The position numbers were made by a program, and so were the translations under genes. From assembly GCA_963555825.3 (NCBI GenBank), contig CAUVXB020000001.1, positions 2,348,805 through 2,412,804 on the forward strand: a stretch of 64,000 nucleotides of DNA. The letters run 5' to 3'. This DNA comes from Alphaproteobacteria bacterium. Its GTDB lineage: Bacteria > Pseudomonadota > Alphaproteobacteria > JAAXGF01. This document shows, piece by piece, positions 1 through 64,000 of this stretch (the first letter of the stretch is position 1; each line of letters starts with the position of its first letter). Under the pieces are notes generated by a model. The model did not search any database, was not told where the DNA came from, and worked only from the letters and a program-made list of their open reading frames with translations.

Positions 1-2521
1 CGGGCACGCGGTCGTCCATGTGCTGAGCGCCGCGGCCCAGGCTGGCGAGCTGCGCCTCGTCAACCGCGACGACCCGCAAGCCGGCAGCGGCCTGACCGTA
101 CTCGCGCTCGGTAAACTGGGTGCCAGCGAGCTAAACTACTCGAGCGACATCGACATCATGGTGCTCTATGACACCGAGGTCGTCCGGTTCTCCGGCCGCG
201 GCGAGATCCAGGCGAGCTTCGTGCGCATGACGCGCAGCCTGGTGCGCGTCCTGCAGGAACGCACCGCCGACGGCTACGTCTTCCGCACCGACCTGCGGCT
301 GAGGCCCGATCCGGGGGCGACGCCCGTCGCAATGTCGGTCCGCGCGGCCGAGACCTATTACGAATCACTCGGTCAGAACTGGGAGCGCGCGGCGATGATC
401 AAGGCGCGCCCGGTAGCCGGTGACCGCGCCGTCGGCGAGGCCTTCATCGAGACGTTGGTGCCGTTCATCTGGCGCAAGAACCTCGATTTCGCGGCGATTC
501 GCGACATCCACTCGATCAAGCGTCAGATCCACGCCCACTACGGCGGCGACGCCATCGCGGTTAACGGCCACAACATCAAGTTGGGGCGTGGCGGCATCCG
601 CGAGATCGAGTTTTTCGCCCAGACCCAGCAACTCATCTGGGGCGGCCGCGACCCGACGCTCCGGATGCGTGCAACGCGCGACGCGCTCGATGCGCTGGCC
701 GCCGCCGGTCGTATCGAGCCCAGCGTCGCCGAAGCGATGATCGCCGCATACCGCTATCTGCGCCGGGTCGAGCACCGGCTTCAGATGATCGACGATCAGC
801 AGACCCAGACGATCCCGAACGAACCGAACGATGTTGCGGCGCTGGCCATCTTTCTCGGCGACGCGGGCGCCGTGGCATTCGCCGCCGAGCTCACCGAGCG
901 GCTCGAGTTGGTCGAATGTCACTACGCAGGGTTGTTCGAGGAATCGGCCGAGTTGGCGCCCGCCGGCAACCTGGTATTCACCGGCACCGACGACGACCCC
1001 GACACGCTCGCGACGCTCCACGAGCTGGGTTTCGCCGACGGCAGGGCGGTCGGCGCGGTGGTGCGCGGCTGGCACCACGGTCGCTTCCGCGCCATGCGCA
1101 GCACACGCGCGCGAGAACTCCTGACGGAACTCATGCCGACGCTCTTGGGCGCCTTCGCCAAGACCACCAGCCCGGACGGCGCGCTGCTGCGCTTCAACGA
1201 ATTCCTCGCCCGCCTGCCAGCGGGCGTGCAGCTGTTCTCGCTGTTCCACGCCAATCCGGGCCTGCTCGACCTGGTCGCCGAGATCCTCGGCTCGGCGCCT
1301 CGGCTCGCCGAGCGCCTGAGCCACGACGCCGCCCTGCTCGACGGCGTGTTGAGCCTTGATTTCTACGACCCGATGCCGCCTGTCGACGTGCTCGCCGCCG
1401 ATCTCGACGGCGCGCTCGCCCGGGCGCGCGATTACGAGGACGTGCTCGACATCTCTCGGCGCTGGGCGCATGAGCGTGAATTCCAGGTCGGCGTCCAGAT
1501 GCTGCGCGGCGACGATACCGGCGACCATGCCGGTGCGACGCTCGCCGACATCGCCGATGCCGTGCTGCGGACGCTCACGCCACGCGTCGCCGAGGCCTTC
1601 GCCGAAACGCATGGTCACGTCCAGGGCGGTGGGCTCGCGGTGATCGGCATGGGCAACCTGGGCGGTCGCGAGATGACCGTCGTCTCGGACCTCGACCTAG
1701 TCCTGCTATATCACAACCCGGATGGCCACGAGGCGTCCGACGGCGCCAAGCCATTGCCGACCAGCCAGTATTTCATGCGCCTCGGCCAACGCCTGATCAA
1801 CGCGCTGAGCGCGCTGACCAGCGAGGGGCGGCTCTACGAGATCGACATGCGCCTGCGGCCGTCGGGCCAAAAGGGGCCGCTCGCCTCCGAGATCGAGAGC
1901 TTCGTCCGTTACCAGGCGGAAAGCGCCTGGAGTTGGGAGCACCTGGCGTTCACCCGGGCGCGAGTCGTCTGCGGGCCGCCGGCGCTGGTCGCGCGCATCG
2001 AGCAGGCGATCCGCGATGTGCTGACGCGCCCGCGCGACGCCGACAATCTGGTCGCCGCCGTCGCCGACATGCGCCGGCGCATCGCCGAAGAACACCCGAT
2101 GGCGATCCCCTGGCGCACCAAGTACCAGCGCGGCGGGCTGGTCGATCTGGAATTCATTTCGGGCTATTTGCAGCTCCGCCACGCCACGGCGCACCCCGGC
2201 GTGCTCGCGGCCAACCGGGTCGAGGCGTTCGAGAAGCTCGCCGCCGCTGGCGTTCTCGAGGCGGGCGACGCGGCGACGCTGATCGAGGCGGCGCGGCTGC
2301 AGCGCTGCATGCGCGGCATGCTGCGCCTGACCATCGGCGGCTCGCGCGTCGAGGCGGACGCGCCCGAGGCGCTGCGCGCTCTGCTCGCCCGCTCGGGCGG
2401 CGCCGCAGACTTCGACGCGCTCCGAACCAAGCTGGAGACCGCCCAGGCCGAGGTGCGCGCGATCTATGCCCGCTTGGTCGAGGCACGCGCCGCGGCGGTT
2501 CAGCCCCCGGACGTCGAGTGA
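1..2521 (+). CDS. glnE: Bifunctional glutamine synthetase adenylyltransferase/deadenylase (5'-truncated by window edge)
   Basis: Two nucleotidyltransferase repeats: LGKLGASELNYSSDIDI...FRTDLRLRPDP and MGNLGGREMTVVSDLDL...YEIDMRLRPSG. Confidence 0.95.
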   Translation, partial: GHAVVHVLSAAAQAGELRLVNRDDPQAGSGLTVLALGKLGASELNYSSDIDIMVLYDTEVVRFSGRGEIQASFVRMTRSLVRVLQERTADGYVFRTDLRLRPDPGATPVAMSVRAAETYYESLGQNWERAAMIKARPVAGDRAVGEAFIETLVPFIWRKNLDFAAIRDIHSIKRQIHAHYGGDAIAVNGHNIKLGRGGIREIEFFAQTQQLIWGGRDPTLRMRATRDALDALAAAGRIEPSVAEAMIAAYRYLRRVEHRLQMIDDQQTQTIPNEPNDVAALAIFLGDAGAVAFAAELTERLELVECHYAGLFEESAELAPAGNLVFTGTDDDPDTLATLHELGFADGRAVGAVVRGWHHGRFRAMRSTRARELLTELMPTLLGAFAKTTSPDGALLRFNEFLARLPAGVQLFSLFHANPGLLDLVAEILGSAPRLAERLSHDAALLDGVLSLDFYDPMPPVDVLAADLDGALARARDYEDVLDISRRWAHEREFQVGVQMLRGDDTGDHAGATLADIADAVLRTLTPRVAEAFAETHGHVQGGGLAVIGMGNLGGREMTVVSDLDLVLLYHNPDGHEASDGAKPLPTSQYFMRLGQRLINALSALTSEGRLYEIDMRLRPSGQKGPLASEIESFVRYQAESAWSWEHLAFTRARVVCGPPALVARIEQAIRDVLTRPRDADNLVAAVADMRRRIAEEHPMAIPWRTKYQRGGLVDLEFISGYLQLRHATAHPGVLAANRVEAFEKLAAAGVLEAGDAATLIEAARLQRCMRGMLRLTIGGSRVEADAPEALRALLARSGGAADFDALRTKLETAQAEVRAIYARLVEARAAAVQPPDVE

Positions 2522-3386
2522 ACGAGGCGCAGGCCGCGCGGCGCATCCTGGGCCTCGACGAGCGGCAGATTGCCATGGTGTTGCTGTTCGTCGCGCCCGC
2601 CCTGTTCGCCGCCAACATGCTGGTCGCACGGGCGACCGCCGACGCGATCCCGCCGGTCGCCCTGGCGTTCTGGCGCTGGACCGTCGCCCTGATCGTGCTG
2701 GCGCCCTTCGCCGCCGGCGCGCTGTGGCGCCAGCGCTGGGCGGTCCGTCACGAATGGCGCGACCTTTTGGTGCTCGGCGCGCTCGGCATGGGGGTGTGCG
2801 GCGCCTTCGTCTATGTCGGCGCCGACACCACGACTGCGACCAACATCGGGCTGATCTACGCCGCCGCGCCGATCCTCATCGTCGTGCTCGCACGCGCCGT
2901 CTACGGCGAGGCGCTGGGCGTGGTTCAGGCGTTCGGCGTCGCGCTCTCGCTGGTCGGCGTCATCGCCGTCGTCTGCCGCGGCGACATCGGCGTGCTGTTT
3001 TCGATCGGCTTCGCGGTCGGCGACATCTGGATCCTCGGCGCGACGGCCGGCTGGGCGGTCTACGCCACACTGCTGCGCCACCGGCCGAGGGCGTCGGCGG
3101 CGCCCTGCCGGTGCTCGACTGGACGACCGCGGCCGCCGTCATGACCGTCGCCATGCTGCCCTCGCTCGGCGCCTACCAGGCTTATGCCCGCGCCCAGGCG
3201 GTGCTCGGCGCGGGGCCGGCCAGCCTGGTCATGTACCTGGTCCCAATCTACAACGGCGTGCTGGCCTTCCTGCTTCTTGGCGAGGCGCTCGAGGCCTATC
3301 ATCTGATCGGCGCCGCGCTGGTGCTGCCGGGCATCTACCTGGCGACCCGAAGCGCGCCCCGCAAGCAACCGCCCTTGGTCACGTGA
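2518..3386 (+). pseudogene. DMT/EamA family transporter with an internal deletion and frameshift near 3087
   Basis: GTG overlaps the glnE stop. The N-half (PPVALAFWRW, TTATNIGLI) is in one frame and the C-half (LVPIYNGVLAFLLLGE) in another. Confidence 0.75.
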
Positions 3387-3398
3387 TAAAATGGCCGC

Positions 3399-3454
3399 GA
3401 CATGATCGAGTTCAGCGACGCCCAGATCGGCCAGTTTCACGACGACGGTTTCCT
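3399..3454 (+). repeat. Left att-like direct repeat (copy of the PhyH gene 5' end)
   Basis: 56 bp matching 7210-7265 with 2 synonymous mismatches. Confidence 0.9.
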
Positions 3455-3502
3455 GACTGTCGATCGCTCGACGTCAACGCGCTCCGCGAATTACTACTCA
3501 CC

Positions 3503-3573
3503 ATAAGGGTTGTGGTAATTATGTTCGCTTCGTCGACGAGATAGTGGCAAGGGCTGACGAATGAGCGCAACGT
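3503..3573. repeat. ~70-bp degenerate direct repeat, copy 1
   Basis: ATAAGGGTTGTGGTAATTATGTTCGC identical at 5114, followed by shared blocks CGAGATAGT, CAAGGGCT and CGCAACGT. Confidence 0.85.
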
Positions 3574-5059
3574 GGCGATGTCCCTATCTCTGTTGAAATT
3601 CGTGGGGCAGGCGTCGCTGGTTGATGATGCTATGCTGCCTTCATGATGGTTTCAATGGCACTGTCGGCCTGAGCCTTTCTCAAGTGTTCCTGGAGAGCAT
3701 TTCGGAGGATGGGCAGCTGACGATAGGCCTTGAGGCGACGGAAGGTTTTCTGGGCCTCCAGCAGGCCGGCGGCGGTCCATCTGAGCGCCATCTCGGCGTG
3801 TCTCCAGCGTTTGACGTTGCGGGTGACCTGGCGCACCGTGCCGAGCGCGTTCTCGACGATGTTGGTGCAGGCGAGCGAGCGCCGGAGTTCGTGCGGCAGG
3901 CCGAGGCGGATGACGGTGAGGATCTCGTCCAGCCCCTCCAGGATGCTGCCCGAGACGCCCGGTTCCTCATGCTCCAGACGCCGGGCCAGGTTGCGCAGCA
4001 GCCGTTCGGCCTTGTCTGCGTCGTCCTGGTCCCAGGCCTGACGGAGCGCCTTCTTGACGCTCGCATGCAAATGCAGGGGCAGGCGCTCGATGATGTTACG
4101 GCCCTTGTGGACCTGGCAGCGCTGGATGGCGGCGGCCACACCGAAGGTGTTGCGGATCGCTTTGCTGAGCGCCTTCGCGCCATCGACGATGAACAGCCGG
4201 GGCAGCGTCGGATCGAGCCCCCTGGCGAGGAGATTGTCGAGCAAGGCCTGGACGACGACAGTGTTCTCCGTCGCCCCCTCGACCACGGCCAGGACATGCT
4301 TGTCGCCGTTGCCATCGACGCCGATCGCCGCCACCAAGACATGGTCGCCGACATGCAGACCGTCGATCTGGATGACCAGCAGGTCGAGCTCCGAGAGGTC
4401 CGAGGCGAGCCAGGCCTTCATCTTCTTGCGCGACAGCGCCACAAAGCGCCGGGAAACGGCCGACTTCGAGGTGCCGTCGCCACGCGCTTTCGCCAGGTCG
4501 CCCTCGGGCAGACGGACCGCGCGGTGGTACTTGCGGGTCGACACGTTCAGGACCATCAGGTTGAGCGCCCACTCGAGCAACAGGTTGCCGTCGCGCAGCA
4601 CCTGCCAGCTCTCCAAACCCACCTCCTTGCCAGCATGGTCGCGAACCCGTGGCCGCTGCACTTTCACGCGGCCGCCGTGGTAGCCGATCTCGCTCTGCGT
4701 ATGGCCCCAGCGATAACCCCGACGGTTCCCATGGCGACGATGTCGGGCCCCGCACACGGTCGTGGCGTCCTCCTCCATCATCTCGGCCAAGGCCTCGACC
4801 CCGGCCAGGAGACAGAACCGATCCACGCTGAGACGGACTGCGTCCATCGCGTCTGCCAGCGGCGGCATAGGAAACGAGGTGGCAAGGGCTTTCGGGCTAC
4901 TGGAACTACGGATATTCTTTCCCATGGTGTCGTTCTCCCTCTTGGGTTTGCAGCACCCGGAGCCTAGAGGCGGAAACATTTCCATTGCTAACGCCTGACC
5001 GGGGCCATGCTGGTCGAACTCGGGGTTCTCGCTAAGTCGATTTCAGATCGGTTTTCGCC
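3574..5059 (-). mobile_element. IS256 family insertion sequence
   Basis: Imperfect terminal IRs GGCGATGTCC.../GGCGAAAACC... around a mutator-type transposase; no target duplication visible. Confidence 0.85.
3630..4985 (-). CDS. IS256 family transposase
   Basis: Motifs IQIDG, FIVDGAKAL, QRCQVHKGRN and TNIVEN. Confidence 0.92.
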   Translation of the reverse strand: MEMFPPLGSGCCKPKRENDTMGKNIRSSSSPKALATSFPMPPLADAMDAVRLSVDRFCLLAGVEALAEMMEEDATTVCGARHRRHGNRRGYRWGHTQSEIGYHGGRVKVQRPRVRDHAGKEVGLESWQVLRDGNLLLEWALNLMVLNVSTRKYHRAVRLPEGDLAKARGDGTSKSAVSRRFVALSRKKMKAWLASDLSELDLLVIQIDGLHVGDHVLVAAIGVDGNGDKHVLAVVEGATENTVVVQALLDNLLARGLDPTLPRLFIVDGAKALSKAIRNTFGVAAAIQRCQVHKGRNIIERLPLHLHASVKKALRQAWDQDDADKAERLLRNLARRLEHEEPGVSGSILEGLDEILTVIRLGLPHELRRSLACTNIVENALGTVRQVTRNVKRWRHAEMALRWTAAGLLEAQKTFRRLKAYRQLPILRNALQEHLRKAQADSAIETIMKAA

Positions 5060-5113
5060 GCCGCATTCCTCATCTGGGAGTGAGAGCCGGCTAGCCACTT
5101 AATCAACGGCCTG

Positions 5114-5186
5114 ATAAGGGTTGTGGTAATTATGTTCGCACCTCCTCGAGATAGTTTCAAGGGCTCGACGACATCTCCCGCAACGT
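5114..5186. repeat. ~70-bp degenerate direct repeat, copy 2
   Basis: Aligns with 3503-3573. Confidence 0.85.
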
Positions 5187-5237
5187 TGGAGAGTCCATAC
5201 AGCCGCACTTTTGAGACGCAAGCGTTTGATCCAGTTT

Positions 5238-5294
5238 CTGCCACTATAACCTGTCCTAAGGACAGGTTATAGTGGCAGTAGAAAGCAATGTCAA
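5238..5294 (-). promoter_or_regulatory. Perfect 19-3-19 inverted repeat overlapping a leftward sigma70-like promoter
   Basis: CTGCCACTATAACCTGTCC-TAA-GGACAGGTTATAGTGGCAG; minus strand TTGACA (5294-5289)-N17-TATAAC (5271-5266). Confidence 0.7.
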
Positions 5295-5318
5295 GGCCTC
5301 TGGTGCATAAGAAATTTG

Positions 5319-5377
5319 TTGACGTTCTGCAGTCTGCATGTGTATATGTCCTCAGGACATATACACATGCAGACTGC
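5319..5377 (+). promoter_or_regulatory. abiE promoter/operator: perfect 23-3-23 inverted repeat
   Basis: GCAGTCTGCATGTGTATATGTCC-TCA-GGACATATACACATGCAGACTGC (5329-5377) covers the -10 region and the ATG; TTGACG at 5319. Confidence 0.8.
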
Positions 5378-6287
5378 GTCACGAGTAAAAATCGGGCGAG
5401 CCGTCGCGCTCGAAATCAGCAGGCTAAACCAGCCTGTAGTAACGCTACATCAGATCGCCGTGGTGATCTTCAAACTGTACCTAGCCGGCACCTACAAGGG
5501 AGAGAAGATCGCTTACCTCAAAAAGACCCGCGCCGACCGATCTGATTGCACTCGGATCGTTAGAGATCTAGCGGAGACCGGCGTCCTCGAAGAAAGCGGT
5601 TCTGTGCGCCACAATGAGGTCTTCAACGTTCTGGGTAGAGATCAGGGCATGACCGAGGAAATTGCCTGCTCCATCGACCCATTTGCATATATCTCGCATA
5701 TGAGTTCCATGGAGTGGCACGGTCTCACAGACCGCTTCGGGCGCACCTTGATTTACTCATCACCGCCACCACAAAAATGGCGCCAGTTTGCGCGGGAGAA
5801 ATTACAAAGAGAAGTCGGGAAAGATCATGTTCAGGATTATCTGATGCAGAACCTTCCCCACCTCAAACGTCTGAACATCAAAAAGATTGGTCGGACCCCA
5901 ATCCATCGCTATGTAGGTGAACACCTCGGTGCATTCACGTCTATTCAAGGCCGCTGCTTACGGGTTTCGACGGTTGGCCGCACGTTCCTCGATATGATCC
6001 GGGAGCCGGACCTCTGCGGCGGTATTTACCATGTGCTCGATGTCTATGATGAGCATGGACCGCGCTATCTAAAATTGATCGTCGACGACGTCGATAGGCA
6101 CGGCACAAAAATCGACAAAGTTCGGGCTGGCTACATTCTGGAAGAGCGTATGAACCTAAGCGAACCACGGATCGACGAATGGCGAAAATTCGTACAGCGC
6201 GGAGGTTCGCGCAAACTTTCTGCCCGAAGCCCATACAGCTCAGAATATTCAGAGAAATGGTGTCTATCGATAAACATCGAAGGATGA
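5367..6287 (+). CDS. Type IV toxin-antitoxin antitoxin, AbiEi family
   Basis: Motifs PFAYISHMSSMEWHGLTDR, RVSTVGRTFLDMIREPDLCGG and KVRAGYILE; lies upstream of an AbiEii-like gene; low GC. Confidence 0.8.
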   Translation: MQTASRVKIGRAVALEISRLNQPVVTLHQIAVVIFKLYLAGTYKGEKIAYLKKTRADRSDCTRIVRDLAETGVLEESGSVRHNEVFNVLGRDQGMTEEIACSIDPFAYISHMSSMEWHGLTDRFGRTLIYSSPPPQKWRQFAREKLQREVGKDHVQDYLMQNLPHLKRLNIKKIGRTPIHRYVGEHLGAFTSIQGRCLRVSTVGRTFLDMIREPDLCGGIYHVLDVYDEHGPRYLKLIVDDVDRHGTKIDKVRAGYILEERMNLSEPRIDEWRKFVQRGGSRKLSARSPYSSEYSEKWCLSINIEG

Positions 6288-6291
6288 GCAA

Positions 6292-7145
6292 TTGCCTGAT
6301 TTTAATATTGAATCATGGGTAAACCGAAGCGCCGAAAACAAGCTGTTTCGACAAGCGGTGCATACAATCCTTTTTTCCATATCGAGTACTCGTGATCTGC
6401 GGGAGATAATGGTGATGAAGGGGGCATTCTGCTCGCGTTGGGCTATGAGAGTACACGATTTACGAGGGACATCGATTTCTCAACGGAAATAATGCTCCAA
6501 AATTTTGACGTAGAAGCGTTTATCGCAAAATTCGATGCTGCTTTGGTCGATACCATCGATCAGCTCGAGTATGACATTGATTGTAAAGTTCAGGGCTGTA
6601 GGCAGCAGCCGCCCCGTGAGGACGCTACATTTCCCACCTTCGAGATCAGAGTGGGATATGCAAATCGGAGCGACCAAAGAGCGCACCGAAGGCTGATGCG
6701 AAATATGGCTACCCATGTTGTGCCGGTTGATTTCAGCCTCAACGAGCCGCGTGGCGAACCCGAACTATTCGAAATCGAAGAAGGCAAATCAATCCAGATC
6801 TACAGCTTCCATGATCTCGTCGGAGAGAAATTTCGAGCAGTCTTGCAACAGGAGGTTCGGAACCGTCTGCGCAGGCAGGACATTTACGATTTGCATCTTC
6901 TGCTCACAAGCAGGGATAGCGGCACAACTGAAGAAACAAAATCGAATATACTCCATAGTTTGAAGGAGAAAGCGGCAGCCCGGGACCTGGTGATCGATCA
7001 GAAATCGATGCGCAATACGGAGATCATCCGTCGCTCCCAAAAAGAATATTCGTTACTCGCGCACGAAATTGAAGGCGTATTGCCCAGGTTTGAGGAAACC
7101 TATGAGTTCGTGAGATTGTATTACGAAGGTCTACCTTGGGACTAA
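6292..7145 (+). pseudogene. AbiEii/AbiGii nucleotidyltransferase toxin, frameshifted in the KGG motif
   Basis: One extra G at 6420-6424 restores MKGGILLALGYESTRFTRDIDFS; later motifs are EKFRA and RRQDIYDL. Confidence 0.8.
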
Positions 7146-7209
7146 TTGCACGAATTGGGCGTGGCGCATATAGCCGAACATGTCTGCCGGAGATAGGCGC
7201 TGAGTCGGG

Positions 7210-7265
7210 GACATGATCGAGTTCAGCGACGCCCAGATCGGCCAATTTCACGACGACGGTTTTCT
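7210..7265 (+). repeat. Right att-like direct repeat
   Basis: Matches 3399-3454. Confidence 0.9.
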
Positions 7266-8049
7266 CGTCGTCGAGCGGCTGATCGACGCCGATACGGTGG
7301 CGCGCGCCGCCGCCCGCTTCGCGCCGCTGTTCCGCGGCGAATTCGAGACCGGCCTCGACCCCGACGAATGGAACTGGCGCGGGGGTCGCGACGCGGCCGA
7401 TCTGACGCGCCAGATCTGCAACGGCTGGAAGTCCGACCGCACGGTCGCCGGCGTCGTGCTCGACGCCGACGTCGGCCGGCTCTGCGCGACGCTGGGCGGC
7501 TGGCCCGGCGCGCGCATCGGCCAGGACAACGTGTTGTCGAAGCCGCCCGGCGCCAAGCCGCTCGGCTTCCACCAGGACGACAGCTATCTGTCGTGGGTGA
7601 TGCCGCCCAACTACGTGACCTGCTGGATCGCGCTCGATGCGACCAGCGCAGCCGGCGGCACGCTGGAATACGCGCGCGGCTCGCACAAATGGGGCGTCGG
7701 GCCGCCGGTCGGCGAGTTCCACGCGCCCGACGACTACCGCGCGCCGCTCAGAGACGCCGCGGAACGTGCCGGCGCGACGCCCGAGATCGTCGCCGTCGAG
7801 GTGCCGGCCGGAGGCGCCGCCTTCCACGCCGGCGGCACCTGGCACGGCTCGGACGTCAACCGCGGCAAGTCGCCGCGCCGTTCGCTGGTGGCCCATTGCG
7901 TCTCTTCCGCCGCACGCTTCCACCCGACCGAGATCAGCCCCATCTACAGCCGCTACAAGCACCACGGCGACGACACCATGGACGAGAGCTTCTTCCCGAT
8001 TCTCTGGACCACGGACGGCTACCGCACGCCGTTCCTCGACGACCGGTGA
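7213..8049 (+). CDS. Phytanoyl-CoA dioxygenase (PhyH) family protein
   Basis: FHDDGFLVV start, HQD iron-binding motif, TCWIALD, WHGS...NR..R. Confidence 0.9.
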   Translation: MIEFSDAQIGQFHDDGFLVVERLIDADTVARAAARFAPLFRGEFETGLDPDEWNWRGGRDAADLTRQICNGWKSDRTVAGVVLDADVGRLCATLGGWPGARIGQDNVLSKPPGAKPLGFHQDDSYLSWVMPPNYVTCWIALDATSAAGGTLEYARGSHKWGVGPPVGEFHAPDDYRAPLRDAAERAGATPEIVAVEVPAGGAAFHAGGTWHGSDVNRGKSPRRSLVAHCVSSAARFHPTEISPIYSRYKHHGDDTMDESFFPILWTTDGYRTPFLDDR

Positions 8050-8846
8050 TGGCGGATACGCTCGCGGCCCGCGCCGTCGATGTTCTCATGGCGCCCGATC
8101 CGGCCGACAAGCAGGCGCTGAGCGCCACCGCGGTCGCGGCGTGGCGCGCCGGCGCGCTGGACGTCGGCTGCACGACGCCGCCCGACCGGCCGGCGCGTCC
8201 GGCGCACCCGGAACTCAGGGCGCCGCGCGACATGCCACGGCGCCGCGCCGCACAGACGTTGGCCGGCCGTGTCGCGCTGCTGCACGCGCTCGCCCATATC
8301 GAGCTCAACGCCATCGACCTCGCCTGGGACATCGTCGCGCGCTTTACGCACGAGAATTTGCCGCGCGGGTTCTACGACGACTGGGTCACCGTGGCCGGTG
8401 AGGAGGCGCGCCACTTCGGGCTGCTTCGCGAGCGCCTCGCCGCGCTCGGCGCGGCCTATGGCGACCTGCCGGCCCACGGCGGGCTGTGGCAGGCGGCCGA
8501 GGCGACCGCCGACGACCTCGCCGCGCGGCTCGCCGTGGTGCCGCTGGTGCTCGAGGCGCGCGGCCTCGACGTGACGCCGGCGATGATCGAGCGGCTTCGC
8601 GCGGCGGGCGACACGGAGAGCGTCGGCGTGCTCGACATCATCTACCGCGACGAGATCGGCCACGTCGCGATCGGCCGGCGCTGGTTCGAATTCGTCTGCG
8701 CGCGTCAGGGCCGCGAGCCGAAAGCCGCCTATCACGACCACGTCCGCGACCGCTTCAAGGGCCTGATCAAACCGCCGTTCAACACCGCGGCACGGGATGC
8801 GGCGGGGCTCACCGCAGGTTACTATAGGCCGCTATCGGAGGGCTGA
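8049..8846 (+). CDS. Ferritin-like domain protein (DUF455 type)
   Basis: LLHALAHIELNAIDLAWD, EEARHF, EARGLDVTP, DEIGHV. Confidence 0.88.
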   Translation: MADTLAARAVDVLMAPDPADKQALSATAVAAWRAGALDVGCTTPPDRPARPAHPELRAPRDMPRRRAAQTLAGRVALLHALAHIELNAIDLAWDIVARFTHENLPRGFYDDWVTVAGEEARHFGLLRERLAALGAAYGDLPAHGGLWQAAEATADDLAARLAVVPLVLEARGLDVTPAMIERLRAAGDTESVGVLDIIYRDEIGHVAIGRRWFEFVCARQGREPKAAYHDHVRDRFKGLIKPPFNTAARDAAGLTAGYYRPLSEG

Positions 8847-8849
8847 ACG

Positions 8850-9566
8850 ATGAGCGAGAACCAGTGGGTCTGCGTGGTGTGCGGCTACAACATGATCGGC
8901 GAGATGCCCGATGTCTGCCCGTTCTGCGGCGCGCGCCACGACAAGTTCGTCACCGCGGTGGAGGCCGAGCGGAGCTACCGCGTCACGTCGACCCGCGTGA
9001 ACGAGCGCATCACCCAACTCATTTCGGTGCCGCGCCTCGGCATCGAGCACGCCGCGTACCGCATCGAGACCGACGGTGCGCCGATCTGGATCGACTGCCC
9101 GTCGGCGTTCAACCGCGAGCTCGAGCCGGTCTCGGCGATCTACTTCACCCATAAGGACTTCATGGGCGCCTGCAACCAATTCCGCGACCTGTGGGACGCC
9201 AAAGTCGGCATCCACGCGCGCGACGCCGAGAATCCGTTGGCGCGACAGTTCCCGGTCGACGACGCGTTCACCGGCGGTTTCGAGGTGAACGGTCTCGAGG
9301 CGATCCACATCGGCGGCCACACGCCGGGCTTCACGATGTACGTCTTCGAGAACGTCCTGTTCGCCTGCGACTTCGCCTTCCCGCCGGGCCCAGAGATGCG
9401 GCTCAACCCGTACAGCGACATGGACGCGATCCGGATCAGCGCACGCAATGTCCAGGCCATGATCGACGACCGCAGCGACACACTGACCACGGTGTGCGGC
9501 TACAACTACGTGGTCGATCTCGATGCTTGGCGGGGCGATTTCGATCGCCTGCTCGAGGCAGCGTAG
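8850..9566 (+). CDS. Rubredoxin-like domain fused to an MBL-fold domain
   Basis: N-terminal WVCVVCGY...CPFCGA; C-terminal IYFTH, GGHTPG, LFACD. Confidence 0.75.
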   Translation: MSENQWVCVVCGYNMIGEMPDVCPFCGARHDKFVTAVEAERSYRVTSTRVNERITQLISVPRLGIEHAAYRIETDGAPIWIDCPSAFNRELEPVSAIYFTHKDFMGACNQFRDLWDAKVGIHARDAENPLARQFPVDDAFTGGFEVNGLEAIHIGGHTPGFTMYVFENVLFACDFAFPPGPEMRLNPYSDMDAIRISARNVQAMIDDRSDTLTTVCGYNYVVDLDAWRGDFDRLLEAA

Positions 9567-9581
9567 AGAGCGAGAACCGGC

Positions 9582-10364
9582 ATGGCGGCCGTCGAGCTAT
9601 CCTACGAAATCACCGGCGTGGGGCCGCCACTCTACCTGGTCCACGGCATCGGTTCACGGAAGCTCGGCTGGGCCGGCTTGCTGCCGCACCTCGAGGACCG
9701 CTTCACCTGCGTGACGTCGGATCTGCGCGGCCACGGCGCGAGCCCGGTGCCGGCGACGCCCTATTCACTCGACGACCTGGTCGCCGACCTCGAGGCGCTG
9801 CGCGCCACGCTCGGTCACGAGAAGATCCACGTCATCGGTCATTCGCTCGGCGGCATGATCGGACCGGCTTACGCCCGCGCCCATCCCGACCGCGCGCTGA
9901 CGGTCGGCCTGTTGAGCACCGCGGCGGGCCGCACCGAAGAGGACCGCGCCAAGCTGCGCGGCGTGATCGCGGCGATGGAGGAAAGAGGCATCCGCCCGGT
10001 CCTCGATACCCTGGTGCAGCGCTGGTACACCGACGACTTCATCGCCGCGCACCCCGACCTGATCGATATACGCAAACAGCAGGTCGTCGACACGCCGGCC
10101 GAGGTCTTCCTGAACGTCTTCCGCATCTATGCGGCGACCGAGATGGCGCCCTGGCTGGGCGAGGTCGCCTGCCCCTGCCTGGTGCTGACCGGCGAACTCG
10201 ACGGCGCCTGCAGCCCGCGGCACAACCGCTTCATGGCGGAGACGCTGCCCGACGCCGAGCTGGTCATCCTCGACGGCCTCAAACACGCCATCCTGATCGA
10301 GGGGCCCGACCGCGTCGGCCGCCACGTCCGCGACTTCCTGCTGCGCCGCGGCGGCGCGGGCTGA
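9582..10364 (+). CDS. Alpha/beta fold hydrolase
   Basis: LVHGIG, DLRGHG, GHSLGG nucleophile elbow, GELD, terminal His. Confidence 0.9.
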   Translation: MAAVELSYEITGVGPPLYLVHGIGSRKLGWAGLLPHLEDRFTCVTSDLRGHGASPVPATPYSLDDLVADLEALRATLGHEKIHVIGHSLGGMIGPAYARAHPDRALTVGLLSTAAGRTEEDRAKLRGVIAAMEERGIRPVLDTLVQRWYTDDFIAAHPDLIDIRKQQVVDTPAEVFLNVFRIYAATEMAPWLGEVACPCLVLTGELDGACSPRHNRFMAETLPDAELVILDGLKHAILIEGPDRVGRHVRDFLLRRGGAG

Positions 10365-10370
10365 CGGGGG

Positions 10371-11186
10371 TTATGTGCGGGGCCGGCAGACGCGGCCGAA
10401 CAGGTCGCGCTGCAGCGCCTCGTCGGCGATGACGCCGGGTTCCCCGCAATAGCTGAGCAGCGCGATGCAGCGCCACCGCGCGCCGCTGGGCGCCGTCACC
10501 CGGTGCAAGGCGTTGCGGCCCTGGAAGATCTGCAGGTCGCCGGGCCGGAGGTCGAGGTCGACGACGTTCTCGCCGCCGCCGGCGAGGACGGCCGACACCG
10601 CCGGGTGGTTTTCGTCCGCGTCGCTGCGGATGCCGGGCACGTACTGGAACACGCCACCCGCCTCGGGCTCGACGACAAGAACGGAGGCGATGAAGTGGGT
10701 CTCGTCGAAATGCCAGGGCAGCGCCTCGCCGGGCGCCTGAAAGCTGAGCGTGCAGGCCGCCAGCGGGTCGCCGTAAGGGTGGATTGAGGCGATGTCGAGG
10801 CATCGGCGGACGAAATCTTGAAACCGGCCCCACTCGTAGAGCGCCCGGACCGGCGAGGTAGGCGGGAAGTGATCATAGGCGAGGAAGCGGTTGGTTCGGT
10901 CGGAAATGACCCGGCCGGGGTGTCCGTCGGGCAGGTCGTCGGCACCCTCGGCGTGGTACGGCGGATAGGGCGAGAATCGACGGGTCGAGACATAGGCGTC
11001 TGCGCGTAGCGCCTCGCTCTCGCGGACCATGGCGTCGAGCGCCGTGGGCGTGACGAAGTCCTTGACCAGCGCGCAGCCGGTTTCGGCGAGCTGCGTCCGT
11101 GCCTGCTCGACGGTTCGACCGTAGGTCGGGTCGCTCGGCGCGTTCAGCGGGAACCGGTCTATATTGACGACGTCCGAAACTCTCAT
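10371..11186 (-). CDS. 2OG-Fe(II) oxygenase, BesD/HalD-like fold
   Basis: LPWHFD, GGVFQYVP, PGDLQIFQGRNALHRVT. Confidence 0.75.
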   Translation of the reverse strand: MRVSDVVNIDRFPLNAPSDPTYGRTVEQARTQLAETGCALVKDFVTPTALDAMVRESEALRADAYVSTRRFSPYPPYHAEGADDLPDGHPGRVISDRTNRFLAYDHFPPTSPVRALYEWGRFQDFVRRCLDIASIHPYGDPLAACTLSFQAPGEALPWHFDETHFIASVLVVEPEAGGVFQYVPGIRSDADENHPAVSAVLAGGGENVVDLDLRPGDLQIFQGRNALHRVTAPSGARWRCIALLSYCGEPGVIADEALQRDLFGRVCRPRT

Positions 11187-11332
11187 TCCGAGACCCTCTT
11201 CATCGAGGCACATGTTTCGCTCGCCTAGCGAGCGGGCGAAAGGTCCACAGACCACCGGATTGTCCTCCCGTCGGGTCGCGCAGGCAAGCGATCACGTCGT
11301 CCCGCCATGCCGGGCGCTCGATTTCGTTATTT

Positions 11333-11356
11333 ACATATGAACAGCTTTTCATTTAT
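11333..11356 (+). promoter_or_regulatory. SmtB/ArsR-type operator
   Basis: ACATATGAACAGCTTTTCATTTAT, an imperfect 12-2-12 palindrome directly before the ArsR gene. Confidence 0.7.
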
Positions 11357-11365
11357 TGTTGCGAA

Positions 11366-11713
11366 ATGACGATCGATGCCGAGAACGACCACCATGCAGC
11401 GGCCGACGGGCCGCTCGACGAGGGCCAGACCGCGGATTTGGCTGAAATGTTCCGCCTGCTCGGCGACCCGACGCGGCTCTCGATCGTGCTCGCGACGCTG
11501 CCGGGCGAAATCGCCGTCGCGGCCATCGCGCGGCGCATCGGCGCGTCGCCGTCGCTGGTCAGCCACCATCTGCGTCTGTTGCGCGGCGCGCGCATCGTGC
11601 GCGCCGAGCGGCGCGGCAAGCAGGTCTTCTACTCGACCGCCGATGGGCATATCCGCGACATGCTCAGCGACATGATCGAGCACGTCGGCGAGCCGCATGA
11701 GGGCGCCGGATGA
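11366..11713 (+). CDS. ArsR/SmtB metalloregulator
   Basis: FRLLGDPTRL, SLVSHHLRLLR, RRGKQVFY, D-x-H...EH alpha5 metal site. Confidence 0.9.
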   Translation: MTIDAENDHHAAADGPLDEGQTADLAEMFRLLGDPTRLSIVLATLPGEIAVAAIARRIGASPSLVSHHLRLLRGARIVRAERRGKQVFYSTADGHIRDMLSDMIEHVGEPHEGAG

Positions 11714-12384
11714 GCCAATGCTGCCCGCCCCCGCTCGTCGACGCCCATGCCGACACGCCATTGCGCGCGCGTCAGCGCCGCGCGCTGTGGATCGTGCTGG
11801 CGATCAACGCCACGATGTTCTTCGTCGAGATCGTCGCCGGCTGGGTCGCCGGCTCGACCGCGCTGTTGGCCGACGCGCTCGACTTCCTGGCCGATTCGGC
11901 GACCTACGGGCTGACGCTCTATGTGCTCGCCAAATCGCTGCGCTGGAAGGCGTCCGCGGCGCTCGCCAAGGGCGCCGCGATGGCGCTGTTCGGCGTCTGG
12001 GTGCTGACCGAGGCAGTGACGCGCGGGTTCGATCCGGCGCTGCCCGACGCGGCGATCATGGGCGGCGTCGGCGGGCTCGCGCTGGCCGCCAACCTGGCCT
12101 CTGCCGCGATCCTGTTCTGGCACCGCGGCGACGACCTCAACATGCGGTCGGTCTGGCTGTGCAGCCGCAACGACGCGATCGGCAATCTCGCGGTATTGGC
12201 CGCGGCGGGCGGTGTGTTCGCGACCGCCACCGCCTGGCCCGACCTGGCCGTCGGCGGCATCATCGCGACGCTCGAACTCAGCGCCGGCGTTTCGATCATT
12301 CGCCAAGCACTGCGTGAGCTGCGCACCGGCGGTCCCTTGACGGCTTCGGCGCGGTCGCCCGAACAGGTACGGGCGAATGACTGA
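11710..12384 (+). CDS. Cation diffusion facilitator (Co/Zn/Cd) transporter
   Basis: STALLADALDFLAD, DLNMRSVWLCSRND, WPD. Confidence 0.88.
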   Translation: MSQCCPPPLVDAHADTPLRARQRRALWIVLAINATMFFVEIVAGWVAGSTALLADALDFLADSATYGLTLYVLAKSLRWKASAALAKGAAMALFGVWVLTEAVTRGFDPALPDAAIMGGVGGLALAANLASAAILFWHRGDDLNMRSVWLCSRNDAIGNLAVLAAAGGVFATATAWPDLAVGGIIATLELSAGVSIIRQALRELRTGGPLTASARSPEQVRAND

Positions 12385-12853
12385 GGGCCGCGCCGAGCAG
12401 GACCGCCATCCCTTCGTTCCGCCGCCGCCATTCGTCTACGCTGGCTTCTTTGTGGTCGGGCTGGGCCTCGATTACCTCTGGCCCCTGCCCGTGCTTGCCG
12501 CGACGGTGCAATACGGCGTCGGCTTCGCGCTGGTCGCCGCGGGCCTTGCACTGTTCAGGCTGACGTTGCGGGAATTCGCCAAGGCCGGGACCAGCGTCGA
12601 TCACCGCAAGCCGACGACGGCGGTCATCACGTCGGGGCCGTTCGCGCGCTCGCGCAACCCGGTCTACGTCAGCATGACGCTGTGCTTCGTCGGCGCGGCG
12701 GTTGCGCTCGACGGACCCCTGGTGCTGGCCATGGTGGCGCCCGCCGTCGCCGTCATCCACGGCTTCGTCATCCGGCGCGAGGAGGCGTACATGGCGCAGA
12801 AGTTCGGCGTGGATTACGAGCGTTACACCGAGACAGTCAGGCGCTGGATTTGA
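12377..12853 (+). CDS. Isoprenylcysteine carboxylmethyltransferase family membrane protein
   Basis: TSGPFARSRNPVY, IRREEAYM..KFG..Y..Y...VRRW. Confidence 0.88.
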   Translation: MTEGRAEQDRHPFVPPPPFVYAGFFVVGLGLDYLWPLPVLAATVQYGVGFALVAAGLALFRLTLREFAKAGTSVDHRKPTTAVITSGPFARSRNPVYVSMTLCFVGAAVALDGPLVLAMVAPAVAVIHGFVIRREEAYMAQKFGVDYERYTETVRRWI

Positions 12854-12860
12854 ACCCCGA

Positions 12861-14249
12861 TCAGACGTCGCCGTCGTCCTTGAGCATGGCGATCGCGCCG
12901 CGCAGCGCCGCGATGGTTTGCGCCACGTCTTCGTCGCTGTGGGCAGTCGAGAGCACGCCCGAAGCGCGGGCGTTGAGATCGACGCCGTGCACCAGCATGG
13001 CGAGGCGCAGCTTGCGCACCGCTTCCGGCGAACTCGCGCCGATCTGCTGCCAGGGAAGGCTCGTGGCGTCGAACCGCGTCGGCGCGAAGTCGAGCCGCGC
13101 CGGGTTGGTGAACAGATGGACGCCCGAGATGTCGCCATAGAACGCCCAGGGCACGCCCGCGCTCTCGAGCACCTCGTTGAGCCCGGCGCGAAGCGATGCG
13201 GCGGTGGCGTTGGCCCGCGCGCAGGCATCCGTCGAGGCGATGATGTCCAGCGCGGCGATGCCGGCCGTCGCACAAACCGGGTTGGCGTTGAAGGTGCCGT
13301 AGTGCGCGATCTTCTCGACGCCGGCATCGCGCGTCGCCTCATGGTCGAGCCGATCGAGGATGCCCTTACGACCGACGACCGCGCCGCCGGGCAGGCCGCC
13401 AGCCAGGATCTTGGCGAGTGCGGTCAGGTCAGGCGTCACGCCAAGGTGTTCCTGCGCGCCGCCCGGTGCGACGCGGAAGCCGGTCACCACCTCGTCGAAG
13501 ATCAGCACGGCGCCGTGTCGCGTGCACAGCTCGCGCGCCGCGGCCACATAGCCGGGCGGCAACGGGATGACGCCGAAGTACGCGCCGGTCGGCTCGAAGA
13601 TGACCGCCGCGATATCGTCGTCGCCGGCAAGCGCGGCCTCGAGCGCGGCGCTGTCGCCAGGCGGCAGCAGCACGACCTGCTCGGCGACGCCCGACAGCAC
13701 GCCGGGTGCGGCGACGTCATGGACTTCCGGTCCGGCGCCGCCCGCCATGTGATCGTGCCAACCGTGGAAATGCGTGTTCAGCCGCACCACCTTGCGCCGC
13801 CCGGTATGCGCGCGGGCAAGCCGCAGGGCGAGATGCGTGGCCTCGGTGCCCGACGCGGTGAAGCGCAGGCGCTCGGCGCCCGGCATCAGCCTGCGCACCG
13901 CCTCGGCCCAGCGGATTTCGAGTTCGTGGTTGGCGCCGAAGTGGCTGCCGTGGTCGAGCGCGCCATGGATCGCGGCCAGCACGTCCGGATGATTGTGGCC
14001 GAGCAGCAACGCGCCGTGGCCGCCGAAGTAGTCGATGTATTGGTTGCCGTCGACGTCCCATTTGTGCGCGCCCTCGGCCCGCTCGACGTAGATGCCGTAA
14101 GGATCGAGATGGCGGCTATCGTGGGTGACACCGCTCGGGAACAGCAAGTTCGCCTCGCGCGCCAGCCGTTCGGACGACGGCGTCTTCTCGCGATAGGCCG
14201 TGACGATCATCGAATTCGACAGCGCGGGGGACGGCAGCGGGTCGGTCAT
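12861..14249 (-). CDS. Class III aminotransferase (GSA-aminomutase-like)
   Basis: WDVDGNQYIDY, SGTEAT, LIFDEVVTGFR, PDLTALAKILAGG. Confidence 0.9.
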   Translation of the reverse strand: MTDPLPSPALSNSMIVTAYREKTPSSERLAREANLLFPSGVTHDSRHLDPYGIYVERAEGAHKWDVDGNQYIDYFGGHGALLLGHNHPDVLAAIHGALDHGSHFGANHELEIRWAEAVRRLMPGAERLRFTASGTEATHLALRLARAHTGRRKVVRLNTHFHGWHDHMAGGAGPEVHDVAAPGVLSGVAEQVVLLPPGDSAALEAALAGDDDIAAVIFEPTGAYFGVIPLPPGYVAAARELCTRHGAVLIFDEVVTGFRVAPGGAQEHLGVTPDLTALAKILAGGLPGGAVVGRKGILDRLDHEATRDAGVEKIAHYGTFNANPVCATAGIAALDIIASTDACARANATAASLRAGLNEVLESAGVPWAFYGDISGVHLFTNPARLDFAPTRFDATSLPWQQIGASSPEAVRKLRLAMLVHGVDLNARASGVLSTAHSDEDVAQTIAALRGAIAMLKDDGDV

Positions 14250-14286
14250 GGTGTCCTGAACCTCTTCTCCAAAGCCGGGAGCCTAG

Positions 14287-14712
14287 TCACCTTTTTTGCG
14301 CGTGGCTAAGGGATTCTATGCCGAAATCTTCCGGCATCCGCGCCAGATGCGCCGGGCAGCGCCGGCAATCGGTACTGCCGAAGCCGGCCAACGGGACGGT
14401 GGCGCCCGGCACGGCCTGAAGCCGCGCGAACAGGTCGCATTCGGCGCCGTCGGGTGCCGCGTATATGGCGACGATGCGGCCGGCCCCGGTCAGGCGGTCG
14501 ATATGCCAGCGTATGGCTTTGTCCTGCCGTCGGTGCCGACCGACCCGCGCGCGCAAGCCGCCCGGGCCATGGGCGCTGCCGCAGTAGGCAAAGCGGCCGG
14601 CCGGCAACACCGCGCCGGGCAGCGTCGCGATGTCGAGCGCCAGCGGGCGCGCGAGATCGGCGATCAGGACATAGGCGCCGGGCGCCGCGGTGATGACCGA
14701 CACGGCACTCAT
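14287..14712 (-). CDS. GIY-YIG (DUF123-type) nuclease family protein
   Basis: GAYVL, YCGSAHGPGGLRARVGRH, WHIDRL, GFGSTDC..CPAHL. Confidence 0.8.
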   Translation of the reverse strand: MSAVSVITAAPGAYVLIADLARPLALDIATLPGAVLPAGRFAYCGSAHGPGGLRARVGRHRRQDKAIRWHIDRLTGAGRIVAIYAAPDGAECDLFARLQAVPGATVPLAGFGSTDCRRCPAHLARMPEDFGIESLSHAQKR

Positions 14713-14720
14713 ACCAAGAA

Positions 14721-15281
14721 TCAGCCCGCGGCCGATCGCGCGATGCCTTCGAGCACGTCGGCGACCAGCGCGCCGAGTGGGCGCTCGCCATCGAGCCGGA
14801 TCACCGGGCATTGCAGTTGCGCGCGCCAGGCCTCGTGCTTCGGACGGCTGCGGCCCTCGCGCGTGCCGTCGTCGTAGTGGGCGGCCCATTCGACGAAGGC
14901 CTCGTGCTCGTCGTGCATCGCGCCGCCGGGCGCCAACGCGTCCCAGCCGAAATCGCGCAGCGCGCGCGCGCGCTGCCGCTCGATACGCGCCGCGGTCGGC
15001 ACGGTCAGGAAGACGACCGCGTCGAACAGCGCGGTCAACGGTTCGCCCCATCCGCCGATCGAGCCCGAGAGCACCCACGCCGGCGCGTCACGCAGCGCCT
15101 GGTCGATCAGCCGCAGCCGCTCGACCGGATCACGCTCCTCGCGATAGGGCGGGTCGGTCGGCAACCAGTAGAAGTCGTCGGTATCGTGGTGCGGGCAACC
15201 GAAGGTCTCGGCCAGCGCGGCGCCGAGCGTCGTGGTGCCCGAGCCCGAGGCGCCGGTGATGTGGATCCGCCCCGTCACCAT
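14721..15281 (-). CDS. Adenylate-kinase-like P-loop protein
   Basis: IHITGASGSGTTTLG, DTDDFYWLPT. Confidence 0.8.
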   Translation of the reverse strand: MVTGRIHITGASGSGTTTLGAALAETFGCPHHDTDDFYWLPTDPPYREERDPVERLRLIDQALRDAPAWVLSGSIGGWGEPLTALFDAVVFLTVPTAARIERQRARALRDFGWDALAPGGAMHDEHEAFVEWAAHYDDGTREGRSRPKHEAWRAQLQCPVIRLDGERPLGALVADVLEGIARSAAG

Positions 15282-15286
15282 GCGGC

Positions 15287-15462
15287 TAACGCATAATCCG
15301 ATCGAATGGAACCGATCGGATTATGCCAGCCCGCGCCAGTCTTATTGGGACAAGAGGCGGGCCGCCGACCGTTCGGCCAGCTTTGATTCCACAAGATTGG
15401 CATGCGCGGCGATTGAGCGCAGGTCATCTTCACGAAGTGAAGGTGACCGCACAAATTCTCTA
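15287..15462 (+). repeat. Dispersed multi-hairpin intergenic element, copy 1
   Basis: Shares CAGCCCGCG, GCCGACCGTTCGGC, GCATGCGCGGCGATTGAGCGCAGGTC and GGTGACCGCACAAA with copies at 31983, 33891, 36115 and 39009. Confidence 0.9.
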
Positions 15463-16585
15463 GCCCGTCGCGTCGGCGCGGCCCTCACCGGAGACGCGGG
15501 CGGCCAGCGCCGCGGCCATGAAGTCGTCGAGCCCGCCGTCGAGCACGGCGCCGGTGTTGCCGGTCTCGACGCCGGTGCGCAGGTCCTTGACCATCTGGTA
15601 AGGGTGCAGCACGTAGGAGCGGATCTGGTGGCCCCAGCCGATGTCGCTCTTGGCAGCGGCATGGGCCTGCACCTCTTCCTCACGCTTCTGCAACTCGATC
15701 TCGTAGAGCCTGGCGCGCAGCATGGCCATCGCCGCGGCGCGGTTGCGGTGCTGCGAGCGGTTGGTCTGGCACTGTACGACGATGCCCGAAGGCAAATGCG
15801 TCAGACGCACCGCGCTGTCGGTCTTGTTGACGTGCTGGCCGCCGGCGCCCGACGCGCGGTAGGTGTCGACGCGCAGGTCCTTGTCGGCGATCTCGACCTC
15901 GATGGTGTCGTCGATCACCGGGTAGACCCAGACGCTGGCGAAGCTGGTGTGCCGTCGGGAGCTCGAATCGTAGGGCGAAATGCGCACTAGCCGATGCACG
16001 CCGCTCTCGGTCTTGCACCAACCATAAGCGTTGGGGCCGCTGACGCGCACCGTGGCCGACTTGATGCCGGCCTCCTCGCCGAGGCTCTCGGCGATCCATT
16101 CGATCTTGTATTCGTGCCGCTCGGCCCAGCGCAGGTACATGCGTATCAGCATCTCGGCCCAGTCCTGGCTCTCGGTGCCGCCGGCGCCGGCGTGGACCTC
16201 GAGATAGCAGTCGTTGCCATCGGCCTCGCCCGACAGGAGCGCCTCGAGACGCAGCCGCGCCGCGCGCCGGGACATCTTGCGCAGCGCCGCGACCGCCTCG
16301 TCGACGACCGCCTCCTCTTCCTCGGCCTCGCCGAGGGCGGCCAGCTCGATGTTGTCGGAGAGCTCTTGTTCGAGGGCGCGGTAGGACGTGATCGTGTTGT
16401 CGAGGCGGGTGCGCTCGCGCATCACGGCCTGGGCGGCTTGCGGGTCGTCCCACAGCGCCGGGTCCTCGGCCCGAATGCTCAGTTCATCGAGCCGGGCGAG
16501 CGCTGCGTCCCAGTCAAAGGTGCCTCCTCAGCAGTTCGAGCGACTGCTTGATCTCGTCGGCGAATGTTTCGACCTCGGCGCGCAT
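15460..16585 (-). CDS. prfB: Peptide chain release factor 2 (programmed +1 frameshift)
   Basis: GGQ motif, SPY anticodon-like motif (RISPYD), N-terminus [23 protein letters not shown]. Confidence 0.97.
16513..16528 (-). promoter_or_regulatory. prfB frameshift signal
   Basis: Minus strand AGGAGG-CAC-CTT-TGA-C: internal Shine-Dalgarno plus CTTTGAC. Confidence 0.93.
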
Positions 16586-16723
16586 GTCCGCCTCGTTGCC
16601 TGTCAATGTCCGTGTGAATTCTGGCCGCGTGTATAGCGCGCCCCGCGCTGCGAAGGAAGCCTTGAGCCGCCGTCGATCGCGCGGCCGCTGTGCTATCGTC
16701 GCGCCGGCGGACCCGCGGGCGGC

Positions 16724-18052
16724 ATGACGGAGGACACCGAGATGACCAGATACGCGCGTTCGGAAGCGCTGTTCGAGGAGGCCCGTTCCGTGGTCGCCGG
16801 CGGCGTCAACAGCAACGTCCGCTATGACGCCGCGCCGGTGCCGCTGTTCTTCACCCGCGCCGAAGGCGCCTATCTCTACGACGTCGACGGCAACGACTAC
16901 GTCGACTACCAGCTCGGCAACGGGCCGGCGATCCTGGGTCACGCGCCGCCCGCGGTGACCGACGCGGTTGGCCAGTCGCTGGCGTTGGGTCAGGTTTACG
17001 CCGGCCAGCACGAAGCCGAGATCGCACTCGCCCGGCGCATCGCCGGCGCCGTGCCCTGCGCCGAACTGGTACGCCTCAACGTCACCGGATCGGAGGCCAT
17101 CCACGCCGCGATGAGGTTGGCGCGCGCCCATACCGGCCGCCAGAAAATCGTCAAGTTCGAGGGCCACTACCACGGCTGGATCGACAACGTCTCCTACAGC
17201 GTCAAACCGCCGCTCAACGCCGCCGGGCCGGAGAGTGACCCGGTCGCGGTGCCGATGGGGCCGGGCCAGGCGGATAGCGCCGTGGGCGACGTGATCGTGC
17301 TGCCCTGGAACGACGCCGACGCACTCGACGCGGCACTGGCGCGCGACGGCGCGGCGGTCGCCGCCGTGGTCATGGAACCGATCATGTGCAACTCAGGCGT
17401 CATCCCGCCGCGGCCCGGCTACCTCGCCCGGGTGCGCGAGATCTGCGACGCCCATGGCGTGGTGCTGGTCTTCGACGAGGTCATCACGGGGTTCCGCGTC
17501 GCGCTCGGCGGCGCCCAGGCGCTGTGCGGCGTGACGCCCGACCTGGCGGTCTTCGCCAAGTCGATCGCCGGCGGCCTGCCGTTGAGCGCGGTCGCCGGCC
17601 GCGCCGACATCATGCGACTGCTCGAACCGGGCAACGTCGTGCACGCCGGCACCAACAACGGCAATGTCGCCTGCGTCGCCGCCGCGCTCGCGACGATGAC
17701 CGAACTCGCGCGCGACGGCGGCGCCGCCTACCGCGTCATGACCACGCTCGGCACCGGGCTGATGGCCGAGTTGGGCGCGCTCGCCAAAACCCACGGCCGA
17801 CGTCTCCTGGCCCAAGGACCGGGGCCGATCTTCTCCATCGCCTTCACCGACCAGACGGCGATCGGTGATTATCGCGATCACTGCGGCGCCGATCACGCGT
17901 TGATGGCGCGCTTCGCCGACGGCCTCCAGGCCGCCGGCGTGCGGGTCGGCCGGCGCGGTACTTTCTTCATGTCGACAATGCACGGCGCACGGGAAGTCGA
18001 ACGGACGCTCGCCGCCGCCGACGCCGCCTTTCGTGGCCTGGCTGAGGCATAG
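16724..18052 (+). CDS. Class III aminotransferase (GSA-aminomutase-like)
   Basis: GGVNSNVR, YDVDGNDYVDY, KFEGHYHG, FDEVITGFR, PDLAVFAK. Confidence 0.9.
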   Translation: MTEDTEMTRYARSEALFEEARSVVAGGVNSNVRYDAAPVPLFFTRAEGAYLYDVDGNDYVDYQLGNGPAILGHAPPAVTDAVGQSLALGQVYAGQHEAEIALARRIAGAVPCAELVRLNVTGSEAIHAAMRLARAHTGRQKIVKFEGHYHGWIDNVSYSVKPPLNAAGPESDPVAVPMGPGQADSAVGDVIVLPWNDADALDAALARDGAAVAAVVMEPIMCNSGVIPPRPGYLARVREICDAHGVVLVFDEVITGFRVALGGAQALCGVTPDLAVFAKSIAGGLPLSAVAGRADIMRLLEPGNVVHAGTNNGNVACVAAALATMTELARDGGAAYRVMTTLGTGLMAELGALAKTHGRRLLAQGPGPIFSIAFTDQTAIGDYRDHCGADHALMARFADGLQAAGVRVGRRGTFFMSTMHGAREVERTLAAADAAFRGLAEA

Positions 18053-18084
18053 GATATCAAGCGCCAGGCAGCCCGGACGCCGTG

Positions 18085-18235
18085 ATTAATGGGGTCAGAC
18101 TCCTTTTTCAATTATCAATTCTAGACGGTTATAAAAGTGTCTGACACCGTTTACCTGGTGTAGACATAAATTAATGGTGTCAGACATCGTTTTATATTCA
18201 TAATATCAACCATTAATTAAGGAGTCTGACACCAA
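18085..18235. repeat. REP/REPIN-like cluster: two inverted doublets with AT-rich spacers
   Basis: GGGGTCAGACTCC (18091), GTGTCTGACACC (18137), GGTGTCAGACATC (18176), GGAGTCTGACACC (18221). Confidence 0.75.
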
Positions 18236-18299
18236 TAGCTGCTAACACCAACAGTTGGTACCGTTGCTCATCGATGGCGCGTGGTCGAGCTTGGGGCGT

Positions 18300-20678
18300 C
18301 TAATAAATGCCCTGCGCGCTAGCTTCGCTGGTCGGCGTGCTGGTCTCGGGCTCGGTGCCCGGCTTGAAGGCCTCGAGCAGGACACGCTCGGTGTGGGCGC
18401 CGGGCAACAGGCCGGTGGCGGCATCGACGCGCACCAGGCGGATGCCGGGCGGGATGCGGAACGGGATGATCGGCTCGCCGATCAGCGCCTCGGCCATGAA
18501 ACGCTTGAACGCCGGCACCGCGACGCGCGAGCCGGTCTCCTTGTAGCCCATCGGCGTCGGCTGGTCGAAACCGATGAAGACGCCGGCGACCAAATCGGGC
18601 GAATAGCCGATGAACCAGGTGTCGCGGTTTTTGTTGGTCGTGCCGGTCTTGCCGGCGAGCGGGCGGCCGAGCTCGCGAATGCGCCGGCCGGTGCCGCGCT
18701 CGATCACGCCGCTCATCATCGAGACCACCTGATAGGCGGTGTCGGCGCCCAGCACGCGCTCACGCTCGTCGCGCACGCGCGGCACGGGCTGGCCGTCCCA
18801 GCGCTCGGCCCGGCAGGTGTCGCAGGCGCGCGCGTCGCGCCGGTAGATGGTGACGCCATTGCGGTCTTGGATGCGCTCGATCAGCGCCGGGGTGACCCGC
18901 ATGCCGCCGTTGACGATCATCGAATACGCCGTCGCCATCCTGATCAACGTCGTCTCACCCGCGCCCAGCGCCATCGGCAGATAGAGTGGCAGCTGGTCGA
19001 CGACGCCGAGACGCTCGGCGTATTCCGCCACCGTTTCCATGGTGATCGCGCGCGCCACGCGCACGGTCATCAGGTTGCGCGATTTTTCGATGGCGACGCG
19101 CATCGGCACGGGACCGTAGAAGGTCGTCGAATAGTTGGCCGGCTTCCATTTCGGCAGGCCCGGTCCCTGCTCGATGACGATCGGCGCGTCGTCGACGATG
19201 GTGGCCGGCGTGAAGCCGTTGTCGAGCGCCGCCAGATAGACGATCGGCTTGAACGACGAGCCGGGTTGGCGCCACGCCTGGGTCGCCCTGTTGAACTGGC
19301 TGACGTCGAAGCCGTAGCCGCCGACCATGGCGAGCACGCGGCCGGTGTGCGGGTTCATCGCGACCAACGCGCCACTGACCTCAGGGATCTGGCGCAAGCC
19401 ATAGTCGCCGGGCGCGGCGGGCGCTTCCTCGGTCCCCTCGTAGGGCGAGACCAGCACGACGTCGCCCACGTCGACCCGATCGGCGGGCGTCTTGATCTTG
19501 GCGCCGACGCGCTGGCCCTTGATCCAGGTACGCGCCCAGGTCAAGGCGCCGAGCGGGATGCGCCCGGTGATGCCGTCGGCGAACGCGATGTCGGCGGCCT
19601 CGGCGGTGAGCCCGGTCACCAGGGCGAGCCGCCAGTCGCCGGCGCCGGGCGGCGCCTCGACCGCCGCGAAACGCTCCGCCCAGCCCTCTGTCATCTCGAT
19701 CCGCGCGACCGGCCCGCGCCAGCCGTGGCGCCGGTCATAGGTGATCAGGCTCGAGCGCAGCGCGCGCTCGGCGATGTCCTGCAGCCGCGGGTCGACCGTC
19801 GTGCGCACCGACAGGCCACCTTCGTAGAGACCGTGCTCGCCGTACTGGTCGTACAGCCAGCGGCGCACCTCCTCTGTGAAGTAGTCGGCCGAGACGAACT
19901 CGGTGGCCTCGCGAGAACGCACGACGAGCGGCTCGGCAATCGCCTCGGCGGCGGCGTCGGGTTCGACGAAGTTTTCCTCGAGCATGCGCGCGATGACCCA
20001 GTCACGGCGCGTCTTGGCCGCTGCCGGGTAGCGCTCGGGGTGATAATTGTTGGGCGCCTTGGGCAACGCCGCCAGATAGGCGACCTCGGCGATGCTGAGT
20101 TCGTCGAGCGACTTGTTGAAGTAGTTGAGCGCCGCCGCGGCAACGCCGTAGGATCCGAGCCCGAGATAGATCTCGTTGAGATAGAGCTCGAGGATGCGCT
20201 GCTTGGTGATGGCGCGCTCGATGCGGAGGGCGAGAATCGCTTCCTTGACCTTGCGCTCGATCGATACCTCGTTGGTCAACAGGAAGTTCTTCGCCACCTG
20301 CTGGGTGATCGTCGAGGCGCCCTGCAGCCGCCGGGTGCTACCGATGTTGAGCAGGTTGGTGACCGCGGCGCGCAGCACGCCCATCACGTCGACGCCCGGA
20401 TGCCGGAAGAAGTTTTTGTCCTCGGCCGCGAGGAAGGCGTTGATGACGCGCTTGGGCATCGCCGCGATCGGCACGAAAACGCGATGCTCGCGTGCGTACT
20501 CGGCCAACAGGCGGCCGTCGCCGGCGTGCACGCGCGTCACCACCGGTGGCTCGTAATCGGCGAGCTGCCCGTAATCGGGCAGACCGCGCCCGTAGTGGTA
20601 GACCGCATAGAACCCGCCGCCGGCGACGACGATGCCGCCGAACAGAACCAATAGGGCCAAGACCTTGAGTACTTTCAT
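18300..20678 (-). CDS. mrcA: Penicillin-binding protein 1A
   Basis: Transglycosylase motifs AEDKNFFRHPG and GASTITQQVAKN; transpeptidase motifs SSFK, SRN and KTG. Confidence 0.95.
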   Translation of the reverse strand: MKVLKVLALLVLFGGIVVAGGGFYAVYHYGRGLPDYGQLADYEPPVVTRVHAGDGRLLAEYAREHRVFVPIAAMPKRVINAFLAAEDKNFFRHPGVDVMGVLRAAVTNLLNIGSTRRLQGASTITQQVAKNFLLTNEVSIERKVKEAILALRIERAITKQRILELYLNEIYLGLGSYGVAAAALNYFNKSLDELSIAEVAYLAALPKAPNNYHPERYPAAAKTRRDWVIARMLEENFVEPDAAAEAIAEPLVVRSREATEFVSADYFTEEVRRWLYDQYGEHGLYEGGLSVRTTVDPRLQDIAERALRSSLITYDRRHGWRGPVARIEMTEGWAERFAAVEAPPGAGDWRLALVTGLTAEAADIAFADGITGRIPLGALTWARTWIKGQRVGAKIKTPADRVDVGDVVLVSPYEGTEEAPAAPGDYGLRQIPEVSGALVAMNPHTGRVLAMVGGYGFDVSQFNRATQAWRQPGSSFKPIVYLAALDNGFTPATIVDDAPIVIEQGPGLPKWKPANYSTTFYGPVPMRVAIEKSRNLMTVRVARAITMETVAEYAERLGVVDQLPLYLPMALGAGETTLIRMATAYSMIVNGGMRVTPALIERIQDRNGVTIYRRDARACDTCRAERWDGQPVPRVRDERERVLGADTAYQVVSMMSGVIERGTGRRIRELGRPLAGKTGTTNKNRDTWFIGYSPDLVAGVFIGFDQPTPMGYKETGSRVAVPAFKRFMAEALIGEPIIPFRIPPGIRLVRVDAATGLLPGAHTERVLLEAFKPGTEPETSTPTSEASAQGIY

Positions 20679-20766
20679 CGCGCCGCCGCAAACTCCCGAG
20701 CACGAGACTTCACACGCGTGTGCAACCTACATCGGAACGAGAACCTACGCAGCAAATAAGGCCGCC

Positions 20767-21966
20767 TTATGACCGGCTCGCCGACTTCCTTTCGACGAAG
20801 AACCGGTCGATGGCGCGGGCGATCGCCGTCATCAACCCGGCGCGCGTTATCGGATCGCGCAGGGCGCGTTCGTCCTCGCGGTTCGACAGATAACCCAACT
20901 CGACGAGAACCGACGGCACCTCGGGCGCCTTGAGCACACGGAAGCCGGCGAAGCGGTGGGTCTTGCGCAACAGCTTGGTCGATTTGCCGAGTTCGGTGAT
21001 CAGCACCTTGGAGAACTGCGCCGAATATTCCATCGTCTCACGCCGCGCCAGATCGATCAGAATGTAGGTGACATCCGCGTCATAGGCGCCCGACTCGAGG
21101 TCGATTCCGGCGAGCACGTCGGACTTGTTCTCGCGCGCCGCCAGCGCCGCCGATTCGGCGTCGTAGGATTTCTCGGACAAGGTATAGATGGAGGCGCCAC
21201 GCACCTTCTTGTTGGCCATCGAATCGGCGTGCAGCGAGATGAACAGATCGGCGCGCGCGTTGTGGGCAATCGCGACACGGCCGGCGAGCGGCACGAAGAT
21301 GTCGCTCGAGCGCGTCAGCAGCACGCGATAGTGGCCCGAGGCCTCGAGCTGGCGCTTGAGCTCGATCGCGGCGAGCAGGGTGAGGCGCTTTTCGCGCGTG
21401 CCGGCCGCGCTTATCGTGCCCGGGTCGACGCCGCCGTGCCCGGCATCGACGACGATCAGGGGCTTGCCGCCAATCAGTGGCGTTGGACTGGCCGTCGGTG
21501 CCGGCGGTTGCGGTTGCGGCGGCGGCGTGAGCCGGGCCTGGCGGCCGAATTCCTCGGCCGAGACGGCGCGCAGATCGATGACCAGGCGATAGCCGAAGTC
21601 AGCGGTCGGCTTGAGGGTGAACGCCCGCTCGACGACCGACGGCGTGGCGACATCGAGCACCAGCCGCGACATGCCCGGCTGAAACAGCCCATAACGGAAC
21701 CGCTGAATCACGCCGCGCATCGCCGGTGTGGTGCTCATCCGCCACTCGACCTCGGGCAAATCGACGATCACACGATAGGGCTGGGGCAGCGTGAATATGG
21801 TGTAGGCGACCTCGCCGTCGAGGTCGAGAACGACGCGCGTCGCGCCGCTATGAACGCCGATGCGCACGTCGCTGACGACCGGCTTGGCGAACGCGCCGCT
21901 GGCCGCGATCGTCGCGACGAGAATCACGCCTAGCAGATGGCTAAAGAATCGTTGCACGCGAACCAC
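20767..21966 (-). CDS. amiC: N-acetylmuramoyl-L-alanine amidase (AMIN plus Amidase_3)
   Basis: VDAGHGGVDPG, EK, FISLHAD, SVLVELGYLSN; mrcA-ami-rne synteny. Confidence 0.9.
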   Translation of the reverse strand: MVRVQRFFSHLLGVILVATIAASGAFAKPVVSDVRIGVHSGATRVVLDLDGEVAYTIFTLPQPYRVIVDLPEVEWRMSTTPAMRGVIQRFRYGLFQPGMSRLVLDVATPSVVERAFTLKPTADFGYRLVIDLRAVSAEEFGRQARLTPPPQPQPPAPTASPTPLIGGKPLIVVDAGHGGVDPGTISAAGTREKRLTLLAAIELKRQLEASGHYRVLLTRSSDIFVPLAGRVAIAHNARADLFISLHADSMANKKVRGASIYTLSEKSYDAESAALAARENKSDVLAGIDLESGAYDADVTYILIDLARRETMEYSAQFSKVLITELGKSTKLLRKTHRFAGFRVLKAPEVPSVLVELGYLSNREDERALRDPITRAGLMTAIARAIDRFFVERKSASRS

Positions 21967-22459
21967 CGATCAAGGACGCCCCGATTGGCAGAAGATTCTG
22001 CGGCAAAACAGTCACGATTGCAATGCCTTAGACAATTTTTTTGAGACGGGTCACGAACAAACGCCTCGACCCGCACGGCAACCGCTTCGACAATAAGCCA
22101 TTGTGCAGATGCCGGGCCAACCGTTATGATGGCGCCGCGAAGTACCGCAGTCGGCTCGCCTGTGTTTTAGCCCGGGCGCGCGGCGGGGCCGCCGGATCCA
22201 CCCGGTTCATGTTACCGATTTCGAGGCATCCGGTTTGTTTCCCGCTCAAGACGGTGCGGTTGATGGACGTAACCCGAAGCCGCTCCTCGACTGAAATCGA
22301 GGGCAGGACACCAAGATTTCTCCCCGTCCCGGCCAAACGTGGCCGATCGTTTCGACGGGTCCGAGATGTGGTGTTGGCGGCTTCGCCGAACTGGAGACGA
22401 GCGACGCGGCGGTAATTCGCGCTGCCGCGCAATAGGCTCGTCCTGGAGTACTATGAGAA

Positions 22460-24940
22460 ATGACAAAGCGCATGTTGATCGACTCGGCGCATCCGGAAGA
22501 AACCCGGGTGGTCGTGATCGATGGGAACCGGCTCGAGGAGTTTGACTTCGAATCGTCGACCAAGAAGCAACTCAAGGGAAACATCTATCTCGCCAAGGTT
22601 GTCCGCGTAGAACCCTCACTGCAGGCCGCGTTCGTCGATTACGGCGGCAATCGGCACGGCTTCCTGGCGTTCAACGAAATCCACCCCGACTACTATCAGA
22701 TCCCGATCGCCGACCGCCAGGCGCTGATCGAGCAGGAAGCGCGCGAGCAGCGCGAACGCGCCCGCGAACCCGACGATGCGGTCGACGGCCCGCCCGACGA
22801 CGACGCCACGGCTGACGACGACGCCACGGCTGACGACGACGACGTCACGGCTGACGACGACGACGTCACGGCTGACGACGACGCCACGGCTGATGATGGC
22901 GACGTCGCCGAGCCGACCGCGGCCGACGATGGGGCCGACGAAGATGATGACGATGACGCGGCCGAGGCCAGCGTGGCGATCGAGGAGGTCAGCGGCGACG
23001 AGATCGATGAGATCAAGCGCCGGCCCCAGCATCCATCGCGGCGCTACAAGATCCAAGAGGTCATCAAGCGGCGCCAGATCCTGCTCGTCCAGGTCGGTAA
23101 GGAGGAACGCGGCAACAAGGGCGCCGCGCTGACCAGCTATCTGTCGCTCGCCGGCCGCTACTGCGTGCTGATGCCCAACACGGCGCGCGGCGGCGGCATC
23201 TCGCGCAAGATCGTCAACCCCGACGACCGCAAGCGGCTGAAGGAGATCGCCACAAACCTGCCGGTCGCCGAAGGCATGGGCGTCATCTTGCGCACCGCCG
23301 GCATGGATCGCCGCAAGACCGAGATCGAGCACGACTTCAACTACCTGTCGCGGCTCTGGGACGGCATCCGCGATCAGACCCTGAGCTCGATCGCGCCGGC
23401 GCTGATCCATGAAGAAGCCACTCTGATCAAGCGCGCAATCCGCGATCTGCACTCGAAGGAGATCGAGGAAATCCTGGTCGAGGGCGACGACGGCTACCGT
23501 ATGGCCAAGGGCTTCATGCGCACTCTCGTGCCAAGCCACGCCAGGCGCGTCAAGGCCTATGGCGAACCGATAGCGCTGTTCCAACGCTACCAGGTCGAGA
23601 GCCAGATCGACGCCATGCACAGCCCGGTCGTGCAGCTCAAGTCGGGCGGCTACATCGTCATCAACCCGACCGAGGCGCTGGTCGCGATCGACGTCAACTC
23701 GGGCAAGGCGACGCGCGAGCGCAACATCGAGGAAACGGCGTACAAGACCAACCTCGAGGCCGCCGAGGAGGTCGCCCGTCAGCTCAGGCTGCGCGACCTC
23801 GCCGGGCTGATCGTCATCGACTTCATCGACATGGACGACTCGCGCAACAACCGCACCGTAGAGCGGCGCTTCAAGGAGGCCATCAAGAGCGACCGGGCGC
23901 GCACCCAGATGGGCCGCATCAGCCCGTTCGGCCTGATGGAGCTGTCGCGCCAGCGCCTGCGCCCGAGCCTGTTGGAGACCAGCACGCTGATTTGCCGACA
24001 CTGCGGCGGCAGCGGTCGCGTGCGCTCGATCGAATCGACGGCGCTTCACGTGCTGCGCGCCATCGAGGAGGAAGGCATCCGCGAGCGCTCCAGCGCAGTG
24101 ACCGTTGCCGTACCCTCGGCGGTCGCACTTTATGTGCTCAACCAGAAGCGCGAAGTCCTGCGCGCCATCGAGGAACGCTACGGCTTCGAGGTGACATTCT
24201 CGTCCGACGACAGCCTGATCGTTCCGGCCTTCCGGCTCGAGCGGATCCGCGCGCGTGGCGGCGAGGCCGCCGTCGAAGCGACCGAGACCGGTGACGATGC
24301 GCGCAAGGAGCGCGGCCGATGGCCGTCGCGGCAGCGCAGGGTCGACACCGAAAAGGCGCCGCCCGCCGAAGCGACCGAGGCCGTGGCGGACGTGGAGGGC
24401 CAGGCCGCCGACAGCGACGCGGAAGGCGGCGAGGCCGAGCCGCGCAAGCGCAGGCGTCGGGGCAGGCGCGGCGGCCGTCAGCGGCGCGGCGCGGCGCAGA
24501 CCGGAATCGATTCGGCCGTCGTGGAGGCCAGCGAGGCGGCGACGACCGATGGCGCCGATGCTCCGGCTGCACCGGCCGAGGAAACCGAGGAGACCGTGCC
24601 GGCAGAGCCGGCGACCGCCGAGGCCGATGCGGAAGCCGTAACCGCCGAGCCCGAAAAGAAGCCGAGGCGCCGGCGCAAACCGAAGACAGACGGCGAAAAA
24701 CCACCGCGGGCACGCCGGTCACGCAGCAAGAAGGCCGAGACGGCCGAGGTCGTCGCCCCCGTCGCCGACGACGACGCGAGCGCTGTGGCCGAGCCGCCCG
24801 CGGCCGCGCCGGAACCGCTTGCGCCGGTTGCCGAAGATCCGGCGCCGCCGCTCGCCGCCGCGGCGTCGGATGACGCACCGGCTGTCGGCGAGCCAAAGCA
24901 GTCCGGCCGGCGCGGCTGGTGGCAGCGTCTGACGAGCTGA
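22460..24940 (+). CDS. rne: Ribonuclease E
   Basis: GNIYLAKVVRVEPSLQAAFVDYG, AIDVNSG, IVIDFIDM, CxxC, disordered C-terminus ending GWWQR. Confidence 0.96.
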   Translation: MTKRMLIDSAHPEETRVVVIDGNRLEEFDFESSTKKQLKGNIYLAKVVRVEPSLQAAFVDYGGNRHGFLAFNEIHPDYYQIPIADRQALIEQEAREQRERAREPDDAVDGPPDDDATADDDATADDDDVTADDDDVTADDDATADDGDVAEPTAADDGADEDDDDDAAEASVAIEEVSGDEIDEIKRRPQHPSRRYKIQEVIKRRQILLVQVGKEERGNKGAALTSYLSLAGRYCVLMPNTARGGGISRKIVNPDDRKRLKEIATNLPVAEGMGVILRTAGMDRRKTEIEHDFNYLSRLWDGIRDQTLSSIAPALIHEEATLIKRAIRDLHSKEIEEILVEGDDGYRMAKGFMRTLVPSHARRVKAYGEPIALFQRYQVESQIDAMHSPVVQLKSGGYIVINPTEALVAIDVNSGKATRERNIEETAYKTNLEAAEEVARQLRLRDLAGLIVIDFIDMDDSRNNRTVERRFKEAIKSDRARTQMGRISPFGLMELSRQRLRPSLLETSTLICRHCGGSGRVRSIESTALHVLRAIEEEGIRERSSAVTVAVPSAVALYVLNQKREVLRAIEERYGFEVTFSSDDSLIVPAFRLERIRARGGEAAVEATETGDDARKERGRWPSRQRRVDTEKAPPAEATEAVADVEGQAADSDAEGGEAEPRKRRRRGRRGGRQRRGAAQTGIDSAVVEASEAATTDGADAPAAPAEETEETVPAEPATAEADAEAVTAEPEKKPRRRRKPKTDGEKPPRARRSRSKKAETAEVVAPVADDDASAVAEPPAAAPEPLAPVAEDPAPPLAAAASDDAPAVGEPKQSGRRGWWQRLTS
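22796..22909 (+). repeat. In-frame 18/21-bp tandem repeat inside rne
   Basis: GACGACGAC(GAC)GYCACGGCT units encoding DDDATA/DDDDVTA. Confidence 0.9.
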
Positions 24941-24956
24941 TCCTTGGTATAAGGCG

Positions 24957-26105
24957 CTAGCGCCGCCAGTCTTGCAGGCGGCGTGCCGCTTCGGCCATGT
25001 CCTCGGTCGAACCGGCGAAGGAAAATCGGACGAATGTGTTGCCGCGCCCGGGGTCGAAATCGATCCCGGGCGTTACCGCGACACCCAGCTCTTGCAGCAT
25101 GTGCCGGCAAAAGTCCTCGCTGTCGTTGGTCATGGCCGAGACGTCGGCGTAGATGTAAAATGCGCCGTCGGCCGGCGCCAGCCGGTCGAAGCCCGCCTTG
25201 GGCAGCGCCTCGAGCAGCAATTCGCGGTTGCGCGCATAGCGCGCGACGTTGGCGTCGAGCTCGTCATAGCAGTCGAAGGTCGCCAGCGCGGCCCGTTGCG
25301 ACAGTGTCGGCGGCGAGATGAACAGGTTCTGCGCCAGGCTCTCGATCGAACGCAGCAGGTCCTCGGGCACCACCATCCAGCCGAGCCGCCAGCCGGTCAT
25401 CGAAAAATACTTCGAGAAGCTGTTGATGACGATCGCGGTCTCGCTATAGGCCGCCGCGCAGGCCGCGTCGTAGCCGAAGCAGATGCCGTGATAGATCTCG
25501 TCCGACACCAGGCGGATGCCCCGGTGCGCGCAATAGACGGCAAGTTCGGCAAGGTCGTCGGGCGACAGCATGGTGCCCGCCGGGTTCGAGGGGCTCGCGA
25601 CGACCAGCCCGTCGATCGGACCCTCGATCGCATCGAGCAGCGCCACCGACGGCTGAAAGCGCGTTTCGGGGCCGGCCTCGATCGGCACCGGCTCGAGGCC
25701 CACGGCGGTCGCGATGTGGCGATACCCCGGGTAACCGGGCAGCGCCAGCGCGATCCGGTCGCCCGGATCGAAAGCCGCCAGATAGCCAAGCACGAAGGCG
25801 CCCGACGCCCCGGTCGTGACGATAATCCGTTCGAGCGGCACGTCGAGGCCGTAGAACGTTTTGTAATGGGCCGAGATGGCGGCGCGCAACTCGCGCAGAC
25901 CGAGCGCCTCGGTATAACCCAGCACGTCGGCGTCGAGCGCCGCCTTGGCCATGGCGAGCGCACCGGACGGCGCGCAGGTGCTCGGCTGGCCGACCTCGAG
26001 GTGCAGCACCTCGCCGCCCGCCGCCTCGCGCTCGCCGGCGGCGCGCATGACCTCCATCACCATGAAAGGCGGGATCGCGCCGCGCGCCGCGGCCTTGATC
26101 GCCAT
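24957..26105 (-). CDS. Class I/II PLP-dependent aminotransferase
   Basis: SPSNPAG, SDEIYHG, NSFSKYFSMTGWRLGW. Confidence 0.92.
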   Translation of the reverse strand: MAIKAAARGAIPPFMVMEVMRAAGEREAAGGEVLHLEVGQPSTCAPSGALAMAKAALDADVLGYTEALGLRELRAAISAHYKTFYGLDVPLERIIVTTGASGAFVLGYLAAFDPGDRIALALPGYPGYRHIATAVGLEPVPIEAGPETRFQPSVALLDAIEGPIDGLVVASPSNPAGTMLSPDDLAELAVYCAHRGIRLVSDEIYHGICFGYDAACAAAYSETAIVINSFSKYFSMTGWRLGWMVVPEDLLRSIESLAQNLFISPPTLSQRAALATFDCYDELDANVARYARNRELLLEALPKAGFDRLAPADGAFYIYADVSAMTNDSEDFCRHMLQELGVAVTPGIDFDPGRGNTFVRFSFAGSTEDMAEAARRLQDWRR

Positions 26106-26110
26106 CCGCT

Positions 26111-26651
26111 TAGCCCGGCCTTCTCACCATGGACAGGCGCGTCATCGCGTCGGGCGGCGCCGATCCGCCAGAAGAAGGCCGCCGCGCGTAGCCCGGGCTA
26201 CGCGCAAGGCCTTCGACGCCGCGGGCGGCCCGCCCGGCGCGACCCTTAAGGGCAGTGGATCTCGGACGACAGGCGGCGTCAAAGCGCTTGCCCGATGCGC
26301 GAGTACTCACTTGCACGATTCCACGGTACGTAGGACGGCCTTGCGCGGTCGTCCGGCAAGGCGCCCGGCGCGCCGTGATGCTGGGCGCATCACAAGCGCC
26401 GGGCAACGCCGCCGGCGGCCGCGCAAGGCCGCCCTGCGGGTCGCGTTTCCCATCCCCTCGGGGCGTCGGGAACGCTCTGCGATGCCCAGGCATCGCCGTC
26501 ACGCCCCCGCCTGCCGAGGAAACGGGAAACGCGATCCTGCGTGCCGTGGAATCGTGCAAGGGAGTACTGGCATCGTGGCCTGCACGCTTTTCCTCGCCTG
26601 TCGTCCGATATCCACCGTGCCGCACCTGTCCATGGTGAGAAGTCCGGGCTA
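26111..26651. mobile_element. 541-bp non-coding foldback/MITE-like element
   Basis: 31-bp terminal IRs TAGCCCGG(C/A)CTTCTCACCATGGACAGG(C/T)GCG with nested internal stems; no credible ORF. Confidence 0.75.
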
Positions 26652-28277
26652 GTAATTCGCCACGGTGCCGATGCCGAAGCCGCGCTGGTCGTTGCTGATC
26701 TGGCAGCCCTCGAAGCCGGTCTTGTACTCGGCCATACAGCTGATCGCATTGACACGGCCGAGCTCGGTCACGCCCAATACCTTGTAGCCGCGCCGGCTCA
26801 GCCCCTGCAGGCGCGCGCCCTGTTCGGTCGTCTCATAGATGACGACGTCGGGAAAACCGCCGTGATGGATGCGGGGCGTCTTGATCGCGACATCCAGCGG
26901 CTCGCCGTCGATCAGCGTGCGCGCCATGACCTCGGCCAGCGCCGACGGCGCCGCGGCGCCGCCCGACGCGGCGCCGGCGAACAGCACCTGTTTGGTGTCA
27001 TGGCTGACCAGCAGAACCGGCGTCTGCGACGACGTCTCGCGCCCAGCGGACGACGGCGCCGCCGCCAGAACGATACCGGTACCCGCCGCGATGCGGCCGA
27101 TGCCGAACAGGCTGTTGAGCGTGATCGTACACGCCACCGCGCCGCCGTCGCCATCGATGACGACGAAGCTCGACCCCGCCGGGCTCTCGCGGAAGGCGAC
27201 CGGCTGCGACGGCAGCGACCCGGCCGGCGTGCGCGCATCGGGCCGGTAATCGGCCATCAGGTCCTCGGCCCGGTCCTCGGAAATCTGTTCGGCGATCGGC
27301 ATGGTGGTACCGCGATCAGCGAAGGCGCGCATGCCGATGGCGGCGAGCAGATGGCCGCGCTCGTCGTCGGCGGCCCCATCGTAACGCCCGCCGTCGGTCA
27401 GCATGTTCCACATCTGCAAAAGAATGACGCCGCCGGCGCCAGGCGGCGGCACCACGTGCATGCGCTCGAACTCGTAGCGCAGCCAGATCGAATCGCGCCA
27501 TACCGGGCGGTATTCGCGCATGTCCTCGATGGTCAGCGACCCACCCGCCGCCTGCGTCGCCTCGACCAGCTTGCGCGCCAGATCGCCGTTGTAGAAGGTG
27601 CCGGGCCCACGCGTGCGGATAATCGTCAAGAGCGCGGCAAGATCGAGCTGGACCAGGGAATCGCCCTCTTGCAGCGGCGTCCCGTCGGGCCGGGCGAACA
27701 GCTTCGCCATGACCGGATCGGCGAACAGCGGGCCCGCCACCAACGCGATGTCGCGGGCCAGCGCACGCGAAATCGGATGGCCGATGCGCGCCATCTGCTC
27801 GGCCTGGCCCAGCAGCTGGCGCCACTGCAGCCGGCCATAGCGGGCCTGCAGGGCGTACATGCCACGCGGCGCCGCCGGCACGGCGTTGTTGACCGTCGCC
27901 CCGGCGCGCACGGCATTCGGCGCGGTCGCCGGAAACTCGAGCGCCTCGACGCGGTTTTCATCCGGGTCGTAGACCAGGCACGCGCCGCCGCCGCCCAGCG
28001 CGGCGCCCGCCGGATAGGTCACCGCCGAGGTGAAATAGAGCGCCACCGCGGCGTCGGCCGCATTGCCGCCCGATGCCAATATGTTGCGCGCCGCCACCAC
28101 GGAATTCGGTTCGTCGCCGACGACACCGCCGAAATAGCTCTGCTGCAGGCCGAGCGCACGCAAGGTGCCGCGCTCGGCGCATGCGCCTAGAACGAGGCCG
28201 GCAAGCACGAGGGCGGCGCATTGACGCCACCAGAGACCATGACTACGTTGCCTGAAGAGTCTAAAGCCGAATGACAT
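26649..28277 (-). CDS. Gamma-glutamyltransferase-like lipoprotein (start uncertain)
   Basis: [39 protein letters not shown]; lipobox LGAC. Confidence 0.82.
28221..28249 (+). promoter_or_regulatory. Putative sigma70 promoter of the M48 protease operon
   Basis: TTGACG-N17-TACGTT ending 27 bp before the ATG. Confidence 0.5.
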
Positions 28278-29631
28278 GAACAATATACTCGCCCGATCGA
28301 TCACACTGCTGTTGTTCGCCGCCGCGGTGACCCTCGCGACAACCGCCTGGGCCGCGAAGCTTTCGTTCATCCGCGACGCGGAAATCGAAACTACCATCCG
28401 CAACTACGCCACGCCACTATTCACGGCCGCCGGGTTGGAAGCCGAGGCAGTGCGCGTTCATCTGGTCAACGATCGCGCGCTCAACGCTTTCGTCGCCGGC
28501 GGCATGAACCTGTTCATCAACACCGGGTTGTTGATGCGCGTCGAATCGCCGAGCCAGCTGATTGGCGTCATCGCCCACGAAACCGGCCACATTGCCGGCG
28601 GCCATCTGGCACGCACCGAGGAGGCTCTGCGCGGCGCAAATGCGACGACCATACTGGCCTATGTGCTCGGCGCGGCGGCCGCCGTCGCGGGTTCGGGCGA
28701 CGCCGCCATCGCGATCATCGCCGGCGGCCAGTCGATCGGCCGGCAGAGCGTCCTGCAATACAGCCGCACCCAGGAACGCTCGGCCGATCAGTTCGCCGTC
28801 ACGACGCTCGAGCGGACCGGCCAGTCGTCGCGCGGCCTCTTGACGTTCCTCGAAATTCTCGGCGACCAGGACGTCCTGCCGACGAGCCAGCAGGCGCAAT
28901 ATGCGCGCTCTCACCCACTTGCGCAGGACCGTGTGAACTTCGTGCGCAACCACGTCGCCGGCTCGCGCTTCTCCGACGTCGAAGACACGCCCGAGAACGT
29001 CACGGCGTTCCACCGCATGCAAGCCAAGCTGTACGGCTTCCTCGACCCGACCGGCCGGGTGCTCAAGCGGTTCCCGGAAACCGACACCAGCGTCGAGGCG
29101 CGCTATGCCCGGTCGGTCGCCTATTACCGGCGGGTCGACATTCCGAACGCGCTCGCCGAGGTCGATTCGCTGATCGCCGAGGACCCGGCCGACCCCTATT
29201 TCCACGAGCTCAAGGGCCAGATTCTGTTCGAGAACGGCCGCATCCTCGAGGCAGCCGTATCCTATCAGGCCGCGGTCGAGCGTCTGCCCGCCTCGGCGCT
29301 GCTGCGCGTCGGCCTGGCGAGCGCGTTGATCGAGGCCGGCGACCCGGTGATGCTCGGCGCGGCGCGCGACCACCTCGAGACGGCGGTGTCGCTGAACCAC
29401 GACAACCCGACCACCTGGCGCCTCCTCAGCATCGTCTACGGCCGCAGCGACGACCCGGGCCGCTCGGCCCTCGCGAGTGCCGAGTTCGCGCTGCTCACCG
29501 GCCGTTACAAGGACGCCATTCGGTTCGCCGACCGTGCCGACCAATTCCTGCCGTTCGGCTCACCGACCCAGCTGCGCGTCGAGGACATCCGCTACGCGGC
29601 CAAGAACGCGCTCAAGAAAAAGAAGCGGTGA
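28276..29631 (+). CDS. M48 family metalloprotease with TPR (BepA/YfgC-like)
   Basis: [13 protein letters not shown] (HExxH), QERSAD, SHP. Confidence 0.9.
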
Positions 29632-31118
29632 GGGCCGCGCCGCGCTTCGTTCTCGCGCTCGACCAGGGCACGACGTCAAGCCGCGCGATCCTGTTCGACG
29701 CCGCCGGCGCGCCGGCCGGCGTCGCCCAGCAGGAATTCGCGCAACACTACCCGGCCGACGGCTGGGTCGAGCATGACGCCGACGACATTTGGCGGTCGAC
29801 ACTGGAGGTCGCGCGCGCGGCGCTCGACGGCGCCGGCGTCGCCGCGACCGAGATCGCCGCCGTCGGCATCACCAACCAGCGCGAAACGACCGTCGTCTGG
29901 GAACGCGCCACCGGCGCACCGATCGCGCGCGCGATCGTCTGGCAGGATCGCCGCACCGCGCAATTGTGCGCCCGGCTCGTCGCCAACGGCCACGCCGAAA
30001 CGATCCGGGCCAAGACCGGGCTGGTCGTCGACGCCTACTTCTCGGCCAGCAAGATCGCCTGGCTGCTCGACAACGTCGCCGGCGCGCGGGCGCGGGCGGA
30101 ACGCGGCGAACTCGCCTTCGGCACGGTCGACAGCTTCCTCCTGTGGCGGCTAACGGGCGGCCGTGTCCACGCCACCGACGCGACCAATGCCAGCCGAACC
30201 ATGCTGTTCGACATCCATCGCCAGGATTGGGACGACGAACTCCTCACGCTGTTCAACGTGCCGCGCGCCATGCTGCCCGAGGTGCGCGATTCGAGCGCCG
30301 ACTTCGGCGCCACCGAGCCGGACCTGTTCGGGGCGGCAGTGCCGATCACCGGCATCGCCGGCGACCAGCAGGCGGCGGCGTTCGGCCAGGCGTGCCACAC
30401 GCCGGGCATGATCAAATCGACGTACGGCACCGGCTGCTTCGCCCTGTTGAACACCGGCGAGACCGCGGTCGCCTCGCGCAACCGGCTGCTGACGACGGTC
30501 GGCTATCGCCTCGGCGGACGGCCGGCCTACGCGCTCGAGGGCAGCATCTTCGTCGCCGGCGCGGCGATCAAATGGCTGCGCGACAGGCTCGGCCTGATCG
30601 ACCACGCTGGGGAAACCGCGGCGATGGCGGCAAAAGGCGGCGGCGGGGGCGTCTTTCTGGTGCCCGCCTTCGTCGGCCTCGGCGCGCCCTATTGGGACGC
30701 CGACGCGCGCGGCGCCATCGTCGGCATGACACTGGACACCGGCCGCGACGACATCGTCCGCGCCGCACTCGAGGCGGTCGCCTACCAGACCCGCGACCTG
30801 ATGGAAGCGATGACCGCCGATGGCGCGGTGACGCCCGTCGCGGTGCGCGTCGACGGCGGCATGGCGGTCAATGACTGGGCCATGCAGTTCCTGGCCGACA
30901 TGCTGGGTACCCCGGTCGAACGGCCGACCGTGACCGAAACGACGGCGCGCGGCGCGGCCTATCTCGCCGGCCTCCACACCGGCTTCTTCGATGGTCTCGA
31001 GGCGATCGCGGGGCAGTGGCGCAGCGATCGATTGTTCGAGCCGGCGATGGGCGCCGACGAGCGCGAAACCCGCTACGCCGGCTGGCGCGCCGCGGTGGCG
31101 CGCGTACGCGGCGCCTGA
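29628..31118 (+). CDS. glpK: Glycerol kinase
   Basis: [48 protein letters not shown]. Confidence 0.96.
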
Positions 31119-31208
31119 TCAATCCCGCGTGAGCCGCCGCGCGCCTAACTTGTCGGCGCGGGTCGCAGATGGCATGATGGCGCGCCTGTTGTCACGAGAG
31201 GTTTTTCA

Positions 31209-31985
31209 ATGAGCTTGTCGACCGACCATCCCTTCCGGCGCCTGGCTATTGGCGTAGTCTCGTTCCTCGCGATCACCGTCATGACGGTGGGAGCGGCGCG
31301 CGCCGAGCACAAGGTGACGACGCCCGAGCAGGCCGACATCGAGGGTGCGATCCACCAGTACCTGCTCGAGCACCCCGAGGTGATCATCGAGGCGGTCGAG
31401 ATCCTGCGTGAGCGCGAGCAGGCCGGCAAGGTGGCCGGCGCGCGCGAGCAGATCGAGCTGCAGCGCGAAACGCTGATCAACGACCCGACTTCGCCAATCG
31501 GCGGCAACCCCGATGGCGACGTCACGCTGGTCGAGTTCTTCGATTATCACTGCGGCTATTGCAAGCGCGTGCTCGGCGACATGCTGGTGCTGCTCGACGA
31601 CGATCCCAACGTGCGCGTCGTATACAAGGAATTCCCGATACTCGGCCCGCAGTCGGTCACCGCCGCGCGCATCGCGCTCGCCGCCAACCGTCAGGACCCC
31701 GCCAAGTACATGGACTTCCACGTCGCGCTGATGGCCAGCCGCGCGCGGCTCAACGAGGATCGCGCTTTTCAGATGGCGCGCGAGATGGGCTTCGACGTCG
31801 ACGGTCTCAAGGCCGACATGAACTCGGACGAAATCAGCCGGATAATCCAGGACAATATCGAACTGGCCCGCGCACTCGGCATCAACGGCACGCCGAGCTT
31901 CATCATCGGCGACCAACTGGTCCCCGGCGCGGTCAGCCTCGACACGCTCAAGGAACTGATCGCGCGCGCGCGCGCCGCCAGCTAA
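31209..31985 (+). CDS. DsbA family (Com1-like) thiol-disulfide oxidoreductase
   Basis: EFFDYHCGYCK, KEFPILG, GTP. Confidence 0.9.
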   Translation: MSLSTDHPFRRLAIGVVSFLAITVMTVGAARAEHKVTTPEQADIEGAIHQYLLEHPEVIIEAVEILREREQAGKVAGAREQIELQRETLINDPTSPIGGNPDGDVTLVEFFDYHCGYCKRVLGDMLVLLDDDPNVRVVYKEFPILGPQSVTAARIALAANRQDPAKYMDFHVALMASRARLNEDRAFQMAREMGFDVDGLKADMNSDEISRIIQDNIELARALGINGTPSFIIGDQLVPGAVSLDTLKELIARARAAS

Positions 31986-32159
31986 CGCATAGTCCGATCG
32001 ATAGAAACCGGTCGGTTTACTTCAGCCCGCGCCAGTTCTGGTGGGACAAAAGGGGGGCCGCCGACCGTTCGGCCACCCTTGATCCCATAAGATTGGCGTG
32101 CGCGGCGATTGAGCGCAGGTCGTCTTTACGTAAGTCAAAGATGACCGCACAAATGATTA
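31983..32159 (+). repeat. Dispersed multi-hairpin intergenic element, copy 2
   Basis: Aligns with 15287-15462 and spans exactly from one stop codon to the next. Confidence 0.9.
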
Positions 32160-32813
32160 GCGCAGCCTGTCGCGCGCGATGACGATGGAATTCAGGAAGC
32201 CAGGCGCCGTCGTCTCGTCGTCGTAGTCGGCTTGGGCGACGCATGTGACGGCGTTGACGCCGTATTTGTAGCCGTTCTGCTGAATTCCCCAATACGTCAA
32301 CGCGGCGATACAGACGCGATCGGCGCAGCCAATCGAGGCATAGAACCAGGTCGATCCGGCGAGCTTCATCGAGCGCGTCGGCGACCAACCGGCGCCCTGG
32401 CCTGTGGCGCAGTGCAAGCGGCGCTTCGACGCCCATTGGGCGACGTTCGCGATGAATGGCAGGTGGCTGCGGAACATCGCCTCGTTGAGCGTGACCGCGG
32501 CGGCGCCGACCGGTGTCTCGGCGCGAACCGCGTAGACGTTGCCGCGCGCTTCGGCCTCGCTGATTCGCGGATCGGGCGGCGACATGCGTTTGTAATGCTG
32601 GTTGCCGTCGAAGGCAGGGTGCCCGATCGCCGCGTCGAAGCTGCAACGCGCCGCCGCGCCGGCGCCCTCGATTGAAATTGGCGCCGCCGCGCAATCGGCC
32701 GGCGTCGCGTCACGCTCGATCAAGGCAATCTGTGCGACGGCGACCGTCGGCTGGAGCAGCAGAAACGCCCCGGCGATGAAAGCGAGCCCCGTCGATCGAC
32801 ACCACGCCAGCAT
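32157..32813 (-). CDS. Hypothetical exported, Cys-containing protein
   Basis: Signal-peptide-like N-terminus (AVA-Q); fills the gap between neighbouring genes. Confidence 0.55.
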   Translation of the reverse strand: MLAWCRSTGLAFIAGAFLLLQPTVAVAQIALIERDATPADCAAAPISIEGAGAAARCSFDAAIGHPAFDGNQHYKRMSPPDPRISEAEARGNVYAVRAETPVGAAAVTLNEAMFRSHLPFIANVAQWASKRRLHCATGQGAGWSPTRSMKLAGSTWFYASIGCADRVCIAALTYWGIQQNGYKYGVNAVTCVAQADYDDETTAPGFLNSIVIARDRLR

Positions 32814-32944
32814 GCGACACCCCCTTCGGCAACCGGCGCGTACAACGCCACACCATGCCGCGCTTGACAAGCGGCTTGCCGCCGGGCCAGCGTGTCGGCT
32901 CCGCCGCGCCGCCGCGGCGACCGACATTCACGAGGCCGGAAGAG

Positions 32945-33868
32945 ATGACCGAGCAACACCGTATGTGTGGCGTCTTCGCCCCCGTGCTGACGCCCATGCG
33001 CGACGACCTGAGCCCCGATACCGAGCGCTTCGTGGCGCTGTGCAAATCGCTGCTCGAAGACGGCTGCCACGGCCTGGTTCTGTTCGGCACCACCAGCGAG
33101 GCCAACTCGCTCGGGCTCGACGAGCGCATCGCGCTGACCGAGGCCGTTGTCGACGCCGGCGTCTCGCCCGAGTTGCTGATGGTCGGCACCGGGCTGTGCG
33201 CGTTGCCCGAGACGGTTCGCCTGACGCGCCATGCGGTCGCGCTGGGCTGCGCCGGCGTGCTGATGCTGCCGCCGTTCTATTACAAGGGGATGAGCGACGA
33301 GGGCCTCTACCGCGCCTTCGCCGAGGTCTTCGACCGCGTCGCCGACGACCGGCTGCGCGTCTACCTCTACCACTTCCCCAAGATATCGGCGGTGGCGCTC
33401 GGCCTCGACCTGATCGAGCGGCTCAGGGCCTCCCATGGCGACACCGTCGCCGGCGTCAAGGACAGCTCGGGCGACTGGTCAAACACCAGCGCGCTGCTCG
33501 AGCGCTTCCCCGGCTTCGGCGTCTTCACGGGCACCGAGACGCTGATGCTCGCGAGCCTCAGGGGCGGCGGGCCAGGCTGCATCTCGGCAACTGCCAACAT
33601 CAACGCGCACGCGCTGCGCGAGCTCTACGACAACTGGCGGACCGCCGACGCCGACGCGATCGACGCGCGCGTCCGCGCGGTGCGCCGGGCGGCCGAGACC
33701 AAGCCGACGATCCCGGGCCTCAAGGCGGTGCTGGCGCGCCAGTTGGGCGACGCCGGCTGGCTCAACCTGCGCCCGCCGCTGGTCGGCCTCGACGCCGCCC
33801 GGCAGGCCGAGCTGTTCGCCGAGCTGGAGGCAGCCGGCTACCGCCTCGCCCGCGCCGCCGCCGAATAG
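32945..33868 (+). CDS. Dihydrodipicolinate synthase family protein
   Basis: GVFAPVLTP, FGTTSE, PPFYY, YLYHFP, GVKDSSG. Confidence 0.9.
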   Translation: MTEQHRMCGVFAPVLTPMRDDLSPDTERFVALCKSLLEDGCHGLVLFGTTSEANSLGLDERIALTEAVVDAGVSPELLMVGTGLCALPETVRLTRHAVALGCAGVLMLPPFYYKGMSDEGLYRAFAEVFDRVADDRLRVYLYHFPKISAVALGLDLIERLRASHGDTVAGVKDSSGDWSNTSALLERFPGFGVFTGTETLMLASLRGGGPGCISATANINAHALRELYDNWRTADADAIDARVRAVRRAAETKPTIPGLKAVLARQLGDAGWLNLRPPLVGLDAARQAELFAELEAAGYRLARAAAE

Positions 33869-33890
33869 CCGACGCGCCTGCGTGGTGGAT

Positions 33891-34048
33891 TAAGTTCAGC
33901 CCGCGCCAATCGTATCCCAACAAGAGGCGGGCCACCGACCGTTCGGCCAATCCTTGTCGGATTAAGAATGGCCTTGTGGGATTAAGATTGGCATGCGCGG
34001 TGATTGATCGCAGGTCACCGAAGGTGACCGTACAAACAAACACGACTA
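33891..34048 (+). repeat. Dispersed multi-hairpin intergenic element, copy 3
   Basis: Same core as the other copies; lacks the first hairpin; ends at the amtB stop codon. Confidence 0.85.
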
Positions 34049-35329
34049 ACCCACGCTTTCGCCGTGTTGGCCGATGTCGAGGCCTTCGCGCTCAGCTTCT
34101 TCGTCGACGCGCAGCGGGATCACCAAGCCGATCAGCTTGAGCAGCGCGAACGAGACCACGCCACAGTAGGCGACGGTCACGGCGATGCCGTAGATCTGGG
34201 TGCCGATCTGGCCCCAGTTGCCCTCGAGCGCGCCGGACGCACCGCCGACCGCCTCGACCGCGAAGACGCCGGTGAGCAGCGCGCCGACGATGCCGCCGAG
34301 GCCGTGCACGGCGAAGACGTCGAGCGAGTCGTCATAGCCCAGCCTGTGCTTGAGCCAGGTCGCACCCCAGAAGCAGGCGGCGCCGGCGATGACGCCGATG
34401 GCGAGCGCCCCGGCGCCGTCGACGTAGCCCGAGGCCGGCGTGATCGCGACCAGGCCGGCGATCGCGCCCGAGGCGATGCCCAGCACGCTCGGCTTCTTGT
34501 GGATCAGCCACTCGATGAACATCCAGGAAAGCGCCGCGGCGGCGGCGGCGATCTGCGTCACCGCCATGGCCATGCCCGCCGCGCCGTCGGCGGCGACCTC
34601 CGAGCCGGCGTTGAAGCCGAACCAGCCGACCCACAGCAGCGAGGCGCCGATGACCGTCAGCACCAGGTTGTGCGGCGCCATGTTCTCGCGCCCGTAGCCG
34701 ACCCGCTTGCCGAGCACCAGCGCGGCGACCAGGGCGGCGACGCCCGAGTTGATGTGCACCACGGTGCCGCCGGCGAAGTCGAGCACGCCGGCGGCGCCAA
34801 CGCCAAGGAAGCCGCCGCCCCACACCCAGTAGCAGATCGGCGCATAGACGATCAGCGACCACAGCCCGACGAACCACAACAGCGCCGAGAATCGCATGCG
34901 CTCGGCGATCGCCCCGGTGATCAGCGCGGGCGTGATGATGGCGAATGTCATCTGGAAGATCATGAACACCGATTCGGGGATAGTGCCGCTCAGCGCATCG
35001 GTCGTCAGGCCGCGCAGGAACAGCCGATCGAGGCCGCCGACCAAGGCGCCGCCCGGGCTGAACGCCAGGCTGTAGCCGGCGACCATCCAGACCACCGTGA
35101 TCAGGCAGACGACGGTGAACGACTGCATCACCGTGCCGAGCACGTTCTTCTTGCGCACCATGCCGCCATAAAACAGCGCGACGCCCGGAATCGTCATCAT
35201 CAGGACCAGCACCGTCGCGGTCAGCATCCAGGCGGTGTCGCCGCTGTCGAGCGCCGCCGCATCCTGCGCCAACGCCGGCGCCGCCCAGAGCGCGCCGACA
35301 AGGAATAGTCCCGCCACCAAAATTCGCAT
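34046..35329 (-). CDS. amtB: Ammonium transporter
   Basis: DSGDTAWML, FQMTFAIITPAL, DFAGGTVVH, LWVGWFGFNAGS, DDSLDVFAVHG. Confidence 0.95.
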   Translation of the reverse strand: MRILVAGLFLVGALWAAPALAQDAAALDSGDTAWMLTATVLVLMMTIPGVALFYGGMVRKKNVLGTVMQSFTVVCLITVVWMVAGYSLAFSPGGALVGGLDRLFLRGLTTDALSGTIPESVFMIFQMTFAIITPALITGAIAERMRFSALLWFVGLWSLIVYAPICYWVWGGGFLGVGAAGVLDFAGGTVVHINSGVAALVAALVLGKRVGYGRENMAPHNLVLTVIGASLLWVGWFGFNAGSEVAADGAAGMAMAVTQIAAAAAALSWMFIEWLIHKKPSVLGIASGAIAGLVAITPASGYVDGAGALAIGVIAGAACFWGATWLKHRLGYDDSLDVFAVHGLGGIVGALLTGVFAVEAVGGASGALEGNWGQIGTQIYGIAVTVAYCGVVSFALLKLIGLVIPLRVDEEAEREGLDIGQHGESVG

Positions 35330-35405
35330 GCCATAGCTCCCAGTCCATGTCCGGCGGCCTGGCGAACGCGCCGGCCACTCGTGGTCTCGATTCACAGATG
35401 AAGAC

Positions 35406-35552
35406 CCAAGAATCGTGCCAATAGCCCAAAGCCATTGGGATTCATGGAATTTCAGGAGGTTCGCACAGGCCGCGGGCACGCGCCCTTACGCCGCCGGCCA
35501 ATAATATTGCCTAAATATTAAGCTCTCGAAAAATTTGGTTTATTTTTAGGCA
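35406..35552 (-). promoter_or_regulatory. Sigma54 promoter with two NtrC-like upstream sites
   Basis: TGGCACG-N4-TTGG (35420-35406); TGCCTAAATATTAAGCT (35508) and TGGTTTATTTTTAGGCA (35536). Confidence 0.6.
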
Positions 35553-35613
35553 ATTCCGGCGCCGTCGCCATCGCTATCCGGTGTCGGTAGACTGGGCTTC
35601 GATCGGCGCTGGG

Positions 35614-36117
35614 ATGATGGGGAATCGTCGGATGGCTGCTTGCCGCGGGCGCGCAACGGGGACCGGGCTGGCCGAACTGCGGCGCGTTCTCTTCGTCGTC
35701 GCGGTCGGCCTTGTCGTCGTCGGGTGGACACCGGCTACGCGTGCCGATGAGCTTGTCTCGCGCATCGAGGCCCGCGAACTGGGCGGCGCGGCGATGACCT
35801 TCCTGGTGTTCGGACCCGAGCGCGGCCAGCTGATGTGCTACGTCGACGGCTGGTCGCTGTGGTTCGGGCTTTATCTCGCCTGCGATGATTGCCGGATCGA
35901 AGCGCCCGACTGCATCCTGTTGTCCACTCTCGACGCCGGCGTGGGCGGCATGCGCGACAAGCTCGGCATCGACCTCCCCTACGCCGCCTTCGGCGACACC
36001 CGCGTCGTGTTCGACGGCTTCTCGGGCGCCGCGTTGCTCGACCTCTGCCACGCCTTCGCGGCGAGCCTCGCGGAAAGCGACGACCCCGCCGCGCTGTGCA
36101 TCGAACCGGTGCCTTAG
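35614..36117 (+). CDS. Hypothetical exported protein (start uncertain)
   Basis: Hydrophobic leader ending TRA-D; GC-rich third codon positions. Confidence 0.5.
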   Translation: MMGNRRMAACRGRATGTGLAELRRVLFVVAVGLVVVGWTPATRADELVSRIEARELGGAAMTFLVFGPERGQLMCYVDGWSLWFGLYLACDDCRIEAPDCILLSTLDAGVGGMRDKLGIDLPYAAFGDTRVVFDGFSGAALLDLCHAFAASLAESDDPAALCIEPVP

Positions 36118-36248
36118 CGCCTAATCCGATCGATCGAAACCGATCGTATTTACCAGCCCGCGACCGCGGGCCGCCGACCGTTCGGCGAAAGCATGCGCGG
36201 CGACTGAGCGCAGGTCATCTTTACGCAGTAAAGGTGACCGCACAAAAA
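36115..36248 (+). repeat. Dispersed multi-hairpin intergenic element, copy 4 (minimal form)
   Basis: All conserved blocks kept, variable loops shortened. Confidence 0.88.
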
Positions 36249-36380
36249 ACGCAACCCTGCGCAACAATCTGCTTGCGATTTCGAAGCATTCGCCGAACAC
36301 TCGCGATTATGGCGTCGGGCCTTCGGGGAAGTTTCCCGATCCGGCCCGAACGGGTGTCGGTGAAGCGGGAGGCGACTGAC

Positions 36381-37940
36381 ATGGCGCGACCACAAAGACG
36401 CGGGCGCGAGGCCCGCATGGCCGAACGGCAAGCCCCATCTCCGGTCGAAGAGCGTCCGGTCTGGCCCGGCCTCGAGGGCGGCAAGTTCAAGGCCCTCAGT
36501 CAGCGCGAGATGGAGCGCGTCCACGAGACCGCGCTCGACCTCCTGGAGAAGGTCGGCCTCGCCGACTCGACGCCCGAGATGGTCGAGCTGGTGACCGCCG
36601 CCGGCGGCACGATGTCGGACACAGGCCGGCTTCACTTCCCGCGCGCGCTGGTCGAGGACATCATCGCCAGCACGCGGCGCGGCATCGTCATGCCGGGTTT
36701 CGCGTCCGAGCACGACATGGACGTCAGCGGGACCAAGCTCTATTGCGGCACCGGCGGCGCCGCGCCCTACATCGTCGACTTCGAGACCGGCGATTACCGC
36801 GAGACGGTGCTCGCCGACCTCTACGACATCGCACGCCTGGTCGACTCGCTCGACAACATCCATTTCTTCTGGCGCACCATCGTCACGCGCGACATGCCGA
36901 CCAACCGCGACCTCGACATCAATACCGTCTACGCCTGCATGAGCGGCACCGCGAAGCATATCGGCGCCAGCTTCGTTAACGCCGACAACGTCGCCGAGGC
37001 GGTCGACATGTTCGACGTCGCGCTGGGCGGCGAGGGCCGCTTCCGCGAGCGGCCGTTCTGCACGATCTCGTGCTGCCACGTCGTGCCGCCGCTGCGCTTC
37101 GCCGTCGATTCCTGCGACGCGCTCGCCATGGCGGTGCGCCGCGGCATGCCGGTGCTGCTGCTGTCGGCCGGCCAGGCCGGCGCGACCAGCCCGTCGGCGC
37201 TCGCCGGCTCGGTCGTCCAGGCGGTCGCCGAGGTGCTCGCCGGCCTGGTGTTCGCCAACCTGATCAGCCCCGAGTGCAAGACGCTGTTCGGCACCTGGCC
37301 CTTCGTCTCGGACCTGCGCACCGGGGCGATGAGCGGCGGCAGCGGCGAACAAGCAACGCTGATGGCCGCCTGCGGCCAGATGGCGACCTTCTACGACCTG
37401 CCGAGCAGCATCGCCGCCGGCATGGCGGACTCGAAGATCCCCGACGCCCAGTCGGGCGCCGAGAAGGGCTACACCACCGTGCTGGCGGCCAATTCGGGCG
37501 TCAACCTGGTGCAAGAGAGCGCCGGCATGCAGGCCAGCCTGCTGGGCACCTCGTTCGAGGGCTATGTCATCGACAACGACGTCTTGGGCGCCGTGCAGCG
37601 CACCGTACGCGGCATCGAGGTGACCGACGAGACGCTGTCCTTCGAGGTCATCAAGGAAGTCGTCACCGAAGGGCCCGGCCACTACCTGGGCACCGACCAG
37701 ACGCTGAGCGGCATGGAGAAGGACTACTTCTACCCGGCGGTCGGCGACCGCAACACGCCGGCCGACTGGGAGGAGCTGGGCGCCACCGACGTGCGCGACC
37801 GCGCCAAGGACAAGGTGCGCGAAACGCTCGCCGCCCACTTCCCGAGCCACATCGACGAGGCGATCGACCAGCGCGTCCGCGAGCGGTTCAACATCCTGCT
37901 GCCGCGCGAGAACATGCTTCCCGGCAACACGCGCTGGTGA
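36381..37940 (+). CDS. Trimethylamine methyltransferase (MttB) family protein, non-pyrrolysine
   Basis: VVPPLRF, QAGATSP, DLRTGAMSGGSGE, DSKIPDAQSGAEK, GPGHYLG; no in-frame amber codon. Confidence 0.9.
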   Translation: MARPQRRGREARMAERQAPSPVEERPVWPGLEGGKFKALSQREMERVHETALDLLEKVGLADSTPEMVELVTAAGGTMSDTGRLHFPRALVEDIIASTRRGIVMPGFASEHDMDVSGTKLYCGTGGAAPYIVDFETGDYRETVLADLYDIARLVDSLDNIHFFWRTIVTRDMPTNRDLDINTVYACMSGTAKHIGASFVNADNVAEAVDMFDVALGGEGRFRERPFCTISCCHVVPPLRFAVDSCDALAMAVRRGMPVLLLSAGQAGATSPSALAGSVVQAVAEVLAGLVFANLISPECKTLFGTWPFVSDLRTGAMSGGSGEQATLMAACGQMATFYDLPSSIAAGMADSKIPDAQSGAEKGYTTVLAANSGVNLVQESAGMQASLLGTSFEGYVIDNDVLGAVQRTVRGIEVTDETLSFEVIKEVVTEGPGHYLGTDQTLSGMEKDYFYPAVGDRNTPADWEELGATDVRDRAKDKVRETLAAHFPSHIDEAIDQRVRERFNILLPRENMLPGNTRW

Positions 37941-38033
37941 GCCGGCCGCACGAGACCATGCCGGCAGGGTGGCCGCGCCCGGTCCGGCCCGCTCACGGCA
38001 CCGAGCCTTCAGCGTAGGCGGAGCGATCGAGCG

Positions 38034-39011
38034 ATGACGGAAGACCAGGAATGGGAATTCCCCGCGGCGGCGCAGCCGAACGCCGAGGACGTCGGCTTCG
38101 CGCTCGACGAGGTGCTGTCGTCCGTCCTGTCGCTTCGGTCCGAGATTCCCGACGACGCATTCACCGCGTCGATCCTGGGCACCCAGCGCGGTGGCAACGG
38201 CGTGGTCATCGGCGACGACGGCCTGGTCCTGACGATCGGCTATCTGATCGCCGAGGCAGAAACGGTCTGGCTGGTCTCGGGTGACGGCAAGGCGACGCCG
38301 GCGCATGTCGTCGGCTACGATCAGACGACGGGCTTCGGCCTGGTCCAGGCGTTGGGGCGGCTCGACGCGCTGGCGATCACGCTCGGCACGTCGCGAACGA
38401 CGCGCGTCGGCGACCCGGTCATCGTCGCCGGCAGCGGCGGCCGTCGGCACGCGTTGAACGCCCGGATCATGGCCAAACGCGAATTCGCCGGCTATTGGGA
38501 ATACCTCCTCGACGAGGCGATATTCACCGAGCCGGCGCACCCACTGTGGGGCGGCGCGGCGCTCATCGGCGCGGACGGCAAGCTGCAGGGCATCGGTTCG
38601 CTGCTCGTTCAAGCGGCGCGCGACGACGACGCGTCGGACGAGATCAACATGTTCGTTCCGATCGACCTCTTGGCGCCGATACTCGACGACATGCTCAAGT
38701 ACGGCAAGGTCGACCAGCCGCCGCGCCCGTGGCTCGGCATGCTCACGATGGAAGCCGACAACAGCCTCGTCGTCGCGGGGCTGACCGAAGGAGCGCCGGC
38801 GAACCAGGCGGGCCTACGGCTCGGCGACGCCGTCGTGAAGGTCGCCGAGGCGCCGGTCGTCGATCTGGTCGACATGTATCGCCGGATCTGGGCGCTCGGC
38901 CCGGCCGGAACGGTCATTCCCTTGACGATTAACCGAAGCGGCGCCGAGCGCGCCGTCGATGTGCATTCGGCCGATCGCAACGCGTTCCTCAAACCGCCCG
39001 ACCTGCACTAA
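38034..39011 (+). CDS. S1C/trypsin-like protease family protein with PDZ domain
   Basis: GNGVVI, LTIGYLI, FAGYWEYLLDEAIFT, RPWLG followed by a PDZ domain. Confidence 0.85.
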   Translation: MTEDQEWEFPAAAQPNAEDVGFALDEVLSSVLSLRSEIPDDAFTASILGTQRGGNGVVIGDDGLVLTIGYLIAEAETVWLVSGDGKATPAHVVGYDQTTGFGLVQALGRLDALAITLGTSRTTRVGDPVIVAGSGGRRHALNARIMAKREFAGYWEYLLDEAIFTEPAHPLWGGAALIGADGKLQGIGSLLVQAARDDDASDEINMFVPIDLLAPILDDMLKYGKVDQPPRPWLGMLTMEADNSLVVAGLTEGAPANQAGLRLGDAVVKVAEAPVVDLVDMYRRIWALGPAGTVIPLTINRSGAERAVDVHSADRNAFLKPPDLH

Positions 39012-39085
39012 CGCGCAATTTGACCGATTGGGATCGGCCAAAACACCCCAGCCCGCGCCAATATTTTTGGGACAAGAGGGGGGCC
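39009..39085 (+). repeat. Dispersed multi-hairpin intergenic element, copy 5 (5' part only)
   Basis: TAACGC...CAGCCCGCGCCA...TGGGACAAGAGGGGGGCC. Confidence 0.7.
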
Positions 39086-39182
39086 ATTTTGGAACAAGAG
39101 GAGGCCGCCAATTGCCAAGTGCATGGGCCGCATATAAGGTTTGCGCGGCCCGTGCCTGGCGGGCTCGAAAATGGTGGTGGCG

Positions 39183-39721
39183 ATGACGGTGACCCAGTTT
39201 CCTCCCGACTTTTCACTGCGCGCGCATACCGTGCTCGCGTTCCCGACACCGATCGTCGCGTTTCAATGGCCCGACAGCGACGCGCTCAACGCCGATCTGC
39301 GCGACACGATCCTCGCCGCCGAGAAGGATCGCACCGGAATCGTCGCGAGGACGCTGTGCAGAGCGCGCAGTTCGGCTTCGAGGCATGGGCCAACGTCGTG
39401 CGCTCGGGCGATTTTCACTCGGTCCACAAGCACCCCAATAACATGTGGTCCGGCGTCTATTACGTGGCCGTCGGCAATCCTGATCCCGACAGGGTCGCGA
39501 GCGGGCACATCGAGTTCATCGATCCGCGCGACGCCGCCGGCATGGTAAGCCTTCCCGGGATGCACTTCTCTCAGCGGCAGGTGATCCCACCTCAAGCGGG
39601 GCTCATGCTCATCTTTCCCGCGTGGCTCAAGCACTACGTTCATCCGTATTACGGCCACGGCGAACGCATTTCGATCTCGTTCAACATCATCGTGCTCGAC
39701 CTGCAGGTTGCCAGCACCTGA
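39183..39721 (+). pseudogene. Putative 2OG-Fe(II) oxygenase (TIGR02466-like), internally deleted
   Basis: FPTPI...LN.DL in one frame; WANV...HKHPNNMWSGVYY...FPAWLKHYV...RISISFN in another. Confidence 0.75.
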
Positions 39722-40701
39722 CCGGCGTGATCGGCGCCGACACCGCGCTTACCCTTGTTCAATGCCCCAATCCCAACCGTGGTCCTCGCCTGGCGCCTGA
39801 TGGTACGGGCGTTTTCGGCCACCTCACGGAAGAAGCGGGACACCTCGGCCGCCGCACGGAGCCAGCTCGTCTCCCGGTACGCGATGCCGTGGCGTTGGCA
39901 GAAATCGCGGGTGATCGTCCGCGCCCGGCGCAGCCCCTTTCTCGGCAGCGTCGGAAACAGGTGGTGCTCGATGTGGTTGCTGAGCCCGCCGGTCAGGAAA
40001 TCGGCGATCCTGGACGTGCCCAAGTTCCGCGTCGTGCTAATCTGCTGCGCGAAGAACGAGATGTCGTCGTCGGGTTCGATGACCTCGGTGCCGATGTGGC
40101 TGACGAGAAAGATGGCCCCCAAGTAGGGCCCCAGGAACAACGTCATCAACGCGTAGTTCATCGCTGCGTCCGGGAACCCGAGTACGTAGACGGGCGGCCC
40201 GAACCAGAGCGCCAAGTGCAATGGCAAAACCAGCCAATCGACCCGGGCGCGGCGCGGCTCGCAGCACATGAAGCGGACGCTGTCGAGCTTCAGGGTGAAG
40301 CCCTGTAGCGACACCAGGATCCAGATCAGGACCGATTGGTAGCGGGTGACCAGCCAGCCTAAACCGCGCTTTTCGAGCGCCGATTCCAGGTACATGCTGA
40401 AGGCGCCTGACTGCATGTCCGGGTCATCGCTGCGGCGGTTGCAGTGTGCGTGGTGGCGGGTATGGATGTCCTGGAAATGCCCATCGGTGAGAACGGTCAG
40501 GAATGTCATGAAGAATTGACCGATGACGACCGCGGCCCAGCGGTTTCGCGTTACCGTGCCGTGCCCGGTCCCATGGGCGATGAAGCCCGCTTGCACGCTG
40601 GCGAATGCGATCAGTGCGAGCGCCGCCAAGCGTGGCACCGTGGCGGGATCGCCGAGCAGGGCCAGATAGCCCAAACCGAACGCCGAAACCAGGAATATCA
40701 T
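39649..40701 (-). CDS. Fatty acid desaturase family protein, probably N-terminally truncated
   Basis: His boxes HGTGH, HTRHH and HIEHHLFP. Confidence 0.8.
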   Translation of the reverse strand: MIFLVSAFGLGYLALLGDPATVPRLAALALIAFASVQAGFIAHGTGHGTVTRNRWAAVVIGQFFMTFLTVLTDGHFQDIHTRHHAHCNRRSDDPDMQSGAFSMYLESALEKRGLGWLVTRYQSVLIWILVSLQGFTLKLDSVRFMCCEPRRARVDWLVLPLHLALWFGPPVYVLGFPDAAMNYALMTLFLGPYLGAIFLVSHIGTEVIEPDDDISFFAQQISTTRNLGTSRIADFLTGGLSNHIEHHLFPTLPRKGLRRARTITRDFCQRHGIAYRETSWLRAAAEVSRFFREVAENARTIRRQARTTVGIGALNKGKRGVGADHAGQVLATCRSSTMMLNEIEMRSPWP

Positions 40702-40916
40702 GATGCATTAATTCTCCCGCATCGCCACGGCTGCGCAGAGATGCGCAGGAGTGCGATAAAGTAGCGGTTCTCCTATGTTTCTAGAAGATTTTCGCTGCCA
40801 TTTCCCGCTTGCGTCCCTGTCAGGGACGCGCCATGATGCGCCCCGGTTTGAGGGCGGTCGCTTGCATGGTGCTTACGGATCGTCCGGGCGGCAGAACGAG
40901 GATACGCGGGAACGCC

Positions 40917-42104
40917 ATGCCGAGACGCCAGGAACGGGTTATCACCAAACGCACCGTCGACGCGTTGTCGGTCGAGCATCGCGACGCCGTGTTCTGGGAC
41001 CGGGACCTCCCCGGCTTCGGCATCAGGGTCTATCCCTCGGGCCTGAAGAAATACGTCGTCCAGTCGCGCGGCCCCGGCGGGTCGAAGAGGGCGACGCTTG
41101 GACGGCACGGGAAACTCACCGCCGACGAGGCGCGGCGCCGGGCGGCGGAGGCCATCGACCGCATCAAGCGGGGCGAGGATCCGATTCCCCCTCCGCCGGA
41201 GCCCGAGCCGACGATGGCCGTTCTCGCCGAGCGCTACATGCGCGACTACGTGCCCTCGCACTGCAGGGCGTCGAGCGCGGAGGTCTACCGGCGGGCGCTC
41301 GACAACCACATCCTGCCGGCGTTGGGTGAGATGCGTGTTGGCGCGGTCGGGCGCGAGCAGGTGGCGGAACTGCATTACGCGATGCGCGGCGCGCCCCATG
41401 CGGCGAACGGGGTGCTGAAGATCGTGGCCAAGATGCTGTCGCTGGCCGTCGAATGGGGCCTGCGGGAGCACGGGCCGAACCCGTGCCGGGCAGTGCACAA
41501 GTACCGGACGCACCCGCGCGAGCGTTTCCTGACCGGCGAGGAGTACCGCCGGCTCGGCCGGGCGATCGACGAGCTGGAGGCGAAGGGGAAGGTGTCGCTC
41601 CATGCGGCGGCGGCGATCCGGCTGCTGGTGCTGACCGGGTGCCGGCGCAACGAGGTGCTGGAGCTCAGGTGGGACGACATCGACCGGACGGCGGGGGAGC
41701 TGCGGCTGCGCGACGGCAAGACCGGCGCGCGCATGGTGCCGCTGACACCCGCCGTGGCCGGTGTGCTGGCGGAAATTCCCCGGGTTCCGGACAACCCGTG
41801 GGTGATCGCCGGGCAGAAGCCGGGCGCGCGCATGACCAACGTCAACGATCCGTGGCTGGTCGTGCGTGCCCGGGCCGGGCTCGAAGATGTACGTATCCAT
41901 GACCTGCGGCATTCCTGGGCGAGCCGTGCGCTGGCGCTCGGCGAGAGCCTGAGCATGATCGGGAAGCTGCTGGGCCACAACAGGATCGAGACCACCGCGC
42001 GCTACGCGCATCTCGCGCGCGACACCGAGAAGGCCTCGGCGGCCAAGATCGGCGGCAGCATCGGCGCCGACATCCTGCCGGCGGACGGCGCGGAGGCGGC
42101 GTAA
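40917..42104 (+). CDS. Tyrosine integrase with arm-binding domain (paralog 1)
   Basis: FWDRDLPGFGIRV, TGCRRNE, KTG, HDLRH, LGH, TARY. Confidence 0.93.
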   Translation: MPRRQERVITKRTVDALSVEHRDAVFWDRDLPGFGIRVYPSGLKKYVVQSRGPGGSKRATLGRHGKLTADEARRRAAEAIDRIKRGEDPIPPPPEPEPTMAVLAERYMRDYVPSHCRASSAEVYRRALDNHILPALGEMRVGAVGREQVAELHYAMRGAPHAANGVLKIVAKMLSLAVEWGLREHGPNPCRAVHKYRTHPRERFLTGEEYRRLGRAIDELEAKGKVSLHAAAAIRLLVLTGCRRNEVLELRWDDIDRTAGELRLRDGKTGARMVPLTPAVAGVLAEIPRVPDNPWVIAGQKPGARMTNVNDPWLVVRARAGLEDVRIHDLRHSWASRALALGESLSMIGKLLGHNRIETTARYAHLARDTEKASAAKIGGSIGADILPADGAEAA

Positions 42105-43333
42105 TGGCCAAGCTGAACCGGCGTTCGATCTCCCGGCGCACCGTCGAGGCGCTCAAGGTCGAGAAGGACACGGTGTTCTGGGATCGGGACTTGCCGGGGT
42201 TCGGCATCAGGGTCTACGCCTCGGGCACGAAGATGTACGTGGTGCAAAGCAGGACGAAAGGAAAGTCGGTGCGGGTGACGGTGGGCCGGCACGGGGTGAT
42301 CTCCGCCGACGAGGCGCGGCGCCGGGCGGCGCGGATCGTCAACCGGATCAAGGCGGGCGAGGACCCGATACCGGAACCGCTGCCGGCCCGGCTCGCGGGC
42401 GGGCCGACGGTGGCCGGCTTGGCGGCGCGCTACATGGAGAAGCATGTCGCGGTGCGCTGCAAGCAGTCCACGGCGGAAGGCATCCGGGGGCTGCTCGGCA
42501 AGTACATCTTGCCGGAGTTCGGCAAACTCCCGCTGCTCGCGGTGGAGCGCGAGCGGGTGGCGGCGTTCCACGTCCGGTTGAACGGGGTTCCCTACGCGGC
42601 GAACCGGGCGGTGGCGCTGATGTCGCGCATGTATGCGATGGCCGCGGACTGGGAGATGGTCCCCGACGGCACCAACCCTTGCCGGTCGGTGCGCAAGTAC
42701 CCGGCGCGCGGGCGCGAGCGGTTCCTGACCGACACCGAGTTCCGCCGCCTCGGCGAGGTTCTCGGCGAGGCCCCCACCGAGGGCGGGGTGTCGGTCCATG
42801 CCGTGGCGGCGATCCGGCTGCTGATGCTGACCGGCTGCCGCAAGAGCGAGATCCTGTCCCTGCAATGGACTGACATCGACCTCGAGGCCGGCGAATTGAG
42901 GCTCCGCGAAAGCAAGACGGGCCCGCGCGCGGTGCCGCTGTCGCCGCCGGCGGCGAAGGTGCTGGCGGAACTGCCCCGGGTTCCGGGCAACCCCTGGGTA
43001 ATCCCCGGCCAGAAGCCGGACACGCACATGACCAACCTGGACGACCCGTGGCGGATCGTGCGGGAGCGCGCGGGGGTCGAGAACGTCAGGATTCACGACT
43101 GCCGGCATTCCTTCGCGTCGAGGGCGCTGGCGCTGGGCGAGAGCCTGCCCGTGATCGCCAAGCTGCTCGGGCACAGCCAGATCCGGACCACCGCCCGGTA
43201 TGCGCATCTGGCGCGGGATTCGGTCAGGGCCGCGGCGGCGCGGGTCGCCGCCAGCATCTCGGAGGATTTCCTGAAGGTCGGTTCGGCAACGGCGAAGCTG
43301 CCAGGGCGACAGGGTACGGACAGTCCAGGGTGA
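42104..43333 (+). CDS. Tyrosine integrase with arm-binding domain (paralog 2)
   Basis: FWDRDLPGFGIRV, TGCRKSE, KTG, HDCRH, LGH, TARY; TAATG overlap with paralog 1. Confidence 0.93.
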   Translation: MAKLNRRSISRRTVEALKVEKDTVFWDRDLPGFGIRVYASGTKMYVVQSRTKGKSVRVTVGRHGVISADEARRRAARIVNRIKAGEDPIPEPLPARLAGGPTVAGLAARYMEKHVAVRCKQSTAEGIRGLLGKYILPEFGKLPLLAVERERVAAFHVRLNGVPYAANRAVALMSRMYAMAADWEMVPDGTNPCRSVRKYPARGRERFLTDTEFRRLGEVLGEAPTEGGVSVHAVAAIRLLMLTGCRKSEILSLQWTDIDLEAGELRLRESKTGPRAVPLSPPAAKVLAELPRVPGNPWVIPGQKPDTHMTNLDDPWRIVRERAGVENVRIHDCRHSFASRALALGESLPVIAKLLGHSQIRTTARYAHLARDSVRAAAARVAASISEDFLKVGSATAKLPGRQGTDSPG

Positions 43334-43501
43334 CGAGCTATCGCGGAACTGCCGGAACGGCAAAGCGACGGCAAGCCAGTTCATTGTCGCCGAGAGCACG
43401 CCGGGTGACATTGTCAGACGCCGGAATGCCGGGAAACATCGACTTTAGCGAATTTGTCCGATGGCCGGTGGCCGAATGGCCGGTTACCGGGAAAGCAAGT
43501 C

Positions 43502-43800
43502 GTGAGCGAATACCGGTACTATGAGGTCCAGGCGATAGACCGCCCGCTTGGCGAGGCGGACATGGAGGCGCTGCGGATATTGTCGACGCGGGCGCGAATC
43601 ACGGCCACGAGCTTCACCAATCACTACAAATGGGGCGACTTCCAGGGCGCCCCGAATCGGCTCATCGGCCGCTCCCGGCTCGACCCCTTCCGGCGCGGCT
43701 GCGACCTCGCGGAAGTCGTCGAATTGGGCGAGTCCCTGGTCCTCGACTGTTATTCGGCGCGGAAATTTGGGTCTGTCGCGATCTCGATGCTGTTAGTGGC
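43502..43800 (+). pseudogene. Remnant of a conserved hypothetical protein
   Basis: SEYRYYEVQAIDRPL...LSTRARITATSFTNHYKWGDF N-terminus, then degenerates. Confidence 0.5.
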
Positions 43801-43835
43801 CTATGCACGCCAGATGCCGGCGAACGGAGGCTCGT

Positions 43836-44645
43836 GCGGTGATCGGGGGTGTGGCGCGCAAGGCGCACTTCTTCGTCTTCGATCTGCCGCACAGCGACGC
43901 CTGCTATGTGCGGGCCTACCCTGCGGCGACGGCCGAGGCGTGGATCGACGGGCATGTGCATGCCTTCGCCTTCTTCGGCGGGGTTCCGCAATCGGTGCTC
44001 TACGACAACGACCGCTGCCTGGTGTCGCGCATTCTGGCGGACGGGACGCGCAGGCGGGCGCGGCTCTTCGGCGGGTTCCTGTCGCATTACCTCGTGCGCG
44101 ATCGTTACGGGCGCCCAGGCAAGGGGAACGACAAGGGCGCGGTGGAGGGTCTGGTGGGCTTTGCCCGGCGCAACTTCATGGTGCCGCTGCCGCGCTTTGC
44201 CAGCTGGGAAGCGTTCAATCTGCGGCTCGAGGAGCAGTGCCGCCGCCGCCAGGGCGATATCCTGCGCGGGCACCGAGAGACCATCGGAGAGCGCCTGGTG
44301 CGGGATCTGGCGGCCATGGCCGCGGCGGCGGCGGCGCCCTTTGAGGCCTGCGCCCAGGCTCCCGGGCAGGTCAGCTCGCAGTCTCTGGTCCGTTACGAGA
44401 CCAACGACTACTCGGTGGCGGTGGGCTATGGCCATCGCGACGTCTGGGTGCGCGGTTACGTCGACCGGGTGGTGATCGGCTGCGGCGGAGAGGTCAATCG
44501 CCCGCCATCCCCGGTCCTATGAGCGTGAGGACACGATCTTCGAGCCGATCCACTATCTGCCCCTGATCGAGCAGAAGATGGGCGCGCTGGATCAGGCGGC
44601 GCCGCTTGCCGGACCTGTCGCCCGCGTTCCAGACCCTGCAGGCGT
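43836..44645 (+). pseudogene. IS21 family istA fragment
   Basis: AFFGGVPQSVLYDN, KGNDKGAVEGLVG, LVRYETNDYSV; frameshifted and truncated at both ends. Confidence 0.85.
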
Positions 44646-44740
44646 CCAGGCCAGATCACCTCACAGCCACTAGGCTTATCAATCAGCATTCCGAAGCTCG
44701 CGATGAATGATCCGGTGACAAATTACGCACAGGCGCATTA

Positions 44741-45915
44741 TACCAGTGAGCGCCTGAATTGACTCTCGGGATATTCATTGATGGCGGATGATGGCGGATT
44801 GTGATTCTATGGTCTCCCACCAGATGTGGGGGATGTCATGGGATCAGCACTCAAGATACGGGATGATTTGACGCCTTTGGAGCTTCGGCGCTGGGCTCGC
44901 GTGGAATCGTACGGTCGAGCGGCGGCGCGGGCCTATGGGATCGCGAATGCTTTGGAGGAGATGCCCCGGGCTGATGCCGCGCGGCTTGCGGGGATGGATC
45001 GCCAAACGCTTCGCGACGCGGTTGTTCGTTACAATGCAAAGGGATTGGAGGGGCTTCACGACCGTCCAAAGGGCTACTCGCCGCGGCGGCTGACGGCAGA
45101 CGAGGAAGCGGCGCTGGCGGCGGTCATCATCGCCGGGCCGGAGCCTGAGCGCGACGGGGTTTGCGCCTGGACCCGGGCCGATCTGTGCCGCTGGCTGGAG
45201 GAGCGCTTCGCCAAGACCTACCACCCCTCGAGCATGACCCGGGTTCTACGGCGGATGGGATTTTCCCGCCAGAAGGCGCGCCCGAGCCACCCGCGAAGGG
45301 ACGCCGAAGCGCAGGAGCGCTTCAAAAAAGGGGGCTTCGCGACATCCTGAAGGCGACCGCCGCGGCGCATCCCGACAAGCGCCTACAGCTGTGGTTTCAG
45401 GATGAAGCGCGCGTCGGCAACAAGGGCCGGGTGTGTCACCGGTGGTGGCGCAGGGGCGAGCGTGCCCCCGGGACGCGTCAAATCGGCTACCAGTGGGCCT
45501 ACATCTTCTCCGCCGTGCGCCCGGACACCGGCGACGACGTCACCCTGGTGATGCCGAGCGTCAACGCCAAGGTCATGGACCTGTTTCTCGCACACTTCGC
45601 CGATACCCTGGACCAGGATGCGCACGCCGTCATGATGTGCGACGGCGCCGGTTGGCACGACGAGCGCGCCCTCACCGTCCCCGACAACGTCACCTTGGCG
45701 CTGTTGCCGCCTTACAGTCCCGAACTCAACCCCGTCGAGCGGGTTTGGCTCTACCTACGCGAACGCTTCCTATCGCTCCGCGTCCTCGACGACACCGAGG
45801 CCATCATCGACGCCTGTTGCCAAGCATGGATCGACCTCATCGCAGAACCGGATCGTATGCGAACCCTCTGCGCCTATCCATGGATCATGAAGGTGATTTC
45901 ATAGGCTCACTGGTA
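44741..45915 (+). mobile_element. IS630 family element (two ORFs, -1 frameshift)
   Basis: Terminal IR TACCAGTGAGC, TTA flanks, AAAAAAG slippery site, FQDEAR/DGAGWH/YSPELNPVE. Confidence 0.92.
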
Positions 45916-46089
45916 TTAGGCCCTCTAGTTGCGTATTTGTGTCCGGGCTGCATGTCAGCTAACGGAAGTTTGTGATGCACCTCAATGCACGCGTCACCAA
46001 TATAGAATAATGTTGTGATTGGCCGGTGTGGGCGATCGCCCGGGCCCCGAGGAGGAATCTGAGGCGGAGGAAATCAGTAAGAGGACCGC

Positions 46090-46773
46090 ATGCAGCAGCC
46101 AGTGCGCTTGTCTTTCCGGCTGTCCGACTTGCGGACAGCGGTCTGCGATTCCCCCAAATTGGTCGCGGCCGTGTTGTTGGCCGCATTGATACCGCTCGCC
46201 GGCTGTGGCACCGCATCGCCGCCGACACGACAGGCGGATATCTGCGAGGTGTTCCGGCAGTACCCCGACTGGTATGACTATGCCCGGAAGTCCGCAAGCC
46301 GCTGGGGAACACCGATCCACGTGCAGATGTCGTTCGTGCGCCACGAATCGAGTTATCGGGGCGACGCCCGGCCGCCGCGCCAATGGCTCTGGTTCATACC
46401 GCTCGGCCGTCCGTCTTCTGCCAAGGGCTATGCGCAGGCACAGGATCCGGTCTGGAACGAATACCAAGCGGAACGGGGACGTCTGTTCCGCAGCCGCGGC
46501 GACATGGAAGATGCCCTGGACTTCATCGGCTGGTACAACCACCGAACCAGACGTCAGCTCGGCATACCCCTCACCGACGCGCAGCGCCTCTACCTCGCCT
46601 ACCACGAAGGGCAGGGCGGATATCGGCGGGGCACCTGGAGGGACAAGCCGAAGGTGCAGCGTGCCGCCCGGCGGGTCGCTGCGACCTCGGATCGTTATAG
46701 AGCGCAGCTTGTGCGCTGTGAATCCAGCTTTCGGTGCGACTCCTGGTATCAAGTCTGGCCGTTCTGCCGCTAA
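46090..46773 (+). CDS. Transglycosylase SLT-like lipoprotein
   Basis: LAGC lipobox, RHESSY, SSAKGYAQA, YLAYHEG.GG. Confidence 0.82.
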   Translation: MQQPVRLSFRLSDLRTAVCDSPKLVAAVLLAALIPLAGCGTASPPTRQADICEVFRQYPDWYDYARKSASRWGTPIHVQMSFVRHESSYRGDARPPRQWLWFIPLGRPSSAKGYAQAQDPVWNEYQAERGRLFRSRGDMEDALDFIGWYNHRTRRQLGIPLTDAQRLYLAYHEGQGGYRRGTWRDKPKVQRAARRVAATSDRYRAQLVRCESSFRCDSWYQVWPFCR

Positions 46774-47147
46774 TCGCCGATCTGCACCCTCGCGATATGC
46801 GGGTGCACTAGCGCGTATGAATCCGCATGCCAAGTGGAGAGTCTTTACGTTGAAGGGAGTCGAAACTACATGGGCGGCGTCATCGCGCGCGAGGACCTCT
46901 CGGCCGGGTTCGGCGGTACCCGCTGATCCCTTCGGTCTCGGCGGTGCGACGCTCGCTGCTTTGCTAGGGCGGGCCCATCGCCCCTTCTTGCACGGCGAAC
47001 CGGACCGCGCTGGCTCCAGCCTGGCGATGCCGCTGTGATGAGCACCAGCGCGATCAGCGTGGTAAAGATCATGAAATAGCCGACAGTCGCAATCATCAAG
47101 GGCAAGGTCGAGGCTCCGGTGAAGACGGGCACGGCGCAGGTTCCTGG

Positions 47148-47333
47148 TGATCCTCCCCCATCGAATTGGTCCATCCTTGGGTTTGGGAATGAGGAGGATC
47201 AACGATGGCAAGGAAGCGTTACAAGCCGGAGGAGATCGTCAGCCTGCTGCGGCAGGCGGAGGTTCTGCACAGCCAGGGCATGTCGATGGCGGATGCGATC
47301 CGGCAGTTGGGGATCAGCGAGGTCACTTACTAT
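47148..47333 (+). pseudogene. IS3 family left end and orfA fragment
   Basis: TGATCCTCCCCC end; MARKRYKPEEIVSLLRQAEV...GISEVTYY. Confidence 0.8.
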
Positions 47334-47336
47334 ATC

Positions 47337-47375
47337 TATGGACGGCTCTCCCGTTGCAAGGGATGTTGATCTGAG
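47337..47375 (-). mobile_element. IS110/IS1111-type right-end remnant
   Basis: Reverse complement CTTGCAACGGGAGAGCCGTCCATA resembles CTTGCCACCGGGAGGCGTCCATA at ~53554-53576. Confidence 0.55.
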
Positions 47376-47465
47376 GTAGGCATCCGCCGAAGGCTGCGGG
47401 GTATTTGGGGCTGAGTTTGGTGGCGGCGCATTTCCGGTGAGGAAGCGCCAGGCGGAGGTCTCGGC

Positions 47466-49067
47466 CTATGCGGCCTGATCGTGCCGCTGGCTGTCTTGCC
47501 CGTTCCACGGGAGGAGTTCGTCGAGCTGGCTCTGCGGCGTCCCGGCGATGCGGTCGAGGATGTCGGCGAGCCAGGCCTGCGGATCGACATTGTTGAGCTT
47601 GGCGGTGCCGATGAGCGTGTACATCGCCGCCGCCCGCACGCCGCCGCGGTCGGAGCCGGCGAACAGCCACGACTTCCTGCCCAAAGCGATACCGCGCAGT
47701 GCCCTTTCGGCGGCGTTGTTCGTAAGGCAGATGCGGCCGTCGTCGAGGAAGCGGGCGAAGAGGTCCCAGCGCCTGAGCATGTAATCCATCGCCTTGGCCA
47801 CGGGGGAATGGCGCGACAGCTTCCTGCGCTCGGCCTGCATCCAGCCCTTGAGATCGGCCAGCACCGGCGCGCTCAGCTCCTGGCGTACGTCGAGGCGCTG
47901 CTCGGCGGCCTTGCCGTTGATCCCGCGCTCGATGTCGAACAGCACGTCGATCCGCTTCACCGCCTCCAGCGCGAGCGGCGAGATCGGCGGCGCGTTCTTG
48001 CCGCGTCCCTTGCTGGCCGCGATGTCGGCGAGCTCGAAGAACTTCCTCCAGCAATGCGACCAGCACGCTGCCTCGGTGACAGGTCCCGGCGATCTTCCGG
48101 CCGCATAGAGGCGGTTGTAGCCGGCGTAGATGTCCGCCTGGAGGATCCCGGTGAAGGTCCGCAGATGCTCGACCGGGTGATCGCCGGACCGGTCCCGCGA
48201 GTAGCGGAATAGTGCCGCCGGCGGGTCAGGACCGCCGAACGGCGCGTCGTCGCGGACGTAGACCCAGGCCCGCGCGGTAGCGGTCTTGCCCTTGGCCAGC
48301 ACCGGCACCGGCGTGTCATCGCCGTGCAGACGCTCCGCCGCCAGCACATGCGCCGCGATCCGCTCGTGCAGCGGCCGCAGCGCCACCGTGCAGGCGCCCA
48401 CCTGGTCGGCCAGGGTCGACAGGCTGAGATCGACACCTTCGCGCGCGTAGCGATCCCGCTGGCGGTTGAGCGGCTGGTGCTGGCCGTACTTCTCGAAGAC
48501 GATCATCGCCAGCAGGTTCGGGCCCGCCCAGCCCCGGGGTGTCGCGTTGAACGGCGCCGGCGGCTGGGAGATCTTCTCGCAATGACGGCAGGTGAACTTC
48601 TCGCGCACCGTCTGGATCACCTTCCAGCGGCGCGGGATGACCTCCAGCGTCTCGGTCACGTCCTCGCCGATCTTCGACAGCTTCTCCGAGCCGCAGCAGG
48701 CGCAGGATGTCGGCCCCGGCACCACCACGCGCTCGCGCGGAAGGTGCGCAGGAAACGGCTTGCGGGCCGGCTTGCGACGCGTGAACCCCTTGACCTGCGT
48801 CGTTCCGGCCGCCGCCTGTTCGGCCGCCAGCTCGTCCTCGGTCGCGCTCGCCTCAAGCTCGTCGAGCTGAAGCTCCAGCTGGTCGAGAAGCCGCTGCTTG
48901 CGCTCCGAGCGCCAGCCGTACATCTCGCGCCTGAGCTTCTCGATCGTCAGCTTCAGGAAGGCGATCTCCGCCGCGGCGCCGGACACCTTCGCCGCGGCGT
49001 TCGCAGCCCGCGCCTCGGCCGCCGCGAGGGCCGTCTTCAGGGCTGAGATGTTGGACCCGCCGGTCAT
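47466..49067 (-). CDS. tnpC: IS66 transposase TnpC
   Basis: LHGDDTPV, LQADIYAGY, TNNAAERALR, TAKLNNVDP. Confidence 0.92.
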   Translation of the reverse strand: MTGGSNISALKTALAAAEARAANAAAKVSGAAAEIAFLKLTIEKLRREMYGWRSERKQRLLDQLELQLDELEASATEDELAAEQAAAGTTQVKGFTRRKPARKPFPAHLPRERVVVPGPTSCACCGSEKLSKIGEDVTETLEVIPRRWKVIQTVREKFTCRHCEKISQPPAPFNATPRGWAGPNLLAMIVFEKYGQHQPLNRQRDRYAREGVDLSLSTLADQVGACTVALRPLHERIAAHVLAAERLHGDDTPVPVLAKGKTATARAWVYVRDDAPFGGPDPPAALFRYSRDRSGDHPVEHLRTFTGILQADIYAGYNRLYAAGRSPGPVTEAACWSHCWRKFFELADIAASKGRGKNAPPISPLALEAVKRIDVLFDIERGINGKAAEQRLDVRQELSAPVLADLKGWMQAERRKLSRHSPVAKAMDYMLRRWDLFARFLDDGRICLTNNAAERALRGIALGRKSWLFAGSDRGGVRAAAMYTLIGTAKLNNVDPQAWLADILDRIAGTPQSQLDELLPWNGQDSQRHDQAA

Positions 49068-49138
49068 CGGCGGGATCGAATCACATCGACCGATTCGGCG
49101 CTACAACATTCCTCCCGCCCGCGTCGTTCCCCCGCCGA

Positions 49139-49486
49139 TCAGCCCGCGCGAGACGGTCGCCAGGTCCGAACCGGGTTCCGCCAATCGATCCCCTCGAGCA
49201 GGTAGCCCAGCTGCGCCGCGCTGATCGACACCGCACCCCCCGACGTCGTCGGCCACTGGAACCGGCCGCGCTCAAGCCGCTTGGCGTAGAGCGAGATCCC
49301 CACCCCGTCATGCCACAGGCATTTTACGAGGTCGCCTCGACGACCGCGGAAGATATACAAATCCCCCGCATGCGGGTCGCGCCCGAGATCCTCCTGGACC
49401 TGAAGCGCCAGGGTGTTCATGCCGCGCCGCATGTCGGTCACCCCGGTCGCCAGCCAGACCCGAACACCGCCCGGAACCGGGATCAT
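49139..49486 (-). CDS. tnpB: IS66 accessory protein TnpB
   Basis: TDMRRG, FRGRRGD..K.LWHDG, KRLERGRF.WP. Confidence 0.92.
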   Translation of the reverse strand: MIPVPGGVRVWLATGVTDMRRGMNTLALQVQEDLGRDPHAGDLYIFRGRRGDLVKCLWHDGVGISLYAKRLERGRFQWPTTSGGAVSISAAQLGYLLEGIDWRNPVRTWRPSRAG

Positions 49487-49880
49487 CGGCGTGCCAGAAC
49501 CGCCAGCACCCGCGCCAGCGCCGAACCGTCCACCTCCCGGTCGACGATCACCCGCGAGCCATCGGCCAGCGCGATCTCCATCCGTCCCGCCGCCGGCGCT
49601 TTCCCCGCGGCAGCACCCAACGGCGGCGGCTCCACAACCACCGGCACCAAGCCGCCGGCCCCGCCAGCCTGCTCGCGAAACCGGCGCCGCCAGTTGAACA
49701 CCAGGTTGGCGTTCACGTCGTTGCGCCGCGCCACAACCGACACAGAAACCCCGGGCTGGTAGCTCTCCGCTACGATCCGGCGCTTCTCGGCATCGCTCCA
49801 GCGACGACGAAGGGCATCGGGGCCTTCCCGCCCGGACCCCGGATTCTCCACTGCTTCCGACATCTGCGATCGTGTCCACT
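49483..49880 (-). CDS. IS66 TnpA HTH protein (start uncertain)
   Basis: RRRWSDAEKRRIVAES...VARRNDVNANLVFNWRR. Confidence 0.8.
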
Positions 49881-49883
49881 TAG

Positions 49884-51128
49884 CCCGCATTCCCCAAGTG
49901 ACCGATCCATCTGATGCGGTTTCCGTCTGATTCCTGTATAAGAATCAGTGGATTAGATCAGACGGAGGGTGGGTCGAATGCGGAACCTGGAGGGTGAGTC
50001 GGATCGGGGGCTTCTGCGGGCGTTTTTCGACCGAAGACTGAAGTTCGAGTTCCACGGTTCGCGGATCACGTCAGACGCTGGTCTGCTCGCCTATCGTGAA
50101 CTGGACGAAGCCCTCGGCCTGACCACGCTGGCCGGTGACGTTATTGCTGACAGCCGGACCGGCAAGAACGGTTGGCACGGCATCATCGGTCTCCTTCGCC
50201 AATCCGTCTATGGTCGTCTCGCCGGGTACGAGGACGTGAACGACGCCGACCGGCTGGGGCGCGATCCTGCGATGCGGTGGATCGTCGGCGGCAGGGCTGT
50301 CGAGCGCGGCGGCGCATCGACCAGCCAGATGGGCCGGTTCGAGACGGAGTTACTCGCCACCAATGACAACCTCGCCGCGCTCGCTGACCTTTTGGGCATC
50401 TGGATCGACCAGGTTAACGAGCGCAAGCCGCCGAAGATTATCGTGCTCGACATGGACAGCTCCGTCAGCCCGACCTACGGTGACCAGGAGGGCACGGCCT
50501 ACAACGGTCACTTCGGCTGCACGTGCTATCACCCGCTGTTCGTGTTCAACCAGTTCGGCGATCTGGAGCGTTGCGCCCTGCGTCCGGGCAACGTGCACAG
50601 CGCCCATGAATGGCGCGATGTGTTGGACCCGGTGGTCGCTCGATACCGGAACAAGACACTCCGGCGTTATTTCCGTGGTGACGCCGCCTTCGCCTCGCCC
50701 GAGATTTATGAGTTTCTGGAAGCGGAAGGCTTCAAGTACGCCATCCGGCTTCCGGCCAACAAGGTGCTGCACGACAGCATCGCGCACCTGCTCAAGCGCC
50801 CCGTCGGTCGGCCGCCGAAGGAAGTTCGTCGGTATTACGCGAACTTCAGCTATCGGGCCGGTAGCTGGACGAAGCCCCGCCGGGTCGTCGCCAAGGTGGA
50901 GTGGCACTCAGGGGAACTGTATCCCCGCGTCGGCTTCATCGTCACCAACCTGAGCCGTCCTGCCGAGCGGGTTGTTGCGTTCTACAATCAGCGCGGCACT
51001 GCCGAGCAATGGATCAAGGAAGGCAAGAACGCCATCAAGTGGACGCGGCTGTCATGCCGTTCGTTACGCAACAATGCCGTCCGGCTCCAGCTGCATGCAC
51101 TCGCCTATAACCTCGGCAACTTCATGCG
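49884..51128 (+). mobile_element. IS1380 family element, 3'-truncated
   Basis: IRL CCCGCATTCCCCA; ITSDAGLL, LDMDSS, FRGDAAF, YNQRGTAEQWIKEGK; breaks off after NLGNFMRT. Confidence 0.9.
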
Positions 51129-51664
51129 TACGGCGAAGCGGGTGTTTCAACTGTATTGGGTCGACATGGAAACGGGCGAGATCGTGGATTTACGGCTGAC
51201 ACGGACGAAGTTCCTCGAACACTTCGCCAACCGCGCGCCGTGCCTTGTCGCGCTGGAGGCGTGCGGCGGTTCGCAGCACTGGGGACGGCGGCTGCGCGAG
51301 CTCGGCCACGAGGTACGGCTGCTGCCAGCGAAGATGGTTCGGCCCTTCGTGGGCGGTAACAAGAACGATGCGCACGACGCACGCGCGATCTGGACGGCGG
51401 TGCAACAACCCGGCATCAAGACGGTTGCGATCAAGACCGAGGAGCAGCAGGCGATCCTGGCGCTGCACCGCATGCGCCAGCAGTTGGTGAAGTTCCGCAC
51501 CGCGCAGATCAACTGCCTGCGAGGCCTTCTGACCGAATATGGCGAGGTCATGCCGAAGGGCCGGGCCGGTATGCGTCGAGGCATGGCCGAGGCCCTCGCT
51601 CGGGTCTCGGAGCGTCTGCCGGCGATGGTGGTGGAGGCCTTGCGGGAGCAGTGGGCACGCGTGA

Positions 51665-52838
51665 TACCGCATCCGGCTGATCAGTTCGGATAGATGGTTT
51701 TGGGCCACCAGTGGAAGTCGATACGCCCCTTGAAGAGTTCGGGATTGGCATCGAGAGTGAGGCAGCGCCGGGCGACGACGGCGTCGAGTTCCTTGATGGT
51801 CTCGAAGTGTCTGTTTGCGACCGGCTCGTCGAGTACGGGCCAGAGACATTCGGCCGGTTGCAGCTGGGGCGTATAGGGCGGCAAGTAGACGAGGTGGAGG
51901 CCTTCCGGCACCGTGAGGTTCGGCGCCGTGTGCCACCCGGCGCCGTCGATCACCAGGATGATGATGCGGCTCTGCCCAGCGCCGGCCTCGCGGGCGAAGA
52001 GGGCGAGCAGCTTCTCGAAGAATGGCTTGGAGACACAATTGGAGATGTACCAAAAGGTCTCTCCGCTGGTCGGCGAGACGAGGGCGGTGACGTAGAGCCA
52101 TTTGAAGCGGTGGTGGCCGAGCGCCACCGGGCGCATCCCGCGCGGCGCCCAGCAGCGCCGGGCCAATGGCTTCAGACCGAGCCGGTGTTCGTCGCTGGCG
52201 AAGACTTCGATCGGCGTGCCGGGGTGGCGCTCGGCTTCTTCCGCGACCAGGCGGTGAAGTTTTTTTTAAACGCCTGGCGTTCTTCCTCGCTCGCCGCCCC
52301 GGGGTTGTTCGGCCTGGGCACCTGCAAACTCCACTCGACTGCCTTCAGCGCCTCCCAGCCCCGTTGCGGCGCCACCGTCTCCAAGCCCAGTTCGCCCGCC
52401 ATCCAAGCCGCCACCTTCGGCCCAGACCACAAGCCGCCGTCCGCCGGCGGCTTTTTCAGGCGCTCTTTCAACACCGCCAGGACTTCCGGCTTCAGGATCG
52501 TCGCCTCGGAGCCGTTCGAGCGTCGACGATCGCCCAGCGACGACGGGCCGAGCTTGTTGTAGCGAGAAAGCAATTGTTCGAGCCAGCGTTGGCCGAAACT
52601 CGTCATCTCCGACACTTCGCGAACCGTATGGCCTTTGGCCAAAAGCCAGATCACCTGGAAGTGCCGCGCCTCCGTCGCCTCCGACGCCGAGCGATACCGT
52701 CCCTCCAACTCAGAAAGCTGCAAATGTTCCTCGACATGCGCCATGTCCCGCCCCTCCGCGAATCATGACTACGGATCCTAACCCTTTCCGATTCCAACGG
52801 GAATCCGTCGCAACCGAATCATTCAGGCGGAGTCGGTA
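51665..52838 (-). mobile_element. IS630 family element (two ORFs, frameshift at A-run)
   Basis: Ends TACCG...CGGTA with TGA duplication; DGAGWH and PYTPQLQPAE. Confidence 0.9.
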
Positions 52839-53299
52839 TGAGCCGCCTGGATGAGGAGATCGGCGAGATCGAGCGACGGCTCAAGCTTTGGCATCGGGAC
52901 AATGTCGCAAGCCGGCGGATTGCGGCGATCCCCGGCGTCGGGGTGCTGACGGCGACCGCCGCGGTGGCCATGATGGGCGATCCCGCCGCATTCCGGTCCG
53001 GCCGGGAGTTTGCCGCCTGGCTCGGTCTGGTGCCGCGCCACAGCGGCACCGGCGGGCGGGTACGCATGCTCGGCATCTCCAAGCGTGGGGACACCTACCT
53101 GCGTACCCTGCTGATCCACGGCGCCCGCTCCGTACTCACCACGAGCAAATCGCCGCCGGAATGGGCCTCATGCCTGGCCGAGCGGCGGCCGGCGAACGTG
53201 GCCGCCGTCGCACTGGCCAACAAGACCGCACGCACGATCTGGGCCTTGCTGGCCCACGACCGAACGTACCGGCCGAACTTCGTCAGCCAGCCCGGTTAG

Positions 53300-53576
53300 G
53301 GAAGACTGGCACGGAGATCACCTACCACCAGGAGGAGGTGTCACGCCAAGAGGTTGCGCAAGGTACGACGAAGTGTGATGGCGAACAGGTCAGACCGCGA
53401 TCCGCCAAGCCTGAACAGGCCCAAGGGCAAGAAGCCCAGTGGGAGAATGAGGCGCGGATCGGCTGATTCCATCAGGGCCAGCAGGCACCAGCCTGCACGA
53501 ACAGGCCGGATATAGAACTGCAACCTGGTTCTCCCGGAGCACCGAATCGGCCCTTGCCACCGGGAGGCGTCCATAT
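53300..53576 (+). ncRNA. Candidate IS1111-type seekRNA/bridge RNA region
   Basis: Long non-coding end downstream of the IS110 transposase, with a GATGGCGAACAGGTCAGACC...CAGGCCGGATATA layout. Confidence 0.55.
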
Positions 53577-53617
53577 AGGGCCTGTGGGCCCACGCGGGTC
53601 AACCATTGCACCGGCGG

Positions 53618-54388
53618 TTAAGCAGGTATTTTTGGGGATTTCCGCCGTTTTTGGCTTTGGTTGAGACGATAGCTCTCGCCGTTCATTTCCAGGATATGGA
53701 CATGGTGGGTGAGGCGGTCCAGCAAAGCCCCGGTCAGGCGTTCCGAGCCGAATATCTCCGTCCACTCATCGAACGGCAAGTTGGAGGTCACCAGGATCGA
53801 GCCCCGCTCGTAGCGCTGGCTGAAGACTTCGAACAGCAGCTCGGCGCCGGTCTTCGAGAGCGGCACGAAGCCGAGTTCGTCGATGATCAGAAGGTGATAC
53901 TTTGCCAGTTGCTTCTGCAGGCGCAACAGGCGTTTTTCATCCCTGGCCTCCATCAGTTCATGAACCAGGGCAGCGGCCGTGAGGAAGCCGACGGAGAGCC
54001 CCTTTTGGCAGGCCGCCAGACCGAGACCGAGGGCGATATGGGTCTTGCCGGTTCCGCTGTTGCCGAGCGCGATGATATTCTCACGACGCTCGACGTATTC
54101 GCATCGCGCCAACTCCAGAACCAGCATCTTGTTGAGCGATGCGATGGCCTTGAAGTCGAAGCTGTCGAGGCTTTTGACGGCGGGGAACCTGGCCTGTCTG
54201 ATCCGCCGCTCGACCATGCGGCGCTCACGGTCGATCAGTTCCAACTCGGTCAGACGGACAAGATACCGCACATGGTCGGCGCCCTCGGTGGCGCATTGGC
54301 GGGCCAGCTTGTCGTATTCGCGCAGGAACGTCGGCAGTTTCAGGGTCTTGAGGTGATGGGCCAGCAACACTTGCGGCGTATCGGTCAT
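53618..54388 (-). CDS. istB: IS21 helper ATPase IstB
   Basis: GNSGTGKTH, IIDELGFVP, TSNLPFDEW, LDRLTHH. Confidence 0.93.
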   Translation of the reverse strand: MTDTPQVLLAHHLKTLKLPTFLREYDKLARQCATEGADHVRYLVRLTELELIDRERRMVERRIRQARFPAVKSLDSFDFKAIASLNKMLVLELARCEYVERRENIIALGNSGTGKTHIALGLGLAACQKGLSVGFLTAAALVHELMEARDEKRLLRLQKQLAKYHLLIIDELGFVPLSKTGAELLFEVFSQRYERGSILVTSNLPFDEWTEIFGSERLTGALLDRLTHHVHILEMNGESYRLNQSQKRRKSPKIPA

Positions 54389-55100
54389 GACGCGCCTCCA
54401 CCCAACAAGCTCATATAACTGGCGGCGGCCGTGGTCGCCACGTTGGCCCGAGGCAGGTAGGGATAGATATCCAGGTCGAGTTTGGGCGGGCGTCGCTCGA
54501 TACGGCACAGCACAAGGTGTTTGACGGCGTCGTAGCCGATCGCACCCAGGCGCAGGGCGTCCTTCACCGCGCCGTGAAGCACCTCGAGATCGAAGGTCTC
54601 CAGAAGCCGAAGGACCTGGACGTATTCCCGCTTGCCGGCCTTGCCCATGCGCGCCTCCAGGCGACGGCGCAGGGTTGGGAAGGCATCAGGCAGTTCCCAT
54701 CCGGCTAGCGGCGCGGCCTGATCCAGGGCACCGATCTTGTGCTCCAGCAAAGGCAGGTAGTGGATCGGATCGAAGACCATATCTTCCCGGTCGTAGGAAC
54801 GGGGGTGTCGGGCAATGATCCCGGCGCCGCAACCGATAACCACCTCGTGGACATAGCCACGGATCCAGACTTCCTGATGGCCGTAGGCGACGGGCACGGA
54901 ATAGTCATTCGTCCGGTAGCGCACCAGGGACAGCGAGTTGACCCGCGTGCCCTGCTTGTCGCACGCGTCGAACGGTGCCGGCAGTGGCCTCTTCAACGCT
55001 TCGCGGTCACGCACAAACCGTTCGCCGATGCTCTCGCGGTGGCCGCGCAGGACGTTGCCTTGTGGACGCTGAGGTTCGAGGCGCTACATCTGGGCGTTCA
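54385..55100 (-). pseudogene. istA: IS21 istA 3' fragment
   Basis: LVRYRTNDYSVP, HYLPLLEHKIGALDQAAPL; N-terminus missing. Confidence 0.85.
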
Positions 55101-55150
55101 GGGCGTTGCCCGAGTCAGTTACGCTTATTTCAGTCCACGATGAGACCATG

Positions 55151-56023
55151 CTACGGCAGGAGATCGCGTAACACATAGGTCCGATGTAGTGAGGCGGCTT
55201 GATAGAACCGCCAAATCGGTGAATCCATAGCTGCGCGGTAATCTTCGCTGCCGTTCAGTTCATCCCACTGCTCATTCCAGGTGTCGCCCTCATACTCAGG
55301 AATCGTCTCACCGGCGGCGCCGAAAATTTCGCCCGACTGAGCCGCAGTCCGCCAAACCGCAATGCGCTCATCCTTATTGCCTTGCACTCTCAGGACGTCG
55401 AGCACGTGGGGTGCAATGACCTCGAATTCACGAGCGTCACCGCTACCGTAAGCGTCTCGCTGCATCCCGACAAAACGCCTGAACATGTCGTGCAGCGCGC
55501 GGCAACCTGCCAAGAAGGTCACGGGATTGTTGCGGGTGCTACGAAGGCCCGCAATCGCGTCTGACCGTTCATATTCGAAGCTCCATACGAGATAGGGTCG
55601 ATCGGGAAATGTGGCTACGGACCCGTGTCCAAGAGCGCCGGATACAGTTTCGGCGAACCAGCTCTTGATGTTGGTAAGCAGACCGCCGTGTGCGCCGTGA
55701 TTTTCAAAGAAGCGATTTGCCTTCTCCGTGACATAGTTGCGCATGTCGGGCGACAGTGCCGTGATCGTCTCGTCAAGCCCCTCGACCTCTTCGTTAAGGC
55801 GAAAGCTGGAGTTGTGGACTTTGTTGCCTCGCGAGCTGACACCCGAAAAGCCGTAATGAGAGAATGTATCGGCGTAGACATGTGCCGCTATACCCAGCAA
55901 GTGCAGTGCGAAAGCCCGATCCGAGAATGTTAGGTGGTAATCCCGCATTTCCTGGACGGTCGGGCTGTCCATGCGGCATTTGAGCCGCTCGGTGTAGGTT
56001 TCTCCGATATTGCCGGGAATGAA
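55151..56023 (-). pseudogene. DUF6765-like gene, C-terminal part
   Basis: FIPGN...LGIAAHVYADTFSHYGFSG; joins in frame with 59535-59776. Confidence 0.75.
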
Positions 56024-56051
56024 CCCGGATCGCGGCCCCGCCGCGCCGAAC

Positions 56052-56085
56052 AAAAAAAGGGCCCGAGGCCGAAGCCCCAGGCCCC
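56052..56085 (-). terminator. Rho-independent terminator
   Basis: Minus strand GGGGCCTGGGGC-TTCG-GCCTCGGGCCC followed by T7. Confidence 0.75.
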
Positions 56086-56413
56086 ATCCTTCGCGAGGTG
56101 CGTGCGCCGTCGCGATGGATCAGGCGGTTGTGCGCCGTCTAATTCGGAATCGCTCCAGGCTGCGAATGCAGCCCGCCGGCCGTCCGGCGCGCCCGCGCAG
56201 GCGCGGACCTTCAGGTCCGCTGCCGCGAGCGAAACAGCCGAGAGCGGTTCTCATCAAATGAGAACCGCTCTTGCCGTGTCGAAACGATCGACCCCGGGCC
56301 CAGCGCTTGAAGAGCTCGACGAAGACAAGCAGCGGATAGACCAGCGGGTTCCTGAACTACCTGAGATAGATGGCGACGGGACCGGCGCGCCCTTGCGGCG
56401 GGGTGCGGCGGCC

Positions 56414-57814
56414 CTAGACCAGCACGACCTTGCCCGGGTTCATGATGTCGTCGGGGTCCAGCGCGCGCTTGACCTGGCGCATGACCTCGACGGCCTCGCC
56501 GTGCTCGGCCTCCAGGTGCTTGATCTTGCCGTAGCCGATGCCGTGCTCGCCGGTGCAGGTGCCGCCCATGGCGAGCGCGCGGGCGATCATGCGGTCGTTG
56601 ACCCCGTGCGCGCGGCCCATCTCCTCCTCGTCCCCCGGATCGATGACGAAGGTCAGGTGGAAGTTGCCGTCGCCCACGTGGCCGACGATGGGCGCCAGTA
56701 GCTCCTGGGCGTCCACGTCGCGGCGGGTCTCCAGCAAGCATTCGGCCAGGCGCGAGATCGGCACGCAGACGTCGGTCGGCCAGCCCTTGGCCCCGGGGCG
56801 CATGGCGAGCGCGGCGTAGTAGGCGTCGTGGCGCGCCTGCCAGAGCTTGCTGCGGTCCTCCTGGCGGGTCGCCCAGCGGAAGTCGCTGCCGCCGCATTCG
56901 GCGGCGATCCCGCCGACGGTCTCGGCCTGCTCCTCGACACCGTGAGTGGAGCCGTGGAACTCGTAGAAGAGCGTCGGCTGGACCGGATAGTCGAGCCCGG
57001 AATAGCGGTTGATGGCGCCCATCTGGACCTCGTCCAGCAGCTCGATGCGGGCGACGGGGATGCCCATCTGGATGGTCAGGATCACCGAGTTGACCGCGCC
57101 CTCCAGGGTCGGGAACGAGCAGACCGCCGCCGAGATGGCCTCGGGAATGCCGAAGAGGCGGAGCTGCACCTCGGTGATGACCCCCAGCGTGCCCTCGGAG
57201 CCGACCAGCAGGCGGGTCAGGTCGTAGCCCGCCGCCGACTTGCGCGCCCGCCCGCCGATCCTGACGATCCGCCCGTCGGCCAGGACCGCCGTCATCCCCA
57301 GCACCACCTCGCGCATGGTGCCGTAGCGCACCGCGTTGGTGCCCGAGGCCCGGGTCGCGGTCATGCCGCCCAGCGAGGCGTCGGCGCCGGGGTCGATGGG
57401 AAAGAAGAGCCCCGTGTCGCGCAGGTATTCGTTGAGCTGCTTGCGGGTGACGCCGGCCTGGACCCGGCAGTCGAGGTCGTCGGCGTTGACCTCCAGCACC
57501 TCGTTCATCCGCGAGAGGTCGATGCAGACGCCGCCGCGCCGCGCCGCCACGTGGCCCTCCAGCGAGGTCCCGGTCCCATAGGGAATGACCGGGCAGCGGT
57601 AACGGGCGCAGACCGAAACCACGGCCGCCACCTCCTCGGTGCTCAGCACGAAGGCCACCGCGTCCGGCGCCTCGACCGGGTGGTAGGACTCGTCGTGGCC
57701 GTGCCGCTCGCGCTCCGCCGCCGAGGTCGAGAGGCGCTCGCCCAGGATCGCCTCCAGCTCGGGGAGCATGAGGTCGTTGCGACGCTGGGCCGCCCCGTGG
57801 GCGCTGCCCTCCAT
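56414..57814 (-). CDS. FAD-linked oxidase, D-lactate dehydrogenase (cytochrome)/GlcD family
   Basis: PYGTGTSLEGH, PIDPGADASLGGM, GSEGTLG, HVGDGNFH, GEHGIG..K, NPGK. Confidence 0.92.
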   Translation of the reverse strand: MEGSAHGAAQRRNDLMLPELEAILGERLSTSAAERERHGHDESYHPVEAPDAVAFVLSTEEVAAVVSVCARYRCPVIPYGTGTSLEGHVAARRGGVCIDLSRMNEVLEVNADDLDCRVQAGVTRKQLNEYLRDTGLFFPIDPGADASLGGMTATRASGTNAVRYGTMREVVLGMTAVLADGRIVRIGGRARKSAAGYDLTRLLVGSEGTLGVITEVQLRLFGIPEAISAAVCSFPTLEGAVNSVILTIQMGIPVARIELLDEVQMGAINRYSGLDYPVQPTLFYEFHGSTHGVEEQAETVGGIAAECGGSDFRWATRQEDRSKLWQARHDAYYAALAMRPGAKGWPTDVCVPISRLAECLLETRRDVDAQELLAPIVGHVGDGNFHLTFVIDPGDEEEMGRAHGVNDRMIARALAMGGTCTGEHGIGYGKIKHLEAEHGEAVEVMRQVKRALDPDDIMNPGKVVLV

Positions 57815-57857
57815 GAAAGCACCTTCCGCTGTCGGTCCCGGATCGACGCCCCACTAT

Positions 57858-59534
57858 CCGGGATTCCCCAGATGGCTCCTCCCAATCGCCGACAATGGTA
57901 GCACAATGGGCATCCGACCGCGAATCCGGCCGTGAGCTGTCACGATAGGCTGTGGTCCGCTCTTGATCGGGCTGATTTGGCGATGAGAAGCCCGGCCCCG
58001 TGACCATTTCGCACTGTGAGGGCGCACGTCGACCTGCGCGGCACACACCTGTCCTGTCGGGCGACCTGGAGGCACCTGGATGGGCCGCCGTCATGGCGGC
58101 AAAGGAGCCGGCCGCAGCCGGTCAATCAGGCGCAGAATCTCAGCGAACAGAGCTCTGGAGATAGCGACTTCCGCGAGCTGAAAGGTGACATAACGGCCAT
58201 GTCGCACGACCTTCGCGCCGATCTTGATGAGCTTGTTGCCCAGGGTGGTGAGCGACCAGTGTTCCACAGCCTCGGGCAGCGCCAGGGTGCGCAGGAAGTT
58301 GCCGAGATTATAGGCGAGCGCATGGAGCTGGAGCCGAACCTCGTTGTTGCGGAAACTGTGGCAAGATAGGCGTGTCCAGTTGATGGCGCTTTTGCCTTCC
58401 TTGATCCACTGCTCGGCTGTGCCCCGACCTTGATAGAACTTCGTCACGCGCTCAGGCGAACGGGACAGGTTGGTCACGACGAAACCGACACGGGGAACCA
58501 GTTCGCCGGGATGCCATTCCACCTTGGCCACCACGCGCCGCTTCCTGTCCCAGCTTCCAGCCTGATAGCTGAAGCTGGCGTAGTAGCGTCGCACATGATT
58601 TGGTGGCCGCCCAACCGGATGGGACAGCAAATGCGAGATACTCTCTTGCAAAATCGGGTTGGTCGGCAGGCGGATGGTGTAGGCGTAGCCTTCGGCTTCC
58701 AGGAACTCATAGATCTCAGGCTTGGCAAAGGCGGCGTCGCCCCGGAAGTAACGACGCATCTTCCTGTTTCTATAGCGGGCCATGACGGGTTCGAGAACTT
58801 CGCGCCAACCATCGGCAGAGTGGACGTTGCCAGGACGCAGGGCACAACGCTCCAGGTCACCGAACTGGTTGAAGCAAAAGAGCGGGTGGTAGCAGGTGCA
58901 GCCGAAATGCCCATTGTAGGCCGAGCCCTCCTGGTCGCCGTGGGTCGGGCTCTCGGATGAGTCCATGTCGAGGACAATCATCTTCGGCGTCTTGCAATCA
59001 TGAACCCGGTCGATCCAAATCCCCGAGAGATTGATCAAGGCCGCCAGGTTCTCATTCGTGGCAAGCCACTCCGTCTCGAAGCGCCCCATCTGGCTGGTCG
59101 AGGCGGCACGACGATCAAGGCCCTTGCGGTCCACGATGGCTCGCATCGCCGGGTCGCGCGACAGTCGCTCGGCATCGTTCACGTCCTCGTATCCGGCCAA
59201 GCGCCCAAACACCGATTGGCGCAACAGGCCCGTCAGCAGGTGGCGCGTGTTCTTGCCTCGACGCAGGTCCGACAACGTCGCCCCACCGAGGTCGGTCAGG
59301 CCGAGAACATCGTCCAGCTCGCGGTAGGCCAGGAGCCCAGCGTCCGACGTGATCCTGCTGCCATGGAATTCCAGCTTCAGGCGGCGGTCAAAATCGACCC
59401 GAAGGCACCCCGGTTTCAATTCACCCATCGGATACGCCATGGTCTGATCGCTACGACTATTATAAGATACTGAATCTTATATATGAATCGGCTCAAAAGG
59501 TCACGAAAATGGTGATGTAAATGGGGAATCCGGG
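57858..59534 (-). mobile_element. IS1380 family insertion sequence (complete)
   Basis: IRR CCGGGATTCCCCA at 57858 versus IRL CCCGGATTCCCCA. Confidence 0.9.
58091..59440 (-). CDS. IS1380 family transposase
   Basis: ITSDAGLL, LDMDSS, FRGDAAF, RGTAEQWIKEGK, LIKIGAKVVRHGR. Confidence 0.93.
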   Translation of the reverse strand: MAYPMGELKPGCLRVDFDRRLKLEFHGSRITSDAGLLAYRELDDVLGLTDLGGATLSDLRRGKNTRHLLTGLLRQSVFGRLAGYEDVNDAERLSRDPAMRAIVDRKGLDRRAASTSQMGRFETEWLATNENLAALINLSGIWIDRVHDCKTPKMIVLDMDSSESPTHGDQEGSAYNGHFGCTCYHPLFCFNQFGDLERCALRPGNVHSADGWREVLEPVMARYRNRKMRRYFRGDAAFAKPEIYEFLEAEGYAYTIRLPTNPILQESISHLLSHPVGRPPNHVRRYYASFSYQAGSWDRKRRVVAKVEWHPGELVPRVGFVVTNLSRSPERVTKFYQGRGTAEQWIKEGKSAINWTRLSCHSFRNNEVRLQLHALAYNLGNFLRTLALPEAVEHWSLTTLGNKLIKIGAKVVRHGRYVTFQLAEVAISRALFAEILRLIDRLRPAPLPP

Positions 59535-59776
59535 ATGAAATGGAATGGCACCCAGACCCGGCGCTGGTCATGATCGTCGAGATTGGAGCGGTCAACAAGG
59601 TGATGGGCAGTGGCCTCCTGGTCAATCCGCGAGCCATCGCGGAACCCCACATGACTTTGGGCCGTGTTGTCGTCAACGAATTGAGCGGAAGTGGCAATGA
59701 TCCGGGCCGCGTCGGAATTGAGGCCGCCGGCTCTGGCCATGGCGTAGGTGCCGTAATAGTGCATGTCTAGCTGCAT
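59535..59776 (-). pseudogene. DUF6765-like gene, N-terminal part
   Basis: MQLDMHYYGTYAMARAGG...SAQFVDD...VWVPFHFI. Confidence 0.75.
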
Positions 59777-59822
59777 CGCCTATCTCTTTCGTCATATTGT
59801 GTTCAAGTGTACCGCCCACCAC

Positions 59823-61015
59823 TAGTGTCCTGATCGATAAATTGATATGATTATGTCTCTATTTGTTTTTAGGAGGCGCGATTGATGGCGAGAGTGGCGG
59901 TGACGATCTCTTTGAGCGATGACGAGCGCGCCGAATTGGAGGCGCTGTCTCGTCGTCGCAAGACGTCGCAGGGGCTTGCGCGGCGGGCTCGGATCGTCTT
60001 GGCGGCGGCGGAAGGGTTGGAGAACAAGGAGATCGCCGTTCGTCTCGAGGCGAGCGCGGACACCGTGGGCAAGTGGCGTCGCCGCTATGCGGCGGAGGGC
60101 CTCGACGGTCTGTACGACGAACCCCGCCCCGGCGCGCCGCGTCAAATCGGCGATGACGCCATCGCGGAAGCGGTCCGGCTGACGCTGGAAGAGACGCCGC
60201 CGGACGCGACCCATTGGAGCCTTCGCTCGATGGCGCGGGCGAGCGGCCACGCGCCCTCGACCATTCATCGCATCTGGCGGGCCTTCGGCTTGCAGCCGCA
60301 TCGCTCGGAGACCTTCAAGCTGTCGAGCGATCCCTTCTTCGTGGAGAAGGTCCGCGACATCGTCGGTCTGTATTTGGCGCCGCCGGATCGTGCCCTGGTT
60401 CTCTGTGTCGACGAAAAGAGCCAGATCCAGGCCCTGGACCGTTCCCAGCCCCTCTTGCCGATGCGCCCCGGGCAGGCGGAGCGGCGCAGCCACGACTACA
60501 AGCGCCACGGCACGACCTCTCTCTTCGCGGCCCTCGACATCGCCACGGGAGAGATCATCGGCAAATGTTTCCCGCGCCATCGGGCCCGAGAGTTCCGCAA
60601 ATTCCTCGACCTCGTCGAGGCGAACGTCCCTGCTGATCTCGACATCCACATCGTCATGGACAACTACGGGACCCACAAGACCAAGGCGATCCGCGACTGG
60701 TTCGCCAAACGGCCGCGCTGGCAGGCCCATTTCACACCCACCAGCGCCTCCTGGCTGAACCAGGTCGAGCGCTGGTTCGGGCTGCTGACCGACAAGCAGA
60801 TCAGGCGCGGCGTCCATCGCTCCACCAAGGAGTTGGAGCGCACCATCCTCGACTACATCGACACGACAAACCAGAACCCCAAACCCTTCAAATGGACCAA
60901 ATCCGCCGATGACATCCTCGGCGCCATCCAGCGCTTCTGCCTCCGAACAATCGAAATCGCTGAACAGCAGGCGAAAATCATGCGAACTTCGGTCGCCGAG
61001 GTAATCGGGACACTA
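59823..61015 (+). mobile_element. IS630 family element (single ORF from 59885)
   Basis: IRs TAGTGTCCTGAT/TAGTGTCCCGAT at CTAG; [30 protein letters not shown]. Confidence 0.92.
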
Positions 61016-61244
61016 GACACGGTTCCGTTTCTCAATTTCGAGCTCGGAGCGGTGGATGCGTTTCGGCGTCAGCCTGAGTGAGTATAGTGCCCGACAGACC
61101 CTCGCTCAACCGCGCGTAGCTTAGAAATAAATTGGTACCTATGAATTACTTGAATATTACCAGCGGCGTAGATTTCTGACTCGCGGGAAGGTGGGGGTCC
61201 CTTTTGGGTTTGATGTGATTCAAGGCTGGCGAAGGAGGTTCGCC

Positions 61245-61707
61245 ATGTCAGCATGCATTGCCCTTCGGGATGATTATGACAGCCTTGCGCTTCGGGACTT
61301 GGCTAGGCGCAGTCGCGATCTTCGCCAGGTTCGCCGCGGCTTTTGGCCTTGGCGGCGGTAAACGACGGCATGCGCCGCACGGAGCCGGCGAAGCTCGGCG
61401 GTATGGATCGCCAGACACTGAGAGATTGGGCGCATCACTTCAACGACGAAGGGCCAGATGCCCTGAAACACTATTCCGGTGCTGGCTGTCCCCGGCTCTT
61501 GACGCAAGAACAGATGAGCGAACTCTCTGCGATCGTGGAAATCGGCCCCGATCCAGAGGTAGACGGCATGGTTCGCTGGCAATGTATCGACCTGAAGCGG
61601 GTCATCGAAGAACGCTTTGGTTTGAATTTCAGCGAGCGGACACTCTCCGATCTGCTGGCGACGCTGTCCATCTCGCACATCAGAGGGTGTCTGACGTCAG
61701 CGCTTAA
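61245..61707 (+). pseudogene. IS630 family HTH orfA remnant
   Basis: GGMDRQTLRDW..FN.EGP, GPDPEVDGMVRW; frameshifted, with no DDE part. Confidence 0.75.
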
Positions 61708-62136
61708 GGGACAGATTGCGGGTATTGACTAGCGAAGAATTTCTGGCTCATCGTTACATGTGTCTCCTGAAATCTGCGTTAAGTGTATCAACCATGGCTT
61801 TCCGGACCGGAACTGGATACGTCACCGGTATACACCCAACCGCCATTCTTCTCCTTCTTTCAGCACTCCGCGACAACTTGCGCGGTCGCGCAACCCTTGA
61901 GCTCATTGCTCTTCGAGGCATTGTCAAGTTAATTGATTGTAGTTTGTTCTCGCCATTTCTCCATGAGACTAAGTCATAGAAATTGCGTAAAGCAGCAAGC
62001 GCTAGAACAGCAAACCCCAATTTACCGCGATTTGGGAGTGAATCCGGTTAACTTGACAAATCCCTTCAACCTGCAGGAACCCATCATCTTCGTAGCGCCG
62101 CTTTTGATCTTCGGTGAGAAGCATTGTCTTGATCTC

Positions 62137-63420
62137 TCAATGCCCGTAAATCGGGAAAGCTTGGCTCAGCACGTTGATACGTGCCAGTGCATTGGTTTCC
62201 ACAGTGTCGTTGCCAGCAGGAGAAGCTCGCAGGCCTTCCAGGACGTCGATGATGGTCTCGCCGATGAGCGTGAATTCCTGCGTTCCGAAGCCCCGGGTGG
62301 TCCCCGCCGACACACCAAGGCGCAAGCCCGAGGTCACAGCCGGCGGCTTCGGATCGAACGGAATGGCATTCTTGTTGGCGGTCAGGCCGGCGCGTTCGAG
62401 GCTCTCGCTGGCGACATCACCGGTCAGTTCGAGCGGCCGTAGATCGACGAGCATGAGCGGTGTGTCTGTGCCGCCAGTTACGACCGTAAGCCCGCCTGCC
62501 ACGAGGGTCTCGGCCAAAGCGCGGGCATTCTCCAGCACCCGCCTCGCATACATCTTAAATTCGGGCCTCAGCGCTTCGCCGAGGCACACGGCTTTCGCCG
62601 CGACGGCGTGGAGCAGAGGGCTCCCCTGCAGCCCCGGGAACATAGCCGAATCGAGTTTCAGGGCCAATGCTTCGTCATTGGTCAGGATCAGTCCGCCGCG
62701 TGCACCGCGAAGGCTCTTGTACGTCGTGGTCGTAACCACATCGGCATGTGGGATTGGACTTGCGTGAACCCCTCCGGCAACAAGTCCTGCGAAGTGCGCC
62801 ATATCGACGAGGAGGGCGCCGCCGCAGTCGTCCGCGATCGCGCGGAACCGTTCGAAATCGATCGTGCGCGGATAAGCCGACCCACCGGCGATGATCAACT
62901 TCGGAGCGTGCGCCGCCGCCAGGCGTTCGACCTCGTCGTAGTCGATCAGGCCGTCCTGGCGTCGAACACCGTAATGCTGCACGTCGAACCATTTGCCCGA
63001 AAGGTTGGGGGCGGCCCCGTGACTGAGATGTCCGCCCGAGGCCAGATCCATGCTGAGCAGTGTCTCCCCCGGTCGAATAAGCGCCAGCAAGACGGCGTGG
63101 TTGGCCTGACTTCCCGAATGCGGTTGCACGTTTGCGAAGGTGCAACCAAATAACCGGCAGGCGCGATCCACGGCCAATCTCTCGATGGCATCGACGTTCG
63201 TTGCGCCACCGTGATAGCGCCGACCCGGATAGCCCTCGATGGTCTTGTTGGTGAGGATCGATCCCTGGGCCTCGAGCACCGCTTGGCTGACTATGTTCTC
63301 GGAGGCGATCAGCTCGATCTGGTCGTTTTGGCGCGCCGCCTCGTCGGCGATCGCCGTTGCTACGTCCGGGTCCGTGTCGGCCAGTGACGCCGTGAAGTAA
63401 CCGGCGTGAGGTTCACTCAC
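62137..63420 (-). CDS. glyA: Serine hydroxymethyltransferase
   Basis: [44 protein letters not shown]. Confidence 0.93.
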
Positions 63421-64000
63421 GCCGCGGCCCCCGCAAGCAGACAGTTGTCGGTCAGCGGTACGACCGGGCTCAGGTCCCGATGATGCTGATAGTCGGGCCG
63501 CTGATGACGTGTCAGCGCGTTGGAGACCGGATTGAGGATCAACGAAAAGATCATCCGGGGCCACGGCGACATGTTGATCGACGAACTGTGCACCAGCGTG
63601 TCCCCGAAGATAAGCGCCGTGCCGGGTGGCCCCTTGGCGGAGACCAGTCCGCCTTCGGCCACCAGGCCAGCGACGGTATCGTTGTCGATCACCCAGAGCG
63701 GATAGCTGGTGGTATCGGTGTCGAGCGTCGCGGGCACGGGGCCACGCTTGTGCGAACCCCGGATGAAGACCAGCGGGCCGTTGAACTCCGTCACCTCGTC
63801 GAGAAGGATATGGAGGTTCAGCGCCAGCGGTTCCGGCACACCGTCCTCCCCGCGATGGGTTGCGAAATCGTAGTGCCATTGCCAGACATCGCCGGAGAAC
63901 GCCTCCTTGGCGTTCACCTTGACCTGTTGGATATAGAGATCCTCGCCCAGGAGCTGTGTCGCCGGCACCACGAGGCGGGGGTGGCGCACCAGGTTGGCGT
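63417..64000 (-). CDS. PhyH/ectoine-hydroxylase-like 2OG dioxygenase (partial)
   Basis: [39 protein letters not shown]. Confidence 0.85.

Follow-up and report, generated by a model that had tools for sequence, protein, structure and literature searches.

The 64-kb window (i.e., the whole stretch of DNA analyzed in this work) harbors a short, hairpin-rich repeat in five copies, all facing the same way and several of them ending exactly at stop codons, which raises the question of what kind of element this is and how it came to occupy such places. In the initial annotation, it was regarded as a structured single-stranded DNA or RNA element mobilized in trans, possibly by an HUH-type enzyme. The analysis presented here indicates that the repeat constitutes an undescribed family but belongs to a known kind, and that it most likely represents a miniature transposon landing on the TA of stop codons.

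Distribution of the repeat

The five copies, all located on the plus strand, occupy positions 15286–15463 (W1), 31982–32160 (W2), approximately 33866–34049 (W3), 36113–36256 (W4), and 39008–39116 (W5). Their places and common orientation, first noticed by inspection, were borne out by direct reading of the sequence, by their independent recovery as repeat families D3–D6, D8, D14, and D20, and by a profile search covering the entire window with filters off, which yielded exactly these five copies on the plus strand (E-values from 6e-54 to 1e-10) and, on the minus strand, only weak self-matches of the palindromes. The window copies span 109–184 bp. The repeat as such is 135–180 bp long, non-coding, and situated between genes, and its G+C content is 55–63%, versus 67–70% in the surroundings.

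Five further copies (L001–L005) were found in five other assemblies, all of them metagenome-assembled genomes and mostly labelled Alphaproteobacteria, which gives ten copies at ten unrelated loci. Searches against Rfam matched no family: there was no hit on any window copy at the gathering score, nothing credible on W1 at E ≤ 10, and none on L001–L005 at E ≤ 1. These observations support the original view of a dispersed, non-coding, structured, and non-autonomous repeat. No similar sequence was found in the plasmid and phage collections, the rhizobial replicons of the plasmid collection included.

Hairpin architecture

The element is a chain of five to seven small local hairpins, five of which are common to the copies and were recovered by RNAalifold. 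The modules follow in the order A, B, C, zero to two D units or a GNRA mini-hairpin, E1, and E2, and the variation between copies results from module loss and duplication. In the plus-strand long form W1, hairpin A (15292–15325) has a 13-bp stem and an 8-nt loop (helix 1, 81.7% of cells paired), hairpin B (15329–15362, GCCCGC/GCGGGC, helix 2) carries a D-like insert of about 20 nt in its loop, and hairpin C (15364–15377, GCCGA-CCGT-TCGGC) forms helix 3. These are followed by the variable unit D (15376–15401), which was read by eye and stands outside the counted structure, then by hairpin E1 (15403–15421, TGCGC/GCGCA, helix 4), with a conserved 9-nt loop and four of five pairs invariant, and finally by hairpin E2 (15422–15448, helix 5), with a 12-bp stem and a cGAAg triloop. 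All the ordered stems reported initially are present, i.e., the CCGATCG hairpin, the stems of B and C, the variable stem, that of E1, and GGTCAYCTT/AAGRTGACC.

Entire modules distinguish the long forms, of which W2 is the second in the window, from the short ones. In the short forms, the loop of hairpin B consists of GACC or GACT only, and the D unit, which otherwise occurs after C and again within the B loop, has GC-GNRA-GC in its place (4/4 short forms). W4 is the short form of the window; its B lacks the insert and, as had been read before, the next arm is shrunk to GC-GAAA-GC. The left limit of W3 is uncertain, with homology clear from about 33884; this copy has a duplicated D unit and a shorter E2 with the cGAAg closure kept, and the 5' arm of hairpin A has been either lost or altered beyond recognition. 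Of W5, a partial copy, modules A and B can be followed clearly to 39085 and a duplicated piece of B to about 39101; what remains is degenerate.

GNA triloops closed by C-G, previously pointed out in three copies, are indeed carried by three of the four window copies concerned and by six of nine copies overall. Such triloops, as well as GC-GNRA-GC, are unusually stable DNA mini-hairpins.

Across nine copies and 40 pairs, 92.0% of cells are paired, compared with 28–39% when the partners are slid. Covariation gives modest support to this structure: six pairs are changed on both sides, three of them in helix 5, with a C-G to U-A change in helix 2 of L004 and L005 and an A-U to C-G change in helix 3 of L001, and the covariation score was reached by none of 500 shuffles. 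The fold of W1 has a z-score of -6.85.

Ends of the element and terminal inverted repeat

In W1, the right tail and the right TA (15449–15462, plus strand) consist of GCACAAA, five further nucleotides, and the TA of the minus-strand prfB stop codon. The GCACAAA motif had been taken for the end of the element; it is present, but the conserved right end runs about 8 nt past it, up to a second TA. The left TA occurs in the homologous column in seven of the nine copies that possess module A (it is absent in L003 and L004), and the right TA is found 6–16 nt after GACCG in seven of the nine copies with a right end (L001 has TG, and W4 has none, its conserved sequence stopping at 36246). TA is thus seen at both ends in W1, W2, L002, and L005 (4/9).

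Just inside the TAs there is a weak 15-nt inverted repeat, with 11/15 matching positions in L001, 10/15 in L002, 8/15 in W2, 4/15 in L005, and 3/15 in W1 (7/15 with a 1-nt offset), where the null expectation is P(≥11) = 0.0014 and P(≥8) = 0.028. The earlier statement that terminal inverted repeats are lacking is only roughly true, the weak repeat being best seen in the two outside copies L001 and L002. The flanks suggest CTAG as the target site at W1 and W2 and CTAA at L002, L005, and L001. As the element begins with R and ends mostly with Y, both flanking genes would retain a stop codon after insertion.

Coincidence with stop codons

Eight of the flanking TAs sit in stop codons of real-looking genes, at the left ends of W2, W4, W5, and L001 and at the right ends of W1, W2, W3, and L003. 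Six of these ends are in the window, in agreement with the number given in the initial annotation. W1, flanked by C-TA (15286–15288) and TA-G (15461–15463), lies between the start of the minus-strand gene 14721–15281 and the stop codon of prfB (15460–15462). The left TA of W2 belongs to the stop codon of a DsbA-like gene (31209–31985, plus strand) and its right TA to that of the gene 32157–32813/32927 (minus strand). The right TA of W3 falls in the stop codon of an ammonium transporter gene (34046–35479, minus strand), whereas the left TAs of W4 and W5 fall in those of the ORF 35581–36117 and a protease gene (38034–39011), respectively, both on the plus strand.

At W2, removal of the element together with one TA would give AGC-TAG-CGC, in which CTAG serves as a stop for both convergent genes. 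All seven homologues of the minus-strand gene (72–100% identity) terminate at the same ARDRLR, and four of the eight fetched homologues of the plus-strand gene (88–90% identity) terminate at the same RARAAS; among the other four, ASG forms the end of two, a third extends 4 aa further, and the last continues across the element. An analogous reconstruction of W3, with the left end placed at 33866, does not restore the stop codon of the minus-strand gene.

Between 8 and 40 kb of the window, no more than 1.36% of dinucleotide positions are TA. Among non-coding TAs, 15 of 87 lie in stop codons, and for non-coding CTAR/TTAG sites the proportion is 9 of 20.

Orientation and strand asymmetry

The common orientation of the five window copies within 24 kb is not significant (p = 0.06) and remains unexplained. 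The substitutions forming G-T pairs on the plus strand, noted at the outset, do exceed those giving A-C (15 versus 6 cells), but with p = 0.078 for cells that are not independent. With DNA parameters, the plus strand folds better in eight of nine copies, by only 0.3–4.5 kcal/mol, whereas with RNA parameters it does so in only five of nine, the strands being about equal. Hairpins A and E2, compared in direct orientation, are unlike each other (p = 0.93, 0.91, and 0.32 in three copies). The GC skew is slightly negative at 28–40 kb and too weak for assigning a replichore; if it means anything at such a scale, it places the plus strand on the leading-strand template.

Probable origin and mode of spread

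We consider it about an even chance that the family is MITE-like, i.e., composed of non-autonomous elements with C-TA-R as their target and a cut-and-paste transposase as their means of movement. Insertion would take place into C-TA-R, with the two TAs, which enclose 135–175 bp of non-coding DNA, as a putative 2-bp target duplication, and the weak 15-bp inverted repeat just inside them may serve for the binding and cleavage by a transposase. The latter would be a DDE enzyme provided in trans, presumably of the IS630/Tc1-mariner type or of a TA-duplicating IS5 subgroup, and the surviving insertions would accumulate on TAA and TAG. They would pile up on stop codons because TA is rare in a genome of such high G+C content and many of the tolerated TAs are stops, which offers a simple reason for finding elements exactly at these positions.

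The ends indeed look like those of TA-targeting cut-and-paste MITEs, and the unrelated loci, the matches of the inverted repeat, the deduced target sites, the stop-codon TAs, and the W2 reconstruction all speak for the same reading, as do the scarcity of TA, the lower G+C content of the elements, and the differences by whole modules, as in MITE subfamilies. Moreover, an intact IS630-family element of the window (59822–61016) has the same C-TA...TA-G flanks as the repeat. A parent element was sought among the IS630-family copies of the window, and their ends gave no convincing match. Module A shows some likeness to the left end of the copy at 59824 (shuffle p = 0.001–0.009, uncorrected for about eight comparisons), but its profile misses that end even at E = 200, and the right end of the copy is unmatched.

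Besides this missing parent, the poor inverted repeats of W1 and L005, the absence of the right TA in W4 and of the left TA in L003 and L004, the uniform orientation of the window copies, and the failed W3 reconstruction count against a MITE. The TAs may also be nothing more than element sequence. Furthermore, the internal hairpins keep pairing through double-sided changes, while cut-and-paste transposition needs the ends only.

Alternatively, the repeat would be a mosaic of palindromic units kept by the host in the manner of BIME, RIME, or CIR, with hairpins that bind proteins or form structures. Such units would spread and be homogenized by recombination, gene conversion, and template switching, with no dedicated transposase involved, and the TA/stop ends would belong to the unit itself. 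The occurrence of several independent hairpins rather than one long 5'-3' stem, the loss, nesting, and duplication of modules (D in particular), the stems paired across assemblies, and the weak inverted repeat with no parent IS found fit this idea, as does the likeness to the CIRs of Alphaproteobacteria, described as having TA ends, no terminal inverted repeat, and independent stem-loops (PMC2229807). We nevertheless regard it as rather unlikely, as it leaves unexplained the TA on both flanks within a deduced CTAR site, the restoration of both ancestral stops at W2, and the 11/15 and 10/15 end matches. In addition, GANTC is not conserved (it occurs in 4/10 copies, at three different positions, i.e., 24, 36, and 100), and there are no REP units in alternating orientation.

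An alternative that we judge less probable again is that the repeat is primarily a structured RNA, its spread as DNA being secondary. It would then be either a small RNA present in many copies or a 3'-UTR element acting in cis to stabilize, process, or terminate neighboring transcripts. The strong, conserved fold and the GNRA tetraloops of all four short forms are in line with it, seven of ten copies lie directly downstream of a same-strand gene, and MITE transcripts affecting mRNA stability are among the cases described in PMC2229807 and PMC10969869. The hairpins studied here may have some effect on adjacent transcripts. On the other hand, besides the lack of an Rfam match, promoter-like sites are absent from all copies and terminators are not consistently present; only hairpin A of W2 has a terminator-like score, and no T run follows E2. 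Two copies, W1 and L003, are placed in antisense within pairs of minus-strand genes, the genes on either side of L002 are divergent, and with RNA parameters the two strands fold about equally well.

The weakest candidate is a strand-specific element resembling non-autonomous IS200/IS605 or REP/RAYT units and moved by an HUH (Y1) transposase, for which the left TA would be the flanking target, cleavage at the other end would occur at a TA belonging to the element, and only the plus-strand hairpins would be read. A flank target combined with a cleavage site at the right end would yield the same junctions as TA duplication, and the uniform orientation, the G-T excess, the folding with DNA parameters, and the stable mini-hairpins agree with it. 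A single Y1 transposase, as in IS608, reads similar hairpins at both ends. The dissimilar end hairpins of the repeat, the absence of GTAG from all ten copies, the lack of Y1 (PF01797-type), RAYT, TnpB, and reverse-transcriptase domains among the 110 window ORFs scanned, the weak strand asymmetry, the direction of the GC skew (if meaningful), and an inverted repeat at the ends that would not be expected leave this mechanism, proposed initially, with little support and make it improbable. More generally, it is doubtful that the element functions or moves in single-stranded form, with its five to seven plus-strand hairpins, including the GNA triloops and GNRA mini-hairpins, read by an HUH-type or another structure-reading recombinase; were this true, structured ssDNA (or RNA-guided) elements of a new, non-autonomous class would be at hand, with insertions linked to stop codons and to a single strand.

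Comparison with known repeat families

Bacterial MITEs with TA ends include RUP of S. pneumoniae (linked to IS630-Spn1), Correia/NEMIS, and ERIC, as listed in Table 1 of PMC2229807. With the elements characterized there, our repeat shares a length below 200 bp, the non-coding, multi-copy, and mostly intergenic nature, TA termini, an A+T content higher than that of the genome, transcripts predicted to fold strongly, and putative insertion at TA, as for the IS630 family; inverted-repeat ends may be a further common trait. It differs from them by the weakness of its inverted repeat (3–11 of 15) and by five to seven local hairpins instead of one long 5'-3' stem, and no matching parent IS was found.

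The CIRs (CcrM-associated intergenic repeats) of Caulobacter and Brucella are presented as units of about 110 bp, composed of two arms joined by a linker, with a conserved GANTC in a loop (Chen and Shapiro 2003, as summarized in PMC2229807 and PMC10969869). According to these descriptions, the common features are an alphaproteobacterial host, strictly intergenic location, TA termini, no clear terminal inverted repeat, stem-loop arms independent of each other, and a mode of spread that has yet to be established, whereas the repeat studied here is longer, has five conserved hairpins plus variable units, and contains GANTC in a minority of copies.

The modular build of our repeat, with internal units variable in number, missing, or duplicated, is shared with BOX of pneumococcus and with BIME/RIME, but the hairpins of our repeat are different from each other and stand in a fixed order, and are not one REP unit in alternating orientation. 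REP/RAYT units (REPINs) are palindromes of 20–40 nt with a conserved GTAG, arranged in inverted pairs and accompanied by a RAYT gene in the genome, while IS200/IS605-type elements carry, close to either end, hairpins that resemble each other and are read on one strand, and their orientation follows the direction of replication. Like both, the repeat is rich in hairpins and has at most a weak terminal inverted repeat, its window copies all face the same way, and a short left-flank motif plus a right-end motif would give the same junctions; it is unlike them in its dissimilar end hairpins, internal hairpins that differ mutually, the lack of GTAG, a unit far longer than REP, and the lack of Y1, RAYT, and TnpB genes in the window.

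Implications

The family adds an undescribed repeat from a lineage of Alphaproteobacteria that has been poorly sampled. Should its strand bias prove to extend to the whole genome, it would deserve a closer look as a structure-read element. The repeat probably also breaks assemblies; contig ends are no more than about 220 nt away from two of the five outside copies. Finally, one reading frame stays free of stop codons along the whole element, which allows gene callers to run straight across, and a protein in the databases bears a 60-residue tail that is the exact translation of W2.

Copies of the Repeat in the Window

Direct reading of each site confirmed the five copies of the multi-hairpin repeat reported in the initial annotation, all located on the + strand, i.e., W1 (15286–15463), W2 (31982–32160), W3 (approximately 33866–34049), W4 (36113–36256) and the partial W5 (39008–39116). 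The element is a non-coding, intergenic, TA-flanked repeat of 135–180 bp, in which hairpins A, B and C, a variable unit D (absent, single or doubled), hairpins E1 and E2, and a GCACAAA tail follow one another. The repeat finder clustered the five copies (families D3–D6, D8, D14, and D20), and a nine-copy profile, run over the whole window with filters off (nhmmer), indicated exactly these five on the + strand (E-values from 6e-54 to 1e-10), the other matches being weak minus-strand self-matches of the palindromes only. Neither this search nor an approximate motif search revealed further copies in the window, solo modules were not found there by a mismatch-tolerant motif search, and the IS-rich 40–64 kb part gave no copy in motif and profile searches. 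One orientation for five out of five copies corresponds to p = 0.06; this bias, together with the well-kept internal hairpins, would raise the interest of the element if confirmed by a genome-wide census.

Relatives of the Element

For the identification of related copies, 185,579 species genomes were scanned with a 23-nt degenerate pattern taken from hairpin E1. This resulted in five loci (L001–L005) with one copy each, all within metagenome-assembled genomes, labeled as Alphaproteobacteria (2), Proteobacteria, NC10, and Acidobacteria; the genome from which the window originates was absent from the matches, and for two of the five, the nearest contig end is no more than ~220 nt away. The order of modules is the same in all five copies, whose flanking genes show no relationship to those at the window loci. 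As the pattern was derived from E1 and biases the catch, conservation of this hairpin in the outside copies means nothing.

Every element has one frame open across its full length. A database protein (P0008), 97% identical to the DsbA-like protein encoded at 31209–31985, carries a 60-residue C-terminal tail identical to W2 translated in another frame. This tail, an annotation artefact or a frameshift, shows that a close relative has the same copy at this position and that gene callers can run through the copy. Protein databases searched with the stop-free W2 translation gave one longer protein, which a close relative encodes at the same locus. Within 1.84 billion representative proteins, two matches were found. 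One of them is a further copy of the element with a W3-like duplicated D unit, and the other, a 1690-aa protein (35% identity over 34 residues), was treated as unrelated. Named homologues of the DsbA-like protein (45–53% identity) originate from Rhodospirillales, Stellaceae, and Skermanella, and the host looks like an uncultured relative of this group.

Comparison with Known Families

In agreement with the initial view of the element as undescribed, no Rfam family matched any of the copies, either at gathering score across the window or at relaxed E-value for W1 and L001–L005. Among 72,556 plasmids (blastn in distant mode, W1 and W4 as queries) there was no credible match, only a chance-level one of 32 nt to a Deinococcus plasmid (E = 0.4), and 50,697 phages (the same mode, W1 as query) gave none. 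The full-text literature, in which papers are not searchable by sequence, yielded general reviews of MITEs but nothing that describes this family.

Small TA-ended intergenic repeats are a known kind, and among them the CIR elements of alpha-proteobacteria are, according to the review descriptions, TA-ended, without clear terminal inverted repeats and built of separate folded arms (PMC2229807, PMC10969869). Unlike CIR as described in the review, the element analyzed here does not conserve GANTC, and is therefore not assigned to CIR. As far as this limited check reaches, it is an undescribed family of an already known kind of TA-ended repeat.

Hairpin Anatomy and Covariation

Nine copies were aligned, namely W1–W4 and L001–L005 (the partial W5 was excluded), and RNAalifold predicted five local hairpins in the alignment: A (stem up to 13 bp, loop of 8 nt), B (GCCCGC/GCGGGC), C (GCCGA-CCGT-TCGGC), E1 (TGCGC/GCGCA, loop of 9 nt conserved), and E2 (11–12 bp). 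The cGNAg triloop, previously noted as closing the last stem, is present in E2 of six of the nine copies. When 40 pairs of this structure, extended by hand, were counted, 92.0% of 348 cells were paired, compared with 28–39% after sliding the 3' partners by 1–3 columns. Both-side changes were found in six pairs (nine cells), a number reached by 5 of 500 shuffles, and the covariation score of 0.141 (versus 0.096 ± 0.011) was reached by none of 500. Among these changes, B shows C-G replaced by U-A in L004 and L005, C shows A-U replaced by C-G in L001, and in E2 three copies have C-G instead of U-A. Thus, covariation support for the stems within these nine related sequences is real but modest. E1 is nearly invariant and so says little for or against covariation; in quasi-palindromes, templated correction could yield paired changes without selection. 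The fold of W1 is far more stable than those of shuffled sequences on either strand, with RNA or DNA parameters (z = −6.85, −5.92, −5.67).

The build is modular. The loop of B has only 4 nt in the short forms (W4, L004, and L005), and GC-GNRA-GC replaces unit D in four copies (W4, L002, L004, and L005), while the long forms carry a D-like insert within the B loop and one D unit after C (two in W3). The insert occurs without D in L002, and D without the insert in L003; each is therefore a hairpin of its own, and the long-range pairing of insert with D in the minimum free energy structure of W1 is not needed.

Element Ends and Target Site

The initial annotation placed the right end at GCACAAA; in the nine-copy alignment, conservation continues for about 8 nt more, up to a TA. 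On the left, a TA occupies the homologous column in 7 of 9 copies having module A, and on the right a TA lies 6–16 nt past GACCG in 7 of 9 copies having the right end. W1, W2, L002, and L005 have TA at both ends, and L001 combines a left TA with TG on the right. The base preceding the left TA is C in 7/8 copies and the base following the right TA is R in 7/8, which suggests C-TA-R as the target. A duplication of 3 or 4 bp (CTA, CTAR) fits more poorly than TA, the fourth base differing in all four two-ended copies.

Within the 15 nt inside the TAs, the ends match as inverted repeats at 11 positions in L001, 10 in L002, 8 in W2, 4 in L005, and 3 in W1 (7 with a 1-nt offset), where random 15-mers from the elements give P = 0.0014 for at least 11 matches and P = 0.028 for at least 8. 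The earlier statement that terminal inverted repeats are lacking is thus fair for the window copies, but appears not to hold for the family.

Location at Stop Codons

In eight cases the flanking TA is that of a stop codon, on the left in W2 (DsbA-like gene), W4, W5 (protease), and L001, and on the right in W1 (prfB), W2, W3 (ammonium transporter), and L003. The ORF upstream of L004 stops 7 nt into the element, at an internal TAA. The clearest case is W2, where two convergent genes terminate in its two TAs; removal of the element and one TA reconstructs AGC-TAG-CGC, a stop codon for both. The minus-strand ORF ends with the same ARDRLR C-terminus in 7/7 database homologues (72–100% identity), and is, by this sequence comparison, a real gene. 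For the plus-strand gene, C-termini were compared for 8 of 120 listed homologues: four (88–90% identity) end with RARAAS, two with ASG, one extends 4 aa further, and in one the frame continues through the element. This agreement of C-termini argues that both W2 stops are ancestral. The same reconstruction preserves the prfB stop at W1; at W3, it would leave the minus-strand gene without its stop if the left end is set at 33866, but the left part of this copy is damaged.

TA is scarce (435 in 32 kb, i.e., 1.36% of positions), and, with the element-flanking sites counted in, 15 of 87 non-coding TAs and 9 of 20 non-coding CTAR/TTAG sites lie within stop codons, so an element targeting TA/CTAR would often settle there. 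Since its first base is R and its last mostly Y, both neighboring genes retain a stop. In prfB itself (15460–16560, minus strand), AGGAGG and the CTTTGAC that follows it (16513–16519, minus strand) form the classical site of programmed +1 frameshifting, so the 321-aa ORF covers no more than the downstream portion of the gene.

Mode of Spread

We consider, with about even confidence, that this is a MITE-like element, which would insert at C-TA-R, duplicate the TA on insertion, and be mobilized by a DDE transposase supplied in trans; what we infer here comprises transposition, the duplication, and the enzyme alike. IS630 elements prefer CTAG and duplicate TA, and TA duplication is also made by some IS5 subgroups. 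Four IS630-family copies or fragments are present in the window, and these copies show that the family is active in the host genome; the intact one (59822–61016) is flanked by C-TA...TA-G. When the ends of the element were set against those of the IS630-family copies at 44.7–45.95 kb and 59.8–61.0 kb, no match was obtained with strict scoring. Three isolated matches had p = 0.02–0.06 in 24 comparisons. Looser scoring indicated a single left end only (p = 0.001–0.009), which the module-A profile scan does not recover, and this likeness was not relied on. As the ends differ, the window copies were rejected as the parent.

It is unlikely that the repeat is a mosaic kept by the host and lacking its own transposase, which would account for the modular hairpins but leaves the TA/CTAR ends unexplained. 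A primary role as RNA is rather improbable, considering that promoter and terminator scans of the copies gave no consistent signals, that Rfam matches are lacking, and that orientation relative to genes is inconsistent. Least probable, though by little, is the single-stranded, HUH-type mechanism initially proposed: its junctions would be identical to those of TA duplication, so the ends fit both readings, and the + strand folds better in 8/9 copies with DNA parameters, but only in 5/9 with RNA parameters (margins are small in both), the two end hairpins are dissimilar, GTAG is absent from all ten copies, Y1, RAYT, TnpB, and RT domains are absent among 110 window ORFs, and the G-T pairs noted on the + strand, although in excess over A-C (15 to 6 cells), reach only p = 0.078.

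Other Features of the Window

An IS-rich island opens with two tandem tyrosine-integrase genes (40809–43333, + strand), containing Arm DNA-binding domains and 76–81% identical in stretches; no tRNA gene was found in the whole window. The dense IS nest (43800–61750) comprises four IS630-family copies or fragments, IS66, two IS1380-like elements, IS21 (istB at 53618–54508 and Mu-transposase-C pieces), and IS110 fragments, one of them fused with an IS1380-like transposase in a single ORF (49969–51693). A DUF6765 gene is split there into two minus-strand pieces (55151–56053 and 59501–59776), with profile positions 1–84 and 80–325 separated by 3.4 kb, which contain a FAD-linked oxidase gene and an IS1380-like transposase.

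At 3399–7277, a PhyH-family gene has its first 68 nt in duplicate (3399–3466 and 7210–7277, 90% identical), and the two stretches bracket an insert of 58% G+C with an IS256/Mutator-type transposase (3630–4985, minus strand) and an AbiEii toxin-like gene (6438–7145). A match to Rfam PYLIS_3 (37422–37521, + strand; 39.4 bits versus a threshold of 38) lies within an MttB-family methyltransferase ORF, which is open under the standard code, and appears to reflect similarity between coding sequences rather than a signal for pyrrolysine insertion. Finally, the RNase E/G gene contains an array of eight tandem 18/21-nt repeats (22759–22951, + strand), with a ninth family member at 24727, and these repeats encode an acidic Asp/Thr/Ala-rich stretch.

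Follow-up and report, generated by a model that had tools for sequence, protein, structure and literature searches.

The window, a 64,000-nt stretch of contig CAUVXB020000001.1 from an alphaproteobacterial genome, contains a DUF6765 gene that is interrupted by a 3511-bp unit (56024-59534). This unit consists of an IS1380-family insertion sequence (IS) and, beyond its right end, 1834 bp of captured DNA (57857 to 56024) that holds a complete gene for a FAD-linked oxidase. Direct reading bore out that the unit is bracketed by exact ATGAA copies at 56019-56023 and 59535-59539, as an initial annotation of this DNA had claimed. The features of the locus are the following:

55151-56020, minus strand: C-terminal piece of the split DUF6765 gene (PF20551 profile 82-325, E 1.6e-53)
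56019-56023, no strand: target-site duplication copy 1 (ATGAA), abutting the surrogate end
56024-56035, plus strand: surrogate right end of the unit, CCCGGATCGCGG, sharing its first 7 bases with the IS left end
56024-56413, minus strand: non-coding tail, the part of the captured DNA that lies 3' of the oxidase gene
56058-56085, minus strand: terminator-like hairpin with 12 pairs (9 G-C) and a TTTTTTT run after it, located 25 bases in from the surrogate end
56414-57814, minus strand: captured complete gene for a FAD-linked oxidase, 466 aa, predicted to be of the mitochondrial-LDHD (D-lactate / D-2-hydroxyacid dehydrogenase) type (PF01565 and PF02913)
57837-57845, plus strand: second inverted-repeat-like motif, CCCGGATCG, lying in the 43 bp that separate the cargo start codon from the IS, 12 bases beyond the IS right end
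57858-57870, plus strand: the IS's own right inverted repeat, CCGGGATTCCCCA, matching the left repeat at 12 of 13 bases
57858-59534, minus strand: IS1380-family insertion sequence, 1677 bp, single copy of its type in the genome
58091-59440, minus strand: intact transposase gene, 449 aa (PF13701 and NF033539)
59459-59487, minus strand: promoter-like TTCATA-17-TATAAT ahead of the transposase gene (consensus match only)
59522-59534, minus strand: left inverted repeat, CCCGGATTCCCCA inward from 59534, 94 nt before the transposase start
59535-59539, no strand: target-site duplication copy 2 (ATGAA), read from the sequence
59537-59776, minus strand: N-terminal piece of the split DUF6765 gene (PF20551 profile 1-80, E 4.4e-29)

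The IS1380-family element and the ends of the unit

Members of the IS1380 family span ~1.65-1.7 kb and carry short terminal inverted repeats starting with CC. The element in the window agrees with this description in its size (1677 bp) and ends (CCCGGATTCCCCA versus CCGGGATTCCCCA, 12/13), and the ATGAA copies at the unit ends are in line with the 4-5-bp target duplications of the family. Its DDE transposase scored above the curated cut-offs of both PF13701 (E 1.4e-137; 458.9 bits, cut-off 34.7; profile 3-434 of 435) and the NCBIfam IS1380 model NF033539 (389.6 bits, cut-off 180). The protein shares 64% identity with transposases that carry an IS1247-family annotation and is, presumably, distantly related to that of ISEcp1. 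A search of its own genome with the IS returned one 100% match, the next best reaching 78%.

Related copies fix both true ends of the IS. The left-end boundary at 59534 was confirmed by three of them (L002, L206 and L207), and the offset of this end is the same in the related copies of this genome with a located left end, as well as in the IS1247-family copy that plasmid pSHV3 carries. On the opposite side, likeness to five copies (L002, L003, L201, L202 and L204) begins exactly at 57858, with unrelated flanks, and run X6 contributed 44 contigs with loose ends at 57858 and 7 at 57856, again with discordant flanks. The five copies and the 44 contigs confirm the right inverted repeat that had been placed at 57858. 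The true right end thus lies inside the unit, which, as also annotated initially, terminates beyond it at a surrogate end with CCCGGAT at 56024. No 5-bp duplication was found at the IS's own two ends, which are flanked by TTCAT and ATAGT, while 20 of the 41 other IS1380-family copies of the genome have exact AT-rich 5-bp duplications at theirs. The duplication in the window pairs the left end with the distal end of the cargo, not with the IS's own right end.

Read from 56024, the far end of the unit is CCCGGATCGC, and the final CCCGGAT of the unit reproduces the outermost 7 bases at the left end of the IS. Compared with the inverted repeats, the surrogate end matches at 7/7 terminal and 8/12 overall bases, has no likeness to either repeat past base 7, and lacks the ~45-nt subterminal stretch that relatives conserve at the right end. 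Such partial resemblance at the distal end is characteristic of transposition units (TMos) of the ISEcp1/ISPme1 type, as are the placement of the duplication and the arrangement of one IS copy on just one side, followed by cargo past its right (3') end; on the distal side, comparison with the genome itself uncovered no other IS copy. CCCGGAT occurs in the genome at 9.0e-5 per strand-position, and the odds that two given positions carry exactly the same 5 bp are ~1 in 1000; both this motif and the ATGAA repeat coincide with an independently defined break in the target gene. The further repeat-like sequence initially reported at 57837 is indeed present (CCCGGATCG), and a third such site lies at 56634-56642. 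Neither serves as a unit end, which we count against the explanation favored below. The segments 56021-56041 and 57834-57854 form a repeat (D3) of 76% identity.

A CCCGGAT terminus would also be left by a decayed composite transposon, in which the oxidase gene once lay between two IS1380-type copies and the one on the 56024 side was later deleted save for its outermost bases, and the genome does abound in IS1380-family copies and pieces of them (tblastn gave 80 pieces, of which 46 reach at least 420 aa). We nonetheless consider this origin highly improbable, given that likeness ceases past base 7 whereas true ends share at least 12/13 bases and relatives ~45 nt at the right end. Moreover, the tail at 56024-56413 has no repeat in its own genome and matches none of its IS copies, and a deletion stopping exactly 7 bases from the IS tip would be ad hoc.

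The interrupted DUF6765 gene and its empty site

Removal of the unit had been annotated as rejoining a split gene in frame, and both codon positions and domain profiles agree with this. The N-terminal piece ends with CAT TTC AT at 59535 and the C-terminal piece resumes with T CCC GGC AAT from 56018, so that the rejoined pieces give F-H-F-I-P-G-N in frame; the two cover PF20551 positions 1-80 and 82-325, respectively. The N-terminal piece is identical to residues 1-80 of the intact protein P0002, and the C-terminal piece likewise matches its part of P0002 at 100% identity. The latter closes at a premature TAG stop (55151-55153), where intact alleles have a lysine codon. Near-identical proteins found elsewhere are uninterrupted across the site (…VWVPFHFIPGNIGE…). 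The intact alleles P0002, P0003 and P0129 (376 aa; C-terminal piece 99-100% identical) read ...RRVWVPFHFIPGNIGETY..., and the empty site anticipated by the initial annotation is represented by six proteins continuous through FHFIPGN, since FHFIPGNIG is uninterrupted in these three and in the shorter records P0126, P0128 and P0130. Because near-identical proteins read through the site, an empty site exists at the protein level, as a TMo implies. Conversely, five proteins (P0001 and P0122-P0125), from several contigs, have the junction-derived start ...GAAGPRSGF-IPGN.

These proteins also bear on the assembly. A chimeric join at an IS repeat could be suspected, since this IS family is highly repetitive and one edge of the window coincides with a contig end, and misassembly at 56024 or 59534 had been raised as a concern. 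However, this type of IS is single-copy in the genome, and contigs of two other runs bridge both outer junctions: those of X15 cover 55400-56200 (0 differences) and 59382-59847 (1 difference), and those of X2 cover 55400-56125 and 59487-59707, although X15 or X2 may be the source sample of the window's genome and hence may not be independent. In X15, one contig crosses the IS/cargo junction (57857/57858) but reaches just 27 bases into the IS, short of the 31-base rule. No joint skipping the unit appeared among the 15 of 34 joints listed. A misjoin, furthermore, would not yield an exact duplication together with in-frame rejoining, and the junction-derived protein start recurs in five database proteins from several contigs. 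An artefact is therefore the least credible of all explanations weighed here.

Two successive events, in which the cargo reached the DUF6765 gene by some other means before the IS inserted at the cargo edge, are scarcely more plausible. Nothing specific speaks for this order beyond a region dense in insertion sequences. A simple IS insertion would have duplicated 5 bp at the IS ends, where TTCAT and ATAGT are found, whereas the duplicate of the left-end flank sits at the far end of the cargo. Besides, we see no mechanism for a precise 1834-bp insertion between the IS tip and its duplication, and the proteins retrieved are either uninterrupted or carry the same junction.

The captured oxidase gene and its origin

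The captured DNA contains, as initially described, an intact oxidase gene (466-aa product) followed by a terminator-like hairpin, and the gene is co-oriented with that of the transposase, both on the minus strand. The predicted protein combines PF01565 (FAD_binding_4, E 3e-39) and PF02913 (FAD-oxidase_C, E 7.6e-65), and its residues 17-463 align to 19-470 of the solved LDHD structure PDB 8jdc (E 1.5e-158). Its two domains and this end-to-end likeness place it in the LDHD type as judged from sequence. Assignment as the glycolate oxidase subunit GlcD was rejected, with scores of 334.9 against a cut-off of 567.9 for TIGR00387 and of 209.6 against 897 for NF008408. The tail at 56024-56413 is weakly like relatives' loci (L030-L120); it gave no Rfam match, and an exact 25-nt pattern taken from it had 0 matches in metagenome_contigs. 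Between the transposase stop and the cargo start (minus strand, 58090-57815), we detected neither a terminator-like site nor a sigma-70-like match by a consensus scan, which may miss alphaproteobacterial promoters. Any expression of the cargo from the IS, a possibility raised by the initial annotation, would come from read-through or an outward IS promoter.

Phylogeny and base composition both mark the cargo gene as foreign to its host. Its product is 67% identical to the host paralog (L022) and 84% to L126, and its best relatives, 83-84% identical at the protein level, are Kiloniellales-like. In a quick tree, the cargo and the host paralog, whose relationship the initial annotation had left to a phylogeny, fell into separate groups. 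The paralog joined five host-family orthologs (SH-aLRT 99); L126 was the partner of the cargo (SH-aLRT 99), inside a Kiloniellales/Rhodovibrionaceae-like group (92). GC content reaches 0.68-0.74 in the cargo gene, compared with 0.65 for the genome and 0.55-0.59 for the target.

This composition also bears on whether the true right end of the IS is 56024 and the oxidase gene a regular passenger. Co-orientation with the transposase gene within duplicated borders would suit such an element, but GC is only ~0.59-0.64 over most of the IS, related copies stop at 57858 with a conserved right repeat and no oxidase gene, and marine-sediment contigs break at 57858 with many different flanks. In addition, the IS1247-family copy of pSHV3 is laid out alike but lacks the oxidase gene, and no independent insertion of this 3511-bp unit with the 56024 end turned up in our searches. 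A passenger-carrying IS is, accordingly, about as improbable as the decayed composite transposon.

Probable one-ended transposition and its known counterparts

Together, these data lead us to interpret the unit as a transposition unit, or transposable module, that arose when an IS1380-family element from the IS1247-like subgroup underwent one-ended transposition, an explanation to which we assign a probability of about 0.9. The core of the initial annotation, namely that an IS1380-family element moved adjacent DNA through its left end and a surrogate right end with a 5-bp duplication, stands on the transposase model score, the true right end at 57858, the lack of a duplication there and the empty-site alleles. 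In the donor, the IS would have lain 43 bp upstream of the LDHD-type oxidase gene. In a single transposition event, the transposase would have bypassed its own right end (57858) and paired the true left end (59534) with the inverted repeat-like CCCGGAT at 56024, 1834 bp further on, a misrecognition proposed from the parallel with ISEcp1 and ISPme1. Staggered cutting by 5 bp at the AT-rich ATGAA in the DUF6765 gene would then have let IS and cargo insert as one piece. Our searches found neither a donor locus for the cargo nor a second insertion site of the unit or independent insertions with the same 56024 end, and we therefore infer the earlier arrangement, with the IS beside the gene in its native context. 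The suggestion that this mechanism is spreading a carbon-metabolism gene went too far for one insertion at one locus.

A metabolic cargo has a reported precedent in IS1247 of Xanthobacter autotrophicus GJ10, an IS1380-family element said to have activated and mobilised the adjacent catabolic haloacetate dehalogenase gene dhlB under laboratory selection. The window likewise joins an IS1380-family element to an adjacent metabolic gene, but the dhlB case was selected for its phenotype and ours comes without a known one. Closer in form are the ISPme1 and IS1247a modules (TMos) of Paracoccus, in which a single IS copy mobilises adjacent 3'-side DNA of variable length via a downstream inverted repeat-like sequence (PMC3281130, PMC9330008). 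The unit shares with them the single IS with adjacent 3'-side DNA and a transposase 64% identical to IS1247-family-annotated ones, but its IS is a different, unnamed member. The Paracoccus modules were reportedly captured experimentally in trap plasmids, whereas the event in the window is deduced from one natural insertion. A strong outward promoter is reported to have been measured in ISPme1; for our IS, a consensus scan found none between the transposase stop and the cargo start.

In Sphingobium herbicidovorans MH, an IS1380 (IS1247-family) element of pSHV3 is reported to have been copied into the chromosome together with the neighbouring genes yfcG, gstB and part of rutE (PMC5737581). Its ends have the same layout as those of the window IS, but it is present in multiple copies in one genome and carries different cargo, while the window IS is single-copy. 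ISEcp1 units (blaCTX-M, blaCMY-2 and others), like ours, combine the left end with a poorly matching surrogate right end and AT-rich 5-bp duplications on either side of the whole unit; the distance from IS to co-oriented cargo gene is 116 bp for ISEcp1-blaCMY-2 versus 43 bp in the window (PMC6061673). Unlike these units, ours carries a metabolic cargo in an environmental (sponge- and marine-associated) alphaproteobacterium. The earlier premise that IS1380 members mobilise adjacent DNA is established for the family (PMC9330008, PMC3281130, PMC6061673). The accompanying remark that this is mostly documented for resistance genes understates the literature, as both Paracoccus and Sphingobium provide described cases of IS1380-family modules that carry ordinary genomic DNA (PMC3281130, PMC9330008, PMC5737581). 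Being already known from these genera and Xanthobacter, the phenomenon gains here an example rather than a principle, albeit with unusually complete in silico evidence: a true end inside the unit, a surrogate end, a duplication, empty-site alleles and foreign cargo.

A bolder and rather doubtful reading is that the unit represents a recent, still polymorphic adaptive gain, through which a sponge-associated alphaproteobacterium would have acquired a second D-lactate/D-2-hydroxyacid dehydrogenase, of foreign origin, whose transcription would start from the IS by read-through or at an outward promoter 43 bp upstream. Were it so, IS1380-type modules would be a working route of metabolic gene gain in IS-rich symbiont genomes, and the locus would offer a natural before/after pair (intact versus interrupted alleles, 99-100% identity) for measuring the effect. 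With an intact IS, two intact candidate right ends and an intact cargo, the unit is a well-defined test case in which mobility and IS-driven expression are directly measurable. On the interpretation favored here, the kind of gene capture familiar above all from ISEcp1 with clinical beta-lactamase genes extends to ordinary metabolic genes in environmental Alphaproteobacteria.

Anatomy of the unit and true ends of the IS

The 3511-bp unit (56024-59534) comprises an IS1380-family insertion sequence (IS; 57858-59534, 1677 bp) and 1834 bp of cargo DNA (56024-57857), arranged as follows.

Features of the 3511-bp unit and its flanks
56019-56023 and 59535-59539: target duplication ATGAA, on both sides of the 3511 bp, read in the sequence
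Inward from 59534, - strand: left inverted repeat of the IS, CCCGGATTCCCCA
59487-59459, - strand: promoter-like site in the IS
59440-58091, - strand: transposase gene, intact, 449 aa
3' of the transposase gene, up to the right end: 233 non-coding bases of the IS
From 57858, + strand: right inverted repeat of the IS, CCGGGATTCCCCA, sharing 12 of 13 bases with the left repeat
Between the IS and the oxidase gene: 43-bp gap containing a second IR-like CCCGGATCG at 57837-57845
57814-56414, - strand: FAD-linked oxidase gene (cargo), complete, 466 aa
3' of the oxidase gene: cargo tail of 390 bp, with a terminator-like hairpin and T-run at 56085-56058
From 56024, + strand: outermost bases of the unit (surrogate end), CCCGGATCGC

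With the NCBIfam IS1380 model (cut-off 180), the transposase reaches 389.6 bits; it spans Pfam PF13701 nearly end to end and shows 64% identity to transposases annotated as IS1247 family. The 6.04-Mb genome holds one copy of this IS type, the runner-up match being 78% identical; IS1380-family transposases as a whole yielded 46 tblastn matches of at least 420 aa, plus ~30 fragments. The main type of the family in this genome is 1642 bp long and inserts at AT-rich 5-mers (e.g., TTAAG, CTAAG, ATAAA). Both ends were located in 41 copies, mostly of 1641-1642 bp, which carry the left repeat 94 nt upstream of the start codon, as the window's IS does, and 20 of which have an exact 5-bp AT-rich duplication directly outside their left and right repeats. 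The window's IS is flanked at its own ends by TTCAT and ATAGT, and hence lacks such a duplication there.

The right end at 57858 was fixed independently in two ways. The sequence CCGGGATT(C/T)CCCA..., starting exactly at this position, is common to two loci of the same genome (L002 and L003) and three of relatives (L201, L202, and L204), the outer flanks of which are unrelated and AT-rich; ~45 more bases inward are almost unchanged in all of these but L002, which diverges more. In addition, the marine-sediment run X6 contains loose contig ends with discordant flanks, 44 at 57858 and 7 at 57856. The left end was likewise confirmed by the compared loci L002, L206, and L207. The right-end piece of L003 (G000:C1:561372-565922, locus positions 4464-4518) is 55 bp long, 98% identical to the window's IS, and sits 1.4 kb from the body of a 76%-identical copy, which was apparently split by another insertion.

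An IS1247-family copy on the Sphingobium herbicidovorans plasmid pSHV3 (L208) has the same layout as the window's IS. Its flanks at locus positions 357 and 2027 read ...gattaa / ttctac..., so that it also lacks a duplication at its own ends, which agrees with the published report that this copy moved adjacent genes.

The region 44000-62000 of the window is dense with insertion sequences, and the last base of the window is the end of its contig.

Other insertion-sequence genes around the unit
45161-45901 and 59882-61081: IS630-type genes, with a fragment at 61343-61729
47469-49879: IS66 genes
49969-51690: IS1380-type frame running into an IS110-type domain
53618-55014: IS21 istB and part of istA

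The interrupted gene and its alleles

The unit splits a DUF6765 gene into an N piece (59776-59537) and a C piece (56020-55154), corresponding to positions 1-80 and 82-325 of the PF20551 profile, and codon counting revealed that excision of the unit plus one ATGAA brings the two pieces back into frame as F-H-F-I-P-G-N. A database search with the C piece retrieved two proteins of 376 aa (P0002 and P0003) that, like P0129 of their cluster, share 99-100% identity with it and continue unbroken through ...RRVWVPFHFIPGNIGETY...; the insertion site is also uninterrupted in three shorter records (P0126, P0128, and P0130). The initial annotation had named homologs failing to read through FHFIPGN as evidence against an insertion, and the continuity of the three 376-aa proteins favors the insertion instead. 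Five other records (P0001 and P0122 to P0125) start with a translation of the cargo end (...GAAGPRSGF) followed by IPGNIGE, and thus carry the same junction, while P0127 consists of the N piece continuing into the left end of the IS. Collectively, the uninterrupted alleles and the junction-bearing records indicate, at the level of protein sequence, a genuine insertion that is polymorphic among very close relatives, the empty site being known from proteins only.

The C piece is closed by a TAG at 55151-55153, where P0001, P0002, and others have lysine (…DLLPKHGLIVD). Beyond it, the reading frame continues for seven codons up to the native TGA, marking this TAG as a nonsense change in a gene already split; P0124, encoded on a different contig, is shortened in the same way. 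P0126 and P0128, although intact at FHFIPGN, stop abruptly elsewhere (…RIAVPAYP and …GALGHGGMSRYLLKF, respectively), which suggests that the target gene was hit by further insertions or breaks in related strains.

Parts or most of the stretch occur in 20 public sequencing runs from 9 studies, and contigs of four of them (X15, X2, X6, and X9) were compared with the window. X15 (organism B) provided one contig over 55400-56200 with no differences and another over 59382-59847 with a single one, and X2 (labelled sponge metagenome) contigs over 55400-56125 and 59487-59707; two runs, each from a different study, thus span both outer junctions. Since the window's genome may itself have come from one of them, this bridging counts as support against a misassembly at 56024 or 59534, the other objection raised in the initial annotation, and not as independent occurrence. 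The inner junction between IS and cargo was crossed in X15 by one contig that reaches just 27 bases into the IS, short of the 31-base rule. The target gene was not covered by X6 or X9, in which numerous relatives of the IS and short contigs resembling the cargo occur (e.g., 56814-57202, with 8 differences). No joint skipping the unit was found among the 15 listed of 34.

The summed contig depth of the bin 56155-56305 was 10-100 times that of neighboring bins in three of the four runs, X2 being the exception, and C>A at 56238 appeared in 5-9 contigs of X6 and X9. No repeat of this segment was found in the genome itself, and the excess may reflect short chance matches of abundant contigs around a palindrome at 56242-56270.

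Identity and origin of the cargo gene

The cargo protein contains FAD_binding_4 and FAD-oxidase_C domains, aligns over residues 17-463 with residues 19-470 of the solved mitochondrial D-lactate dehydrogenase 8jdc (E 1.5e-158), and falls well under the GlcD equivalog cut-offs. On these grounds, the gene is fairly called D-lactate-dehydrogenase-like, as initially annotated, and it is complete.

The host paralog (L022) shares 67% amino acid identity with the cargo protein, the closest relatives of which are encoded on a metagenome contig (L126; 84%) and in Kiloniellaceae and Rhodospirillales MAGs (77-79%). In a quick maximum-likelihood tree of 42 rows drawn from 165 candidates (top matches, host-family orthologs, and some more distant sequences), the paralog joins five host-family orthologs (SH-aLRT 99), and the cargo pairs with L126 (99) within a Kiloniellales/Rhodovibrionaceae-like group (92). 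This phylogeny, proposed at the outset, places the two proteins in separate groups, and the cargo, judged by sequence comparison, is no duplicate of the host paralog. The cargo gene has a GC content of 0.68-0.74 and the genome one of 0.65, with values of ~0.59-0.64 over most of the IS and 0.55-0.59 for the target. Alignment with four relatives revealed no conserved native DNA upstream of the cargo.

The cargo is single-copy in its genome, and neither a donor nor a second locus was found among 60 relatives (best cargo match, 79% nucleotide identity). Neither appeared in GTDB species genomes (best, a partial match of 83% amino acid identity) or metagenome contigs (best, 84%), where an exact 25-nt tail pattern had 0 matches; none of the 15 matching PLSDB plasmid records spans at least 80% of the unit. 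The initial proposal that the gene is spreading is thus not supported, a single insertion having been found, at one locus of a single lineage. Nor is the initial suggestion of expression from the IS: from the stop of the transposase gene to the start of the cargo gene, a consensus scan detected no sigma-70-like match and no terminator-like site was found, and read-through transcription into the cargo would be possible.

The surrogate end and probable one-ended transposition

At 56024, the first 7 bases equal the left repeat, with 8 of 12 matching overall and no likeness further in. CCCGGAT occurs in the genome at 9.0e-5 per strand-position; at this rate, its location exactly at a boundary that the target gene and the duplication define independently is not a matter of chance. 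The IR-like motif at 57837 reported initially is indeed present: 57837-57854 and 56024-56041 have 14 of 18 bases in common in the same orientation (CCCGGATCG.. ..CCCC.C), and a third CCCGGATCG lies at 56634-56642, inside the coding region. Beside the IS ends, IR-like 7-mers numbered 3 in 42 copies versus ~1 expected, that is, no clear enrichment and hence no general pattern behind this motif. Among the genome's IS1380 copies without an exact duplication, a 7/7 surrogate-end score is unique to the studied unit. The candidate unit at C1:1215015 was rejected because its own flanks agree at 4 of 5 positions (GTAAA versus ATAAA), and C1:2221184 proved to be a copy with its true right end shifted by ~1.4 kb.

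The duplication borders the left end and the distal IR-like site, there is a single IS copy, and the true right end is internal and devoid of a duplication. These four geometric features are the signature of one-ended transposition, and we consider it highly probable (roughly 0.9) that the unit arose in this way from an IS1380-family element. The same signature is described for ISEcp1 (PMC6061673) and for the ISPme1/IS1247a transposable modules (TMos; PMC3281130, PMC9330008). A regular passenger-carrying IS, two separate events, an artefact, and a decayed composite transposon are improbable even when taken jointly. The last would leave a decayed second IS, against which counts the cargo tail (56024-56413), which showed no likeness to any IS copy of the genome and no repeat. 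The tail gave weak matches to relatives' loci L030-L120 by tblastx and blastn (best E 1e-4) and, in Rfam, a miRNA match far below threshold and nothing else.

In the one-ended event, the IS would have lain beside the oxidase gene before the move, and a transposase, either its own or that of one of ~40 related copies, would have misrecognised the distal IR-like site as the right end.

IS1247 and dhlB are reportedly a case of a catabolic gene captured by an IS1380-family element. Published work describes capture of ordinary genomic DNA by this family in Paracoccus TMos (PMC3281130, PMC9330008) and the movement of yfcG-gstB-rutE by an IS1380 element in Sphingobium (PMC5737581). For Alphaproteobacteria, IS1380-family capture of ordinary or catabolic genes is thus already in print, and the unit, being well documented, intact, and polymorphic, is a convenient test case rather than a surprise.
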